Source of the DNA: an uncultured delta proteobacterium
GTDB lineage: Bacteria > Myxococcota_A > Polyangia > Polyangiales > B10-G4
Direction: 5' to 3'
NCBI GenBank assembly: GCA_963727445.1
Contig: CAVSGI010000004.1
Span: 32,001-96,000, forward strand
Length of the DNA stretch: 64,000 nt
Shown: positions 1 through 64,000 of the stretch, piece after piece
How positions within the stretch are numbered: position 1 is the first letter of the stretch
Layout: every line of letters begins with the position of its first letter
Notes under the pieces: model-generated
Told to the model about the DNA's origin: nothing
Database searches by the model: none
The model's input: the letters and a program-made list of their open reading frames with translations, nothing else
Made by a program: the position numbers and the translations under genes

Positions 1-452
1 ATGCGCTCCTTCGCGCGCGACTTCTCTTCGTCGCGGCGCGCGCCACCGAAGGCGCAGTCGAACTGGTACTTCTCGAGCGCCTGGAGCAGGCCCTCGGTCT
101 TCATCACCGTCGTGTACTTGTTCGAGCCGTAGTCGAAGGGATTGACGTTCGCTTCGACACCCTCCTGGTTGATGTGCTCGATCAGCTCGATCCCGTGCTT
201 CGCTGCGTAGCGATTGCGGAACTCGATCATCTCCCGGAACTTCCACGTGGTGTTCACGTGCATCAGGGGGAAGGGGATGGGCGCCGGGTGGAACGCCTTC
301 TGGGCGAGGTGCGCCATCACCGACGAGTCCTTGCCGATGCTGTAGAGCATCACCGGACGGTCGAACTCGGCCGACGCCTCGCGGATGATGTGGATGCTCT
401 CCGCTTCGAGCTGGCGCAGGTGGGTGAGGGCCTTTTCGTGGAGGACGGTCAT
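1..452 (-). CDS. cysD: Sulfate adenylyltransferase subunit 2 (N-terminal part; runs off the window start)
   Basis: Manual translation of the minus strand from ATG at 452 gives [25 protein letters not shown]...[12 protein letters not shown]...[17 protein letters not shown], the CysD/PAPS-reductase family motifs. It is absent from the ORF track because it is truncated. Confidence 0.95.
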
Positions 453-664
453 GTTGGGCCAGTGGCTGGGGTCGATTCGCTTAGCACGGTTGCCCCCCGC
501 TGGGGGTCATTCATCCGCCATGTCGTAGAGCCCCGCACATCTGCTGCAAAGTGCCCGGGTCCACTGCCGGATGCGAGCTAAATTGTCCAGTTATTCCAGG
601 GAGTGTCGCGCAACTCGATCAGGATTGGCCATGGCATGGGGCTCGAACCTATGGTTCGGGCCCT

Positions 665-1600
665 GTGCCTGCACCCGCTGACGGCTCCCGCATCGACGCG
701 CTCCTCGAAGCCATCGAGCCCTACCGCAACGCGGTGGTGGTGATCGGGATCGTGGGCGTGTTGATCCTGGCCTTCCAGGTGCCGGCCGCGCGCACGCCGA
801 TCGCACACGGGCTCATGTACGGCTTCGGGGGCCTGCTCGCGCTCCTCGCGTGGACGCGGGTGCGTGACGGAAGCGGTGGGCTGTCGATCAGCTGGCTTCT
901 GGTCGCCGCGGCGGTGACCGCCGCCAGTGCCTACGCCGCCCACCGCGGCATCGATCCGGGCTCGCCACTCGACACCGCGGAGCTCCGCGCCGTCGGCGAG
1001 GTTCGAGAGCTCGACCTGCCTGACGGCGGTGCCCCGTTTCGTCTTCGCGTTCAGGGCGAGCTCGAAGGGAGCCGCCGCGAAAGCGCACGCGCTTCGTATC
1101 AGCTCTATCTGTCGCGCGGCGACGACGACCTCCGCGTGCGGGGCGAGCTGCACCGCGAGGTGCGCGAGGAGCCGAGCCGCGGCGGGCCGCCGCGGCGCTC
1201 GATCTCGATCCACCGGACCGACGATCACGACCTCGAGCTCGGCGGCTCGGGCCCGGCGTCGATCACGCCCATGGAGCTCGAAGGCTTCGGCGGTCCCCTC
1301 GAGGCGCAGGTCCTCGTGCCCTTCGGCCTCGCGCCGTGGTGGCTCGGGCTCCTGGGTGCGCTGCTTCTCGCCACCATCGCCCTCGAAGTGATGAGCGCGC
1401 GCGCGCTGTCCTGGGCGCCGATCACCGCGGTTAGCGGATTCACGATGGTCCTGGGCGAGTACGTCGCGCTTCGCTACGACCTCGACCAGCCGCTGATCAC
1501 GCTCCTCGGCGGCACCGTGTTCTCCGGCGTGGTCGGCGGCGTCGGCGGGCTGGTGCTCGGCATCGGCGCGACCTGGCTCGCGCGCCGCCTCGGCGGCTGA
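665..1600 (+). CDS. Hypothetical membrane protein
   Basis: ORF 551..1600 has hydrophobic N- and C-terminal helices around a soluble loop and GC-rich third codon positions. In-frame GTG at 665 is the likely start. Confidence 0.7.
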   Translation: MPAPADGSRIDALLEAIEPYRNAVVVIGIVGVLILAFQVPAARTPIAHGLMYGFGGLLALLAWTRVRDGSGGLSISWLLVAAAVTAASAYAAHRGIDPGSPLDTAELRAVGEVRELDLPDGGAPFRLRVQGELEGSRRESARASYQLYLSRGDDDLRVRGELHREVREEPSRGGPPRRSISIHRTDDHDLELGGSGPASITPMELEGFGGPLEAQVLVPFGLAPWWLGLLGALLLATIALEVMSARALSWAPITAVSGFTMVLGEYVALRYDLDQPLITLLGGTVFSGVVGGVGGLVLGIGATWLARRLGG

Positions 1601-1601
1601 C

Positions 1602-2936
1602 TCACTCCGCCTGGGGTGGCGTCTCGCCCGGCGGCGCCTCGCCCGGCGGCGTCTCGGGCGTGCTCGGCTCTTCGCCCACGGTCATCCCCTCCGCCTCTTC
1701 CGCGAAGCGCGCCTGCGCCTCGGTGACCATCTGGGTCATGTCGATGATCGCTTCCTGCAGGTCTTCCTGATGATGCTCGATGAAGCTCTTCTGCGCGCGG
1801 CGGAGCTGGGCGTCGAGGGGCGCGGCGATCTGGTTCACGTGACCGCGGCCGAGCTGAAGGCCCACGTCGTAGGCGATGTCGCGCAGCACCTCGGGGCTCT
1901 CGATCTCGTGCAGGTCCATCTCTTTGTAGTTGTCTGCCCAGCCGTGGATCCAGAAGGTGTGGCCCTCGATCTGCGCGTAGCCGAGGTAGGGGTAGGGGCG
2001 GTAGGCGATGCGCGCCTGGCCGACGAGCACCCGGAAGGGATCGAGGTTTTGCGTGTGTCCGATGCAGCGGATGCCGGACAGATCCCGCACCTCCTTCGCC
2101 TCGAGGATGACGTCGTCGTTGGGATCGGAGGTCGGCCCCTCGACACGCACCAGATACTTCATGTCGAGGGCGCTGCCGATGCCCAGGGGATGGGTGCCCA
2201 CCTTCTTGATCGTGAAGAAGTCGCGCGGCAGCGAACGGTGCGACTCCACCATCGCATCGATGTAGTCGCGCGCCGCGAGCTCGAAGCGGCGCCGCTCGTC
2301 GTCGTCGAGCTCGGTCATGATGTCGTCGACCCACGCCAGGAACTCCGCGCGGTCGCGGCTGAAGCCCTCGCGGATCTGGGTGGCGATCTCTGGCTCCTCC
2401 ACCTCGCGATCGGGATCGTCGAGGGCCTCGACGTAGCCGCGCAGGAACTCGTCCAGGATCGGCTGCTCGTGGGACTGCCATCCGCGCTCCTGACACACCA
2501 GGCGAAGGCTCGTTCCGAAGCGGACCAGATCGAGGAGCGCCGGGCCGGAGGAAGAATCGTCGTAGTCGGTGAGGCCGCGGCCGAAGTTGGTCACGGCGTA
2601 CTGCTCGACGTGGGCGTCGCCGTGGAGGTTGACCGAGGGCAGCCCCTCGATCTCTTCGGAGAAGCGCTGGCAGAGCGTGTCCGAGAAGGGCACGTTCACG
2701 AAGCGGAAATACCCGTGGGGCCCACCCCGGAGGCGATCGAGGAGACGTTGGTTGCCCTGGAAGTCGATGCGGCCGGGGGGAATGTAGAGGGGGTTGATCT
2801 CGGGGTCGATCACCTCCTGGCTCTCGGCCGCCGCGGCCGTCTCGGTGGTGTCGTTCGTCCCTCCGCCCCCGGCACAGTCGCCGCAGCCTGCGGACATGGC
2901 GAGGAGGGCGAAGAGGAGCGGGAGACGAACGGCCAT
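1602..2936 (-). CDS. DUF2252-family (kinase-like) protein with lipoprotein signal
   Basis: HGDAHVEQY, DYDDS..GP..LDLVRF, GIGS and LEAKE motifs resemble DUF2252. The N-terminus has a hydrophobic stretch and the lipobox MSAGC. Confidence 0.7.
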   Translation of the reverse strand: MAVRLPLLFALLAMSAGCGDCAGGGGTNDTTETAAAAESQEVIDPEINPLYIPPGRIDFQGNQRLLDRLRGGPHGYFRFVNVPFSDTLCQRFSEEIEGLPSVNLHGDAHVEQYAVTNFGRGLTDYDDSSSGPALLDLVRFGTSLRLVCQERGWQSHEQPILDEFLRGYVEALDDPDREVEEPEIATQIREGFSRDRAEFLAWVDDIMTELDDDERRRFELAARDYIDAMVESHRSLPRDFFTIKKVGTHPLGIGSALDMKYLVRVEGPTSDPNDDVILEAKEVRDLSGIRCIGHTQNLDPFRVLVGQARIAYRPYPYLGYAQIEGHTFWIHGWADNYKEMDLHEIESPEVLRDIAYDVGLQLGRGHVNQIAAPLDAQLRRAQKSFIEHHQEDLQEAIIDMTQMVTEAQARFAEEAEGMTVGEEPSTPETPPGEAPPGETPPQAE

Positions 2937-2958
2937 GTCGGTGCTGAAGGCTAGTCCA

Positions 2959-4023
2959 TCAACTGGCGGAAAGCCCGACCAATCGGCAGGCGATGGAGCT
3001 CAGATGAGCGACCGCCGCGCCGTACATCGCCGCGTCGTCGCTCGAGGCGTTGCCCTGCTGGCTGCGGGCGAAGACGCCCTGCGCGATGGCCGCCAGACGG
3101 AAGAGGCTGAAGGCCTTGAACCAGGCCCACTCGTCGTGCGGCAGCGGGCTTCGCCCGGTCGCTTCACAGTAAGCAGCGACGAAAGCCCCTTCGGTGGGGA
3201 TGCCGGTGGCTTCGAAGTCCACACCCAACAGGCCCCCGACCCGCGGCAAGGCGACGTCGTAGAGCATGCAGACGTAGGCGAGGTCCGACAGGGGATGGCC
3301 GAGGGTCGACAGCTCCCAGTCGATCACCGAGAGCACGCGCGCTTCGGACGCGTCGAAGATGAGGTTGTCGAGGCGGTAGTCGCCGTGGACCAGGGTCGTC
3401 TCGTCGTTGTCCGGAAGGTTTTCGGGAAGCCAGGCGATGAGCGCGTCCATCGGCGCCACCTCCTGGGTCTCGGAGGCGCGGTACTGCTTGGACCAACGGC
3501 TGACCTGCCGCGCGACGTAACCGCCACGCTTGCCGTAGTCGCCGAGGCCGACGGCGTCGACGTCGACGGTGTGGAGCGCCGAGAGCACGCGGATGGCTTC
3601 GGCGTAGATCGCCCGCCGCTCGTCGGGCGTCTGCTCGGGCAGCTGAACGTTCCAGAAGATGCGGCCGTTCAGGTAGTCCATCACGAAGAAGGGCGTGCCG
3701 ACGACCTCCGGGTCCTCACAGAGGGCGTAGGTGCGCGCGACAGGTACGTCGGTGTCGCGGAGCGCGGTCATGACGCGGTACTCGCGCTCGACAGCATGGG
3801 CCGAGGGCAGGAGCTTGCCGGGCGGCTTCTTGCGAAGCGCGTAGGCGTGGCCCTCGGTGCCGATCCAGTAGGTCGGATTCGACTGCCCCCCGCGGAATTT
3901 CCGCACCGCGAGCTCGGGGCCGACGAAGCCTTCGACGTGCTCTTTCATCCACGCGGCGAGCCTGTCGGCGTCGATCCGGTGGGCGTCTCTCGGCTCGCGC
4001 GTGTTTTCGGGTGCCTGCATCAC
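2959..4023 (-). CDS. Phosphotransferase family protein (APH-like; ACAD10/11 kinase-domain or LvaA-like)
   Basis: Motifs GGQSNPTY, LRKKPPGKLLPSAHAVEREY, HGDYRLDN and IDWELSTLGHPLSDLAY. Confidence 0.9.
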   Translation of the reverse strand: MMQAPENTREPRDAHRIDADRLAAWMKEHVEGFVGPELAVRKFRGGQSNPTYWIGTEGHAYALRKKPPGKLLPSAHAVEREYRVMTALRDTDVPVARTYALCEDPEVVGTPFFVMDYLNGRIFWNVQLPEQTPDERRAIYAEAIRVLSALHTVDVDAVGLGDYGKRGGYVARQVSRWSKQYRASETQEVAPMDALIAWLPENLPDNDETTLVHGDYRLDNLIFDASEARVLSVIDWELSTLGHPLSDLAYVCMLYDVALPRVGGLLGVDFEATGIPTEGAFVAAYCEATGRSPLPHDEWAWFKAFSLFRLAAIAQGVFARSQQGNASSDDAAMYGAAVAHLSSIACRLVGLSAS

Positions 4024-4781
4024 GACATGGACCAGCCACCGTCGACGGTGAGCACCGCGCCGGTCACGAAGGAGGCGTCGTCGCTGGCGAGGAAGGCGGC
4101 CGCTCCCGCCACGTCTTCGGGCGTTCCCACGCGCTTGATGGCGCAGCGGTCGAGGACCATCTTCAGGATCTCTTCGTTGCTGGTGAGCGCGTGAGCGAAG
4201 CGCGTCTCGATCAGGCCCGGACAGATGGCGTTGACGCGGATGCCGGCGCCGCCGAGCTCCATCGCCAGGGTGCGAGTCATCGAGACGACGGCCGCCTTGG
4301 TCATGCCGTAGACACCCTGCATGGGCGCGGCCATCAGGCCGAGCACGCTGCTCACGTTCACGATGGAGCCGGGAGCGCCGCGGTCCATCAAGTGCTTGGC
4401 CACCGCGCGCGCCGCCTCGAAGTAGCCCTTGGCGTTGACCTCGAAGGTCTTGTCCCAGGCGCGATCCTCGAGGTGCATCATCGGGCCGAAGTACGGATTT
4501 GTCCCGGCGTTGTTCACCAGCACGTCGACCTTGCCGAGCTCGTTCACAGCTCTGTCGATCAACGCCTCGACCTCCTCTTTCTTCCCGGTGTGGCAGGCGA
4601 TGGCGAGGCAGGTGCCGCCGGCTTCGCGGATCGAGGCCGCGACGGGATCGAGGCCTTCCTGCTTTCGGGAAGCGATCACCACCTTGGCGCCTTCAGCGGC
4701 GAAGCGGCGTGCGATGGCTTCGCCGATGCCGCGGCTGCCGCCGGTCACGATCGCGACCTTGTCATCGAGTCGAGCAGTCAT
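4020..4781 (-). CDS. SDR-family oxidoreductase
   Basis: Motifs TGGSRGIG, NNAG, YGMTK (YxxxK) and VDGG. It overlaps the phosphotransferase start by 4 nt. Confidence 0.92.
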   Translation of the reverse strand: MTARLDDKVAIVTGGSRGIGEAIARRFAAEGAKVVIASRKQEGLDPVAASIREAGGTCLAIACHTGKKEEVEALIDRAVNELGKVDVLVNNAGTNPYFGPMMHLEDRAWDKTFEVNAKGYFEAARAVAKHLMDRGAPGSIVNVSSVLGLMAAPMQGVYGMTKAAVVSMTRTLAMELGGAGIRVNAICPGLIETRFAHALTSNEEILKMVLDRCAIKRVGTPEDVAGAAAFLASDDASFVTGAVLTVDGGWSMS

Positions 4782-4835
4782 GGCCGGGGAGAGTACACTG
4801 GCCAACCCCGCTGTCGGGCTCTAGCTCTCGTCCAG

Positions 4836-6005
<1,170 letters not shown>

Positions 6006-7720
6006 TCACGGGACGAAGGTGATCGCGCCTTCGAGGGTCAGGTAGCCGCCGGTGGTGGTGACGCGGTTCGGGACGAGATCGAAGCCGTAGAGGGAGGGGA
6101 CCGCCACGGCGGCCCCACCGAGGAGGTCGGGGGCCAGCGTCGTCACGAGGTCGTCGAGGAGTGAGGAGAGCTCGGCGCCGGTGGGCGCGGTGGCGCTTCC
6201 GTCCATGACGTCGGCGCGGATGTCGGAGATCGCCGAGGGCGATGGCGATGCTGCCGCCGGCGGCGCTCGCGGAGGCCGGAGCGAAGACGCCGACCGAGAT
6301 GGTGGCGAGCTCCATCTCGCCGCCGTCGACCTGCGCGATGAAGGTGATGCGGAGGTCCGCGGCCTGAACCTCGACGCCGTCGGTCGCGCTGGGGACGACC
6401 ATGGGTGGGATGCGGGGGGAGACGTCGATGACCAGCGGTGCGTCGGCGGGCGCGCTGCCGGCGGTGAAGGGCAGGAGCAGGGCGAGAGCGCCGACGGTGA
6501 GCGGGCCGCCGCCGAAGGTGAGCCCTTCGATGCGCTGATCGAGGCCGCCGCCCGCCCAGAGCGCGGAGAAGGCCGCGTTGAGCGCGTCGAAGGCGACGGC
6601 GACCGAGACCTCGTCACCGGTGGGGGGCGCGGCGCCGTGCGGGAGCTGGAGGTAGCCGATGCTGCCGCGGGAGGGCAGGGGCATCGCCGCGCTCACGCCG
6701 AGATCGATCGCGGTGCCGATGCCGCCGGGATCGATCGTGAGGGCGCCGACGGAGACCGTGAGGTTCAGGGGCGTCTCCAGCACGTCGACGGTTTCGCCGC
6801 TGGGGATGGCGGCGATGCCGTCGGCGACGAGGGGCGGGAGCAGAGCGCGCACGGCGCCATCGAGCGCGTTCTCGGCCGCGTTCTGGATGGCGTCGCGGAC
6901 CGCGCCGAGGTTCTCGATGGCGTCGGGGAAGTTGTCGACGTCGATCACGGTGCCAGAGAGGTCGACGTTCGACGACTCGACGTTCGCCGTGAGGTGGCCG
7001 GCGTCAGCACCGAGCGCGAGCGTCGCGGAGACGCGCACGGAATCGGCGCGAAGCTCGCCGTTGGCGCTGCCGATGAGCGTGCTCGCGCGGGCGCGGACGG
7101 TGATCCCCGCGACCGCGACCGAGGCGGTGATGCGGCCGTCGCCGGGCGTGAGCGTGATGGTCACCGCGCCGTGGTCTTCGCCGCGCAGGTTCACCTCGCC
7201 CCAGAACCCGTCGGCGACCGGGTTCGCGCCGTCGAGCTGCGCGTCGAAGCTGGCCTCGGTGAGGATGGTGCCAGCGCCATCGGCGATCACGTCGAGAGCC
7301 GCGCTGCTCACGTCGGCCAGCACCGCACCCTCCACCATCGTGGTCGGGTCGGCGAAGGTGCCGTTCGCGAAGGCCGTGAAGGTCTCGCCCGTGCGGCCGC
7401 CGGCGTCCGTCGCGACGAGGCGGATGCGGTGCGAGCCGGGCTCGAAGGAGAGCGTCTGCGTGAAGCTGCCGTCGGGGGCGACGTCGATGGCGGTTCCCTC
7501 GTCGGTCGCGAGCGTCACGGGACTCTCGTCGTCGACGCGCCCGACCAGTCGCACCTCGGAGCCGGGCAGGATGGCGCCGATGGTCGGCTCCACCAGGAGG
7601 ATGACCGGGTCGGCCCCATCGTCGGGGAGCATGGTGCCGTCCCCCGTCCCGCCGCTGGTCACACCATCGAGATTGCCGGTGCAGCCAGCGGCGAGGACGG
7701 GAGAGAGCAGGAGGAGCATG
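6006..7720 (-). CDS. Lipoprotein with an Ig-like domain and a possible BPI/LBP (TULIP)-like region; frameshift ~6228
   Basis: Lipobox LAAGC and Ig-like segment (DGSFTQTLSFEPGSHRIRLVATD). The C-terminus continues in the 6006..6617 frame (DIRADVMDG...ITFVP). The fold call is by resemblance only. Confidence 0.6.
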
Positions 7721-8148
7721 CTCAGCCAGGGGAACCGCAGCACGCCTCTGTGAACAGCAAAGGCCGCGCCACCATGGTTTCCATGGCGTTTCTCGGGATC
7801 GGGGGTATTCGCACCCCGGGAATTCGGCACGAAGACGGCTCTGTAGGGGTCTGGGGTCACCAGGGGCGGGACGGTGGGCAGGCGCCGGTGAGGTCGCCCC
7901 TGGTGATGCGCGGCGTGGGGACCACCGGCTTTGGCTGATGAAGGGAAGCGGGGGCTTCGCGTCGGGGCAGAGGGTGGTGTGCCGGCGTTTGGGTGTGCGG
8001 GGACGGGGGTCGGAGCGGCGCGTTGGTTGGGCTGTGGGGGAGAGCGCCGCCCGTGGCGGATGGGCCATGGGAGAGGTCTCGGGCCGCGGCCGCTTCGCGG
8101 CCTCTGTCCGGCGGGGGCGCCGGACGCGTGACCGGCGTGATGGTGGGC

Positions 8149-8304
8149 GCGATGCGGTCACAAGTGCGGGTGTCGCCTGCAACGCCGGGAGAAGTGACCG
8201 CGACGCGGTCGCAAGTGCGGGTGTCGCGTGCAACGCCGGGAGAAGTGACCGCGACGCGGTCACAAGTGCGGATGTCGCGTGCAACGCCGGGAGAAGTGAC
8301 CGCG
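8149..8304. repeat. Three tandem 51-bp repeats with palindromic junctions
   Basis: Units start at 8149, 8200 and 8251 (consensus GCGACGCGGTCACAAGTGCGGGTGTCGCGTGCAACGCCGGGAGAAGTGACC). The junction forms GTGACCGCG-A-CGCGGTCAC. Confidence 0.9.
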
Positions 8305-8353
8305 CAGGCGTTCGCTCTACTCCCGCGCGGGGAATGAGTGTTTCGGGGCGCTA

Positions 8354-8369
8354 CTTTCCCCAGGGAAAG
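8354..8369. repeat. REP-like palindrome, orphan copy (CTTTCCCCAGGGAAAG)
   Basis: One mismatch to CTTTCCCCGGGGAAAG, which is exact at 48495 and 50006; the copy at 48783 also has one mismatch. Confidence 0.7.
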
Positions 8370-8388
8370 GTCCGCCTGCGCCGTCCGC

Positions 8389-8979
8389 TTACGTCTGCTC
8401 GCGGCCGATCAACTTGTCGAAGCTCGGCGGCTCGTGGGTCTTGAGCGTCTTGACCAATCGATGGGCGTCGTCGTCGAAAATCAACAGCGCGCGGTGCTCT
8501 TTGGCGAGGAGGCCGGCTTCGACGGCGCCGTCGAGGAAGGTGTGCAGGGGGGTGTAGTAGCCGGCGACGTCGAGGACGCCGATGGGCTTCCGGTGCATGC
8601 CGAGCTGACCCCAGGTCGAGATCTCGAAGAGCTCTTCGAAGGTGCCGAAGCCGCCGGGGAGGGCGAGGAAGGCGTCGGCGAGCTCGTACATCTGCACCTT
8701 GCGCTCGTGCATGGATCCGACGACGAAGAGCTCGGTGAGGCCACCGTGGGAGACCTCCCGGTCGGCGAGCTGCTTGGGGATGACTCCGCGGACTTCGGCG
8801 CCGGCGTCGAGGGCGGCGTCGGCGAGCGCTCCCATGAGTCCCACGCTCGCGCCGCCGTAGACGAGGCCGAAGCCCTCTTCCGCGAGCGCGCGGCCGACGG
8901 CACGCGCGGCCTCGAAGTACTGGGGCGCGGCGTTGTTGCTCGAGCCGAGGAAGACGCAGAGTTGACGACAATCGGACAT
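8389..8979 (-). CDS. LOG-family nucleotide phosphoribohydrolase (TIGR00730-type)
   Basis: Motifs CVFLGSS, LVYGGASVGLMG, MHERK and LPGGFGTFEELFE. Confidence 0.92.
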   Translation of the reverse strand: MSDCRQLCVFLGSSNNAAPQYFEAARAVGRALAEEGFGLVYGGASVGLMGALADAALDAGAEVRGVIPKQLADREVSHGGLTELFVVGSMHERKVQMYELADAFLALPGGFGTFEELFEISTWGQLGMHRKPIGVLDVAGYYTPLHTFLDGAVEAGLLAKEHRALLIFDDDAHRLVKTLKTHEPPSFDKLIGREQT

Positions 8980-9008
8980 GTTCGAGCCGTGTACCGCAGG
9001 GGACGCTG

Positions 9009-9064
9009 GATTGACCAATTGACTTTCGCGAAGACGGGGAGGGTCGAGAAGTCAATTGTCAATC
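9009..9064. promoter_or_regulatory. AT-rich inverted repeat (operator or hairpin)
   Basis: GATTGACCAATTGACTT (9009-9025) pairs with AAGTCAATTGTCAATC (9049-9064) with one bulge. It lies between two minus-strand genes. Confidence 0.45.
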
Positions 9065-9343
9065 TAGCGTCCCCTGGCGTGTCAGCCACGCGTTGAGCTC
9101 GGCCCGCAGATCTTCGGGCATGTCGCGGAGAGGACCCGAGGCACGGAAGGCCTCGTAGCTCTGCTCTTCGACGTCGTGCTCGCCCTCGCCGCCTGCGTCG
9201 GCGAAGACGTGGCTCCAGCGGAACCAACGCAGGCCCTCGTCGGTGGTGGTCACGCCCTCGTAGCGCTCGCTGTCCTCGCCGTCGTTCCAGCGAAAGGTGC
9301 GATGTGGGCTCTTCAACCAGCGTTCGAGACGACCCCGATCCAT
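9059..9343 (-). CDS. Small hypothetical protein (94 aa)
   Basis: MDRGRLERWLKSPHRTFRWNDGEDS... has protein-like composition and codon bias and fills the gap between genes. Confidence 0.65.
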   Translation of the reverse strand: MDRGRLERWLKSPHRTFRWNDGEDSERYEGVTTTDEGLRWFRWSHVFADAGGEGEHDVEEQSYEAFRASGPLRDMPEDLRAELNAWLTRQGTLD

Positions 9344-9388
9344 GAGCGGGGTATGGCCGACGCGGCGAAGGGGTGCAATAAGCCCGCC

Positions 9389-10681
9389 GTGGCGGAGGCC
9401 GGCAGGGATGAATCGAGGCGGGGACTGCTCGCAGCCCTGGGGCCGGGGGTGCTCTTCACCGGTGCCGCGGTCGGCGTCTCCCACCTGGTGCAGTCGACCC
9501 GCGCGGGCGCGGTCTTCGGCCTCGGCCTCTTCTTCGTTGTGATCGCCGCCAACGTCGTGAAGTACCCCGCCTTCCGCTTCGGCCCCCACTACGCCGCGGC
9601 CACCGGCACCTCGCTCCTCGAGGGCTATCGCCGCCAGGGGAAGTGGGCGCTGGTGCTCTACGGCCTGCTCACCATCGGCACCATGTTCACGGTGCAGGCG
9701 GCGGTGACGCTCATGACCGCGGGCCTGCTCGGCGCGCTCCTCGGCGTGCATGTCGGTCCCGTCGTCCTCTCCGCGTCGATCATGGGTGTGTGCATCGCGA
9801 TCGTCGCCGCCGGACGCTTCCGGTGGCTCGATCGCATCAGCAAGGCGCTGGTCTCGACCCTCGCGCTCAGCACCGTGGTCGCCGCCGCGGTGGCGCTGCC
9901 CAAGCTCGACCTCTCCACCACGTCCATCATCCCCGACGCCTCGGTCCTCGAGCCACGCTCGCTGATGTTCGTCGCGGCCCTGGTCGGCTGGATGCCCTCC
10001 GCCATCGACGTCGCGGTCTGGCAGTCGCTCTGGACGCTGGCCCGCGAGGACGACACCAAGCATCGACCGACCCTGCGGGAGTCGATGTTCGACTTCCACC
10101 TCGGCTACTGGGGCACCGCCTTCCTCGCCCTCTGCTTCGTCGTGCTCGGGGCTGCGCTGATCCACGGGCGTGACGTGGAGATCGCGCAGGGAGCGGGCGC
10201 CTTCGCCGCGCAGGTGGTGAGCCTCTATACCGAGGTGCTCGGCGAATGGAGCCGGCCGCTGATCGGCGTCTGCGCCTTCGCCACCATGCTGTCCACCACC
10301 CTCACCGTGGTGGACGGTTTCCCGCGGGCGCTGACCGTCCTGGTCGACCGCTTTCGTGCGGCGGAAGAGCGTGGCGAGGCGGGGGCCCTCTCGGGCCGCG
10401 ATCGCCGCATGTACTGGGCCACGCTCGCCGTCCTGGGCGCCGGCTCGCTCGCGGTGATCGCCCTTTTCGTCCGCAATCTCCTGGCGATGGTGGATGTCGC
10501 GACGACGCTTTCCTTTTTGACCGCGCCGATCCTCGCCTGGCTCAATCACCGGGCCGTGCTAGGCACCGAGGTTGTCGAAGAAGCCCGACCCACCCCTTTC
10601 TTGGTGCGGGCCAGCCAAGGGTCGATCTTGGTGCTCACTGCCTTCGCCCTGTATTACCTCGTCCTTCGTTTCGGGACCTGA
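9389..10681 (+). CDS. NRAMP-family-related divalent metal transporter
   Basis: LGPGVLFTGAAVGVSHLVQSTRAGA and GWMPSAID motifs with about 11 TM helices. The GTG start is inferred. Confidence 0.8.
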   Translation: MAEAGRDESRRGLLAALGPGVLFTGAAVGVSHLVQSTRAGAVFGLGLFFVVIAANVVKYPAFRFGPHYAAATGTSLLEGYRRQGKWALVLYGLLTIGTMFTVQAAVTLMTAGLLGALLGVHVGPVVLSASIMGVCIAIVAAGRFRWLDRISKALVSTLALSTVVAAAVALPKLDLSTTSIIPDASVLEPRSLMFVAALVGWMPSAIDVAVWQSLWTLAREDDTKHRPTLRESMFDFHLGYWGTAFLALCFVVLGAALIHGRDVEIAQGAGAFAAQVVSLYTEVLGEWSRPLIGVCAFATMLSTTLTVVDGFPRALTVLVDRFRAAEERGEAGALSGRDRRMYWATLAVLGAGSLAVIALFVRNLLAMVDVATTLSFLTAPILAWLNHRAVLGTEVVEEARPTPFLVRASQGSILVLTAFALYYLVLRFGT

Positions 10682-10691
10682 TTCCTCTTCC

Positions 10692-11690
10692 GTGCACCTC
10701 CTCCTTCCAGCGTTGGCGATCATCGGTGGCTTCATCGCCCTGGTCTGGGGCGCGGACCGCTTCGTCGAGGGCTCGGCGGCGACCGCCCGCAACCTCGGCG
10801 TCTCCCCGCTGATCATCGGCCTCACGGTCGTCGCTTTCGGCACCAGCGCGCCCGAGATGCTGGTGTCGAGCTTCGCAGCCTGGGCCGGCAACGGGGGGCT
10901 GGCGGTGGGCAACGCCATCGGCTCGAACATCACCAACGTCGCGCTGGTGCTGGGCGTCTCCGCGATCGTCGCGCCGCTCTCCGTGCACTCGAAGATCCTC
11001 TCGCGGGAGCTGCCGCTCCTGGTCTTCACCATGCTGCTGACACTCTCGCTGATGCTCGACCGGCATCTCGGGCGGATCGACGGCGTGATCCTCATCGCCG
11101 GTCTGGTCGTGCTCCTGGGATGGATGATCGGCGAAGGGGTGCGCGAGCGTCAGGGTGGCGGCGAGTCGGACGCCCTGAGCGACGAGTTCGCCGAGGAGAT
11201 CCCCGAGGGGATGTCGATGGGCAGGTCGATCTTCTGGCTGGTCCTGGGCCTCTTCGTGCTCCTGGGGGCGGCGCGCCTGGTCGTCTACGGGGCGTCGGAG
11301 GTGGCGCGCTATTTCGGCGTGTCGGACCTGGTGATCGGTCTGACGGTCGTCGCGCTCGGGACGAGCCTGCCCGAGCTCGCCGCGTCGGTGGTCTCGGCGA
11401 TGAAGAACGAGCACGACATCGCGATCGGCAACGTCGTCGGCTCCAACATGTTCAACCTCCTCGGCGTTCTGGCGCTTCCCGGGCTGATCCGCCCGAGCGA
11501 CGTGGGGCCGGATGTGTTGACCCGCGACTTTCCCGTGATGATCGGCGTCACGCTCCTGCTCTGGCTCAAGGCGCGGGGCTTCTACAAGAAGAGCCAGCTC
11601 ACGCGCTTCAACGGCGGCGTTCTCGTGTTGATCTACGCCATCTACATCGGCTGGCTCTTCGTCGACATGGTCCGCACGTCCCACGCTTGA
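10692..11690 (+). CDS. Calcium/sodium antiporter (CaCA family, YrbG-like)
   Basis: Two alpha-repeats: GTSAPE...GNAIGSNITN and GTSLPE...GNVVGSNMFN. Confidence 0.92.
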   Translation: MHLLLPALAIIGGFIALVWGADRFVEGSAATARNLGVSPLIIGLTVVAFGTSAPEMLVSSFAAWAGNGGLAVGNAIGSNITNVALVLGVSAIVAPLSVHSKILSRELPLLVFTMLLTLSLMLDRHLGRIDGVILIAGLVVLLGWMIGEGVRERQGGGESDALSDEFAEEIPEGMSMGRSIFWLVLGLFVLLGAARLVVYGASEVARYFGVSDLVIGLTVVALGTSLPELAASVVSAMKNEHDIAIGNVVGSNMFNLLGVLALPGLIRPSDVGPDVLTRDFPVMIGVTLLLWLKARGFYKKSQLTRFNGGVLVLIYAIYIGWLFVDMVRTSHA

Positions 11691-11779
11691 GCTGCCGACG
11701 GCTGCGGGCCCCTGCCCGGTGGGCCTCACGCCCCGACTCTGGGGCTGACGTTTGCGCGTGGCCATGTACCATTCGCGCG

Positions 11780-12406
11780 ATGAGCACGGGCCAGAACGAC
11801 GCGCGCCTCGACTTTCCGGCGACCGGCAGAAATGGCGAAGCCATCCTCGACGTTCTCTCTCGCGTGGCGCCACAACGAGGCCTGGTACTGGAGATCGGAA
11901 GCGGGAGCGGACAGCACGTGGTGCGTTTCGCGGATGCGCTCTGCGCCCTCCGCTTTCAGCCGACCGATCCCGACCCCACCCACGTCGCGAGCATCGATGC
12001 CTGGCGCGCGCACCGAGACCTGGACAACGTTCTGCCGGCGCTGCGCCTGGACGCGACGGAGCTGCCGTGGCCAGTCGACCGAGCCGAGGCCGTCTACTGC
12101 GCCAACGTGATCCACATCTCGCCCTGGGAGGTCGCCCTGTCGATACTCGAGGGCGCGAGCCGCGTCCTGCCGGCCGAGGGCGTGCTTTTCTTCTACGGCC
12201 CCTTCAAGCGCGAGGGCGCGCACACGGCGCCGAGCAACGCGCGCTTCGACGAGAGCCTTCGCGCGCGCGATCCGCGATGGGGCGTGCGCGACGCGGGCGA
12301 GGTCGCGGAGGCGGCGCGTGACCTCGGTCTTCATCTGCGCGAGCTCGTCCCCATGCCCGCCAACAACTTCTCCCTCATCTTCCGCAAGGACGCGCGCGCG
12401 ACGTGA
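11780..12406 (+). CDS. DUF938-family SAM-dependent methyltransferase
   Basis: Motifs VLEIGSGSGQH, ANVIHISPW, YGPF and SNARFDESLR..DPRWGVRD, MPANN. Confidence 0.88.
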   Translation: MSTGQNDARLDFPATGRNGEAILDVLSRVAPQRGLVLEIGSGSGQHVVRFADALCALRFQPTDPDPTHVASIDAWRAHRDLDNVLPALRLDATELPWPVDRAEAVYCANVIHISPWEVALSILEGASRVLPAEGVLFFYGPFKREGAHTAPSNARFDESLRARDPRWGVRDAGEVAEAARDLGLHLRELVPMPANNFSLIFRKDARAT

Positions 12407-13908
12407 AGACGCTCCTCATCATCCTCGCGCTGACCGTCGCCGCCGGGTGCGATGACGAGGAGCCCACGCCGCGGCCCGAGACCGAGGCGTCTCCCGAGAC
12501 GGAGGCGGCCCCGGAGCCGCCGGAGCCCGAAGAGCCGACGGGTGACCCACTGCCCGAGCGCCATCCGAGCTTCGCGCTGGGCGGCGTGCACAGCTGCGAC
12601 CTGTCGGCCTCGGGCGAGGTGCGATGCTGGGGCAGCCAGCAGTTCGCGCAGCTCGGCGACCCCGGCTTCGCGGCCGGCGATTACAACGCGCATCGCGATC
12701 TTCCGGCGCCGGTTCCCGGCCTCGAGGGTGTCGTGGCGCTCTACGCCGGCAACTTCCACAACTGCACGCTGCATGAGGACCACGTGGTGCGCTGCTGGGG
12801 GCACGACGGCTTCGGTCAGTCGAGCGCGGGTCCATTCGGCGGCGGTGACGTGGCCGCGCCTCGGATCCTCGAAGGGCTCGAGCGCCCGGTGGAGCTAGCC
12901 CTCGGCCGGCAGCACACCTGTGCGCGCCTCGCCGATCGCCGGGTCTTCTGCTTCGGCGACAACAGCTGGGGCCAGCTCGGCGCCGGCGACCTCGAGGCGC
13001 ACGAAGGTGTGGTCCAGGTGCAGGGGATCGACGACGCGCTCGCGATCAGCGCGGGCCGCGACTTCACCTGCGCGCTCCGCGAGGGCAACGTGATCAGCTG
13101 CTGGGGCGCCGCGGTCGATGGAGAGCTGGGCTCGGCCGCCCATGGCGCGATGTCCGGGACGCCGGTGGAGGTGCCGGAGGTTCCCGAGCACGTGAAGGCG
13201 ATCAGCGCGGGGGGCTTGCACGGTTGCCTGCTGACCGAGGGCGGTGAGGTGTACTGCTGGGGTGCGAACGACACCCATCAGATGGGCAACGGGCGGGGGG
13301 GCGAGCAGTCCGACGTCGCCCCGCATCCGGTGCAGGTGCGCGACCTCGAGGACGTGGTGGAGATCGCGGCGGGCGCACGGCACACCTGCGCGCGCAAGTC
13401 GGACGGCACCGTCTTCTGCTGGGGCGCGAACCACTTCGGTCAGCTGGGCGACGGCACCGAAACCGGCGACAACGTCCCGCTCCAGGTCAAGGGTCTCGAG
13501 GACGCGACGAGCATTGCCGCCGGCACCCGCCACACATGCGCCCGTCGCGAGGGCGGCGACGAGGTCTGCTGGGGCGCGAACCGCCTCGGCCAGCTCGGCC
13601 ACGAGGGCGAGGAGCAGGTGGTGGTGGGCGCCGTCGTCGGCACCGGCGAGCTCATCGCCCAGCCGGATCCCAGCCAGATGCGGCGCAACGGGCATCGCGC
13701 GACGATGGCGCCGAACATGGCGTCGATGAACGGGGCGGCGAACATGACGCCGAACATGGCGTGGATGAACGGAGGGCCGAACATGACGCCGAGCATGGGG
13801 ATGGCGGCGAGTCCGTCCGCGAGTCCGACCCCGAGTCCGACTCCGACCATGACCTCGACTCCGAGTCCGTCTCCGAGTCCGACTCCGACCATGACCCCGA
13901 CTCCCTGA
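12403..13908 (+). CDS. RCC1-repeat lipoprotein with a Met-rich and Pro/Ser/Thr-rich tail
   Basis: Lipobox AAGC and repeated HTCA...CWG.N..GQLG units. Confidence 0.85.
   Translation: MKTLLIILALTVAAGCDDEEPTPRPETEASPETEAAPEPPEPEEPTGDPLPERHPSFALGGVHSCDLSASGEVRCWGSQQFAQLGDPGFAAGDYNAHRDLPAPVPGLEGVVALYAGNFHNCTLHEDHVVRCWGHDGFGQSSAGPFGGGDVAAPRILEGLERPVELALGRQHTCARLADRRVFCFGDNSWGQLGAGDLEAHEGVVQVQGIDDALAISAGRDFTCALREGNVISCWGAAVDGELGSAAHGAMSGTPVEVPEVPEHVKAISAGGLHGCLLTEGGEVYCWGANDTHQMGNGRGGEQSDVAPHPVQVRDLEDVVEIAAGARHTCARKSDGTVFCWGANHFGQLGDGTETGDNVPLQVKGLEDATSIAAGTRHTCARREGGDEVCWGANRLGQLGHEGEEQVVVGAVVGTGELIAQPDPSQMRRNGHRATMAPNMASMNGAANMTPNMAWMNGGPNMTPSMGMAASPSASPTPSPTPTMTSTPSPSPSPTPTMTPTP
13705..13905 (+). 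repeat. In-frame low-complexity repeats (39-bp Met-rich units and 6-bp Pro-Ser/Pro-Thr units)
   Basis: MAPNMASMNGAAN / MTPNMAWMNGGPN / MTPSM, then two copies of PSPTPTMT. Confidence 0.75.
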
Positions 13909-14037
13909 CCTGTGTAAGAGCGCCCACGACCTGAGCTGCGATCGATCCAGGCGGGTCACTTAAGGCGCACTCGAGGTCGCAATTGAGCCCCCCGAGGGCT
14001 CTCGCTCGCTGGAACGAGCCTTGCGGAGCACGGGGCC

Positions 14038-16503
14038 GTGGCCCGCACCTTCCTCGCAGCGCTCCTCGCCTCGGTCGCCCTCATGTCGCCCGCCGCCGGG
14101 CATGCGGTGACAATCACCAGCCGCAGCTGGAGCACCCCGCGGCCCGGCGTCCGCATCCTCACCGGACGCACCTCCTCGCCGACCACGCGCTTCTACGCGG
14201 CCTACGTCGATCTCTGCGCGGACTACGTCCACGTCGGAGCGACCACCCGGCCGTCTTCGCTCCGGACGGCGGGGAGCTGGGGCAATTCGGTGGGCGCGAC
14301 CGTCGCGACGAACGGTGACTTCTTTCGGTACGAGTCCCCGCCCCGCGTCTACGGCCTCGCGGTCGGCGACGGCCATCCGTGGCCCGCCGCCCAGTCGGGG
14401 GAGGGGAGCGCGGCGTCGTCGGAGTGGTTCTATCACCACTACGGCTGGATCGCCTTCGGCAACGGCTGGGTCGACTTCAACCACACGCGGTGGGTGAAGC
14501 GAAATCGCACCGTCACCGAGGGCTTCTCCCCGGACGCCTTCACCTCCGACATCCCCAGCGGCACCCGAGCGCTGGTGAGCGGCTTCCCCGAGCTCGTCAC
14601 CGAGGGAAGGCGAGCCACCTGCTCGAGCCCGACCGCGAGCTCTTGCTTCCCGGATCGCTCCGACATGCGCGACCGACACCCGCGCACCGCGATGGGCCTC
14701 ACCGAGGACATGCAGACCTTCCTCCTCGTCGTGGTCGATGGCCGTTCTTCCACCTCTGTCGGGATGTACGGCACCGAGCTCGCCTCCCTGATGGATCAGT
14801 TGGGCGCGTGGCAGGCCTACAACATCGACGGCGGCGGCTCGAGCCAGATGTGGGTGAATGGGCGGGGCACGATCAACCATCCCTCGGACGGCTCCGCGCG
14901 CGGTGTGGCGAACCACTGGGGGATCTTCGCGGGCGCGGCCGGGGGCCTGTCGCGCATCCCCGGGAGCTGCATGCCGACGTCGGTGGACAACTGCTTCGAC
15001 GTGCGCCCGGACGGGAGCGGATGCGAGGTCGAGGAGGCCGAGCTCGACGCGTCCTGGGTTGGCGGCGACACCACCAGCGATGTCGATGGAGACGGCCGCG
15101 CCGACGTCTGCATCCGTCACGGCGCCGACTTTCGCTGTCGCCTCGCGGCGGACGAGGGCTTCGGCGAGGTGAGCCTCATGCTCGACGCCTTCTCCGACGA
15201 CGAGGGCTTCGACGATCCGGGCAAGTGGTCCACGCTCCGCATGGGGGACTTCGACGCTGACGGGCGCGCCGACGTGTGCGGGCGCGCCGCCGACGGGATC
15301 AGGTGCGTGCTGTCGACCAGCGAAGGAGCGTCCATGCGCATCGACGGCCCGGCGCTCGCGGACGAGCACGGCTGGAACCAGAGGCGCTACGCCACGACCC
15401 TGCGGGTGGGTGACATCGACGGCGATCACCGTGACGATCTCTGCGCGCGCGCCGCGGCGGGGATCCGCTGCTGGCGCTCGTCCGGCGCGGGCTTCTCGGA
15501 CGCCATTGCCGGCCCCGAGTGGTCGAACGACGGCGGCTGGGCGCAACCGAAGTACTACGCCACGATCCGCCTCGGCGACATCGACGGAGACGGGCGAGAC
15601 AATCTCTGCGCCCGCGGCGCCGCGGGTCTCTTCTGCTACCCGTCGACCGGCGACGGCTTCGGCCCGCGCATCGACGGCCCCGCGTGGAGCGACGCCCGCG
15701 GCTTCGGGAACATCCGCTACTGGAGCACCTTCCGACTCGCGGACGTGGACGGCGACGGGCTCGCAGACGCTTGCATCCGGACCTCATCGGACCTGCGCTG
15801 TCACATGTCGACCGGCGACGGCTTCACCGGGCCGGAGATCGTCGGCGCGCTCTCGGATGACTCGGGGTGGGCAGATCACGACAACTACGCGACCCTTCGG
15901 GCTGGCGACGTCGACGGCGATGGTGCCGAGGAGCTCTGCGTGCGCGCGAACCGCGGCATCCTCTGCTACCGCCTCGGCGCGGACGGCTTCACCCGCTTCG
16001 ACGGGCCGGCGCTCTCGAACGACGACGGATGGGACGCCGTGCGCTACTACACGACCATCCGCCTCGCCGACGTGAACGGCGATGGTCGGGACAATCTCTG
16101 CGCCCGCGGCACGCACGGCCCCCGTTGCTGGCTGTCGACGGGAGAGGCCTTCGCGGCCGACCCGATCGGTGTCGACGGTTTCACCCAGCGCGACGTGGCC
16201 CGCTACAGCGGCTTCCGCATCGCCGGCCCGCACGCCGTGCCGCTGCCCGAGGTGTGCAACGGCGAAGACGACGACCTCGACGGCTTGACCGACGAGGATG
16301 GCGTCTGCGACGGCCCGCCGCCGAGCGGGGGCGACGGGGGCCCGCGGGAGGGACCCGATGGCGCAGTGGTTCGCGACGGCGGTGTCGACGGCGGGCCGGG
16401 GCCGATCCACGGCGGCTGCAGCGCGGGCGGCCCGCCCCAGGCTGACGGTTGGCTCCTGTGCGCCTTGGCCGCGCTGTTCCTGGTGCGTCGCCGGCGAGAT
16501 TGA
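14038..16503 (+). CDS. Secreted phosphodiester glycosidase (NAGPA-like) with FG-GAP/VCBS repeats and MYXO-CTERM
   Basis: Signal peptide; NGDFF, HPRTAMG, VVDGR and NIDGGGSS; about seven D.DGDGR.D.C.R repeats; EVCNGEDDDLDG; C-terminal GGCS, a hydrophobic stretch and RRRR. Confidence 0.85.
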   Translation: MARTFLAALLASVALMSPAAGHAVTITSRSWSTPRPGVRILTGRTSSPTTRFYAAYVDLCADYVHVGATTRPSSLRTAGSWGNSVGATVATNGDFFRYESPPRVYGLAVGDGHPWPAAQSGEGSAASSEWFYHHYGWIAFGNGWVDFNHTRWVKRNRTVTEGFSPDAFTSDIPSGTRALVSGFPELVTEGRRATCSSPTASSCFPDRSDMRDRHPRTAMGLTEDMQTFLLVVVDGRSSTSVGMYGTELASLMDQLGAWQAYNIDGGGSSQMWVNGRGTINHPSDGSARGVANHWGIFAGAAGGLSRIPGSCMPTSVDNCFDVRPDGSGCEVEEAELDASWVGGDTTSDVDGDGRADVCIRHGADFRCRLAADEGFGEVSLMLDAFSDDEGFDDPGKWSTLRMGDFDADGRADVCGRAADGIRCVLSTSEGASMRIDGPALADEHGWNQRRYATTLRVGDIDGDHRDDLCARAAAGIRCWRSSGAGFSDAIAGPEWSNDGGWAQPKYYATIRLGDIDGDGRDNLCARGAAGLFCYPSTGDGFGPRIDGPAWSDARGFGNIRYWSTFRLADVDGDGLADACIRTSSDLRCHMSTGDGFTGPEIVGALSDDSGWADHDNYATLRAGDVDGDGAEELCVRANRGILCYRLGADGFTRFDGPALSNDDGWDAVRYYTTIRLADVNGDGRDNLCARGTHGPRCWLSTGEAFAADPIGVDGFTQRDVARYSGFRIAGPHAVPLPEVCNGEDDDLDGLTDEDGVCDGPPPSGGDGGPREGPDGAVVRDGGVDGGPGPIHGGCSAGGPPQADGWLLCALAALFLVRRRRD

Positions 16504-16520
16504 TCCACGATGCGCCTCGC

Positions 16521-17153
16521 ATGTTCACCGGCATCGTCGAAGAGATCGGCAGGGTCCGACGGGTGGAAAAGCGCGAGGGAGCGACGCGCTTCGAGCTCGC
16601 CTGCGAGACGGCCCTCGAGGGCACGGAGGTCGGCGACAGCATCGCGGTCTGTGGCGTCTGTCTGACCGTGGTCGCGCTCGCCGACGGCGCCTTCGCTTGC
16701 GAAGCCGTGCCCGAGACGCTGAAGCGAACCAACCTCGGCCGGCTCCGCGAAGGTGACCGGGTGAACCTCGAGCGCGCTGTGCGCGAGGGGCGGCCCTTCG
16801 GCGGACACTACGTTCAGGGTCACGTCGACGACATCGGCGAAGTCACGGAGGTCGTGGACGAGGGCGAGGCGAAGAACTACCGCTTCCGCTGCATGGCCGA
16901 GGTCGCGCGCTACATCGTCCCCAAGGGCTTCGTCTGCGTGGACGGCGCGAGCCTCACGGTGGTGGAGGCCGGCGACGACTGGTTCACGGTGACGCTGGTC
17001 CCCCACACCCAGAAGAGCGTCGTGATGGGCAGCGAGGGCCCGGGCTACGTCGTCAATCTCGAGGTCGACGTCCTCGGCAAGTACGTCGAGCGCATCGTCG
17101 GCGGCCGCCTCGACGCGATCGAGGCGCGCCTGTCGAAGCTCGAGCGGAGCTAG
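16521..17153 (+). CDS. ribE: Riboflavin synthase (alpha chain)
   Basis: Starts MFTGIVEE; motifs GVCLTV, VNLERA, GGHYVQGHVD and VNLEVDVLGKYVER. Confidence 0.95.
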   Translation: MFTGIVEEIGRVRRVEKREGATRFELACETALEGTEVGDSIAVCGVCLTVVALADGAFACEAVPETLKRTNLGRLREGDRVNLERAVREGRPFGGHYVQGHVDDIGEVTEVVDEGEAKNYRFRCMAEVARYIVPKGFVCVDGASLTVVEAGDDWFTVTLVPHTQKSVVMGSEGPGYVVNLEVDVLGKYVERIVGGRLDAIEARLSKLERS

Positions 17154-17198
17154 CTCTCCCCGGGCCCGGCCCCTGGGGCTCTCCACTCGTGGTTGTGC

Positions 17199-18914
17199 TC
17201 AGCGGCGGCGGCGCCGCACCCAGAACAACACAGCGAGGCAAGCGAAGACGCCGGTCAGGCTCGTCGTGAGTCCTTCCCAGAAACGCGGTGGGACGTAGCG
17301 CAGCACGAGTGCGTGCTGGCCTCTGGGGAGCTCCACCGCGAGCATTCCGTCGTGGTCGATGGCGGTGCCCGGAGAGGCGCTCCAGCCGGGGTAGTAGTTC
17401 TGGTTGACGAGAACAGTTCCGCTTTCGGTCATCGACACGTCGGCTTTCATGCCGTTGTTCGTGCGCCGAAAACCCTCCACCACGCCACGCCCTTCGATGA
17501 CACGCACCTGGGGCTGGACGCCGACGCGCAGGCCTCTCGCCACGTGCCAGCGCATGCCCCACGGGTAGCAGGCCGGGGTGCCGACGCCGCGGCGGGGGTA
17601 GCTCGCGTACTCCCGGAAGTAGTTGCGACCGTGAACCAGGAAGTAGCTGGGCACGGGCTCTTCTTCGAGCACGGGTGCCCAATTGAAGCGGTCGGTGGCG
17701 GCGAAGTTCGTGGCGACGATGTCGACGCCGCTCGCCAACGTCACGAGCGCCATGAGCGCGGGTGCCGCCCGTGACACCCACGCGGGTCGATAGCGGTGTT
17801 TCAGCCAGTCGTGGATGCCTTGAAGGCCCATGCCGGCGAGGAGCGCGAGGTAGAACGAGGCCAGGACCGTGAAGCGCGTGGGGACGCGAAGCGAGTCGTA
17901 CACCGGCAGGTGATGCATCAGCGTCCACGGTGCGTATTCGGCGAAGTTGCCCATCAAGAGCGTGCCGAAGACGAGGATGCCGATCAGCAGGTGGAGCCGC
18001 TTCTTTCGAAACGCGGGCCACAGGCCCACGACGGCGAGGGCGAGGACGGCCCAGCCGACGTAGGTTCCGTATTCGTGCCAGCGATATTCGTGTCCGAAGA
18101 GCGCCGGGTGCCTTCGGGCGACGTACATGTCGAGGAGCTCGGCGAACGTGATGGTGTCGAAGCTCTCGACGTCTCTTGGTAGCTCCGCGAGGGTGGCGCG
18201 GATGGGCAGCAGTCGGATGCCGGCGAGGAGCGCTCCGAGGATCCCCGCGACGAGCCCCGCCCGTAGGACCGCGCCGCGCTTCCGTTCCCGGAACAGTGAG
18301 ACCGCGCCATCGAAAGCGATCAGCAGGACGAAGTAGGGGAATGGATAGGTGCCTCCCTCGAAGATCACCACGGCCATGAGAGCCGCGAGGGCGACCGCGT
18401 AGCGGATGTCGGTGAAGGATGCGCGGAAGGCGAGGAGCAACCACGGCGCGAGGTAGAACGGGATGAAGGTGCCGTGACCTTCACTCACGTGCCAGGCAAA
18501 GAACCCCGAGCCCGCCCAGGCGACCGCCGCGACCGTCGAGGCAGGCAGGCCGAGGTCGTAGTGCTTGCGGGCGAAGAGAGCCATTCCCAGCAGCCCCGCG
18601 AATGCGTGCGCGACGATGAAGAGCTTGACGGCGAGGGTCGGGCCGAAGAGCAGCGACAGGGGGAAGAGCGGAGAGAGCGCCTGAGATTCCGGGTTGCCGA
18701 GGATGGGCACGCCGCCGCAGTGATAGGGATCCCAGAGCGGCCATTCGTGGTGGCGGGTCAACGCCACCCACGCCGCCTCCCAGTTGTGGTGGACCATCTG
18801 CCAGTCGCCCGGGCCCGTCGCGTCGATGTCGAAGAACGCGGGGCTCCAGATGACGAAGGACAGCGCGAGGAAGCCGAGGACGAGGCCCCAGAGAGTGCCG
18901 CGCGCCGTCCGCAT
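17199..18914 (-). CDS. Polytopic membrane protein, YfhO-like / GT-C glycosyltransferase-like
   Basis: PLWDPY..GG.P.LGNPES N-terminal loop, many TM helices, LRVPTRF, and a C-terminal NQNYYPGW...VELPRGQH..LRY.P segment typical of YfhO-like proteins. Confidence 0.65.
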   Translation of the reverse strand: MRTARGTLWGLVLGFLALSFVIWSPAFFDIDATGPGDWQMVHHNWEAAWVALTRHHEWPLWDPYHCGGVPILGNPESQALSPLFPLSLLFGPTLAVKLFIVAHAFAGLLGMALFARKHYDLGLPASTVAAVAWAGSGFFAWHVSEGHGTFIPFYLAPWLLLAFRASFTDIRYAVALAALMAVVIFEGGTYPFPYFVLLIAFDGAVSLFRERKRGAVLRAGLVAGILGALLAGIRLLPIRATLAELPRDVESFDTITFAELLDMYVARRHPALFGHEYRWHEYGTYVGWAVLALAVVGLWPAFRKKRLHLLIGILVFGTLLMGNFAEYAPWTLMHHLPVYDSLRVPTRFTVLASFYLALLAGMGLQGIHDWLKHRYRPAWVSRAAPALMALVTLASGVDIVATNFAATDRFNWAPVLEEEPVPSYFLVHGRNYFREYASYPRRGVGTPACYPWGMRWHVARGLRVGVQPQVRVIEGRGVVEGFRRTNNGMKADVSMTESGTVLVNQNYYPGWSASPGTAIDHDGMLAVELPRGQHALVLRYVPPRFWEGLTTSLTGVFACLAVLFWVRRRRR

Positions 18915-21022
18915 CAGGGCTCCAGGGTGTAGTGCCGTGGATCGAGACCGTGCTCTCGATAGAACTCTTTCAGCTCGCCAACGAGCTCGTCGGCCAGGTC
19001 GGGATCTTCAGTCAACAGGTTTCGACGCTCGCCAGGGTCGGTGGCGAGGTCGTACATCTCGCGGTCCCCGGTGCTCGCGTCGATGATCAGCTTCTGGTCT
19101 CCGTCGATCCACGCGACCTTGAACCAGTCGGTGGTCTGATCCGGCAGGGCCGCGGCGTAGACGGGCAGGCTCTCCGGCTCGTCGCCACTCTCGAGAGAGG
19201 GCATGAGGCTGCGTCCGCAGAGGCCGGTCGGGACCACGAGCCCCGCCGCCTCCAGGATGGTCGGCACGACATCGATGAGACTCACCGGCGTGCTCCTACG
19301 GCCCGGATGGACGCCTGGCCCCCAGACGAGAAGCGGGACGTGAATCTCCTCCTCGTAGACGCTCGAGCCGTGTCGTCTCGCTCCATGTTCATCGAACTGC
19401 TCACCGTGATCCGACGTGATGAACACCCAGGTGTTGTCTTTCCTCTCCCTGCCGTCGAGATAGTCGAGGAGGCGATCCACTTGTTGGTCCACGTAGCGTA
19501 GCGAATGCAGATGTCGTTCGTGGTAGGGCGGGCGATCGGCGGTCGGGAGCTCGGGGCCGTAGGTGAACGGGTAGTGGGGCTCGTTCAGATGGGTCCAAAT
19601 GAAGCGCGGGGTCGCGCCGGGCGTCGGAGCCCGCGTCAGGCGCGTCATGATCGCGTTGACGTCGTATGTCGCGACATAACGATGGGCACGCCGGAACGCC
19701 ACGAATCGGTCGTCGACCTCTCCGAAACCGTCGAGCCCATGGCCCGAGACCGGGAAGGCCCCGGGATCGGAGACCAACGCCACCGTCTCATACCCGGACG
19801 CCATGAGATAGCTCGCTACCGTCGGCTGCCCGTCCACGAGGGTGAGGGCCCATCGGTGCCGAGGGACGGGCGGCCCACCGACCCGCCCCGGAATGATGCC
19901 GGTGAACATGCTACGAAACGACTGTCGGGTGGAGTTCGAAGGCGCGTACGCCCTCTCGAAGACCGCCGCCCGTCGCGCGTGCGCCTGGATCTGCGGCGTC
20001 ACCTTGTGGGTTCCGTTGGGGTCCATGCTGCTGTGGTCCCAGCGCCAGCCGTCGATGGTCAGCAGGATGATGTCCGGCGCATCGTCTGGTGCGGTTCCGA
20101 CCTGTTCGGGTGGTGTCAGTCGCTCCTCGGGACGGCACGCTTGCACCTCGTCGGGGGCGTCCATCGACCCGACGCTGGTCAGGCGCGCGGCCACCGCGAG
20201 AAGCCAAGGCGTCACTCGCAGGTCCTGCTGCACCGAGCGGTACGTCTTCGCAGGGTGTGTCCACGTGAGGTGCCAGACGAGGATTCCGAAACCGAGCCCC
20301 GCCACCATCGACATCAGATAGTGGAGCCACTTGGGCGCCGCCGTGCTGAAGGCGCCGACCAAGAAGACGACCAGCATCGCGCCCGGGACCTGCCAGCCGA
20401 CTTCCCGAAAATAGTCCGGCTCGTTTCGACTTCCGAGCAGCAGCCCGACGACCGCGACCAGGATGAGCGACGCGATGAAGGTGCCCGGATGCCGCAAGCG
20501 GGCCGGCAGGTGGTCGAAGACCCATTCGAACGCGGCGATCACCGGGCGGTAGGTCAGCACCACCAGGACGAGGACCACGAACACGACCAGGACCAGGGCG
20601 ATGCGCTGCGTGACGGTGTTGCCGAGCAATGCGTATCCGAACGCGAAATCCAGCACCCAGGCGCCGACGCTCGCGACGAGGACCGCCGCCAGGTGAATTG
20701 GAACGCGCTCAGGAGGTGGGAGGAGTAGCCGGCGGAGGAACGTGGTCCGCAACACCATCACCCGCGCCAGGATGGCCATCACGGCGATGATCAACGCGGG
20801 CGCGGACCAGGCGCCCACGGAGATGCCCAGGGAATCGAGCCACTCCGACTTCTTGCTCACTCCGATGAAGGTGTCGACACACGCGATCGTCGTCGCCGCT
20901 GCGAACGCGAAGACGATGGAGTAGGCGGCCGTCCTCCAAAATTTCCATCGTGAGCGGTGGTGCGACGAAGTGTTGAGGAAGCGGGGGACGTGCGCTTCCG
21001 GCCCGTGGGGAGCCATGGTCAT
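18914..21022 (-). CDS. Membrane-anchored sulfatase-fold hydrolase/transferase
   Basis: TM N-terminus; IILLTIDGWRWDH, APSNSTRQS, EPHYP, TSDHGE and HG.SVYEE.IHVPL. Confidence 0.85.
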   Translation of the reverse strand: MTMAPHGPEAHVPRFLNTSSHHRSRWKFWRTAAYSIVFAFAAATTIACVDTFIGVSKKSEWLDSLGISVGAWSAPALIIAVMAILARVMVLRTTFLRRLLLPPPERVPIHLAAVLVASVGAWVLDFAFGYALLGNTVTQRIALVLVVFVVLVLVVLTYRPVIAAFEWVFDHLPARLRHPGTFIASLILVAVVGLLLGSRNEPDYFREVGWQVPGAMLVVFLVGAFSTAAPKWLHYLMSMVAGLGFGILVWHLTWTHPAKTYRSVQQDLRVTPWLLAVAARLTSVGSMDAPDEVQACRPEERLTPPEQVGTAPDDAPDIILLTIDGWRWDHSSMDPNGTHKVTPQIQAHARRAAVFERAYAPSNSTRQSFRSMFTGIIPGRVGGPPVPRHRWALTLVDGQPTVASYLMASGYETVALVSDPGAFPVSGHGLDGFGEVDDRFVAFRRAHRYVATYDVNAIMTRLTRAPTPGATPRFIWTHLNEPHYPFTYGPELPTADRPPYHERHLHSLRYVDQQVDRLLDYLDGRERKDNTWVFITSDHGEQFDEHGARRHGSSVYEEEIHVPLLVWGPGVHPGRRSTPVSLIDVVPTILEAAGLVVPTGLCGRSLMPSLESGDEPESLPVYAAALPDQTTDWFKVAWIDGDQKLIIDASTGDREMYDLATDPGERRNLLTEDPDLADELVGELKEFYREHGLDPRHYTLEP

Positions 21023-21085
21023 CAGCGGGGGCTCGCGGCCGAGCGTATTCGACGCACGGCCGGTTGGTCCAGTGTTGGGAGGGGT

Positions 21086-23278
21086 TCACTCCACACTTAT
21101 CGTGCTGAGAATTCCCTGCAACCGATCGTGCATCTCGGCCTCGGCCTCGGGATCGTCCAGGGGCGTGCGTTCCCCCGGGTCGGCGTCCACGTCGAAGAGC
21201 TGCTCTTCGTGGGTGGAGCGGTTCCAGATCAGCTTGTACTGATCGTAGTACAGGGCTGCGAGTCGGTCCGGCCGTCCGATCGCGACCTCCAGCTCGGCGA
21301 TGATCGGCCGATGCGGCGCAGGCTCGTGCCCGAGCGTCGTGAAGAGGAGACTTCGCCCGTGAAGCTCCATCCCTTCGCGCTCCTCGGCGCCAGTGAGATC
21401 GAGAAGCGTGGGAAGAATGTCGACGAGGGAAACCCGATCCGGGTATCGAGCAGGCGGCTCGCCCGGCACCCGGACCAGGAGCGGGACGTGAAGGCTCTCG
21501 GCGTAGAGTTTCTTCCCGTGGAGCGTGTCCCCGTGCTCGAGAAACTCCTCGCCGTGGTCGCTGAAGAACACCACGATCGTGTCGTCGAGCCAGCCCTCGG
21601 CGTCGAGCGAGTTCATCAAGAGCCCGAGATGATGATCGGCGTAGCGGATCTCGGAGTCGTACGACGCCATGGGGCCGGGGCCGAAGGTCTGTAGCTCGGG
21701 GTGCGGCTGGTACGGAATGTGGGGCGCTTCGTAGTGGAGGTAGAGCAGGAACGGCTCGTCCTTGTTTCGGTCGTTGAGCAGGTCGAGCGCCATGGCGGTG
21801 GTGAAGGGGCCGGCGTGCTGGCCGTGCTCTCGCCAGGTGAACATTTCGTACGCGCCGTCGTAGTGGGAGAAGCCCTGGCTCATGGTCGGGGTGAAGCGCC
21901 TCAGCCACTCGTCGACCACGGCGAACGTCTGATAGCCGGCGTCCGTGTAGAGCTCCGCCAGCATGATGTTGGCCGGGCTCACGTCGTTGACCCGAGGCCT
22001 GGGAACCCATTCGATGCCGCTGGGGTAGCGTCCGGTGAAGACGGATGCGATCGAGAGGCGCGTCGTCGATGAAGGTGCGATCGCGTTCTCGAACACCCAG
22101 CTCTCGCGGGCGAGGGTGTCGAGATAGGGCGTGATCCGTCTGGAATATCCCATGAAGCCCATGTGGTCGGCGCGGGTCGCATCGAAGCACACGAGGATGA
22201 TGTTGTATTTCTTCTGCTTGGATTCGGGGATCGCGCGATATCGCGGATCAGGTATCGCCCAGACGGCCGTCTGACTCGTGGCGTCTCGACCATCGCAGTT
22301 CTCGTCGATGCCGTTTCCCGGAATGTCCCGAACGGTAGGGCCGATGGAACCATCGAAGCCGGCACAGTCGCGACCTCCGAACAGGGCGCTCACTCCGTCG
22401 AAGTCGAAGTCCGTCAGGCGCTGGGCCGAGCGGAGGGCGAGCGCCGCCGGATCGTGACGGGATGCGATGTAGCTCGCGGCATCGACGTGTCCTTGGAGCA
22501 GGGCGGCGGCGGATGTGATGCATCCGATGGTGAAGATCACCGATACCCCGGTGAGCCACCAGCTGGAAGCCACCTGCCCGACCCACCCACGCAGTGTTCG
22601 CGGGAGGAGGAGGAATAGACCCCAGACGAAGAGAGCTACGCAAGCGTAGCCACCCAGCCAGGGGATGATGACGAGCTGCGCCAGGAGGCTGGAGTAGGCC
22701 GCGATCAGCCACGCGGATGTCGCACCCAGCAGGCTCGCCCATCCCAGCACCGAAAGAGGAAATGCGGCCGACGCGTTTCGGACCCGCGCCGGAAGCACCG
22801 CGCCCATCAGCCACACGAGCCCACTCGCGGTGGCCGCGCCGAATGCGCCGCTGATGCTCACCAACGCGGACGCAAAGGTGCGAATCTGAAAGGCGTCGGT
22901 CCGCTCCACCATGACGAACGCGGCGATGCCAGCCCCGACCGAAGCCATGAGGCTCGATATCGAGGCGCGAGCGAGCTTCGCGGCGCGCGTGCTCGGGTCT
23001 TCTTTCGAGCGTGCGGCGATCCAACGGCCTGCGACGATCGCCGGTATCGTGACGGCGGCAAGGACGAAGGAAGCGAAGGCGGTCAGGCCGAACGACGCCG
23101 AGGAAATCACCCAGGTGTCGGCTTCGAGCGCGTCCGCGTGGGATAGGATGGCTTCGGCGAGAGCCAACACCAGCCCGGAAGCCGAGCCAATCACCAGCCA
23201 CGACCGCCAGCCGACCAGCCGACGCCTGGTCTGGCTTTCCGCGCGATCCGTCGAAACTACAGGAACGAATTCCGCCAT
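21086..23278 (-). CDS. Membrane-anchored sulfatase-fold hydrolase/transferase with a putative metal-binding repeat
   Basis: TM N-terminus; DIPGNGIDENCDG; NIILVCFDATRADH, APSSTTRLS, PHIPY and FSDHGEEF. The start at ATG 23278 is inferred. Confidence 0.85.
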   Translation of the reverse strand: MAEFVPVVSTDRAESQTRRRLVGWRSWLVIGSASGLVLALAEAILSHADALEADTWVISSASFGLTAFASFVLAAVTIPAIVAGRWIAARSKEDPSTRAAKLARASISSLMASVGAGIAAFVMVERTDAFQIRTFASALVSISGAFGAATASGLVWLMGAVLPARVRNASAAFPLSVLGWASLLGATSAWLIAAYSSLLAQLVIIPWLGGYACVALFVWGLFLLLPRTLRGWVGQVASSWWLTGVSVIFTIGCITSAAALLQGHVDAASYIASRHDPAALALRSAQRLTDFDFDGVSALFGGRDCAGFDGSIGPTVRDIPGNGIDENCDGRDATSQTAVWAIPDPRYRAIPESKQKKYNIILVCFDATRADHMGFMGYSRRITPYLDTLARESWVFENAIAPSSTTRLSIASVFTGRYPSGIEWVPRPRVNDVSPANIMLAELYTDAGYQTFAVVDEWLRRFTPTMSQGFSHYDGAYEMFTWREHGQHAGPFTTAMALDLLNDRNKDEPFLLYLHYEAPHIPYQPHPELQTFGPGPMASYDSEIRYADHHLGLLMNSLDAEGWLDDTIVVFFSDHGEEFLEHGDTLHGKKLYAESLHVPLLVRVPGEPPARYPDRVSLVDILPTLLDLTGAEEREGMELHGRSLLFTTLGHEPAPHRPIIAELEVAIGRPDRLAALYYDQYKLIWNRSTHEEQLFDVDADPGERTPLDDPEAEAEMHDRLQGILSTISVE

Positions 23279-23384
23279 CTCGTTGCCGACCGCATCATGC
23301 GAAAGGCCGAGTGTAACGTGACGGACACCCGGTCGGAAGAATCCCGTTGATGCATTACCACGAGAAAATCGGCATGGGGGCTCG

Positions 23385-24530
23385 ATGATCGAGCTCGCCG
23401 CCATCCTCGCCTTCATCTCGTTCTTCGTGCTCGTGTCGGTGGGGATCGCCATTCTATTCGTCTTTGCTCTCGGGACAGGAACGAGAAAGGGGGAGCGGTT
23501 GCGGGAGCTTGGGCAGAGGCTGGGCCTGAGCTCGGCGGGGCCCCGGTGGATCGCGGGGACGCGCGAGGGCGTGCAGTGCTCGGTTCGCTTCGTGACGGAG
23601 GGTAGCGGCGACAACAAATCGAGCTGGACGTACGTCGAAGCCACCATCGACCCACCCCTGCGCCTCGGCCTCAATCTGCGCGCGCAGCACTGGCTGGGCG
23701 CTGCCTTCTCCGATCTGCTGGGCGCGCCGGATCTGCGCGTGGGCGACGCGGCCTTCGACGAGGCGTTCCGGCTCAGCGCTCTGGAGAAGGACGAGGTCCC
23801 GTCCTTGTTCGACCCGCAGCTCCGCACGCACTGCCTGTGGGCTCACCGGTCCTTCACGCGCTTCTGGCTGACCGACGATCGCGTGCACGCCAGCCTTCGC
23901 GGGCACAGCGTCGACGAGACGAAGATCCAGACCTACCTCGATGGTGTCGTCCGCATCGCCCTCGACGCGCGCCGGGCGCGTCTGGCGATGGGCCCCACCG
24001 CCCGGGAGCAGCAGGTGATCGATTCCTGGGGTCAGCTGGCGATCGCCACCGGCTACCGCTTCGTCCCGCAGACCCTCGCGCTCTCGGGCGAGAGCGGGCG
24101 GCACGAGTTCACAGTCGTGCCCATCCTCGGCGCGAGCGGATGGTCGACGCGCTTCCGCGTCACCTTCGATCGGCCACTGGGGGTGGCGCTGCACGTGCGA
24201 CGCGAGCACGCCCTGGCCTCTCTGGGGCGGCTCTTCGGCATGACCGACATCGAGGTGGGTGACCCTCGCTTCGACGACTTCTTCACCATCAAGGGCAGCG
24301 ACCCCGACACCATTCGTCACATCTTCGGCGAGGAGTCTCTGCGCACCGCCATCCTCGAGCTCTTCGCGGCGGCCAAGAGCTTCGAGATCCACGACGAGCA
24401 CCTCGACGCCGAGGCGATGGGGCTGGTAGCCGACGGCGCGGCGCTCGACCGGTCGCTCAAATCGGTGGTCGCGATCGCCGAGGGGCTTCGGAGCCGTCTC
24501 GCCGTTCCCTCGGGCGGAGCGTATCGGTAG
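23385..24530 (+). CDS. Hypothetical protein with an N-terminal TM helix and a duplicated domain
   Basis: PPLRLGLNLR...DLRVGDAAFDEAF is echoed by RPLGVALHVR...DIEVGDPRFDDFF. Confidence 0.75.
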   Translation: MIELAAILAFISFFVLVSVGIAILFVFALGTGTRKGERLRELGQRLGLSSAGPRWIAGTREGVQCSVRFVTEGSGDNKSSWTYVEATIDPPLRLGLNLRAQHWLGAAFSDLLGAPDLRVGDAAFDEAFRLSALEKDEVPSLFDPQLRTHCLWAHRSFTRFWLTDDRVHASLRGHSVDETKIQTYLDGVVRIALDARRARLAMGPTAREQQVIDSWGQLAIATGYRFVPQTLALSGESGRHEFTVVPILGASGWSTRFRVTFDRPLGVALHVRREHALASLGRLFGMTDIEVGDPRFDDFFTIKGSDPDTIRHIFGEESLRTAILELFAAAKSFEIHDEHLDAEAMGLVADGAALDRSLKSVVAIAEGLRSRLAVPSGGAYR

Positions 24531-24595
24531 GGGAGGATGGCGCTCCTCGGCCCTCTCGCGCGCCTCGTGGTAGAATCTAGCTTCGCGGGGGTCTC

Positions 24596-25315
24596 ATGGC
24601 GGATCATCAGCAGTTGAACATCCTGGTCATCGACGACGACCCGGCCATGCGCGAGCTTCTGGTGGACATCATCAAGAAGCGCGAGCATCAGGTCGTGGTC
24701 GCGGAGTCGGCGGAGGAGGGGCTCGAGCTCCTCCCTTACTGGACCTTTCAGGTCGCTTTCCTGGATCACAACCTCCCGGGCATGGAGGGCGTGGTCCTCG
24801 GCGAGTACCTGAGGCGCAACAACCCCGACATGACCATCGCGATGGTCACGGGGAGCGACGACCCGCGCGTCGAGAAGAAGAGCCGCAATCTGTCGCTGCG
24901 CTTCATCTCCAAACCCTTTTCGATGGACGACATCCTGCGCGTGATCGACGACACCGTCACCGCCGCCGAGGAGCGCGAGGAGCGGCGCAAGAAGGGTGAC
25001 GATCCCGACTACGAGCCCCCCATCGCGCGCTTCGTCGAGGATATCGAGGAGTGCTACGGCATCCCCAAGGTGCCCTCGCGCATCCAGGGCCGCCTCATCG
25101 AGACGCTCAAGCGCTCCTTGAACAATCTCCGGACAGCGAGCCGCTACACCGAGCGTGATCGCGTCGTCGCGCTCTCGGGGCTCTTGACGGCGCGAGTCCT
25201 CGGGGTGGATCTGCCCAAGAGCTCCGCAGGGCGGACGCTCTACGAAGAGTACGACGAGCTCATGAAGGAGCGCGGCCGGCGCACCGAGTTCGAGATCCGC
25301 GGCGCGGCCGAATAG
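24596..25315 (+). CDS. Response regulator (receiver plus unrecognised output domain)
   Basis: ILVIDDD, FLDHNLPG (phospho-Asp), MVTG and ISKPF. Confidence 0.88.
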   Translation: MADHQQLNILVIDDDPAMRELLVDIIKKREHQVVVAESAEEGLELLPYWTFQVAFLDHNLPGMEGVVLGEYLRRNNPDMTIAMVTGSDDPRVEKKSRNLSLRFISKPFSMDDILRVIDDTVTAAEEREERRKKGDDPDYEPPIARFVEDIEECYGIPKVPSRIQGRLIETLKRSLNNLRTASRYTERDRVVALSGLLTARVLGVDLPKSSAGRTLYEEYDELMKERGRRTEFEIRGAAE

Positions 25316-25326
25316 CGGGCGTCAGG

Positions 25327-26388
25327 TCACCTCGAGGCCCGCGTCGAAGCGCGGGCATGCCTGAGCAGCGTGCGTAGAGCGTCGACGTCGAGGGTCCCTT
25401 CCCAACGCTGCGACTCCCCGCCGACCCGCGCGACCCAGCTCACGTCGTGACAGCTCAGCCCGACCGCCACCTCGACGACGTCCGGGCCCCGCGAGAAGCG
25501 ATAGCCCTCCCACGTCGCGTTCTCCGCGGCGCACGCTCGTGCGCTGACCGGGCTGTAGCTGCGAGCCGCGACGAGGACCTCCGCCACATCGCCCGCTTGG
25601 CCACGCGCGACGCGTCGGGCTCGCCCCTGTATCGGGTGACCGGCGATCTGCCGGCCCGTACGCTGGCGCGTCGGCCCGCGCAGCAGGGCGCGCTCCACGT
25701 GAGTTGGCGCGGTCACGATCGCGACGACATCGTCGCCGAGCTGCCGCGAAGGCGTCGGTTCGGCCGCGCGAGGCGACCGCGTGTCGTCGGCCTGCGCCGG
25801 CCGCGGGTCGAACGCGCCGCTCCGGCAGAGCACGGACGCTTCGTCGTCACACTCGAGCAAGCGATCCCAGAGCTGCCCCGACGTCACATCGAAAGGCGCC
25901 CACGCGCCCGAGGCGGGCGTCCGGCCGACGAGCGCGCCGAGCGTCGTTCGCTGACCCATCTGGTTACACCCCTCGTTCGCGATGGCCACGGGGACGGTGG
26001 AGCGCCGGTAGCGCGTCGCCAACCGTTCGAATACCGGGCGCGCCAGCCCTTCGAGCGCGGCGAGCGCGTACACACGACCCGCTGGCGTCGCGTGCCGTAC
26101 GAGCGCTCGGAGGACAGGCACCCGTGCGTCTTCGGGGAGGCTGCGGAGCAGGTTGCGAATCCCCACGACCTCGCGGAGCGGAGCGCCGGTGACCCCGTAA
26201 TGAAAACCGCCCACGTGCTCCGCGAGGAGCACCGCGCGTGCGTCGTCCATCGCGTCGGCGGGGACCCCCCGTGCCCGGAGCGTGCGGATGACGCGCTCGG
26301 GCACGTCGCGTTGAGCGCGGGCCTCCGTGGCTCGCGAGAGGAGGAGGCCGAAGACCAGAGCACACCTGCACAAACCGCCCAGCATCAA
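25327..26388 (-). CDS. Hypothetical secreted protein
   Basis: Signal-peptide-like start in a long ORF that fills the gap. No family recognised. Confidence 0.55.
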   Translation of the reverse strand: MMLGGLCRCALVFGLLLSRATEARAQRDVPERVIRTLRARGVPADAMDDARAVLLAEHVGGFHYGVTGAPLREVVGIRNLLRSLPEDARVPVLRALVRHATPAGRVYALAALEGLARPVFERLATRYRRSTVPVAIANEGCNQMGQRTTLGALVGRTPASGAWAPFDVTSGQLWDRLLECDDEASVLCRSGAFDPRPAQADDTRSPRAAEPTPSRQLGDDVVAIVTAPTHVERALLRGPTRQRTGRQIAGHPIQGRARRVARGQAGDVAEVLVAARSYSPVSARACAAENATWEGYRFSRGPDVVEVAVGLSCHDVSWVARVGGESQRWEGTLDVDALRTLLRHARASTRASR

Positions 26389-26619
26389 GACGGTTCAAGC
26401 GAGATCCATGCCCACGCGTAACCACGAGATCGTTCGCACATCGAGGCGGACGCGTCCGCCCGCGACTCTCGATCGCGCAATCCTTGCCCTCTCGATACGG
26501 CACCGACGGCGCAGGGCGCCTGGGTCAGCGTCCCCTTCGAAGGCGTGCCTCGGAGCGCTCCCGCTTACGGAGCGTCTCGTCGTCCGAACGCTCTCCGTCA
26601 CGCACGACACGCGCCACCG

Positions 26620-26976
26620 CGGGACGCGCGGGAGCAAAGCGACCGCGAACGGCGCCATGGCCGCGGCGCCCGTGACCACGCGATGGGTCATGACGGTGGT
26701 CTGGTAGAGGTCTCGGTAGGCGAAATCGCGGTCCTCTGGATCGGTCGACGTTGCGAGCGTCTCGAGCGCCAGCGGGATCCAGGTGCTCTTCCCCTCGCCG
26801 CTCTTCATCTTCTTCCAGTCGATATCGTCGAGTCCCACCAGATCGAACGCGAGCTCCGTCTCACGGGCACGCTCGCGCACGACGGGGACGTCGACCTCGC
26901 GCGCCTTTGGAATCGAGCAGGCCGCCCGCACGGCGACGTAGTCGTTGGACTTCTCTACTGGCGCGCCGCACATCAT
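26620..26976 (-). pseudogene. Probable gene fragment (HEAT-like LDDIDW... segment)
   Basis: GLDDIDWKKMKSGEGKSTWIPLALETLATSTDPEDRDFAYRDLY...APFAVALL reads as protein, while the flanks lose coding character. Boundaries are approximate. Confidence 0.35.
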
Positions 26977-27149
26977 CAGCGTCCACTCGCCAACGGTCGT
27001 CGATGAGGTCGCGCATTGGATGCGATTATCACAGCGACGATCGGATAGCACCGCGAGGGATGCGCGGGCCGGGAAGGTTCTCGACGAAGCCGTCGTATTC
27101 GTCGTATCCAGACCCCGGGTTGCATCCGCAGCCATTCAGGAGATACCCG

Positions 27150-29231
27150 ATGACCTCACGAGAGAGCGCGCAGCTCGACATCACCGGCTCCGACTTGGCG
27201 CAGCTCGATGACGCGGGGGAGTTGCAGGGCGTGGTCGCGCTCAATCTGAGCCAGCCGACGCTGGAGAACCTGGAGCGGCTCGCCAAGAGCGCCACGCGGC
27301 TCGAGCGCCTCGTCCTCGGGCCCGGCTCGCCGCCTCTCGGTCTGGACGGCCTCGAAGTCTTGAGCAACGGCGCCTTCGAGCTGACTCATCTCGTGATGCC
27401 TCGCCAGAATCTCAAGGGCGCCAAGGCCGGGAAGCTGCTGGGGGGGGCAGCCTTCGAGAAGTTGGAGTATCTCGACGTCGGCGACAACCCGCTCACGGAT
27501 GCGTTCTTCAAGGCATTCGTGTCTCGTCCCCGTCCGACCCTTCACCATCTCGGATTGCGCTCGGTGAAGATGGGAAAGAAGGGGTTCGCCCAGTTGGCTG
27601 CCTCGTCGAGCTTTCCCGTCCTGGAGACGCTGTGGCTGGAAGCCGACGGCGCGCGAGCGATCGGTGGCGAGGCGGCGGCTATCGGGGAGTCCGGGAATTT
27701 CCGCAGCCTCCTCCGGCTGAACATGCAGGGGCTTGGTCTCGACAACGACGCGGTCGCGGGCCTCCTCGGCGCGAGCGGACTCCCCCGGCTCCACGAGCTC
27801 CACCTGGGCAGCAACGGGAACCTCGATCTGCCCGCCCTGATTCCCCGTCTGCCTGAGAGACTCTCGATGCCCCTGCGGAGGATCGACTTCCCCGGGTGGA
27901 CGAACGCCGATCTCCCCTGGGAGAGGCTCTCTTGGATGGCCGATCTGACGGTCTTCAAGAGCGAGGGCGGGTTGGTGGAGACAGGCGCCGAGGCCTTCAT
28001 TGCACGTGCGCCCCTGACGAATCTCACGGGCCTCGATCTTCGATTCTGCAAGCTCTCTCGCGCGGCCGTGGCGTTGCTCGCGAAGGTTCCCTTCGCACGG
28101 CTCCGACAGCTCGTCCTCTATCATACGCAGCTTTTCCCCGACGTGATCGGTCCGCTGCTCGAAGCCCCCTGGCTTTCGGACCTCGAGGCCATCTCGGTCG
28201 AGTCCGCAGAGGTGGGCGAGGACGCGCTCTCCGCTCTCTCGACGAGGACCACCTTCGACGGGCATCTGCGCGTACTGCCCGGCTGGACCAGCACGAGGAT
28301 CAATCGATTCGAGAGCGCTCCGTCTCCGGCACCCGACGAGGTGGCGCCGCAGGCAACGGAGGTGGCCGACCGGGCCTCCGCCCAGACCACGCCACCATCA
28401 GCCTCGAGCGATGACCCCTCGACGTCACCGGACGACTCCGCGGCGCCGTCCCTGCCCTCTGCCAAAGAGGCAGCACCGGCAGTTCTCGCGCTCCTACGAG
28501 CTCGATGCGAGGCCTCGTTCGGTGCAGGCAAGCTCCGCAAGCGTGATCTCGTCTTCGATCGTGGCGAGTGGAAGATGCGAGTGGCGATCAAGCCATTGCC
28601 ACGCCGCCAGATATCCGCTCTCGATCCGCACGAGCGTGTGGGAACCCTGCTCCACGTCCAGGTCGTGATCCGGATCACCGCCATCGAGCGCGTCTTGTCG
28701 CCAACCATGAGCGACAAGGACTTCGCGAGACTGGCGCTCGACACGGACGCGACGATCAAGCCGACGTTGCACGGACTGGTTCCATCGCCTGCCGACAAGC
28801 ACTTCTGGCGGCTCGAAGACGTGGGGGGGCTCGAGAGGATGGCGAGCCGAATCGCTGAGAGGCTCGAATCCATATCGCCGATGATGCACCCCGTGTCGGA
28901 TCTTGCGGTCTATGCAGCGCTGAACGACTCGATGCTCCTTCGGACCGACATCGTCGCCGACGCTACCGATGCGATGCGGTCTCGCGCGTCGTCCAGCGCG
29001 TGGCTGTCGTTTCTGCCTGCCAGTGGCCTCGTGGCAGCGCTCGCATTCTCCATTGCTGGGGATGAGGAGCGAGCCAAGCAGGCGTTGGAGGTATGGGCTA
29101 CGAATCCGAACAACCTCGACGCGAGCCCACACCTGGCAAACGCAGCGGGGATCAACCTTGCCGAACGTTACGCCTGTGCGCAGCGCGTGGGCACCCTCGT
29201 CGGTGTGGATCTGCCGGCGCCGTCACCCTGA
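27150..29231 (+). CDS. Leucine-rich-repeat protein with a Pro/Ser linker and an unknown C-terminal domain
   Basis: Repeats LEYLDVGDNPL, LHELHLGSN and LTGLDLRFCKL. ATG 27150 is preceded by CAGGAG. Confidence 0.75.
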   Translation: MTSRESAQLDITGSDLAQLDDAGELQGVVALNLSQPTLENLERLAKSATRLERLVLGPGSPPLGLDGLEVLSNGAFELTHLVMPRQNLKGAKAGKLLGGAAFEKLEYLDVGDNPLTDAFFKAFVSRPRPTLHHLGLRSVKMGKKGFAQLAASSSFPVLETLWLEADGARAIGGEAAAIGESGNFRSLLRLNMQGLGLDNDAVAGLLGASGLPRLHELHLGSNGNLDLPALIPRLPERLSMPLRRIDFPGWTNADLPWERLSWMADLTVFKSEGGLVETGAEAFIARAPLTNLTGLDLRFCKLSRAAVALLAKVPFARLRQLVLYHTQLFPDVIGPLLEAPWLSDLEAISVESAEVGEDALSALSTRTTFDGHLRVLPGWTSTRINRFESAPSPAPDEVAPQATEVADRASAQTTPPSASSDDPSTSPDDSAAPSLPSAKEAAPAVLALLRARCEASFGAGKLRKRDLVFDRGEWKMRVAIKPLPRRQISALDPHERVGTLLHVQVVIRITAIERVLSPTMSDKDFARLALDTDATIKPTLHGLVPSPADKHFWRLEDVGGLERMASRIAERLESISPMMHPVSDLAVYAALNDSMLLRTDIVADATDAMRSRASSSAWLSFLPASGLVAALAFSIAGDEERAKQALEVWATNPNNLDASPHLANAAGINLAERYACAQRVGTLVGVDLPAPSP

Positions 29232-29296
29232 GCGTCCGGGCGCGCTTTTCGTGGCCGCGCTTTGAATGGTGGGCCCCCTCTCCACAACCGCAAACC

Positions 29297-30556
29297 GTGC
29301 GCTCCGCTGTCCCGCTCCTTCTCCTCGGGCTCTTTGCCTGCCTCGCCTCCGTGTTTGCGCTCGGCTGTCGCCCGAGCGTGACGTGCGGGGCGGGGACGCA
29401 CCTCGCCCGGGACACCTGCGTCCCCGACACCCTCGCCGCCGACGGCGGGCTCGAAGACGCAGCGGCGCACGACGGCTCTCCCGACGATGGATTGCTGTCC
29501 GATGGAAGCGCTCGGGACGCGACCACGACGCGCGACGGTGGCGAGCCAGGCGACCTCCAGGACGGCGACCCTTGCCCCATCGACGCCAGCGGGAACAGCA
29601 CGCTGAGCCCATCCTGCGTGGGCGACTCGTTGCGCTATTGCAGCGGCGACTACGTGCGCATCACCGACTGCACCGAGCTCGGCGATCGCTGCCTCCCCGG
29701 CGCCACCGCGAGCGACCTCCCGCGCTGCGACGGAGGTGTGTATACGGCGTGCCACGTCTCGACGACCAGCACCACGTGCGCCGACAGCAGCCACGCGCTC
29801 CTCTGCGCCGGCGGCTACCCCAACGCCGCCGGCTTCACGTACACCATCGCGTGCGCCACGTTCGGCCCCGGCTACACGTGCCTGATGAGCACCACCGAAG
29901 GCGGCTGCTACCCGCCGGGCACGGTCCCCTGTGACGCGGCGAGCGCCGGGTCCCATTGCAGCGCGGACGGCGCGTCCATCGTCACGTGCAACGACGGCCT
30001 CGAGTACACAGTGCCCTGCGACAGCCGGACGCCGGGGTCGGTGTGCGATCTCGGTCCGGGCGACGAGCCCGTTTGCATCCTCCCAGGCGCGATGCGCTGC
30101 GAGCCCGGCACGATCGTGAGCCGCTGCATCAGCGACACAGTCATCGAGGAGTGCGATTACACGACCGCGCACGTCGGGACGTTCAGCTGCAACAGGGGCA
30201 CGCGATGCCGCGTGAGCGAGCTCGGCTTCGCGGAGTGTGTCCCCGACACGGCGATGTCCTGCGACCCCGCGACGGCGACGGCGCGTTGCGTCGATCACGA
30301 TCAGCTCGCGCGCTGCGACACCCGTGGATTCGAGGAGTTTCTCGACTGCACGACCGTGGGCATCGGATACCGTTGCGTCCCCGACTCGCCTGCGCGCTGC
30401 GACATGGTCACGGATTGCGACCCCTCGACTTTCGTGCCGACCTGCGACGGCGAAGTGGCCCAGAACTGCGAGCCCGGCGGATGGATCTCGGAGCAGGCGT
30501 GCGATCCATTCGTCCCCTGCCGCGTCGTCGACGGCGATGCAGGTTGCGCGTCCTGA
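29297..30556 (+). CDS. Cys-rich repeat lipoprotein
   Basis: Lipobox ALGC, a DGG-rich linker and about six Cys-rich repeats (CD.....S.C......C). Confidence 0.75.
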   Translation: MRSAVPLLLLGLFACLASVFALGCRPSVTCGAGTHLARDTCVPDTLAADGGLEDAAAHDGSPDDGLLSDGSARDATTTRDGGEPGDLQDGDPCPIDASGNSTLSPSCVGDSLRYCSGDYVRITDCTELGDRCLPGATASDLPRCDGGVYTACHVSTTSTTCADSSHALLCAGGYPNAAGFTYTIACATFGPGYTCLMSTTEGGCYPPGTVPCDAASAGSHCSADGASIVTCNDGLEYTVPCDSRTPGSVCDLGPGDEPVCILPGAMRCEPGTIVSRCISDTVIEECDYTTAHVGTFSCNRGTRCRVSELGFAECVPDTAMSCDPATATARCVDHDQLARCDTRGFEEFLDCTTVGIGYRCVPDSPARCDMVTDCDPSTFVPTCDGEVAQNCEPGGWISEQACDPFVPCRVVDGDAGCAS

Positions 30557-30603
30557 GCCCCGTGACCGTGAGCCGGTTACGGTTTTCCCCGCGCCGCCCT
30601 GCT

Positions 30604-30783
30604 ATGAGAACGACCACTTCATCCGCGAGCTTCGCATGGGAAGTCCTCGGCACGGTCGGCGCCCTGGTCGCCTCCGTCATCTGCGCCTTCGCTTTCAACA
30701 TCGTCGCGCCGATGATCGGCGGCATCCCGTTGTGGCTTCGGGTGGACACGTCGAAGCTGGCGGGTGGCGAGAAGAAGGCGTAG
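30604..30783 (+). CDS. Small membrane protein (59 aa)
   Basis: MRTTTSSASFAWEVLGTVGALVASVICAFAFNIVAPMIGG has a single hydrophobic helix and good codon bias. Confidence 0.45.
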   Translation: MRTTTSSASFAWEVLGTVGALVASVICAFAFNIVAPMIGGIPLWLRVDTSKLAGGEKKA

Positions 30784-31101
30784 GCCTGCGACGGACCGAC
30801 CGCTCGATGCATGAGCCGATCAGCCTGGGGGGAAGACGAGTGCGTCCCCATCCAAACCGAAGTCATCGAGAAGCGCACCAGCACCGCCCGGCCAACGATG
30901 AGGAGCGTCGGCATGGATCGGGTTTGGATGATGTCCTGCGTCACGGGAGCGTCGCCGAAGATCCGGACACGGGGGCCGCGGCGGCGCGAAAGGTGCTCTC
31001 AGAACCGGGAGCCCGGAGCGTTCTGGGCGTCGCCATGCACACCTTTTCCTACATGATTTCTATGCGAGCTGCCAGGTACACGCGTTGCACGCCCCACTCG
31101 C

Positions 31102-32745
31102 GTGGCCCTTCCCCCCAATCCACTGCTCGTCATCCTCGGCCTCCTCCTCACGGGGTGTGTCGGTGCGATCGGTGACGCCGGAGCCACCGATGATGGGGAT
31201 GGGCCGGGTCCCGGCGGCGTTCTCACTCCGTCCGAGCGGAGCGAGGCCCAGCCCACGCGGCTCCGGCGCATCACGCACACCGAGTACGAGAACTCGGTCC
31301 GCGATCTCCTTGGCGTCGACGTCGACACGAAGGAGCGCTGGACGCCCGACGAAAAGCTCGGTGCGTTCTCCGTGAACCTCCACACGACCGTCGACGAGGT
31401 CCTCGGCGAGTCCCTCATCGAGGCCGGGGCCTTCGTGGCCGCCGAAGCAGCCGCAGATCCGAGCGCGTTCCTGCCGTGCGATCTCGCGGACGTCGACGAG
31501 GGTTGCATCGACGCGCTCCTCACCGACGTCGTCCCCCGCGCCTTCCGCCGACCCATCGACGACACGCTCCGCGCACAGCTCATGGACGTCTTCCGCTGGG
31601 GTCGCGATCACTACGATCCACAGACCGGCCTCGAGACGCTCATCGTCGCCATTCTCCAGGCACCCGAGTTCCTCTATCACCTCGAGATCGAAGGCGAAGA
31701 GATCGACACGCGGACCATCCTGCTGTCGCCCTTCGAGATCGCCGCCCGCCTCTCCTTCTTTCTCTGGCAGTCGGTTCCCGACGCGCAGCTCATCGAAGCG
31801 GCAGAGGCCGGGCTCCTGCACGACCCCGCAGAGGTCGAGTTCCAGGCGCGGCGCATGCTCGACGACCCGCGGGGCGAGGCCGCCTTCGTCGACTTCCATC
31901 GCCAGTGGCTCGGCGTCGAGGATCTCGAGGGCGTGAGCAAGAGCGCGGAGCTCTTCCCCGATTTCGACGAGGCCCTCGCCGCGTCGATGGCCACAGAGAC
32001 GGACGAATTCGTTCGCTACGTCCTGCGCGAGCGCGACGGCAGCATCGAAGCGCTCCTCACGGAGCCGGTGAGCTTCGTCGACGGCCGCCTCGCCGCACAC
32101 TACGGCCTCGAAGCCCCGACGAGCGGCATGGAGCTGCGTGACACACCGGACCGGGTGGGCATCCTCTCCCGCGCTTCGTGGCTGTCGATGCAAGCCCACG
32201 TCAACAAGACATCCCCGACCTTCCGCGGCCTGTGGGTGCGCGAAAACATCCTCTGCCGCGACCTGCCGGATCCTCCGCCGAACATCGTCCCGCCGGAGAT
32301 CGTCCCGGGCGAGAGCACGCGCCAGCGCTCCGAACGCATCATGCAGGAGGAGACATGCAACAACTGCCATCAGCTGATGGACCTGACCGGCTTCGCCTTC
32401 GAGAGCTACGACGCCATCGGGGCGTTCCGCGAGCTCGACGGCGACGTCCCGGTCGACACCTCCGGCGAGCTCGTCGCCGCGGGTGACGTCTCGGGGACCT
32501 TCGAGGATGCCGCCGGCCTCGCCGAACGCCTCGCCGGCTCCAACGACGTCAAGCGCTGCATGACGCTCAGCTGGTTCTCCTTCGCGCTCGGTCGCCTCGA
32601 CGAGGAGGGCGACCGTCCGTCCGTGGGCCACGCGCTGTCGGCCTTCGACGCATCGGACTGGGATCTGCGCGAGCTCATCGTCGCGATCACACAGACCGAC
32701 GCCTTCTACTACCGGGCGCCCTCGGCGCCGGAGGAGCATCCATGA
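31102..32745 (+). CDS. DUF1592/DUF1588/DUF1595-type lipoprotein with a CxxCH motif
   Basis: LRRITHTEYENSVRDLLG, LSFFLWQSVPD, TSPTFRGLWVRENILC and CNNCHQLMD..GFAFESYDAIG; lipobox LTGC. Confidence 0.88.
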   Translation: MALPPNPLLVILGLLLTGCVGAIGDAGATDDGDGPGPGGVLTPSERSEAQPTRLRRITHTEYENSVRDLLGVDVDTKERWTPDEKLGAFSVNLHTTVDEVLGESLIEAGAFVAAEAAADPSAFLPCDLADVDEGCIDALLTDVVPRAFRRPIDDTLRAQLMDVFRWGRDHYDPQTGLETLIVAILQAPEFLYHLEIEGEEIDTRTILLSPFEIAARLSFFLWQSVPDAQLIEAAEAGLLHDPAEVEFQARRMLDDPRGEAAFVDFHRQWLGVEDLEGVSKSAELFPDFDEALAASMATETDEFVRYVLRERDGSIEALLTEPVSFVDGRLAAHYGLEAPTSGMELRDTPDRVGILSRASWLSMQAHVNKTSPTFRGLWVRENILCRDLPDPPPNIVPPEIVPGESTRQRSERIMQEETCNNCHQLMDLTGFAFESYDAIGAFRELDGDVPVDTSGELVAAGDVSGTFEDAAGLAERLAGSNDVKRCMTLSWFSFALGRLDEEGDRPSVGHALSAFDASDWDLRELIVAITQTDAFYYRAPSAPEEHP

Positions 32746-34112
32746 GCCGCCGCCGCTTGTCTCGACGCAGCTTCCTGCGGGGCGCATCGGCCCTCGGCGC
32801 CGCGGCGACCCTCGGCGTGCCCTTCCTGCCCTCGCTACGCCCCGCGGCGGCCGCCGGCGAGTTCCCGATCCGCTTCGTCTTCATGTGGTGGCCCCAGGGC
32901 ACGCTGATGGATCAGGTGCGACCTGACGTCACTGGCGCTGACGCGTCCCTCGACGGCGCGACCTACCCGGACATGATCGCGCCCGTGGAGCCGTTCCGCA
33001 ACAAGACCCTCGTCGTACGCGGCTTGGACAACGTCATCGGCGGACCCTACAAGAACGGGCACCCGCGCGGCACCGGACAGTGGCTGACTGGCAAGGAGAT
33101 GATCCAGATCGGCATCGGCACCTGTGGCGACTCGGGCCGCGAGTATCCACAGACCATCGGCGGCGGCATCTCCGTCGATCAGATCATCGCCGACGCCCAG
33201 GACACGACCTTCTCCAGCCTCGAGCTCGCGGTGCGCACGCGGCGAACCGACACCTCCGTCCGCACCACGCTCTCCTACCGCGGCTCCGAAATGCCGCTCA
33301 CCATGCAGCCCGACCCCGCCGCCGTGTACAGCCGCCTGTGGGGCGGCAGCATGCCCGTCGACGAAGAGGCGCGTCGGCAGCAGGTGCGCGGCGCGGAGAT
33401 CCGTTTGCGCGCGCTCGACCTGGCGCGCGAGCGATTGGACGTCGTCCGGGGTCGCGTCGGCTCCGAGGATCGCCCCGCACTCGAAGCGCATTGGGACTCG
33501 CTCAACTCGATCGAGCGCCGCCTCGTCGACCGCCGCGACGGATCGGCGATGCTCTGCGCCACGCCGGACATGCCCGCGACGATCGATCCCTATCGGAACG
33601 AGAACTACGAGCAGGTGGGGCGCCTGCAGATGGACATCCTCGCCCAGGCCCTGGCCTGTGACATGACCCGTGTCGCGACGTTCCAGTGGGACCGCGCAGG
33701 TAGCTCCATCCTCTTCGACTGGCTCGACGGCATCACCGAGCACCACCACGACCTGGCACACGCCAACAACGTCAGCCAGCTACGCACCGTCGGCCGCTGG
33801 TACCACGAGCAGCTCACCTACTTCCTCCAGCGCCTCGACTCGATCCCCCAGGGCGACAAGACCCTGCTCGACTACACCGTCCTCGTGTGGGCCAACGGCA
33901 TGCGCGAGGGCAACCGCCACAACAACAGCGACCTCCCCGTCATGCTCTTCGGCGGCGGCGACGGCTTCTTCAAGACCAACCGCAGCGTGGACGTGGCCAT
34001 GCCCCACAACCACCTGCTCGTCTCCGCCTGCCACGCCATGGGCCTCACCGACGTCGAAACCGTCGGGGAGACGGACTACCGCGGAGCAGCGCTGCCCCTC
34101 CACGCGACCTGA
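32742..34112 (+). CDS. DUF1552-family protein with a Tat signal
   Basis: SRRSFLRG, ISVDQIIA, ALACDMTRVAT and HHHDLAH. It overlaps the DUF1592 gene by 4 nt. Confidence 0.88.
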   Translation: MSRRRLSRRSFLRGASALGAAATLGVPFLPSLRPAAAAGEFPIRFVFMWWPQGTLMDQVRPDVTGADASLDGATYPDMIAPVEPFRNKTLVVRGLDNVIGGPYKNGHPRGTGQWLTGKEMIQIGIGTCGDSGREYPQTIGGGISVDQIIADAQDTTFSSLELAVRTRRTDTSVRTTLSYRGSEMPLTMQPDPAAVYSRLWGGSMPVDEEARRQQVRGAEIRLRALDLARERLDVVRGRVGSEDRPALEAHWDSLNSIERRLVDRRDGSAMLCATPDMPATIDPYRNENYEQVGRLQMDILAQALACDMTRVATFQWDRAGSSILFDWLDGITEHHHDLAHANNVSQLRTVGRWYHEQLTYFLQRLDSIPQGDKTLLDYTVLVWANGMREGNRHNNSDLPVMLFGGGDGFFKTNRSVDVAMPHNHLLVSACHAMGLTDVETVGETDYRGAALPLHAT

Positions 34113-34190
34113 GGGGCGCGTGTTCTGCTGAGCGGTGATCGTCTCCGGAGAGCTGGAAGGCGGATCACGCGCGGGCCGAGTGGATGGGGG

Positions 34191-34838
34191 TCAACCGACC
34201 TCTACCCGGAGCCGCTCGTAGTCAGGGACGATCCCGCGTCCGCACGCCTCGGGGATCTCCGCGCGCAGGAGCTCGATGACCTTCCTGGCCTTGACCGCGA
34301 AGTCCGCGGTCGCGTCGACGAAGAACCGACGCGGGTGCGCGGACCAGACCTCGGCAATCCGCGCATCGATGGCGCACGCCTCCTCCGCCGTCTCGGTCCG
34401 GAGCGGATTGTTCCGGTTGGTGTAGCCGAGGGACAGGGTCGGTGTGTGAAGGTGAATCACGACGTCGTAGCGCGCCAGCTCCGCGTCGAACGACGTGCCG
34501 ACTGACTCGAAGAGGTCACCTGGGCTCGTCCAGTACGCCAGTCCGTCGATCGTGCCGCGATCACACAAGAGGACCTCGGGCCTCATCGCCAGAGCGGCGG
34601 CCTCGAGCTCGCGCTGTACGTAGAAGATGGAGCGCTGGGCGGACTCGAGGGCGGGCCGCTCGGGACTACGCGGGAACCCGCCACCGAAGAGGATGGTCGC
34701 CACCTCGGGCAACACACGAACGTGCTCGCACCGCGTGTCCTCGATCAGATCGAGGATGGTGGTCTTTCCTGCGCCGGGACCACCAGTCAGGACCACCCGG
34801 CGCGTCGATGTGGATGTGGGTTGCTCACACGCACGCAT
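34191..34838 (-). CDS. AAA_28 / NadR-Ttd14-like P-loop NTPase
   Basis: RVVLTGGPGAGKTT, LCDRGTIDG and NPLRTET. Confidence 0.85.
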   Translation of the reverse strand: MRACEQPTSTSTRRVVLTGGPGAGKTTILDLIEDTRCEHVRVLPEVATILFGGGFPRSPERPALESAQRSIFYVQRELEAAALAMRPEVLLCDRGTIDGLAYWTSPGDLFESVGTSFDAELARYDVVIHLHTPTLSLGYTNRNNPLRTETAEEACAIDARIAEVWSAHPRRFFVDATADFAVKARKVIELLRAEIPEACGRGIVPDYERLRVEVG

Positions 34839-34855
34839 GGGACTCTTCCGGGACC

Positions 34856-35134
34856 TCAGAGCTGGCGGTCGATGGCCTCTTGTACGCGCTCGACCGACTC
34901 GTCGGCGGCCGCGCCCACGGTCGTCTCCGTAAAGGCATCGGCCGTTTCGTTCGTCGTGAGCAGCACCTGGGCGCGGCCATCGGTGATCTCGACCGCGCCC
35001 GCGTCTCCGCTCGCCGTTCCTGAGAACGTGCACGTCAGGACCAGGTCCTCCAGGCTCTGACATTCCAGCGACTCGTCGTTGAAGACGAGCACGTACCGGT
35101 TGCCCTCCGCATCCCAGTACTTCAGCGACGGCAT
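34856..35134 (-). CDS. Hypothetical protein (possibly the C-terminal part of a disrupted gene)
   Basis: 92-aa ORF with protein-like composition. A Pro/Thr linker-like segment lies just upstream in another frame. Confidence 0.45.
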   Translation of the reverse strand: MPSLKYWDAEGNRYVLVFNDESLECQSLEDLVLTCTFSGTASGDAGAVEITDGRAQVLLTTNETADAFTETTVGAAADESVERVQEAIDRQL

Positions 35135-35239
35135 GCGGTCGTCTCTGCGACTTCGGGCGCGGGTGTGGGCGTCGTCGGCTGCGGCGCCTCGACGTTGGGC
35201 TCGCTCGAGCCGTGTGCCGCCACTTCGTCGTCTGGGGGG

Positions 35240-35536
35240 TCATCGCACGCGACACACAAGGTGATGGGAATCAGTACCGTTCGCATGCGTTGCATCCTCG
35301 CATAGAGGCTTTCGAGAATCGACGTTCCGTCGGATGATTGGAGGCGGCGAATAGGGACGCTCTTCGCTCACGGACGCCGGACGGGAAGTCGGGCCACGCT
35401 CAGTCGTCGTGCACGACTCGCTGCTGTCAGTACCGGCGGCCCGAGCCGTGCCCGTGACGTAGTAGGTCTGCGGTCCGCATCCCGCGGCGAGCGACGCGAG
35501 AAGCAACACGGTGGAGCCCAGGAGCTTGGCGATCAT
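35240..35536 (-). pseudogene. Probably truncated lipoprotein
   Basis: MIAKLLGSTVLLLASLAAGCGPQTYYVTGTARAAG has a clear lipobox, but coding character is lost after about 38 codons. Confidence 0.35.
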
Positions 35537-35682
35537 GCCGCGCTAGCCCTCGTGTCCGTGATTTCTGACGCGAAATCATTCGTGATCGCCAAGAGGTGAG
35601 ACGGCGTTCCGGGTGGCCACCCCGACGGCCCGGGTCATGCGAACCCAACGGGCGGTGCGCCCGGCTACACTGCCGAGCGCAC

Positions 35683-36870
35683 ATGCGCGTCTCGTCGATC
35701 GTCCTCCCTATGTGTCTCTCGCTCGCGGGCTCTGCTGGCTGCGGAGACGACGAGGCAGGGGTCGCCGCACCGACTCCCGCGCCGGTCGTCTGTCCGTCGG
35801 GGCGCGGTGACTGCGACGAGGATCCGGCGAATGGATGCGAAGCCGACCTGACTTCGTCCGTGGATTACTGCGGTCGATGCTCGGGAAACTGTCGGTTCGG
35901 CCAACGCTGCGTCGAAGGCGAGTGCCGCGGGCCAGGGGCGGCGGACACGGTCTGCGCGGGTGAGCGTCACGTCTGCGCGATTGGTGACCGTCTCGTCCAT
36001 TGTTGGGGCCGCGGAAACCCCGCGCCACGGCCGATCGCCGACAGTCACGAGGCCCGCGCGCTTTCGTGCGGGCGAGACCGAACGTGCTTCGTAGGCACCG
36101 ACCATCGCGTCGCGTGCTGGGACGGCGAGCTCCGCGAGGGCGCGGGCGCGACTCGCGTCCCAGGCCTCACGGGCGTCGTGCGGCTCGCGATGGGCGCGGA
36201 CACGGCGTGCGCGCTGCGGGGCGACGGCTCGGTTCACTGCTGGACCGGCGCCGAACGGCCCCGTACGGTCTCGGGGTTGGCCAACGTCCTCGATCTCTCG
36301 GCGGCGGGCGATGATGCGTGCGCGGTCACCGTCGGCGGAGTGGTTTTCTGCTGGACGCTCGACGATGCGTCTGCGCCACGCCGGGTGACGGGTGTGAACG
36401 CCGTGGCCGTCGTCGCCCGCGATGGCGGCGGCTGCGCACGCGACGATACGGGAGCGATCCACTGCTGGGGGGACGCAGGTGCGGGCGCCATCGGCGACGG
36501 GACGGGCGAAGCGCGGCCGGAACCGACCCGTGTTGCGGAGCTCGAGGGCGCCTCCCGCCTCCGCCGCATCGGAGCGCGGACGCTCTGCGCCTTTGGTCAC
36601 GGCGACGTCCGCTGTTGGGGTGACAATCGCAGCGGTCAGCTGGGCGGCGAGGACGCCGAGGCGCTGGCGCCGGTCGAGCCTCCCGCGTTCGCACAGCGGA
36701 GCCTCACGCCCGTCTCGGCCGGGTTCGGGATCTCGTGCGGCGAAGATCTCGCCGGTTCCGTCTATTGCTGGGGCGACAACCGGCACCGGGTGATCGACAC
36801 GGATGACGAGATCGTCCGCGCGGCGTGGCGCATCGAAGGGGTCCCCCGCGCGCCGCGCAATCCCTACTGA
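35683..36870 (+). CDS. RCC1-repeat lipoprotein with an N-terminal Cys-rich module
   Basis: Lipobox SAGC; DCDEDPANGCEADLTSSVDYCGRC; repeated C...G.V.CWG.N units. Confidence 0.8.
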   Translation: MRVSSIVLPMCLSLAGSAGCGDDEAGVAAPTPAPVVCPSGRGDCDEDPANGCEADLTSSVDYCGRCSGNCRFGQRCVEGECRGPGAADTVCAGERHVCAIGDRLVHCWGRGNPAPRPIADSHEARALSCGRDRTCFVGTDHRVACWDGELREGAGATRVPGLTGVVRLAMGADTACALRGDGSVHCWTGAERPRTVSGLANVLDLSAAGDDACAVTVGGVVFCWTLDDASAPRRVTGVNAVAVVARDGGGCARDDTGAIHCWGDAGAGAIGDGTGEARPEPTRVAELEGASRLRRIGARTLCAFGHGDVRCWGDNRSGQLGGEDAEALAPVEPPAFAQRSLTPVSAGFGISCGEDLAGSVYCWGDNRHRVIDTDDEIVRAAWRIEGVPRAPRNPY

Positions 36871-37002
36871 CGAGGGCACGGACCGCGGTCTGCTGGCGAT
36901 TCGCTTCGCGGCCGATGGGCCGTTTGCCTACCTCGCGCCGGAGGAGGCACCACCGTAGACCCGCGCGCTTGGTCGTCCGTCGCGTCGGGGCCGACGTGCG
37001 CT

Positions 37003-37481
37003 TCAGAGAGTCTTCGCCATGTGCGTGCGCATGTCGGGGATGCCGTAGCGCTCGGCGTAGCCCACGATCCGGTAGCCGCGGGCGAGGTAGTAGGGGCGGT
37101 TGTCCGGCTGCTGGGAGCGGGCGTCGGCGCGCACCTCGGAGAGGCCCACCGAGCGCGCGTGCTCCTCGAGGAAGTCCACCATCGCGCTGCCGACCCGCCG
37201 GTTGCGAAGCCCAGGGTGTACGGCCAGCCGCTCGTAGGCGAGAAAGCCCGCTTCGCCATCCACGTGAAAGCGACCCGAGCCTGCCGGACGTCCGTCCGTG
37301 AAGGCGAGGATCGCACCCCGCAGGCGATCTTCTCGCGCACCTCCGCGAGCGACTCGCGAAGCGCGCTCGACGGATCGGGGTGGAGCGCGCTCTCCGCGAA
37401 GGCGGCACGCATCAGGGCGTAGACGAGGTGCACCTCGTCGGGCTCCGCCATGCGGACGATGATTTCCGTCGCGTCGCTCAT
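37003..37481 (-). CDS. GNAT-family N-acetyltransferase (frameshift in a G run ~37318)
   Basis: N-terminal half MSDATEIIVRMAEPDE joins ERLAVHPGLRNRRVGSAMV (motif A) and YYLARGY when one G is added. Confidence 0.8.
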
Positions 37482-38572
37482 CCGTCGAGCACGAGCAGCG
37501 TGCGCGTGATCTCGAAGACCTTCTGCGGGGCGCGCGCGCTTGGGTCTTTGTCACGCTCGGCGGTGAACAGGTCGACCCCCATGTCGAGGAGGCGATCCGC
37601 GCGCTCGTTCTTGACGCCGACCAGACGGAAGGTGATCTCGCCGGTGCCGTCGTCCAGTGCTTTCTTGTCGAGGACCTTGGAGGCGGCGAAGAGGGTGTCG
37701 CCCGCGACGACGCCGGCGGGATGCGCGCCGTCGTCGTAGCCGAGATCCCAGAGGGCGTTGCCCGCGACGTCTCGGCTGGCGAGGCTCGCGACGAAGCCGA
37801 AGACAAGACCCCCGTAAACGACTCGCGTGCCGGTGAAGCTGTTGCCTTCCTTGCAGTAGATCTCGTCGAAGTGGATCGGGTGGCTGTTCCGCATCAGCAG
37901 CGTCAGCTGCATGTGCTCGGATTCGCCCACCGTCTTGCCGACCTGATGGCAGTAGACGTCACCCACCTGGAAGTCAGAGAAGAACCCGGCGAAGCCGCCG
38001 TGGCGCTCGAACCTCTCGATCCCCGCGCTGAGAGGCGCGGGGAGGCGCGGGAGGTCGGTGACCTCGGGCTGCGCGAAGTCCGTCGGCGGATCGATCGGCC
38101 GTCCTTCGACGGCGCCTGCCCGGATCAACGCCTTGCGTTCGAAAGAGCACACGACCACGCCGGTCTGGTTCTGCACGACGGTGCGGACGTGAACGACGCC
38201 CTTGTCGCCCTTCGACGAGGGCTTCTTGCCGAGCACCTTCGACGAGGCCGTCAGCGTGTCGCCGAGGTAGCACGCGTTCGGGAAGCGCACGTCGATGTAG
38301 GCGAGGTGTGCGATGGCCTGCTCGCTCACGTCGTGGACCGAAAAGGACAGGCCCAGGTTCATCAGCAGCAGGGGATGGACGACCCGCGCGTCGAAGCCGA
38401 GCTTTCGCGCGAACGCCTCCGACGCGTAGGTCGGGGTCGCGTCGAGGAACGACGCCTGAAACAGGGCGAGGGTGCCTCCGTCGACGGTGACCTCCCACGG
38501 GTGGACGTAGGTCGCGCCCACCTCGAAGTCGTCGAGGCGCCGGCCGTAACGCGGGGTCTTCATCCGAGTCAT
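37478..38572 (-). CDS. mch: Mesaconyl-C1-CoA hydratase (double MaoC/hot-dog fold)
   Basis: GRRLDDFEVG, SVHDVSEQAIAHLAY, GDTL..SSKVLG, and a second domain with HPIHFD and VVYGG. It is translationally coupled to mcd. Confidence 0.8.
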   Translation of the reverse strand: MTRMKTPRYGRRLDDFEVGATYVHPWEVTVDGGTLALFQASFLDATPTYASEAFARKLGFDARVVHPLLLMNLGLSFSVHDVSEQAIAHLAYIDVRFPNACYLGDTLTASSKVLGKKPSSKGDKGVVHVRTVVQNQTGVVVCSFERKALIRAGAVEGRPIDPPTDFAQPEVTDLPRLPAPLSAGIERFERHGGFAGFFSDFQVGDVYCHQVGKTVGESEHMQLTLLMRNSHPIHFDEIYCKEGNSFTGTRVVYGGLVFGFVASLASRDVAGNALWDLGYDDGAHPAGVVAGDTLFAASKVLDKKALDDGTGEITFRLVGVKNERADRLLDMGVDLFTAERDKDPSARAPQKVFEITRTLLVLDG

Positions 38573-40185
38573 TCGTCCTCCAACAGGCGCCTGGCGATCA
38601 CGTGCGCCTGAATCTCGTTGGCGCCCTCGAAGATCGACAGCACGCGCGCGTCCACCAGGAGGCGGCTGGCCGTGTACTCCACGGCGTAGCCGTTGCCGCC
38701 GTGGATCTGCACGTTGGCGTCCGCCGCCTCCCACGCGGCGCGGGTGGCGAGGAGCTTCGCCATGCCGGCCTCGAGATCGCAGCGGTCGCCCGAGTCCTTC
38801 TGCTCGGCGGCGTAGAAGGCGAGCTGCCGCGCCGCCATGGTGCGCGCGATCATCCGGCCGATCTTCCGCCCCACCCGCGGGAACGCGAAGATGGGATGGC
38901 CGAATTGCACGCGCTCGTTCGCATAGAGCATCGCGTCGTCGAGGGCGGCCTGGGCGATGCCCACACCGCGCGCCGCCGTCTGGATCCGTGCGCTCTCGAA
39001 GGTGCGCATCAGCTGCTTGAAGCCCGCGCCCTCCTCTCCGCCGAGGAGCGCGTCGCCCGGCACCGAGAAGCCGTCGAAGGACAGCTCGTACTCCTTCATG
39101 CCGCGGTAGCCGAGCACGGGGATCTCAGTCCCGGTCAGCCCCTCGTCGACGAACTCGGGCTCGCCCGGGGCCGGGTCGAGGCGCGTCTTTTCCGCGAGGA
39201 AGAGCGAGAGTCCGCCGTATCCGTCGTCGTCCGGGTCGGTGCGCGCCATGAGCGTCATCAAATCGGCGCGCACCGCGTGGGTGATCCAGGTCTTCTGTCC
39301 GCTCACCCGGTAGCTGCCGTCGTCCTGCTTGTCCGCGCGGGTCTTGATGTGCGCCAGGTCCGAGCCGTGGTTCGGCTCGGTGAAGACCGCCGTGGGCAGC
39401 ACCTCGCCGCTCGCGATCTTCGGAAGCCACCGCTTCTTCTGTTCGTCGGTGCCGCCGCCCATGATCAGCTCGGCTGCGATCTCGGCGCGCGTCCCCAGGC
39501 TCCCGACGCCGATGTATCCGCGCGAGAGCTCCTCGGTCACCACACACATCGCGACCTTGCTCATCCCGAGGCCGTCGTACGCCTCGGGGATGGTCAGCCC
39601 GAAGACGCCGAGCTCGCTCATCTGCGAGACCAGCTCCATCGGGATGAGGATGTCTTCGCGGTGGATGCTCTGCGCGCGCGGGATCACCTCGGCGTCGACG
39701 AAGCGGGCGAACTGCGCGCGGATCTCGCCGAGCATCGGATCGGAAAAGCCCCGGTCGCCGAAGCCCGCCTCGCGCGCCGCCTCGGCGATGGCCAGGTAGG
39801 CGGCCCCCTGACCATGCTCGGCCACGAAGTCGCGCACGCCCTCGGCGTGGATGGTGGCGGCCACGTCCTCGCCGCCGAGACCGAGCTCGGCGAGGCCGAT
39901 GCTCTCGCAGGCGCCGAGGTCGATGCCTCCGACGAGGACCCGCGCCGTCTCTGCCAGGTAGGCATCAGCGATGGCCCGCTCGTGGTCGCCCCCCACCCGG
40001 CCGGCCCAGGCAGCCAGCTGGCGACAGGCTTCGAGCTCCGTCCGGAGGTACGCGAGCCCGTGCGCGGCCAGCTGCGCTTCGTTCAGCTTCCGGCCACTGA
40101 CCCGTCCCCCGTCCATGACCCGCGTCCGGACCTTCTGCCGCGCGCGTTCGTAGAGCCCTTCGATGGCGAGGAGGACGCTTTCCAT
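38569..40185 (-). CDS. mcd: (2S)-methylsuccinyl-CoA dehydrogenase
   Basis: Acyl-CoA dehydrogenase with an N-terminal extension and Mcd-type signatures EELSRGYIGVGSLGTRAEIAAELI, LPTAVFTEPN.GSDL, EIPVLGYRGMKEYE and TFESARIQTAAR. Confidence 0.88.
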   Translation of the reverse strand: MESVLLAIEGLYERARQKVRTRVMDGGRVSGRKLNEAQLAAHGLAYLRTELEACRQLAAWAGRVGGDHERAIADAYLAETARVLVGGIDLGACESIGLAELGLGGEDVAATIHAEGVRDFVAEHGQGAAYLAIAEAAREAGFGDRGFSDPMLGEIRAQFARFVDAEVIPRAQSIHREDILIPMELVSQMSELGVFGLTIPEAYDGLGMSKVAMCVVTEELSRGYIGVGSLGTRAEIAAELIMGGGTDEQKKRWLPKIASGEVLPTAVFTEPNHGSDLAHIKTRADKQDDGSYRVSGQKTWITHAVRADLMTLMARTDPDDDGYGGLSLFLAEKTRLDPAPGEPEFVDEGLTGTEIPVLGYRGMKEYELSFDGFSVPGDALLGGEEGAGFKQLMRTFESARIQTAARGVGIAQAALDDAMLYANERVQFGHPIFAFPRVGRKIGRMIARTMAARQLAFYAAEQKDSGDRCDLEAGMAKLLATRAAWEAADANVQIHGGNGYAVEYTASRLLVDARVLSIFEGANEIQAHVIARRLLEDE

Positions 40186-40277
40186 GAGGCGCCCTTTACC
40201 ACTGATGAGGGTGGGATTCACGGTGACTTGGCTCCCGCCTCACGTCGCCCTCCGAATCCGGTATGGTCCACAGTCCG

Positions 40278-43200
40278 ATGCCTTCGGTCTTCGCCATCGT
40301 CAGCAAGAAGGTCTTCGAGTCGGACGCGGCCGGGCTCGGCCCGGGCGACGTGTGGAAGACCGGCGCCTATCTGAGCACCCACAAGAGCCTGGGCCCCCTC
40401 GAGGAGGGCGGAAACCTGTACCTCGTCACCGTCCGCCCGCCGAACGAAAAGCTCTGGCTCGTCGCCGTCCTCGAATCGCCGAAGAAGAAGAAGGACGGAT
40501 GGCACGCCAAGAGCAACGCCGTGCCGATCACCGACCTCTCGTCCCTCCGTTCGAAGATCGTCTTCTCGACCGGCAAGGGCATGTCGCAGAAGAAGGGGGC
40601 GCTCGGGATGTCGCTTCAGACGCCGCGGGTGCTCGCCGCGGCGGACGAGCAGCTGCTTCAGGCGGCGCTCGGGAGCAAGGTCCAGGCGGCGAAGAAGAAG
40701 GTCGCGAAGAAGACGAAGACGAAAGCCGCGAAGAAGAAAACAGCGAAGGAGTCGAAGATAGCGGCGGCGTCCGCTCCGGCCTCGCAGCCCGACGGTCCGA
40801 TCCACTACAACGAGGAGGCGCGAAAGTACCTCACGCCCCGTAGCGCGGACGATCTGAAGGCGCCCAAGACGACGAAGGCGCTCTGGAAGGCGCTGCGGAA
40901 CACAATCCGCATTCCCACGGACATCGGCGAAAGCCTGCCCGCCATCGCAGGCGCGTTCGCGGTGCTGGCCGATGCCGAGGAGCCTGAGGCGATCGACGCC
41001 GAGGCGTGGGCACAGCTGGTCATGTATGCCGGGGCGTACAACGCCGACAGGACCCTCGGCTATCTCGTCGCGAAGGTAGGCGTGGTCGAGGGACTGAAGA
41101 TCCTCATCCGTGCTCACGACTTCACGCGCCAGCGCGGACGTGTGCCCACCGTGATCCCCGCGACCGATCAGAACCCGCCGAACAACCTGGTGCAGGACGT
41201 GATCTTCCACGGCCTGCTCCGGGCGGACGAGGACACGCGCCGCGAGGCGCTCTTGGTGGCCGAGGAGTCCTATCCCGGCAGTAGCTTTCAACTGAGGCTG
41301 GCGCTCCTCGCGGCCTTCCCCGCGCAGGAGCATTGGGCGAGCGAGCTGGCGAAGGAGTGGCTGGCGTCGAGCTCGCCGCCTTCCTTCGGGCGCGACGCGC
41401 TCCTTCGGAGCGTCACCGATCCGAAGCTCATCGAGCCGATCGTCGCCAAGGCCGGGCTGAACTCGTCGATCATCGACGTGGTGCCGCTCCTCGGCGTGGA
41501 GGCGGTTCCCCTCCTCGAGGCGCTGCTGAGCGAAAAGCGATTTCCCAACGAGCAGAAGGCGCTCTCCCGTGCCCTTGCTTGCATTGCGACGCCCGCGAGC
41601 GCGGCGGCTTTCGCCAAGCACCTGCGCAAGAAGAACGTCAGGCCCTTCGCGACCGAGTTCTACGCGACCCATCCGGAGCTCGCCCCGGCGGCGCTCGGGG
41701 AGCTCGCGAAGAAGCGGACCAAGGTGGGCGCGACCGCGAAGGAGATCCTCGAGCGCGTGCAGCGTTCGCAGAGGATCGCCGCGCGTATCGACAGGGAGAT
41801 CGCGGACGACGCCGACGTACCCGAGATCCTCCGAAACCCGCCCTGGCATTCGACGACGCGACCGAAGCGAAAGAAGCCGAAGGTGATCGAGGGGCTGACG
41901 GTCCCGGAAGGCCCGAGCCACCTCCACTGGCCCGAGTCGTCACGGAAGCGCCGCATCGCGCGCCAGCTCCGGCAGTACTTCACCTTTCAGGATCCGGAGG
42001 CCGCGCGCCGCGAGCTCGAAGAGAAGCTCGAGACAGGCCAGGCTTTCTACGCCCAGGTCTACTACCCGGCGGATCGCCTCCTGCCCCTCCTCGAGAGCGC
42101 CGAGGTGCGGCTGATGTTCGGGTCGAACACGCCGGAGAAGCTGCTCGCGCTCTATGGCGAGCGCGCGCTCCCTGCGGTGCTTCGCAACTTCGAGCGCGAG
42201 CGGCTCCGCGCGACCCGGGAGCTGATCTTTCGACTCGAATCGCCGCGGGTGGCCGCGGGCCTCCTCGGCCACTTCTACGGCGACCGCGGGCGCTTCACGG
42301 CGGTGGCCTGGATCGAGCGTTACCCCGAAGCCGCCATCGCCGGGCTGGTGCCGGCCACCCTCGGGGCCTCGAAGAAGGCGGAGCGAAGCGGTGGCGAGAC
42401 CGCGCTCCGTCATCTTGCGCGCCGAGGTTACGAATCCGCGATCCGTGAGACGGCCGCGAGCTACGGCGAAGAGGCGGAAGCGATCGTCGACGCGCTCCTC
42501 GCGTGGGACGAGCGCTGGGAGTGCCCGAAGAAGCCGCCCAAGATGCCGACCACTTTCCGGCCGGCGGAGCTCAGGCCTCCGAAATTGAAAGACGGCAAGG
42601 CCTTGCCCGAGTGGGCCGTCGAGCGGCTCGGCGAGATGCTGCGCTTCAGTCCGTGTTACCCCGCGTATCCAGGCGTCGCCGAGGTCCGCGAGGCCTGCGA
42701 GCCGAAGAGCCTCGCCGAATTCGCGTGGGACCTCGCCCAGGCGTGGGACACCGACGGGGCGAAGGACAGTCAGATTCTGGATGCTCCACGCCGTCGAGCA
42801 CTTCGGCGACGACGAGGTGGTGCGGCGCCTGACGCCTGCGCTGAGCGGCGAGGGCATCGCCCGCATGCTCGGCCGCATCAACACGGACGCGGCGCTGATG
42901 GAGCTGGCGACCATCATCGCGCGGGTCGAGGGGCAATCGACGCCGAAGTACGCCTATGGGATGGACGACGCGATGCGCGAGGCCGCGGCCTATCGCGGGC
43001 TCGACGCCTTCGAGCTCGAGGAGCAACTGGTGCCGACCTTCGACGTGGATGCGGACGGCGGGGTCGAGCTCGACTTCGGCGCGCGGAGGCTCCGCGTGGC
43101 CTTCGATGCGGGCCTGAGGCCGGTGCTCCAGGACGAAAAGGGTGAGCGCTTGAAGGTGCTGCCCCGCGGCACCAAGGACGACGACGAGGAAAAGGTGAAG

Positions 43201-43893
43201 GCGGCACACGCGCTCTGGACCGACCTCCGAGAGGACGTGTCGGTGATCGCCGCGCGTCGCGGAGCGGGAGCGCGGCAGGCGATGCAGGAGGGACATCGCT
43301 GGTCGATCGATGCCTTCCGGCGCGTCTACCTCGAGCATCCGCTGATGAAGCATCTGTCGCGGGGCATCCTGTGGGAGGCGTACGACCCGAAGGGCGAACG
43401 GCTCGCGACTTTCCGCGTCGCCGAGGACGGGACCTTCGCCGATGTCGAGGACGACGCCGTCGTGCTCGACGAAAAGGTCGCCTCGGTCGGCGTCGCCCAT
43501 CCCTTCGCGATGACCGCCGATGCGCGTCGCGCGTGGCGCGAGATCTTCGACGACTACGAAGTGATCCAGCCCTTCGCGCAGGTGGCCACCGAGCCGCCGG
43601 CGCTGACGAAGGCGCAGCGGGAGAGTCACGCGGTGACCGAGGTGATCGCCATCGCCGACCTCGGCCAGGTCATTCGGGCGCGCGCCGAGCGTGGGTGGTC
43701 GTCGCGGACGATCGAGGCCAGTCGGCTCTTCCCGGACGGATCCTACGGGCTCTTCACGCAGGACTGGAAGTCGAAGGAGATCACCATCCGCGCCGTCGAC
43801 GAGCACGGAGAAGTGCGCAAGCTCGGGGACACGGACGACGTGATCCAGGGCGAGCTGGCGCTGGCGCTGCAGCTCGCGCGAGACGCGGTTTAG
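40278..43893 (+). CDS. DUF4132-domain protein (~1200 aa) with an unrecognised N-terminal domain; frameshift ~42775
   Basis: SLAEFAWDLAQAW, LEEQLVPTFDVDADG...LDFGAR, HPLMKHLSRGILW, VAHP and W.EIFDDYEVIQPFAQ are DUF4132/MolR-like. Two ORFs are joined by a one-base deletion. Confidence 0.8.
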
Positions 43894-44925
43894 TCGTCCA
43901 CGGCGGCATCCGCTGCGCCGATCGTGCGCGGCCGCTCGGGCAATGCGTGCTGCAGGAGCCGCATGACCAGCTCGGTCTCGTCTTCTTGGACCTTCGTCCA
44001 GGCGGCGCGCACCGCGTCGAGGTCGGCGTCTTGCGATGCGCTCGTGCTCAGATTCGACAGCAAGGCGGCCGCGTCCTCGTCCTCCAGGAGCGCATCCACC
44101 AGCGCGTCGAGGGCCGTGGGGCTCGTCTCGCTCTTGGCAGTCGACGCGAGGATCTGCCGTTCGAGCGCTGGCATCTCTTCGGTCGGCTCGACCTCCGCTT
44201 CGAGCGCGACCTCGAAGCCGGGGGTGGTCTTGGGGAGCTTGCCACCGCCCCGCCCCCACGCCTTGTAGCGTCCGATGGACAGCGCGATCTCGTCCGTCGC
44301 GGCGAGCCCGATGACGGTCATGGCGACGAGCAGGGCCAGGCGCACCGTCGGGCGTCGTCGGATCGACGAGGAGCCCGTCGTTCTTGGAGTCGCGACGTAG
44401 CCACGAGACGAGGGTGGCGTCGAGGAGCTCCGACAGCTCGTCGCCGAGCGCGACGGCGACGGCGCTGCTCAAGCTCTTGGCGCCGCCGAGCTCTTCGCTC
44501 ATCACGACGGGCTCGTACTTGAGCGACTCGCCGAAGGCGTAGTGGAGCTGGTCGCCTATGAAGACCACGAGCGCGCGGTCGCGCGCGTCTCTGGAGCGCG
44601 CGCGGTAGCGCTTCTTGCGAAGCTCTTCGAAGAGCGCCTTGCCGCCGAAGCTCAGCATGAGGAGGGCTATCAAGCCCGGTATGGCGGCGCCCACGTAGAG
44701 ATAGATCGGATTTTCGGGCGGACGCACCAGGAAGTAGATCGCCAGCAGCGCCGCGGCGAGCCCGACCAAGACGGGGAAGAGGCGGATGTGCTCGAGGCGC
44801 TTGTCGGCCGCGTAGTCGAACCAATCCACCTCGCGGTCGTAACCGCAACCTTTGCCGCGCGGGTGGTCCTTGCCGCAGCCGATGCAGAGGCTGGTCTTCG
44901 GGGGCGTGACCGGATTGGGGGCCAT
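43890..44925 (-). CDS. Hypothetical membrane protein with an N-terminal Cys/His knuckle; frameshift ~44347
   Basis: CIGCGKDHPRGKGC followed by two TM helices. The C-terminus continues in the 43890..44345 frame. Confidence 0.6.
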
Positions 44926-44981
44926 CAGGGTCAGGTAGTACCGTCTCCGAAGGCTGCTGCATAGGCGCTATGCTCCGCGCC

Positions 44982-46400
44982 ATGCGAACCGCGGCCGAAT
45001 ACGTCGAGAGCCTCAGAGCCCGCAACCTGCGCCTCTTCGTCGACGGAGAGCACGTGGCCGATCCGGTCGACCATCCGAAGATCCGGCCGGCGGTGAACGC
45101 GGTCGCGGCGACCTACGCGCTCGCGCACGACGAGCGCACGCGCGCCCTCGCGACCGCGTCGTCCGATCTGGTCGCCGGTCCGGTGAACCGTTTCACCGCG
45201 CTCTTCCGCGCGCCCGAGGATCTGGTGAAGAAGCTCGAGCTCCAGCGCGTCCTCGGGCGGCTCACCGGCACGTGTTTTCAGCGCTGCGTGGGGCTCGACG
45301 GGATCAACGCGCTCTTCATCGCCACCCACGACGCGGGGCCCGAGGCCCACGCCCGCTTCGTGGCGTGGCTCCGCGGTGTGCAGCAGCGCGACGAGATGCT
45401 CAACGGGGCGATGACCGACCCGAAAGGGGACCGCAGCAAGCGGCCGCCGGAGCAGCCCGAGCAGTACCTGCGCGTGGTGGAGCGGCGCGAGGACGGGATC
45501 GTGATCCGCGGCGCCAAGCTGCACCAGACGGGCGCCGCGAACAGCCATCAGATCCTGGTGATGCCAGGCCAGGCGCTGCGCGAGGGCGAGGAGGACTTCG
45601 CGGTCGCGTGCGCGCTGCCGGTCGACGCGCCCGGGGTGACGATGGTGCTCGGGCGTCAGCCCTCGGACGACCGGCGCGGCGGCCCGGATGCGGGCAACGC
45701 GCGCTTCGGCGGGCAGGAGTGTGTCGTCCTCTTCGAGGATGTCTTCGTTCCGACGGAGCGCGTCTTCCTCGACGGGGACGTCGCGTCTTGTTCGACGCTG
45801 GTGGAGGCCTTCGCGGGTTTTCATCGCGCGAGCTACGGCGGGTGCAAGCCGGGCAACCTCGACGTGCTCATCGGCGCCACTGATCTCATCACCCGCGCCC
45901 ACGGCGTGCGCCGCGCGTCGCACGTGCGGGACAAGCTGGTCGAGATGGCGCACCTCACGGAGACCATCCACGGCCTCGGCCTCGCGGCGTCGAGCAAGTC
46001 GACGCGTCACGCCTCCGGCATCCATCAGGTCGACCCCGTCCTCGCCAACGTCTGCAAGCATCACGTGACCGAGCTTCCGTACGAGATCGTGCGCCTCGCC
46101 GAGGATCTCGCGGGAGGATCCCTGTCGACGCTGCCTTCACTCGCCGACCTCGATCATCCGGAGATCGGCGAAGCGCTCCGCACCGTTGCCGGAAGCGAGG
46201 AGCGCGCGCGACTGCTCCGCTTCGTCGAGTCGCTCACCTACGGCGCCGGCTCGGTGCCCTTCCGCATCGAGTGCATGCACGGCGCCGGCTCGCCTCAGGC
46301 GCAGCGTGTGGTCCTCGAGCGCACCGTGGACTGGGAGGCGAAGGTGGCGCGCGCCCGGGTGCTCGCGGGGCTCGACGAGGACGAGGAGCTGGACGTCTGA
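44982..46400 (+). CDS. abfD: 4-hydroxybutyryl-CoA dehydratase / vinylacetyl-CoA delta-isomerase
   Basis: [4Fe-4S] ligand motifs CFQRCVG and HRASYGGCK, plus GAMTDPKGDRS, GAKLHQTG, FGGQE and ECMHGAGSPQAQR. Confidence 0.9.
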   Translation: MRTAAEYVESLRARNLRLFVDGEHVADPVDHPKIRPAVNAVAATYALAHDERTRALATASSDLVAGPVNRFTALFRAPEDLVKKLELQRVLGRLTGTCFQRCVGLDGINALFIATHDAGPEAHARFVAWLRGVQQRDEMLNGAMTDPKGDRSKRPPEQPEQYLRVVERREDGIVIRGAKLHQTGAANSHQILVMPGQALREGEEDFAVACALPVDAPGVTMVLGRQPSDDRRGGPDAGNARFGGQECVVLFEDVFVPTERVFLDGDVASCSTLVEAFAGFHRASYGGCKPGNLDVLIGATDLITRAHGVRRASHVRDKLVEMAHLTETIHGLGLAASSKSTRHASGIHQVDPVLANVCKHHVTELPYEIVRLAEDLAGGSLSTLPSLADLDHPEIGEALRTVAGSEERARLLRFVESLTYGAGSVPFRIECMHGAGSPQAQRVVLERTVDWEAKVARARVLAGLDEDEELDV

Positions 46401-46401
46401 G

Positions 46402-46827
46402 TCAAAGCGCGATCCGTTTGCCGTCGAGGAGCGGGCGAACGAGATCCTGGCTGCGACGGATCTCGGCGAGCGGCGTCACGTCGTCGTCGGTGGCGCCGTC
46501 GGGAGCGAGACGCATCTCGAGGGTGCAGAGGTGGATGCGCACCACGTCGCCGAGCGTCGCGGTCGGCCGACGTTCGACGGTGCGCACGAGGAGCCTCGAC
46601 TCCAGGCCCTCGTCTCGGAGCACGCGCAGGTGTCCTCGGAGCGCGCGCGGGTCGAGGCCGGCCGCGAGATCGAGCTCGACGGCGCGGATGGGGCCTCGGT
46701 TGCCGAGCCTGAGGACCTGATAGTCGACCCAGTCGATGGCCGCCATCGAGAGGAGCACCGCGCCGCCGGTTGCCAGCACCAGGAACGCGACGTCGGCGAC
46801 GCGCTGTTTTCGATCCTCCACGGTCAT
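46402..46827 (-). CDS. Hypothetical protein (possible winged-helix-like segment)
   Basis: MTVEDRKQRVADVAF...ELDLAAGLDPRALRGHLRVLRDEGLE with good codon bias. Confidence 0.45.
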   Translation of the reverse strand: MTVEDRKQRVADVAFLVLATGGAVLLSMAAIDWVDYQVLRLGNRGPIRAVELDLAAGLDPRALRGHLRVLRDEGLESRLLVRTVERRPTATLGDVVRIHLCTLEMRLAPDGATDDDVTPLAEIRRSQDLVRPLLDGKRIAL

Positions 46828-46873
46828 GGGACAGCGCTGCGAACCGTGGGTTCCCCCGCGCGCGGCCAGCGAA

Positions 46874-48440
46874 TCATTCGAGACGCACGGCCAGCGCCCG
46901 GAACGCGGAGCCTGGGGGCGGATTGGAGCGGCTGGCGCCCGCCGGGAGCGTTCCGTCGAGCGTGCGAAGCACGATGCAGCCTGCACCGCCGCCGCCGCCG
47001 CCGCCGTTCGCGTAGTTGCCCGAGGGGTCGCCGCCGCCCTGTTGGCCCTCGAGGGCTCGGAGGCCGCCCCCGCTCCCGCCGTCAGCGGCGTAGTTCCCAC
47101 CGCCCCGCATCCCGCCCGCGGCGTCGAGCTCTCCGCCATCCGCGCCGTCCATGCCGTTTCCGCTGCTGCCGGCGCTTCCTCCTCCGCCGCCGCCGCTCGC
47201 TCCGAGCACGCCTTCGAGCTCTATGGTCCGGGCTTCGAGGAGGATGGCGCCGCCGCTTCCGCCGCCCCCGCCGGCCGGGATGTTCGCGCCCGAGCCCCCA
47301 GCGACACCTCCCTCACCGCCGCCGCCGCCCGCGAGGATGCTGCCCCGAATGACGATGCTCTCTTGCGCGGTGATTCTGAATCGCCCCGCCGCCGGCGCCG
47401 CCGGTCGGCCCGATCGTCTCGCCTCCGCGCACGCCACCGCCGCCGCTGCCGCCGACGAGAGGGGTGAGCTCTGTCGGCGTGGCGAACATGCGTCCGCCGG
47501 GTCCGCCGCTCACCATCGCGCCGCCCTGGCCACCGTCGCCGCCCGGGCCGCAGAGACCGCCGCCCCCGCCGCCGCCATCTTCGTAGCCACCGGTGTCCTG
47601 GCCGCGTCCGCCGGGGTAGGGGCCGCCCGCCGGCTCGTCGGTGCCGCCGTTGATCCGGCCGGCGCGCCCGCCGCCCGGGCCGGGCACGTCTCGGCGCGCG
47701 CCCGCGTCGATCACTCCGTCGACCATGACCGTGCCCTCGGCGAGGATGACCAGAGGCAGAGCGCCCTGCACCGTGAGGGTGACGCCGCCGCCGACCGTGA
47801 GATCACCGACACTCACGACGCACACCGGGCTGTCGTCGCTGAGCATCGCGACCGAAGCGTCGCCGAGGACGCCCGTGGGGCAGTCGGAGGTGTGGTAGGT
47901 CTGCGAGGAGGTGAGCGTCACGTCCATGCCGGGCACGGCGGGCGGTGGGACGTTCGAGGGGACGATGCGCATGCACGACGCATCGCTCGCACATCCGCCG
48001 TCGGCGACGCCGCCGTCGTCGGACGTGACGCATCGGCCGTTGACGCAGACGCGATCGGTGTCGCAGACGTCGGTCGACGGAGTCGCGAGCAGCACGGTTT
48101 CGACCTGCGAGCCGTCGACGAGAGGAAGAGTCACGGGCGTGCAGCCCTCGGCGGTCACTTCGCAGCGGAAGTTTCGCGCGAGGGCGGCGAAGGCATAGGG
48201 GCCCGGTGGGAGCGAGGAGGGCATCGGACCCGGGGCGAGTGCTTCGAAGCTCGCCTCGAAGAGAACGTCGCTCGAGGTGCAGCCGCCGGCGAGGACGCGC
48301 GCTTCGATGCCGCGGGCCTGAGAGGCGATCATCGGATCGGCGAAGCTGACGACCCACGACAGATCGCGATCGCGCGTGCTGCATCCCGTCAGAACGGCGC
48401 ACAGGGCGAGCAGTCCGACGAGGGTGCGGCGGGGGATCAC
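46874..48440 (-). CDS. Gly-rich secreted lipoprotein; frameshift ~47375
   Basis: Lipobox LTGC and repeated GGGGGSGGAI.L.A units. Deleting one base gives GGGAIQITAQESIVIRG and joins the two ORFs. Confidence 0.78.
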
Positions 48441-48491
48441 AGCAGCGAGTCTAACCGCCGCGGAGAAAGTTCGCTCCGCTAGGTAGCGCCG

Positions 48492-48513
48492 GCGCTTTCC
48501 CCGGGGAAAGTGC
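48492..48513. repeat. REP-like palindrome GCGCTTTCCCCGGGGAAAGTGC
   Basis: Perfect 16-bp palindrome core at 48495-48510, intergenic. Confidence 0.85.
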
Positions 48514-48779
48514 GGAGGCTCAGTCGGCTGGGATCGCGTCGAGTCGGAGCACGTCCATCGGTCTCATGGCGTGCATTCCGGCGCGGCCGCCCGATAGCCA
48601 ATGCCGTTCCAGATGAAGATCTGGCGAACCGCTTCCGCGAGGTTTTCGGGTGGCCCGAGGCTTACTGGTTTCTGGCGACTGGTGTGTGGGTGGAGCGGGT
48701 GATCGTTGGTGCCTTTGGCGACCACGAAGGACGGGGATGATCGCGAGGTGAGCGCGCAGACCGGGAGCTCGCGCCGCGT

Positions 48780-48801
48780 GCACATTCCCCGGGGAAAGTG
48801 C
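48780..48801. repeat. REP-like palindrome GCACATTCCCCGGGGAAAGTGC
   Basis: 22-bp palindrome with one mismatch, about 45 bp upstream of the HNH gene start. Confidence 0.85.
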
Positions 48802-48844
48802 TCCGCTTCTGTCAGTCCGCGCGTCGCGCATGCGTCTTCATCGT

Positions 48845-50146
48845 ATGAACACTCTTCGCGCGCTCGCTGATGACGCTCTTCTCTCTCGCTTCGCCGCCGA
48901 GGTCGCTCGGGACTTTCGACGCACGGAGGTGACGCTGCGGATGATCGAGGAGATCGATCGGCGGATGCTCTGGGCTTCGCTCGGGTACGCGTCGATGTTC
49001 GCGCTCTGCGTGGAGCGCTTCGGGATGTCGGAGTCGATGGCGGGCAAGCGCATCGGGGTGGCGCGGCTCGCGCGGCGCTTTCCGGTGATCTTCGAGAGGG
49101 TGGGGCGGGGCGAGCTCTTCGTGAGCGGCGTGCTCTGCTTGAAGCCGTATCTCGACGAGGACAATCACGTGCGCGTGCTCGAGGCGGCGCGGGGCAAGAG
49201 CCGGCGGGCGATCGAGAAGCTGGTGGCGGAGCTCTTTCCGCGACAGGACGTCGCTTCGACTTTGCGCGCGCTTCCCAGGTCCTCGCTTTCGAAGGGAGTG
49301 GAGGCGCCGGCGCTCGTCGCGTCCGCTTCCGACTCGCCGCCCCGCGAGCTCACTGACGGACCCGTGAGAACGCCCTTGCCTGCGCCGAAACCTTGGCGCG
49401 CGCCCACTGACGGACCCGTGAAAACGACCTCGCCCACGCCGAGGCCCGCGCGCGCTCCCGATCCGGCGCCCCTAGCGCCCCGCCGCTACAAGCTGACGGT
49501 GACCATCGACGAAGAGACGCACGGCGAGCTCGCGCAGCTTCAGGATCTTCTCGCGCATCAGATCCCGGATGGGGATCCGGCGGCGATCGTGAAGAAGGCG
49601 TTCTCCCTGCTCCTCGGGGAGACGCTGAAGAAGAAGGCGGCGATCACCGACGCGCCTCGCGCGGGGCGCACGCGGGCGAAGAAGCGGACGCGCGCGATCC
49701 CGGCCGCCATCCGTCGCGCGGTGTGGAAGCGCGACGGCGGCAAGTGCACCTTCGTGGGCGAAGGCGGCAAGGTGTGTGGTGCGACGCGAAAGCTCGAATA
49801 TGCGCACCTCGAGCCGTGGGGGATGGGCGGCGAGCACGCGGTGGAGACGATGGCGCTTCGCTGTCGCGGCCATAACGCGTACGAAGCGGTGCGCGACTAC
49901 GGCGCTCCGCTCATCGAACGCAAGCGACGCGAGCGCGGCGTGCGGGAGCAGGCGGCGGTCTACGGACGAGCGCCGGCTGATTCATGCCCCCCGCGCACGG
50001 TCGTGCTTTCCCCGGGGAAAGCTGCCCCCCCGACACGCTTCCGCTTCGCGCCTCGGTCACCCCCAGACGAAAAGGAGCGACCGACCGTCCGAAGACCGGG
50101 AGTGGGGCGTGCTCACGCGCACGATGTACATCGATCTCCACCATGA
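48845..50146 (+). CDS. HNH endonuclease-family protein (helical N-terminal domain plus C-terminal HNH)
   Basis: EIDRRMLWASLGYASMFALCVERFGMSE..AGKRI N-terminal domain; RAIPAAIRRAVWKRDGGKC.F.......C...LEYAH..PWGMGG.H....LRCRGHN C-terminal domain. Confidence 0.85.
   Translation: MNTLRALADDALLSRFAAEVARDFRRTEVTLRMIEEIDRRMLWASLGYASMFALCVERFGMSESMAGKRIGVARLARRFPVIFERVGRGELFVSGVLCLKPYLDEDNHVRVLEAARGKSRRAIEKLVAELFPRQDVASTLRALPRSSLSKGVEAPALVASASDSPPRELTDGPVRTPLPAPKPWRAPTDGPVKTTSPTPRPARAPDPAPLAPRRYKLTVTIDEETHGELAQLQDLLAHQIPDGDPAAIVKKAFSLLLGETLKKKAAITDAPRAGRTRAKKRTRAIPAAIRRAVWKRDGGKCTFVGEGGKVCGATRKLEYAHLEPWGMGGEHAVETMALRCRGHNAYEAVRDYGAPLIERKRRERGVREQAAVYGRAPADSCPPRTVVLSPGKAAPPTRFRFAPRSPPDEKERPTVRRPGVGRAHAHDVHRSPP
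50005..50022. repeat. REP-like palindrome GCTTTCCCCGGGGAAAGC
   Basis: Perfect 18-bp palindrome in the low-complexity 3' tail of the HNH ORF. Confidence 0.85.
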
Positions 50147-50541
50147 CCTCGCCCACCCAGGTCCGCGGTGTCTGGAGTCTCACGGCCGCGATTCTCTCGC
50201 TCGTGACTCTTTCGGGACCGAGGGTGAGCGTGGGGACGTGCGTCGGACTGACGTTCCGATGATCTCGCTATCCGTCGGAGGAATACTTGGCGGAGTGCAG
50301 ATGCGATCGGAGAGCGCCTGGACCTCGCCGGTCGTCGGTGTCGAGGACGCGCGCGCACTGCCGCGGCGGAACGCAACCGCCTGCGTCAAAGGACGGCGAC
50401 ACGGTCGGATCGCATCTCGACGCATACGCCTCCGCGGCCGAGGGGCCCCTTCGACGGGGAGACGCTTGGACGGCCGCTTCGTGGCGGGCTGCGCGCTGCG
50501 AGGCGCGGTGAGGTGCGGAGGGCCGGTGGCCGCGCGCGCCC

Positions 50542-51810
50542 TCAGCCTATCGCCTCCAGCGTCTCCTTCAGGTTTCTCAGGCCCGGCCGCGGTGCGCCCA
50601 CGAGGCAGGCGACGGTGCCGTGGAGCTTGTTTTCGTACATGAGCTGGTGGGCCTTCGGGATCTCGTCCCAGGTGAAGAGGCGGGTCATCACGGGGCGGAT
50701 GACGCCCTGATGGACGAGGCGGTTGGCGCGGTGGGCCTCGCCGGCGTCGGCGAAGTGGCTGCCGATGATCGACTTCTGGTGCATCCACAGATGGCGGACG
50801 TCGAAGGTGAGGTCGTAGCCGGTGGTGGCGCCGCAGATGACGATGCGGCCGAAGCGGTTCGCGAGGAAGACGCTCGCCGGGAAGGTGGCGCGACCGACGT
50901 GCTCGAAGACGACGTCCGGGCCTTTCTTTTCGCCGAGGATGTCCCAGATGGCGCGGCCGAAGCGCTTCACCTCGGCGCGCCACTTCCCTTCACTCTCTTC
51001 GGTGAGCGCCTCCGGGTAGCTGAGGTCGGGGAAGTCCTTGCGGTCGATCACGCCGAAGGCGCCGAGCTCCTTCGCGAGCTTCGCTTTCTCCTCACTCGAG
51101 ACGACGGCGATGGCTCGCGCGCCCACGAGCTCGCACAGCTGGATGGCGAAGACGCCGAGGCCGCCGGCGCCGCCCCAGACGAGCACGTCCTCGCCCGGTT
51201 GGATGTGCGCGCGGTCCATCAGCATGCGGAACGCCGTGAAGTAGGTGAGCCCGTAGCTCGCCGCCTCTTCCCAGCTGAGCTCCGGCGGCTTCGGCAAGAG
51301 CTGCTGCGCCTGCACTTTGGTGAACTGCGCGAAGGAGCCGTCGGGCGTTTCGTACCCCCAGATCCGCTGCTTCTTGCAGGCCATCGGCTGGCCGCCGTTA
51401 CAGTGCTCGCATTGGCCGCAGGTCGCGTTGCAGTGGGCGACCACCTCGTCGCCGACGCTGAGCCCGGTCACCCCCGGGCCGACCTTCCACACCACGCCCG
51501 ACGCGTCGGAGCCCGCGATGTGGAACGGCAGGCCGTGTCCGCGCGTGACGTCCACCGGTTGGCCGAGCCCCGCCCAGACGCCGTTGTAGTTCACACCGGC
51601 CGCCATCACCTTCAACAGCACCTCGCCCGGTCCCGGCTCCCAGGTCTCGATGGCCTCGGAGACGAAGCTCTTCGTCGGCTCGCCGAAGCGCTCGGGGCGG
51701 ATCACCCACGCGTGCATCTTCTGCGGGACGACGCCCAGCTCGGGGATCCGCCCGACGTCGACGATCTCGGGTGTGTGAACGGCGAAGAGATTCTTTGCAG
51801 GCTGGCTCAT
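50542..51810 (-). CDS. ccr: Crotonyl-CoA carboxylase/reductase
   Basis: VMAAGVNYNGVWA, FHIAGSDASGVVW, QRIWGYETPDGSFAQF..VQAQQLLPKP and LWMHQKSIIGSHFA. It is divergent from ecm. Confidence 0.93.
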   Translation of the reverse strand: MSQPAKNLFAVHTPEIVDVGRIPELGVVPQKMHAWVIRPERFGEPTKSFVSEAIETWEPGPGEVLLKVMAAGVNYNGVWAGLGQPVDVTRGHGLPFHIAGSDASGVVWKVGPGVTGLSVGDEVVAHCNATCGQCEHCNGGQPMACKKQRIWGYETPDGSFAQFTKVQAQQLLPKPPELSWEEAASYGLTYFTAFRMLMDRAHIQPGEDVLVWGGAGGLGVFAIQLCELVGARAIAVVSSEEKAKLAKELGAFGVIDRKDFPDLSYPEALTEESEGKWRAEVKRFGRAIWDILGEKKGPDVVFEHVGRATFPASVFLANRFGRIVICGATTGYDLTFDVRHLWMHQKSIIGSHFADAGEAHRANRLVHQGVIRPVMTRLFTWDEIPKAHQLMYENKLHGTVACLVGAPRPGLRNLKETLEAIG

Positions 51811-51911
51811 GGTCTTCCCTCTGAGTAGTCTTGGCGAACCCGACCCGGCGCGAGCTGGATTCTGAGGGGCTGCGCGCCCCCCTCCTCCACCTCGGCGCCG
51901 AGCGAAATCAA

Positions 51912-53886
51912 ATGACCGAACGCGACCGCCCCTGGATCATGCGCACCTACGCCGGCCACTCTTCGGCCGCGGCGTCGAACGCGCTCTATCGAACGAACCT
52001 CGACAAGGGGCAGACGGGGCTCAGCGTCGCCTTCGACCTTCCCACGCAGACCGGTTACGACCCGGACCATGCGCTCGCGCGCGGTGAGGTCGGCAAGGTC
52101 GGCGTCCCGGTCGCGCATCTCGGCCACGTGCGCACGCTCATGGGCGGCATCCCGCTCGACCGGATGAACACGTCGATGACCATCAACGCGACGGCGCCCT
52201 GGCTCTTCGCGCTCTACCTCGCCCACGCGCAGGAGCGCGGCATCGCCGAGGAGGGGCTCGCCGGCACCACCCAGAACGACATTCTCAAGGAGTACCTCTC
52301 GCGCGGCACCTACATCTTCCCGCCGGCGGCCTCGATGCGGCTCACCACGGACCTCGTCACCTACGCCGTGAAGATGGTGCCCAAGTGGAACCCCATCAAC
52401 ATCTGCAGCTACCACCTGCAGGAGGCGGGGGCGACGCCAGGGCAGGAGCTCGCCTACAGCCTCGCCAACGCCATCGCCGTTCTCGACGCGGTGAAAGCGA
52501 CGGGGCAGGTGGGAGACACCGACTTCGCGCGCGTCGTCGGTCGCATCAGCTTCTTCGTCAACGCGGGCATTCGCTTCGTCGACGAGCTCTGCAAGATGCG
52601 CGCGTTCGTCGCGCTCTGGGATCGCATCACCCGCGAGCGCTACGGCGTCACCGATCCGAAGCTCCGGCGCTTCCGCTACGGCGTGCAGGTCAATTCCCTC
52701 GGGCTCACCGAGCAGCAGCCCGAGAACAACATCCTGCGCATCGTCCTCGAGATGCTCGCCGTCACCCTCTCGAAGGACGCGCGCGCGCGTGCGGTGCAGC
52801 TCCCCGCATGGAACGAGGCCCTCGGGCTGCCGCGCCCCTGGGACCAGCAGTGGAGCCTGCGGGCCCAGCAGATCCTCGCCTACGAGTCCGACCTCCTCGA
52901 GCACGGCGACCTCTTCGAAGGAAGTATCGTCGTCACCGAGCGCACCGCCGGGCTCATCGAGGAGGCGGACGCGGAGATCGAGGAGGTTCTCTCGCGCGGA
53001 GGCGCGGTCGCCGCCATCGAGAGCGGCTACGTCAAGCAGCGCCTCGTCGAGTCGAACGCGGCGCGCCTCGCCGCCATCGAAGCCGGTGAGCAGAAGGTGG
53101 TCGGCGTGAACTGCTACGTCGAGTCCGAGCCCTCGCCGCTGACCGAGAGCCTCGACGACGCGATCCTGGTCGTCGACCCGGAGGTCGAGGCGCGCCTGGT
53201 CGACGAGGTGACGCGCTGGCGCGAGAACCGGGACGCGGCCGCGGCGCGCAAGGCCCTCGGCGCGCTCGCCCGCGCCGCTTCCGAAGGTGACAACATCATG
53301 CCTGCCTCCATCGCCGCCGCGCACGCCGGTGTGACGACGGGTGAGTGGGGCCAGATGCTCCGCGAGGTCTTCGGCGAGTACCGCGCGCCCACCGGCGTGT
53401 CCGGCGCGCGAATCACGGGGGGCGACGACGTGAAGGTGCGCGCCCTGCGCGCTGAGGTGGACAGCCTCGCCGAGTCGCTGGGCCGGCGTCCGCGGATCCT
53501 CGTCGGCAAGCCGGGCCTCGACGGGCACAGCAACGGCGCCGAGCAGATCGCCATCAAGGCGCGAGACGCCGGCTTCGATGTCGTCTACGAGGGCATCCGC
53601 GTGACCCCGGAGCAGCTGGTCTCCTCCGCGCTCGAAGAGGGCGTGCACCTCATCGGGCTGAGCATCCTGAGCGGCTCCCACCTCTCGCTGGTCCCCGCGA
53701 TCGTCGAGCAGCTCCGGGCCGCGGGTCTTTCGAACGTGCCGGTGGTGGTCGGCGGCATCATCCCCGACGAGGACCGCGAGAAGCTCGAGGCGGCCGGCGT
53801 CGCGGCGGTCTTCACGCCCAAGGACTTCGAGCTCGAATCGGATCATGGAGTCCCTCGTCGCTCTCGTCCGTGACGCGAGCGCCTGA
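51912..53886 (+). CDS. ecm: Ethylmalonyl-CoA mutase (MeaA/Ecm); frameshift ~53836 near the C-terminus
   Basis: RPWIMRTYAGHS, GLSVAFDLPTQTGYD, FRYGVQVNSLGLTEQQPENN, LPAWNEALGLP and the B12 motif GLDGHSNG. A one-base correction gives TPKDFEL(D/N)RIMESLVALVRDASA with the stop at 53886. Confidence 0.92.
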
Positions 53887-54871
53887 ATGGCGAGCGAGGA
53901 TCTCAGCGAGCGGCGTGCTCCGCGGCGACAAGAGCGCCGTCGCCAAGGCGCTCAACCTGGTGGAGGATCGGCGCCCCGGCGCGCGCGCGACGGTGGCGTC
54001 GCTCCTCGACCGCCTCGCAGAGGCGAGCGACGCCGCCAAGGGCCGCCGCATCGGCATCACCGGCCCGCCGGGCGTCGGTAAGAGCACCCTCGCCGCCGCA
54101 CTCGCACGCGAGCTCCGCACCCGCGACCAGCGCGTCGGCGTCGTCGCCGTCAATCCCTCGAGCATCAAGAGCGGCGGCGCGCTCCTCGGCGATCGCGCGC
54201 GCATGAGCTTCGATCCGAAGGACGACGGTCTCTTCGTCCGGTCCCTCGCCACCGGCGGGGAAGCCGGCGGCCTCAGCTGGGCGGCCAACGCCGCGGTGCG
54301 CGTGCTCGGCGCCGCCTACGACGTGGTGCTCATCGAGACCACCGGCGTCGGCCAGACCGAAACCGACGTCGTCGATGTGGCGGACACCGTGGCCCTCGTC
54401 GTGCAGCCAGCGTCCGGTGATGCGCTGCAGTTCCTGAAGGCGGGCATCATGGAGATCCCGGACGTGCTGGTGGTGAACAAGGCCGACCTCGGTGAGGTCG
54501 CCCGGCGCGCCGCCGCCGATCTGGCCGCGGCGCTCCTGGCCCTCGGCGCCGCGGGCGCCGGAGACGCGAAGATCTCCGTCGTCGAAACGAGCGCCACCGC
54601 CGGCACCGGCATCGGCGCGCTCGCCGACGCCCTCGAGGCGCACCACAGGCGGCTCGGCGAAGAAGGTCGCTCCGAGCGTCGCCGCCGCGGAGACGCGGCC
54701 TGGGCGCGCGCCCGCTTCGTCCGCCGCTTCGGGGAGCTGGGCGTCGAGACCGCCGGCGGAAGAGGGAAGCTCGAGGACCGCATCGCGGCCCTCTTGAGCG
54801 GCGGCAAGGGGCCTGTCCGCGCGGCGGAGGCGCTGGGCGAAGAGGTTCTTTCGAAGCTTCGGCAGGGCTGA
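53887..54871 (+). CDS. meaB: MeaB/ArgK GTPase chaperone for B12-dependent mutases; frameshift ~53912
   Basis: GITGPPGVGKST, PSS..SGGALLGDR.RM, ETTGVGQ, GDALQFLKAGIMEI.D and NKAD. ATG 53887 directly follows the corrected ecm stop. Confidence 0.9.
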
Positions 54872-54914
54872 CACGGGGAGGGGGGATCGGGGATTACGCC
54901 CGTGACCGGCGGAG

Positions 54915-55040
54915 CTTTACAGCTTCACAGATGACGCGGTGCGTAATCGCTGAGGTACGCACCTTGGTGTCGTGTTACAAGGGATAGATTCACTTGACGC
55001 CCAGATTACACGGTGCTTTACAAGTAAAGCCTCTGTAAAC
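54915..55040. promoter_or_regulatory. AT-rich promoter region with TTACA/TGTAA repeats and the palindrome GCTTTACAAGTAAAGC
   Basis: Palindrome at 55015-55030; CTTTACAG/CTTCACAG at 54915-54930; TTGACG at 54994; TGTAAA at 55034. Confidence 0.55.
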
Positions 55041-55051
55041 CTGGTGGTGCG

Positions 55052-56626
55052 ATGAACGGTAAAACCAAGGGACCACACGCGAAGATGGGGCAGAAGCTCC
55101 GCGAGCTCCGCCTCGAGCGGGGGCTCATGCAAGGGGAGGTCGCCCGCCGCCTCGCGATCTCGCCCGCGTACCTGAGCCTGATCGAAAAGGGGAAGCGTCA
55201 GGTCCAGCTCCCGCTCCTCTTCAAGGCCCTCGAGGTCTACGGCGTCCCGATGGAGACGTTCATGGCGAGCCTCGGCGAGCACCGCGTCGACGACGGCCTC
55301 GCCAAGCTCCTCGACGAGCCGCTGCTCCGCTCGCTGAACCTGAGCGAAGAGGACGTGGCGAGCCTGAGCGCCGAGCCGAAGATCGTCACCACCATCACCG
55401 CGCTCTTCAACCTGTACCGCTCGACCCGCAATCAGCTCGACAACGTGCTGACCAGTCTGGCGGAGCGGGAGAAGCGCACGCGAGAAGGGAGCGAGCCTCC
55501 CGCGATGGCGGGAAGCGAGGGCGGCGGTGAGGGCCTACGCTTCGAGCTCAGCCCCTTCGACGAGGTCACCGACTTCCTGCAGAAGAACGACAACTGGTTC
55601 GGCGGCCTCGAGCAGCGCGCCGACGCCTTGCGCGCCGAGTGCGGGGTCGACCGCTGTGCGACCAGCGCCGATCTCGGGGAGATGCTCGAGAAGAATTTCG
55701 GCATCCAAGTCCGGGTCGTGCCGGGCGGCGCCGAGAGCTCGGTGGTGCGCCGCTGGGATCCCAAATCACGGCAGCTGACGCTCTCCCGCGAGCTCGGCGA
55801 GCAGCGGCTGCGTTTTCAGCTGGCCCATACCGTGGGCCTCCGCATCCTGGACGAGGAACGCCAGCACGAGGGGCTCATCGCCCGCTACCCGGCGCGCCTC
55901 GCCGAAACCGAGAAGCTCATCAAGATCCACCTCGCGAATTACTTCGCGGGCGCGCTGATGCTCCCCTATCAGGACTTCTATGATGAGGCGCAGCGCACCC
56001 GCTACGACGTCGAGCGGCTGACGACCATCTTCGACTCGAGCTACGAGACGGTCGCCCATCGCCTCTGCAATCTGAGCGATCCCGATCGCCGGGGGCTCCC
56101 CTTCTATTTTCTGCGCCTCGACGTCGCGGGCAACATCTCCAAGCGCTACTCGGCGGTCGACCTGAAGTTTCCGCACACCAGCGGTAGCTGCCCCAAGAGC
56201 GCCGTCCACCTCGCCTTCCTCACGCCGAACGTGCTCGTGCGCCGCTACGAAACCCATCCCGACGGCACCAGCTACTTCGTCTTCGCCAAGGTCGTCACCG
56301 AGCCCAAGCAGGGCTCCATCGAGCGCGGCACCGCCTACAGCATCGGCCTCGGCACCTACGCCGATCACGCAGCCGAGCTGGCCTACGCCGACGACATGCC
56401 CTTCGCCGATCCGAAGAAGATGGCCATCCCGGTGGGCCTGACCTGCCGCTTCTGCGCGCGCACAGACTGCAATCAGCGCGCGGCGCCCAGTTACAAGTTC
56501 GCCTTCACCGTCGACGAGTACACCAAGAAGGACAACTTCTTCTCGCCCCACGTCTCCGGCGACGAGGCGGCCGAGGTCGCGGTGGCGGCACGCCGGGGCA
56601 AGAGGCGCCCGAGCTCGCGCGAGTGA
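55052..56626 (+). CDS. Short-chain fatty acyl-CoA regulator (ScfR; RamB/PccR/PrpR family)
   Basis: XRE HTH (ARRLAISPAYLSLIE), RFQLAH, ANYFAGALMLPY, SYETVAHRL, D.AGNISKR and C-terminal CRFCARTDCNQRA.P. Confidence 0.9.
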   Translation: MNGKTKGPHAKMGQKLRELRLERGLMQGEVARRLAISPAYLSLIEKGKRQVQLPLLFKALEVYGVPMETFMASLGEHRVDDGLAKLLDEPLLRSLNLSEEDVASLSAEPKIVTTITALFNLYRSTRNQLDNVLTSLAEREKRTREGSEPPAMAGSEGGGEGLRFELSPFDEVTDFLQKNDNWFGGLEQRADALRAECGVDRCATSADLGEMLEKNFGIQVRVVPGGAESSVVRRWDPKSRQLTLSRELGEQRLRFQLAHTVGLRILDEERQHEGLIARYPARLAETEKLIKIHLANYFAGALMLPYQDFYDEAQRTRYDVERLTTIFDSSYETVAHRLCNLSDPDRRGLPFYFLRLDVAGNISKRYSAVDLKFPHTSGSCPKSAVHLAFLTPNVLVRRYETHPDGTSYFVFAKVVTEPKQGSIERGTAYSIGLGTYADHAAELAYADDMPFADPKKMAIPVGLTCRFCARTDCNQRAAPSYKFAFTVDEYTKKDNFFSPHVSGDEAAEVAVAARRGKRRPSSRE

Positions 56627-56676
56627 CCACCACCGCCGATCCTCGCGTCCTCGTCGCCGAGGTCGCCATCGACCCC

Positions 56677-57847
56677 TCACTCAGCGCTCACCACCTCTGC
56701 GTCCGCGATGTGGATCGCCTGGGCGCCGTCCCGCGTGATCCACGCGGCCCGGCAACTTCGGCTCAACAGCCGTTGCCTGATCGTCTCTGCCACTTCTGCG
56801 CGTTGCGCTGGGGTCAACGTCGTCCAGCGCGCTGGGGAGACGGTCCCGATGAAGGTCGTCGTGCTCGCGCCTCGGGACAAGCCCCCGGTGTCGAGGAGGG
56901 GGGAGAGCCCAGCGAGCTCTCGACTGGAGAGCGCGGTCAGCTCGTTGACGTCTCGCGCGTTGAGCACGTATCCCGACGCACCGAGGCCGGCCAGGACGAA
57001 GCCGCCGAGCACCTTGAAAGCGTCGCGGCGTGTCGAGCTTCCGGACGGTTCTCGTCCGGGCGGTGTTCTTCCGGTACTTCTCCAGGTAGCGACGGGTCTC
57101 CTCGAGATGCGCGCGGGTCCTGAGGCTGATGCGCTGTACGAAGGCCGCGCGAACCTCCTCCTTGTTCTTGTCGAACATGTCGTGGAGGCTGTGCGGCGAG
57201 CGGTGCTCGGCTCTGCGCATGCGCTCGACGCAGTTGTGCATCGCCGTGTTGAACCAGACCGCGGCGTAGAGCACTTCGGGGTCCATGAGTTGTTCGCGCA
57301 AAGCCACCTTGTAGCCCCGAACGTCCAGATAGAAGCCGCCTTCGAACACGTCGTCGAGGCGCTGAAGCGTCGAGAGCCGCTTCACGGCGTCGCGGAAGAA
57401 CTCCACCGCAGCGGCCCGCTCGTGATCCTCCATCGTCGGGCGCTCCGTGAGCACGCGGTCCAGGATGGGAGCCGCCTCCGGCCATGGGGCCAGCTCGAGC
57501 TGGCCGTCTTCGGTCTCTTTTGTCAGAAGCCGCGAGACGAGGAACTCGAAGCGGTCTCGCTGATCATCGTGGAGCCGCGGAGCGGCGCCGAGCAAACGAG
57601 CGTACGCCAGAAGGACTTCCGGCTCGTGTGGTGCGTGGTCGAACCAGGCCTGGAACGAGGCCATCGGTATCGACGCATCCATCGCCAGAAGCGTCTCTTC
57701 ACCGTGTTCGTCGAGCTCGAGCCGTGGTGGAGCGGCACCGAGATCCGTCATCACGGAGAGCACGACCCCCATGGCATGGGTGCGATCGCCAGCCGGGCGA
57801 ACGCTGGTGGTCTCGGACACACCGCGTACATCGGCCAGTTCCGGCAA
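56677..57847 (-). CDS. Hypothetical protein with a C-terminal TM segment; frameshift ~57017
   Basis: The helical ORF 56681..57847 joins 56677..57012 (RRFKVLGGFVLAGLG) when one base is removed. Confidence 0.6.
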
Positions 57848-57965
57848 CTCTTGAGCCCCATTTTCACGCCGCGGTCGGCATCGGCTCAGTGCGACGTCAG
57901 CCGCAGGTAGCAGCCGTCGAAAGTGGGGAGCTCGACTGCGCGTTGATGTATCTTCGTCGTTCGTA

Positions 57966-60062
57966 GTGTTGAGGCTCCTTTCGGTCGTGGCGTTCTGGTG
58001 TGCGGTGCCCTCCCTGATGGCGTGCGGTCAGGCCGCATCCTCCGACGCCGGGCCGCCTGACGCGGGAGCTGACGCAGGATCCACGGCGGCGCCGCCCGAT
58101 CTCCCCTGGCTCGACGATGGCGTGCCTCCCCTCGAGTTGACGCCTTGCCCGAGCGGCTGGCGTGAGGTCACCGAAGGCGATCTCACCACCTGCGATCCCT
58201 ATCCGGAGGGTGGCCCCGCGACGTGTGACCGTGGCGAAGCGCACTTCCCGGGCGAGCCGGGCTGTCGACCCATCGGCGACCCGTGTCCCTCCGGTGAATT
58301 CGCGACCACGCTTCCCACGGACGTCCCCATCGTCTACGTCGATGACGGCGCGGCACCCGGTGGAGACGGATTGATCGGGGCCCCCTACGCTGCGCTCGCT
58401 GAGGTTGGATGGGTCTCGCTCGCACCTGGAACGGTCGTCGCGCTCGGCAAGGGCTCCTACGCGGGCGTGCTCGCGCTCAAGCCCGGCACCGTGGTCATGG
58501 GTGCATGCGTCGCCGAGACGACGCTCACCGGCACGACGGCGCCGGCAGTGGCGGTCGTCTCGATGACGGGCCGCGGCGACCCGGCCACCGTGCGCAACCT
58601 GTCGATCGCCTCGCCACCCCAAGAGGCCGTGCACCTGCAGAATGGGTACGCGCTCTCCCTCGCCGGTGTGCTCATCGACCGCTCGCCGGGGTACGGCGCC
58701 AGCGTTCTCGACTCGGATAGCTCGCTCGAGCTGAGCGATACGGTCATTCGGGACACTCAGGAGACCAGCGCCGGCGCGGGGGCGGCCCTCTATGTCGAGG
58801 GGGGCGGGCACATCACCGCGTCACGCGCGATTCTCGCCGGCAACCAGACGATCGCGGTGATGCTCCAGGATCCGGGAAGCGAGGTCACTCTCTCGGACAG
58901 CGTGGTCCGCGAGACGCGCTCCGCCTCCGACGGCACTTACGGACGCGCGATCCAGGTCACCTTGGGCGCCCACCTCGACGCATCGCGATTCCTCGCCACC
59001 GAAAACCGCGACGTCGCCGTCCAGTTGGGAGATGAGGGCACGACCGTCACGCTCTCGGACGCCATCCTGCGCGACACCCAACCGATGGCCGACGGGACGA
59101 TGGGGCGCGGGCTCGAGGTCACGAGCGGCGGCCAACTCGAGGCGACACACCTGGTGCTGGCGGGCAATCGAGACGTCAGCGTGCTCGTCTCGGGCTCGGG
59201 CGCCGTGGCGACCATTGCGGACGCCGTCATCGCCGACACGCAGGAGCGGGAAGTGAACGGCAAGTTCGGGCACGGGCTCGACGTCCAGGAGGGCGCGAGG
59301 CTCGAAGCGACTCGGGTCGTCGTGCAGAACAGCCGCGACCTCGGCGTCTTCGGCACGGACCCCGAGACCACCATGGTCCTCACCGACATGCTCGTCCGCG
59401 ACACGCATCCCAAGGTGATGGACGATGACTATGGGTGGGGCATCGCTCTGGAGCTGGGCGCGAGCCTCGAGGGGCATCGTTTGGTGATCGAGAGGAGCCA
59501 CGACGCCGCCATCGTCGCCAAGGATGAGGGGACCGAGCTCTCGCTCTTCGACTCCGTCGTGCGAAGCACGGCACCACGCGCCTTCGATCTCGCCTTCGGC
59601 ACCGGCGTGGACACGTCGTATGGTGCACATCTGACCGCGCAGCGGATCGTCATCGACGAGGCTGTCAGCATCGGCCTCTCGGTCTACAACGGCGCGACGG
59701 CCGAGGTGAGCGACGCCGTCATCTCGCGCGTGGCCAACTCGATGTGTGAGTGTCCGGAGTCGGTCGCCGGCCACGGCGTCGCGGTCATCGACGCGACCGT
59801 GAGCATGACCGACTTCGCGATTGAGAGCCCCGAGACCTGCGGCTTCTTTGTCGCCTCCTTCGCCGGGGCCCCAGGGGCGGCTCCGACCTCCCTCGACGCG
59901 CGATCCGGTGTGGTCCGAGGCGCCGCGATCGGCGCGTGCATTCAGATCGACGGCTACGATCTCTCCCGAATCATGGACGGCGTGTCCTACCTGGACAACG
60001 GGACCAACCTGGACATCACGTCTCTGCCGGTGCCAACGTCTCCCCACATGATCGTGGATTGA
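57966..60062 (+). CDS. Lipoprotein with right-handed parallel beta-helix repeats
   Basis: Lipobox LMAC; VYVDDGAAPGGDG...PY; repeated LSD.V.RDT.....G..G.GL.V..G units. Confidence 0.8.
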   Translation: MLRLLSVVAFWCAVPSLMACGQAASSDAGPPDAGADAGSTAAPPDLPWLDDGVPPLELTPCPSGWREVTEGDLTTCDPYPEGGPATCDRGEAHFPGEPGCRPIGDPCPSGEFATTLPTDVPIVYVDDGAAPGGDGLIGAPYAALAEVGWVSLAPGTVVALGKGSYAGVLALKPGTVVMGACVAETTLTGTTAPAVAVVSMTGRGDPATVRNLSIASPPQEAVHLQNGYALSLAGVLIDRSPGYGASVLDSDSSLELSDTVIRDTQETSAGAGAALYVEGGGHITASRAILAGNQTIAVMLQDPGSEVTLSDSVVRETRSASDGTYGRAIQVTLGAHLDASRFLATENRDVAVQLGDEGTTVTLSDAILRDTQPMADGTMGRGLEVTSGGQLEATHLVLAGNRDVSVLVSGSGAVATIADAVIADTQEREVNGKFGHGLDVQEGARLEATRVVVQNSRDLGVFGTDPETTMVLTDMLVRDTHPKVMDDDYGWGIALELGASLEGHRLVIERSHDAAIVAKDEGTELSLFDSVVRSTAPRAFDLAFGTGVDTSYGAHLTAQRIVIDEAVSIGLSVYNGATAEVSDAVISRVANSMCECPESVAGHGVAVIDATVSMTDFAIESPETCGFFVASFAGAPGAAPTSLDARSGVVRGAAIGACIQIDGYDLSRIMDGVSYLDNGTNLDITSLPVPTSPHMIVD

Positions 60063-60226
60063 GCTCGAGGCGAACGCCGTCGACCCGCGCGGTCTGGCCC
60101 TTGCGCGCTCGTCCCCCGCGCATACTTGATAGACCATCGGTAGCGCGAGGCTTTCACCTGCATCACCAGACAGCGTCCCATGGTTTCGCGAAGTCGGTCG
60201 CAAGAGCAGCGCTTGCGTGAAGCATC

Positions 60227-61135
60227 ATGGAGACGACTCGAGGACCCCGCAGAGTCATTCTGCTCACCGGCGCTAGCACGGGCGTTGGCTTGGCCTTGTC
60301 CCGCGAGCTCTCCAAGGATGAGAGGGTTCACCTCGTCCTGACCGCACGGGCGAGCTCGCTCTCCCGTTTCGGCGAGTTGGGGATTGCGGAGACCTCACGA
60401 CTCTGGTTGCGCGCGCTCGATGTCACGAGTGATTCCGACCGACGCGCGGTGGTGCAGGAGATCGAAGAAGAGCTCGGCGGGGTGGACGTCCTCGTCAACA
60501 ACGCGGGCATCACGTATCGAACCGTGGCGGAGTATGCGACGCCGTTGGAGCTCTCCCACCAGATGGCGGTGAACTACGAAGGTCCCATGGCCCTCGCGGC
60601 GTTGGTTCTCGGCGGCATGCGCGCGCGTCAGTACGGCCGGATCATCCAGATCTCCTCAGCGAGCGGGTTGGTGGCCATGCCCACGATGGGGCTCTACGCA
60701 GCATCCAAGTTCGCGCTCGAAGCCGCGACCGAAGCCATGTACTACGAGGTCCGCCCGTTCGGCATTCAGGTGTCTCTCGTCCTGCCCGGCTTCATTCACT
60801 CCCCGTCGTACCTTCAGTCCATCGTCGGTGATCTCAGTCGCCACGCGACTCAGGACCCCGATGATCCGTATCACCCGCACTTCCGGAACATGGATCAGTT
60901 CATCGACAAGATGATGAGCTGGACGCGCGCGACCCCCGAGTCCGTGGCGCGCCGGGTCGTGCGGACCATGAACCGCACGCGCGCGCCGCTGAGGGTGCTC
61001 GCCACGTGGGATGCCCGCCTCCTGTGGTGGTTCCGTCGCTTCGTTCCACACCAGTTCAACATATGGCTCACCTACCGGATGCTCCCAGGTCAACGGAGTT
61101 GGAAGGGGCCGAGGGGCTTCTGGCATTCCGAATGA
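60227..61135 (+). CDS. SDR-family oxidoreductase
   Basis: TGASTGVG, NNAG and YAASKFALE. Confidence 0.9.
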   Translation: METTRGPRRVILLTGASTGVGLALSRELSKDERVHLVLTARASSLSRFGELGIAETSRLWLRALDVTSDSDRRAVVQEIEEELGGVDVLVNNAGITYRTVAEYATPLELSHQMAVNYEGPMALAALVLGGMRARQYGRIIQISSASGLVAMPTMGLYAASKFALEAATEAMYYEVRPFGIQVSLVLPGFIHSPSYLQSIVGDLSRHATQDPDDPYHPHFRNMDQFIDKMMSWTRATPESVARRVVRTMNRTRAPLRVLATWDARLLWWFRRFVPHQFNIWLTYRMLPGQRSWKGPRGFWHSE

Positions 61136-61266
61136 GCTGGACTCTCGGGCACCTGACAGGAGGTTGCCCCCCCCATCGAGGGGAGGGTGTGTCGAAAGTC
61201 ATCGGTTGCGCGTGCGAACGGCCCATATGAGGCGTACGCTCAGAGGCGTCGCTCGAAAGGGGGGAT

Positions 61267-64000
61267 GTGTTGAGGGAAGCTGACGACCCGAAGGGAGGGG
61301 TGCGCGAAGAAGCGGGGGCTAGACCGAGCGCCTTTCACGTCGTGGCCCTGGGTGCGTCCGCGGGCGGGCTTCGGGCGCTCGAGGAGTTCTTCGACGCTCT
61401 TCCTCGCGATCAGCCCACTGGTCTGTCGTACGTGGTCGTGTCCCATCAGGCCCCCGACCGCCCCAGCCTGCTCCCGGAGCTGATTCGGAGACACAGCACG
61501 ACGGAGGTCCTCCTGGCCACCGACGGCACGCGCATCGAGCCCGATCGCATCTACGTCGCGCCACCCGGCGGGACGCTCTCGCTGCGCGATGGGGTCTTCC
61601 AGCACGACCCCGACGATCGCACCCACCGGCAACACCCCATCGACGGCTTCTTCCGCTCGCTCGCCGAGGACCGAAAGGAGGATGCGATCGCCATCGTGCT
61701 CTCCGGCGTGGGGGCGGATGGATCGGTCGGGCTCGAGGCGATCAAGCGAGAGGCGGGCCTGACCCTCGCGCAGTCGGTCGACACCGCCACCTATCCGGGC
61801 ATGCCGATGAGCGCCCGTGCGACGGGGATGGTGGACTTCATTCTCTCGCCCACCGAGATGGTGGCCACCATTCTTTCGTACGCACGCAACCACGACCGGC
61901 TGCGGGATCGCATCCGGACGCCAGAGGCCCTGGACGGAACGCTCACCAGAGCGATCGAGCTCGTTCGTTCCCGCACTGGTCACGACTTCTCGCTCTACAA
62001 GCCCAGCACCCTGGGTCGCCGCGTCGAACGGCGGATGAGCGTTCACGGCATCACCGAGTCGAGCGGCTACGTGCGCTTTCTCGAGGCGCACCCATACGAA
62101 GCCGACGCTCTCTTTCACGAGCTCCTGATCGGAGTCACTTCGTTCTTCCGGGACGGCGATGCGTTCATCAGTCTGGAAGCGGCGCTGGAACAGCTGATCG
62201 CCCGCAAGCCAGAAGGCGAGCCGCTTCGAGTCTGGATCGCCGGATGCTCGACCGGCGAGGAACCCTACTCAATCGCCATCGTCCTTCGCGAGGCCCTCGA
62301 AGCCTCGAAGCGAGCGCTTCCGGTGCAGATGTTTGCGACCGATCTCGACCCCCATGCCATCGACGTTGCACGGGCGGGCACTTACGGAGCCGGAATCGCG
62401 GCCGACGTGACGAAGAAACGTCTCCGACGCTTCTTTTCGCCGGTCGACGGAGGCTACCGGATCAACGACTCCATCCGCGAGATGTTGATCTTCGCGGTTC
62501 ACAACCTCGCGCAGGATCCACCGTTTACTCGTCTGGATCTGCTCGTCTGTCGCAATCTCCTCATCTATCTCGACGGCGCGCTCCAGCGCCATCTCCTGGC
62601 CCTGTTTCATTACGCCCTGCGTCCGGGGGGCACTCTGTTTCTCGGCAGCTCGGAGCACCTCGGCGAGCTCGGCGAGCATTTCGTCGCCGTCGATCGTCAT
62701 TGGAAGATCTTCAGCAGGAAGGCCGCGTCGCTCGGTCAGCTTCCCCGCCTCGGCCCCGCCAGCTTGCTGCGAAGTCGAAACGGAACGCTGCGGCGGACTC
62801 CCGCCGAGAGGCCCGAGGACCAGGCAAACGCCGCGCTCGCATCTCTATTGCCGGCGACCGTTCTGACCGATGAGCGAGGCGAGATCGTGCACGTGCACGG
62901 GCGCACCGGGGCTTTCCTCGAACCGTCCGAAGGCGAGCCGAAGATGAACGTCACGGAGATGGCGCGCGACGGGCTGCGCCTCGAGCTCACCACGGCGCTC
63001 CGGCGCGCGGCCGGTCCGACGGGTGAAGCTCGGTGTGTCGGAGTCGTCAAGGACGCGAACGCGCCACCCATGCACGTGGAAATCGAGGTCCGCCGCGTTC
63101 GGGAGCCGGAGAGCATGCGCGGGCTCTTGGGCATCTCCTTTCGCCCATACATGGTGGCCGCGGAACAACCCGCGACAGGCGCGTCGACGAGCCAGCGGGA
63201 GACCGAGCTCGAGAGAGAGCTGAGTCACATTCGCGAGGATCTCCAGGGCACGGTCGAGGAGCTCCAGACCTCGAACGAAGAGCTTCAGAGCACCAACGAA
63301 GAGCTGCAGAGCACGAACGAAGAGCTCGAGACCTCCCGGGAAGAGATGCAATCCCTCAATGAAGAGCTGCAGACGGTCAACGCGGAGCTCCAGCTCAACC
63401 TCGACGATCTCTCACGAGCCAACGACGACATGCGAAACCTGCTCGACGGCACCAAGATCGCCACGATCTTTCTCGACACGCACCTCGAGATCAAACGGTT
63501 CACCCCGGAGGCGCGGCACGTCGTGAGCCTCCTCGACACCGACGTCGGGCGGCCGCTGTCGGACCTCACGGCGAAGATCCGCTATCCGAACCTGGTCGCG
63601 GACGCGACGGCGACGCTCCAAGACCTCGTGCCCAGAAGCACGGAGGTCGAGGGTCCCGAGGGCTCCTGGTACTTGGCCAGCATGGTCCCGTATCACACCG
63701 GACGTGATCAGGTCGATGGTGTCGTCCTCACGTTCGTCGACGTCACGCGTGTGAAGCGAGCCGAGGCGGAGGCGTCGGCCAACGTGCTCTCCAAGAGCAT
63801 CGTGGAGACCATTCAGCAGCCGCTCCTGCTCCTCGACAAGGGGCTGTGTATCAAGACTGTGAACGCGGCGTTCCTGAAAATGTTCGGCGTGAGCGCCGAG
63901 TCCGTGCTCGGTCGGACGATCTACGACTTGAACGGACGGTCCTTCGACGTCGAGGAACTGCGTCGCCTGCTCGAAGAGATCCTCCCCCGCGACGGTGTGA
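61267..64000 (+). CDS. CheB/CheR fusion with coiled-coil and PAS domains (runs off the window end)
   Basis: Manual translation in frame 1 gives VVALGASAGGL, HPIDGFFRSLA, LIGVTSFFRD, WIAGCSTGEEPYS, DPPFTRLDLLVCRNLLIY, EELQSTNEEL repeats and IKRFTP. The GTG start is inferred. Confidence 0.92.
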   Translation, partial: MLREADDPKGGVREEAGARPSAFHVVALGASAGGLRALEEFFDALPRDQPTGLSYVVVSHQAPDRPSLLPELIRRHSTTEVLLATDGTRIEPDRIYVAPPGGTLSLRDGVFQHDPDDRTHRQHPIDGFFRSLAEDRKEDAIAIVLSGVGADGSVGLEAIKREAGLTLAQSVDTATYPGMPMSARATGMVDFILSPTEMVATILSYARNHDRLRDRIRTPEALDGTLTRAIELVRSRTGHDFSLYKPSTLGRRVERRMSVHGITESSGYVRFLEAHPYEADALFHELLIGVTSFFRDGDAFISLEAALEQLIARKPEGEPLRVWIAGCSTGEEPYSIAIVLREALEASKRALPVQMFATDLDPHAIDVARAGTYGAGIAADVTKKRLRRFFSPVDGGYRINDSIREMLIFAVHNLAQDPPFTRLDLLVCRNLLIYLDGALQRHLLALFHYALRPGGTLFLGSSEHLGELGEHFVAVDRHWKIFSRKAASLGQLPRLGPASLLRSRNGTLRRTPAERPEDQANAALASLLPATVLTDERGEIVHVHGRTGAFLEPSEGEPKMNVTEMARDGLRLELTTALRRAAGPTGEARCVGVVKDANAPPMHVEIEVRRVREPESMRGLLGISFRPYMVAAEQPATGASTSQRETELERELSHIREDLQGTVEELQTSNEELQSTNEELQSTNEELETSREEMQSLNEELQTVNAELQLNLDDLSRANDDMRNLLDGTKIATIFLDTHLEIKRFTPEARHVVSLLDTDVGRPLSDLTAKIRYPNLVADATATLQDLVPRSTEVEGPEGSWYLASMVPYHTGRDQVDGVVLTFVDVTRVKRAEAEASANVLSKSIVETIQQPLLLLDKGLCIKTVNAAFLKMFGVSAESVLGRTIYDLNGRSFDVEELRRLLEEILPRDGV

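Follow-up and report, generated by a model that had tools for sequence, protein, structure and literature searches.

A conserved ethylmalonyl-CoA pathway cluster of Polyangiales and a 4-hydroxybutyryl-CoA dehydratase gene that is probably its chance neighbour

Does a myxobacterial locus that combines genes of the ethylmalonyl-CoA (EMC) pathway with a gene for a 4-hydroxybutyryl-CoA dehydratase encode a natural form of the synthetic CETCH cycle of CO2 fixation? The question is raised by a stretch of 64,000 nucleotides (the window) from an uncultured member of the Polyangiales, whose genome has a size of 9.5 Mb and is 85.6% complete. A sequence-only reading had named seven genes in it (mch, mcd, abfD, ccr, ecm, meaB and scfR) and had proposed either a natural CETCH-like cycle or a linear route feeding 4-hydroxybutyrate-derived carbon into the pathway. 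According to family models, PDB matches and comparison with relatives all seven are real, correctly named and correctly placed. They are listed here with their neighbours.

37003..37478, minus strand: GNAT acetyltransferase downstream of mch, in two frames with a break near 37317 (Pfam Acetyltransf_1)
37478..38563, minus strand: mch, mesaconyl-C1-CoA hydratase (PF19315 MC_hydratase, 81.7 bits, cut-off 26.5)
38569..40221, minus strand: mcd, methylsuccinyl-CoA dehydrogenase (best PDB match 6es9, 542 bits)
40278..43893, plus strand: DUF4132 protein, a passenger of the gap, in two frames with a break near 42775 (PF13569)
43890..44345, minus strand: small ORF, called on codon score, no Pfam or NCBIfam match
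44970..46400, plus strand: abfD, 4-hydroxybutyryl-CoA dehydratase / vinylacetyl-CoA isomerase (PDB 1u8v, E 5e-139), single copy in the genome
46402..46827, minus strand: small ORF converging on abfD, no family match
47313..48440, minus strand: glycine-rich lipoprotein-like ORF, five paralogues elsewhere by blastp in the genome, no family match
48830..50146, plus strand: repeated element of atypical codon use (the lowest codon score of the region), no family match
50542..51810, minus strand: ccr, crotonyl-CoA carboxylase/reductase (TIGR01751, 508.6 bits, cut-off 378.6; PDB 4gi2, E 2e-137)
about 51912..53873, plus strand: ecm, predicted ethylmalonyl-CoA mutase (B12 mutase family and conserved context)
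53870..54871, plus strand: meaB, mutase chaperone GTPase (TIGR00750, 243.9 bits, just above the cut-off of 240.75)
54916..54929, plus strand: 14-mer TTTACAGCTTCACA, candidate operator upstream of scfR, occurring once in the genome at up to one mismatch
55052..56626, plus strand: scfR, ScfR-family regulator of the RamB/PccR/MccR kind (PF09856 ScfRs, PF06114 Peptidase_M78, HTH)

The product of mch also matches PDB entries 4e3e (E 2e-40) and 8hgn (E 8e-39) and is 78% identical to its orthologue in the only other genome of the genus (G001). The product of mcd matches the (2S)-methylsuccinyl-CoA dehydrogenase 8ciw with 283 bits and shares 65-77% full-length identity with the acyl-CoA dehydrogenases that adjoin ccr in relatives. 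A second copy of ccr is found on contig C19. The mutase is called Ecm on the basis of its family and of the conserved ccr context, an assignment in line with its 62-77% identity to the ccr-adjoining mutases of relatives versus 38-41% to the Mcm-type proteins of its own genome. The likeness to relatives stops near 53840, and one low-depth contig shows a one-base difference at 53836; the tail of ecm thus probably reflects an assembly slip. The scfR product scores 301 bits with the RamB model, under its cut-off of 700, and is 57-74% identical to the regulator of the EMC clusters in relatives. The GNAT gene is a conserved neighbour as well, with 54-70% identity across its two frames to the GNATs that follow mch in G001 and G005.

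AbfD was compared with characterised dehydratases. The bit scores (467 for 1u8v from Clostridium aminobutyricum, 451 for 6vjr from Nitrosopumilus maritimus and 139 for the best HpaB), together with the presence of the cluster ligands, rule out a misannotated HpaB. Residues C102, C106, H285, C292, Y289, K293 and E434 align with C99, C103, H292, C299, Y296, K300 and E455 of 1u8v. The [4Fe-4S] ligands (three Cys, one His) and the catalytic Tyr, Lys and Glu are all conserved relative to both of these enzymes. The available excerpt of bioRxiv 10.1101/2020.02.05.935528 names the His, Tyr and Glu residues. It also gives Leu77/Thr102/Arg441/Asn442 for the tunnel of the oxygen-tolerant dehydratase and Ala73/Ser98/Ala447/Ser448 for that of the oxygen-sensitive one. 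The corresponding residues here are Thr76/Thr101/Ala426/Gly427, so that one of the four tolerance residues given in that excerpt (the Thr) is present and AbfD does not classify as the oxygen-tolerant type. In the tree AbfD falls within a well-supported subclade from myxobacteria, which accounts for 33 of the 100 sequences (duplicates included) and lacks the Arg-Asn pair found in 63 of the 100; a subclade without the known oxygen-tolerance residues is of some value in itself. The clostridial and archaeal enzymes belong to 4-aminobutyrate fermentation and to the HP/HB cycle, respectively; unlike in those systems, abfT, abfH and sucD do not accompany abfD in this locus.

The arrangement is as the sequence-only reading had described it, with abfD between the mcd-mch and ccr/ecm blocks, at distances of 4.7 kb (mcd) and 4.1 kb (ccr), and separated from both by unrelated genes. 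It lies on the plus strand, opposite to ccr, mcd and mch, in a ccr-mcd gap of 10.3 kb that is filled with unrelated genes. The flanks of abfD are non-metabolic and rich in paralogues, as judged by blastp within the genome. The DUF4132 gene has six paralogues elsewhere, and its frame switch is seen against one of them; the repeated element at 48830..50146 has a paralogue on contig C27 (52% identity, 71% at the DNA level) and carries what we take, by eye and without a library match, to be an HNH-nuclease-like motif. Among sequencing runs, one DNA run (share 0.18) and no RNA run were listed. Contigs from the DNA run, short, near-identical and of similar low depth, cover parts of mcd, the DUF4132 gene and ecm, and none of those listed bridges abfD to either block. 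As the run may not be independent of the assembly, these contigs speak only weakly against a chimera.

The locus was compared with others of the order. The genes scfR-meaB-ecm-ccr-mcd-mch form a conserved Polyangiales EMC cluster, and their clustering is far beyond chance. In 11 relatives the spacing between ccr and mcd is 6-92 bases in seven, 0.4-1.2 kb in three (in two of which an mcl-like gene occupies the gap) and, in one, 5.2 kb taken up by unrelated genes. Among 161 genomes of the order abfD is present in 66 and ccr in 60; 39 have both, 27 abfD alone and 21 ccr alone. The co-occurrence is above the expectation for independence, with 21 of the 39 genomes belonging to one genus. Nevertheless, abfD is close to ccr in only one of the 39, the present genome. 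Linkage is seen in none of the other 38 (in 36 of which the two genes lie on different contigs of partly fragmented assemblies), and no EMC orthologue is found at any of 80 abfD loci elsewhere, 45 of which extend more than 5 kb to both sides. The expectation that the linkage would recur across relatives therefore fails, and conserved abfD-EMC synteny is ruled out. A rough estimate, obtained by summing 20 kb/genome size over the 39 genomes and thus assuming random placement and ignoring kinship, puts the chance of at least one such neighbour pair at about 13%. The position of abfD among the EMC genes is therefore not demonstrably beyond chance, and abfD is probably a chance neighbour. The congener G001 cannot date the arrangement, as neither abfD nor ccr is seen in it and the contig with its mcd breaks off inside that gene. 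In a set of 41 genomes the closest two abfD homologues (82% and 78%) reside in genomes that lack ccr and mch and have isocitrate lyase. In the genus that contributes 21 of the 39 genomes, abfD is 6-10 kb away from CitE/Mcl-like genes in all four genomes examined, with unrelated genes in between. Clustering of 686 neighbouring proteins brought out no conserved metabolic partner of abfD; the families were either specific to a lineage or generic (kinases, YkuD, DUF218, nuclease).

What the EMC cluster serves is suggested by the remainder of the genome. Neither isocitrate lyase nor malate synthase is matched in the 85.6% complete assembly, but contig C27 carries a thiolase gene, a 3-hydroxybutyryl-CoA dehydrogenase gene (410 bits, cut-off 408) and a crotonase-like gene (317 bits, cut-off 394). 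This thl-hbd-crt set is predicted to supply the route from acetyl-CoA to crotonyl-CoA, and the combination points to the EMC pathway as the route of acetate assimilation. The same alternation is seen in the 41-genome set, where isocitrate lyase has a strong match in 12 genomes and none in any of the 12 genomes with a Ccr of the window type (at least 66% identity). Phototrophy and the Calvin cycle were dismissed, as the genome has no match to RuBisCO, PRK or a photosynthetic reaction centre (PF00124).

The sequence-only reading had also listed genes to be sought outside the window. Pcc and Mcm were indeed found: Pcc is represented by carboxyltransferases on C27 and, in pieces, on C6, none of which exceeds an equivalog cut-off, and Mcm is split, with one B12-binding gene and two genes for the mutase N-domain above cut-off. 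TCA genes are present as well. Candidates turned up for Epi, an Mcl-like lyase, succinic semialdehyde reductase (Ssr) and the activation of 4-hydroxybutyrate; a succinyl-CoA reductase and aceA did not. The epimerase candidate is a VOC protein on C25 that reaches 47.6 bits with TIGR03081 (cut-off 115) and is 61% identical to one encoded directly upstream of scpA on a plasmid. The single CitE-family protein has malyl-CoA lyases as its best PDB matches (141 and 131 bits), with RipC-like proteins scoring close; at 28-34% identity to the lyases of relatives, it leaves the assembly without a clear Mcl1 orthologue. Its gene is located in a frameshift-rich contig end.

Most probably, then, the locus is a usual EMC cluster for acetyl-CoA assimilation in an organism without the glyoxylate shunt, and abfD is an unrelated neighbour by chance. 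Thiolase, Hbd and Crt would produce crotonyl-CoA, which Ccr would carboxylate; the epimerase candidate, Ecm with MeaB, Mcd and Mch would lead on to methylmalyl-CoA, the CitE/Mcl-family lyase would cleave it, and Pcc with the split Mcm would convert propionyl-CoA to succinyl-CoA. ScfR may act as a sensor of CoA esters. The 10.3-kb run of unrelated genes would have arrived between ccr and mcd in the present lineage with abfD aboard, an orphan gene whose neighbours vary between lineages. AbfD itself would most likely serve the catabolism of 4-hydroxybutyrate (or of carbon derived from succinic semialdehyde or GABA) with an unlinked AbfT-like CoA transferase and a Gbd-like alcohol dehydrogenase, its crotonyl-CoA entering a common pool to be oxidised or assimilated via the EMC pathway. 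The pathway is a known one. As in Rhodobacter, Paracoccus and Streptomyces, it comprises ccr, ecm, meaB, mcd, mch and an ScfR regulator, without isocitrate lyase and with Pcc and Mcm elsewhere in the genome. Unlike in those organisms, the genes are clustered (here split by the 10.3 kb), the upstream route is apparently thl-hbd-crt rather than PhaB/CroR, and Mcl1 has no clear orthologue in the assembly. According to the available excerpt of PMC10576062, a near-complete EMC pathway with ccr has been reported for the myxobacterium Ca. Houyibacterium oceanica. The value of the locus is accordingly modest: it documents, across Polyangiales, an EMC cluster that is compact, linked to ScfR and found in alternation with isocitrate lyase.

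The strongest competitor to a chance neighbour is that selection recruited abfD into the cluster as a dedicated entry, by which 4-hydroxybutyrate from gamma-butyrolactone, polyester breakdown or GABA would pass through a CoA transferase, AbfD and Ccr with co-fixation of CO2. Indeed, abfD sits exactly inside the EMC cluster, a position that may have been selected for in one lineage; the active-site residues are intact. A CoA transferase of the AbfT/Cat2 family on C11 has 4-hydroxybutyrate CoA-transferases as its best PDB matches (473 bits), and an Fe-ADH on C10 has 4-hydroxybutyrate dehydrogenase as its best NCBIfam model (394 bits, cut-off 500), with no PDB match of that name. A PatZ/ACD-type ligase-like match on C20 is another candidate for the activation. 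In one genus a YtnP-like lactonase (127 bits, under cut-off) precedes abfD, and a few distant loci (L090, L108) have gabT/gabD-like genes beside it. However, both the transferase and the Fe-ADH are encoded far from abfD, the transferase family occurs in 26 of the 41 genomes, 13 of them without abfD, and none of the six aminotransferases scanned passed the GabT cut-off. Aerobes can instead oxidise 4-hydroxybutyrate to succinate, and the SSA-dehydrogenase-like proteins of this genome fit that. With the missing linkage in relatives, these points make recruitment unlikely. Of the linear feed with CO2 co-fixation, what stands is that the unlinked AbfT-like and Gbd-like candidates would permit it at the level of the genome; nothing ties it to the locus. 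Irrespective of gene position, a linear route from 4-hydroxybutyrate into the EMC pathway may exist, somewhat against the odds. Roughly one in four genomes sampled from the order has both AbfD and Ccr, which makes such a route testable.

That the AbfD subclade acts in another role or direction, unrelated to the EMC pathway, is very unlikely. Isomerisation of vinylacetyl-CoA in fatty-acid breakdown, provision of 4-hydroxybutyryl-CoA for a class III PHA synthase and a micro-oxic electron sink would be in keeping with the missing Arg-Asn pair, with a class III PhaC-like protein in the genome (257 bits, cut-off 365) and with an enoyl-CoA hydratase gene that, in three Sandaracinaceae-like loci, lies upstream of abfD at a distance of two genes. 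The catalytic and cluster-binding residues nevertheless all match those of characterised dehydratases, and no conserved partner gene indicates another substrate.

A natural, autocatalytic CETCH-like cycle, in which succinyl-CoA would be converted to 4-hydroxybutyryl-CoA and re-enter via AbfD and Ccr with hydrogen oxidation as the source of power, is highly improbable. The enzymatic logic is right in that AbfD yields crotonyl-CoA, the substrate of Ccr, and five CETCH-type activities (Ccr, Ecm, Mcd, Mch and AbfD) are predicted in the window from family and PDB matches. Compared with the synthetic cycle in the available excerpt of PMC10249356, the window has Ccr, Ecm, Mcd (in place of Mco), Mch and the dehydratase, and candidates for Epi, Mcm, Ssr and the 4-hydroxybutyrate-activating enzyme lie elsewhere; unlike in that cycle, the succinyl-CoA reductase and a glyoxylate sink were not found in the genome and the genes do not form one unit. 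Candidates thus exist for all steps but one, from Ssr, 4-hydroxybutyrate activation, AbfD, Ccr (two copies) and an epimerase-like protein to Ecm, Mcd, Mch, a CitE/Mcl-like protein, Pcc and Mcm; a NiFe hydrogenase operon is present, and about 14% of the genome is unassembled. The step without a candidate is the succinyl-CoA reductase, without which the cycle is not closed; the 85.6% complete genome yielded no such enzyme of either the SucD or the Asd type. Among its 16 Aldedh matches there is no SucD-clade protein and one acylating enzyme, of the PduP/EutE type, encoded among microcompartment shell genes (419 bits for PduP versus 158 for SucD). At the positions of Lys70/Ser243/Thr395 in SucD, which are Leu/Val/Leu in PduP, this enzyme carries Val/Thr/Ile, and so it lacks the carboxylate-binding lysine of SucD. 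Of the two Asd-family proteins, one is Asd and the other ArgC, each above its cut-off. Eight of the nine relatives with abfD and ccr in the 41-genome set show no acylating aldehyde dehydrogenase match among the candidates scored (at most 37 per genome). As for glyoxylate, malate synthase, glxR, hyi and glxK have no match in the genome, and the closest gcl match (29%) is acetolactate-synthase-like. An AbfD with one of four tolerance residues, as given in the preprint excerpt, also argues against the cycle. The thaumarchaeal succinyl-CoA reductase candidate is termed a doubtful assignment in the available excerpt of PMC4510362. With no reductase found and no linkage of abfD to ccr in any of the 38 relatives having both, the two tests that the sequence-only reading had set for itself went against a natural CETCH cycle, which is not supported. 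A mixotrophic loop, in which the missing step would fall to an unassembled or non-homologous reductase, or to the microcompartment dehydrogenase as a side activity, with two CO2 fixed per turn by Ccr and Pcc and electrons supplied by the NiFe hydrogenase, is scarcely to be expected either. The CETCH cycle is described as in vitro only in the available excerpt of PMC10173188, and a literature search, conducted mostly outside subscription journals, on abfD in myxobacteria, with the EMC pathway or in a natural CETCH cycle found no paper that describes abfD-EMC linkage or such a cycle. Were the cycle true, nature would have a further pathway of CO2 fixation and synthetic CETCH a living template, and the 39 of 161 Polyangiales genomes with both genes would be the place to look.

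Regulatory signals do not bear on these alternatives. The candidate ScfR box is missing upstream of abfD, but equally upstream of ccr, ecm and mcd, so that a test of co-regulation says nothing. A Sigma-70 scan gave no promoters, and terminators were at chance level. The box itself, TTTACAGCTTCACA, for which shuffling gives an expectation of 0.04 within the window, is identical upstream of scfR in G009, G047 and G119, and similar boxes are found in most other relatives.

The seven genes named in the sequence-only reading (mch, mcd, abfD, ccr, ecm, meaB and scfR) are indeed all present in the window, and the locus is probably an ordinary ethylmalonyl-CoA (EMC) cluster with abfD, the gene for 4-hydroxybutyryl-CoA dehydratase, as a chance passenger. 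The source assembly comprises 9.47 Mb in 27 contigs and is rated 85.6% complete. Mch matches Pfam MC_hydratase and PDB 4e3e and 8hgn, Mcd matches PDB 8ciw and, at 542 bits, 6es9 (presumably the Paracoccus Mcd), and Ccr scores above the TIGR01751 cut-off; the mutase is named Ecm from its family and gene context, and MeaB and then a ScfR-family regulator follow downstream. The minus strand carries mch-mcd and ccr, and the plus strand carries ecm-meaB-scfR. For AbfD, PDB 1u8v gives 467 bits and 6vjr 451, versus 139 for HpaB, and the cluster ligands and catalytic residues align with those of 1u8v and 6vjr. Among AbfD relatives with a named source, the closest are mostly from Myxococcota, Sandaracinaceae and Polyangiales records. 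The title of the record holding the closest AbfD (86%, locus L061), 'uncultured Enterobacteriaceae bacterium', may be wrong, as the sequence falls among those of myxobacteria. Single-base frame breaks occur at window positions 37317 (GNAT), 42775 (DUF4132) and 53836 (ecm tail), and also in ordinary genes (pccB and sucA included) on contigs C6, C13, C20 and C21 of the source genome; assembly slips are the likely cause, since at two of the breaks a low-depth contig differs by one base.

The mcd-to-ccr interval spans 10,320 bases. Its contents, and one further gene pair of the window, are:

ccr-mcd gap: DUF4132 gene, split over two frames; six paralogues elsewhere in the genome
ccr-mcd gap: two small ORFs, unknown
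ccr-mcd gap, 44970-46400, plus strand: abfD
ccr-mcd gap: lipoprotein-like ORF; five paralogues
ccr-mcd gap: repeated element; 52% paralogue on contig C27
31102-34112: DUF1592/1588/1585/1595/1587 protein, then DUF1552 protein (by Pfam families); a pair we take to be common in myxobacteria and planctomycetes

Across 161 genomes of the order Polyangiales (presence taken as E up to 1e-100 for abfD and up to 1e-90 for ccr), abfD was found in 66 and ccr in 60, with both in 39, abfD only in 27 (G114 counted among them) and ccr only in 21. Since 21 of the 39 belong to one genus, their number cannot be taken as independent support for coupling. The two genes are close only in the source genome; in two relatives they share a contig, at distances of 1.1 and 7.5 Mb, and in the other 36 they fall on separate contigs, often of fragmented assemblies. 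Moreover, the 80 GTDB loci around AbfD relatives, taken whether or not the host encodes the EMC pathway (45 with more than 5 kb on both sides), contain no EMC orthologue, and the genes flanking abfD are particular to each lineage and for the most part not metabolic. Four weak EMC matches in these loci were rejected as generic acyl-CoA or alcohol dehydrogenases (24-34% identity). A tie of abfD to EMC genes across relatives is not borne out, and we read abfD as independent of the cluster. CitE/Mcl-like genes 6-10 kb from abfD in all four genomes examined of the large genus count against independence, and the sole congener of the source genome is uninformative. By a rough estimate, such a neighbour would arise by chance at least once among 39 genomes with a probability of about 13%.

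The ccr-mcd junction was measured in 11 relatives, as distances between alignment ends. The spacing is 6-92 bases in seven (G005, G009, G018, G023, G031, G047 and G119), and ccr adjoins mcd in the two closest Ccr relatives (G005 and G023, 79%). The gap is 376 bases in G037, and the genes are separated by an mcl-like gene in G002 and G014 and by 5.2 kb of unrelated genes in G040; G006 carries the same genes, with ccr inverted. The DUF4132 gene, the lipoprotein-like ORF and the repeated element were not seen beside abfD in the 80 other loci. The window gap is most simply read as an interruption particular to this lineage; which way the change went we infer from an unrooted comparison.

The EMC pathway is an established alternative to the glyoxylate cycle, and neither isocitrate lyase (ICL) nor malate synthase has a match in the 85.6% complete genome. 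In a 41-genome set ICL matches are strong in 12 and weak in five, and all 12 genomes with a window-type Ccr lack any; only G007 and G027 combine a Ccr (51% identity) with ICL, which is present in four of the six genomes having abfD without ccr. The source genome carries Pcc-like carboxyltransferases, a split Mcm with its own MeaB and a VOC epimerase candidate; the weak point is the lyase step, for which there is one CitE-family protein, 28-34% identical to the lyases of relatives and encoded close to a contig end rich in frameshifts. The thiolase, Hbd and crotonase-like gene found together on C27 can supply crotonyl-CoA without AbfD. A second Ccr (L047:2560-3942, contig C19), above the TIGR01751 cut-off and 40% to the window Ccr, has non-metabolic neighbours. 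A near-complete EMC pathway with ccr is described for a myxobacterium in an excerpt of PMC10576062, and ScfR proteins are described in one of PMC10370305 as regulators that bind CoA esters and control how acetate and propionate are assimilated. Upstream of scfR (window 54900-55050), the boxes TTTACA-nn-TTYACA, a TGACGC...GCGTAA near-palindrome and a distal TGTAAA are conserved in most relatives and form a candidate ScfR operator; a 14-mer there is unique in the genome, with a two-mismatch copy preceding a 3-hydroxyacyl-CoA dehydrogenase gene on C24.

Recruitment of abfD into the cluster by selection is unlikely. As to its function, AbfD probably acts with two unlinked candidates: a CoA transferase on C11, for which the best matches of known structure are 4-hydroxybutyrate CoA-transferases, and an Fe-ADH on C10, closest to the 4-hydroxybutyrate dehydrogenase model and below its cut-off. 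With these enzymes the cell could turn 4-hydroxybutyrate or succinic semialdehyde into crotonyl-CoA and, lacking ICL, assimilate it through Ccr. This linear route, one of the two offered in the sequence-only reading, is an inference: of the 25 genomes that lack abfD, 13 also have the transferase family, and no clear GabT was identified in the source genome. In an abundant genus, all 21 genomes of which have abfD and ccr, a YtnP-like metallo-lactonase stands directly before abfD in three genomes examined (L030, L169, L170), a hint that the substrate may be 4-hydroxy acids derived from lactones. That AbfD has another role altogether is improbable. The genome also encodes an ectB-type diaminobutyrate transaminase above cut-off (L160, C6:63800-65200) and a class III PhaC-like synthase (L183, C5:178384-179415).

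Four residues are linked to AbfD oxygen tolerance in part of a preprint (bioRxiv 10.1101/2020.02.05.935528), and the window AbfD has one of them. The Arg-Asn pair occurs in 63 of 100 AbfD sequences (from 103 loci, some duplicating one genome); the window's myxobacterial subclade (with L002-L005 and L061-L089) has Ala/Ser-Gly there and also lacks the Leu tunnel residues. Its hosts are probably aerobes.

A natural CETCH cycle, the other proposal of the sequence-only reading, is the least credible explanation and very improbable. CETCH is listed as synthetic in an excerpt of the review PMC10173188 and, according to one of PMC10249356, requires a succinyl-CoA reductase, an acylating aldehyde reductase. 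The genome has 16 Aldedh matches, one of them acylating, to which the rest score at most 71 bits; the acylating one passes the PRK15398 model, has shell genes like EutN, EutM and CcmP next to it, and is closer to PduP (419 bits) than to SucD (158 bits). Its residues are Val, Thr and Ile at the three pocket positions contrasted in the same excerpt (PduP Leu158/Val331/Leu483 versus SucD Lys70/Ser243/Thr395), so the lysine holding the distal carboxylate is missing. Both Asd-family proteins were rejected as succinyl-CoA reductase, being Asd and ArgC. In the 41-genome set nine relatives combine abfD and ccr, and eight of them have no acylating match. RuBisCO, PRK and reaction-centre genes were not found in the source genome, which does have a NiFe hydrogenase operon. 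No SucD-type reductase having been found among the Aldedh- and Asd-family proteins of the assembled genome (14% is unassembled), the cycle is not closed there; a reductase of another family (PMC4510362) would lie outside this search.

The acylating dehydrogenase belongs to a small bacterial microcompartment locus (L041:7869-11366; C27:267868-271365) with EutN-like, BMC-H and BMC-T shells, which no obvious signature enzyme adjoins; of the 41 Polyangiales genomes, 12 have this PduP/EutE-type dehydrogenase. The NiFe hydrogenase large and small subunits lie with hyp genes in L182 (C9:89000-100000), and by its N-terminus the enzyme may be of the high-affinity group 1h type.
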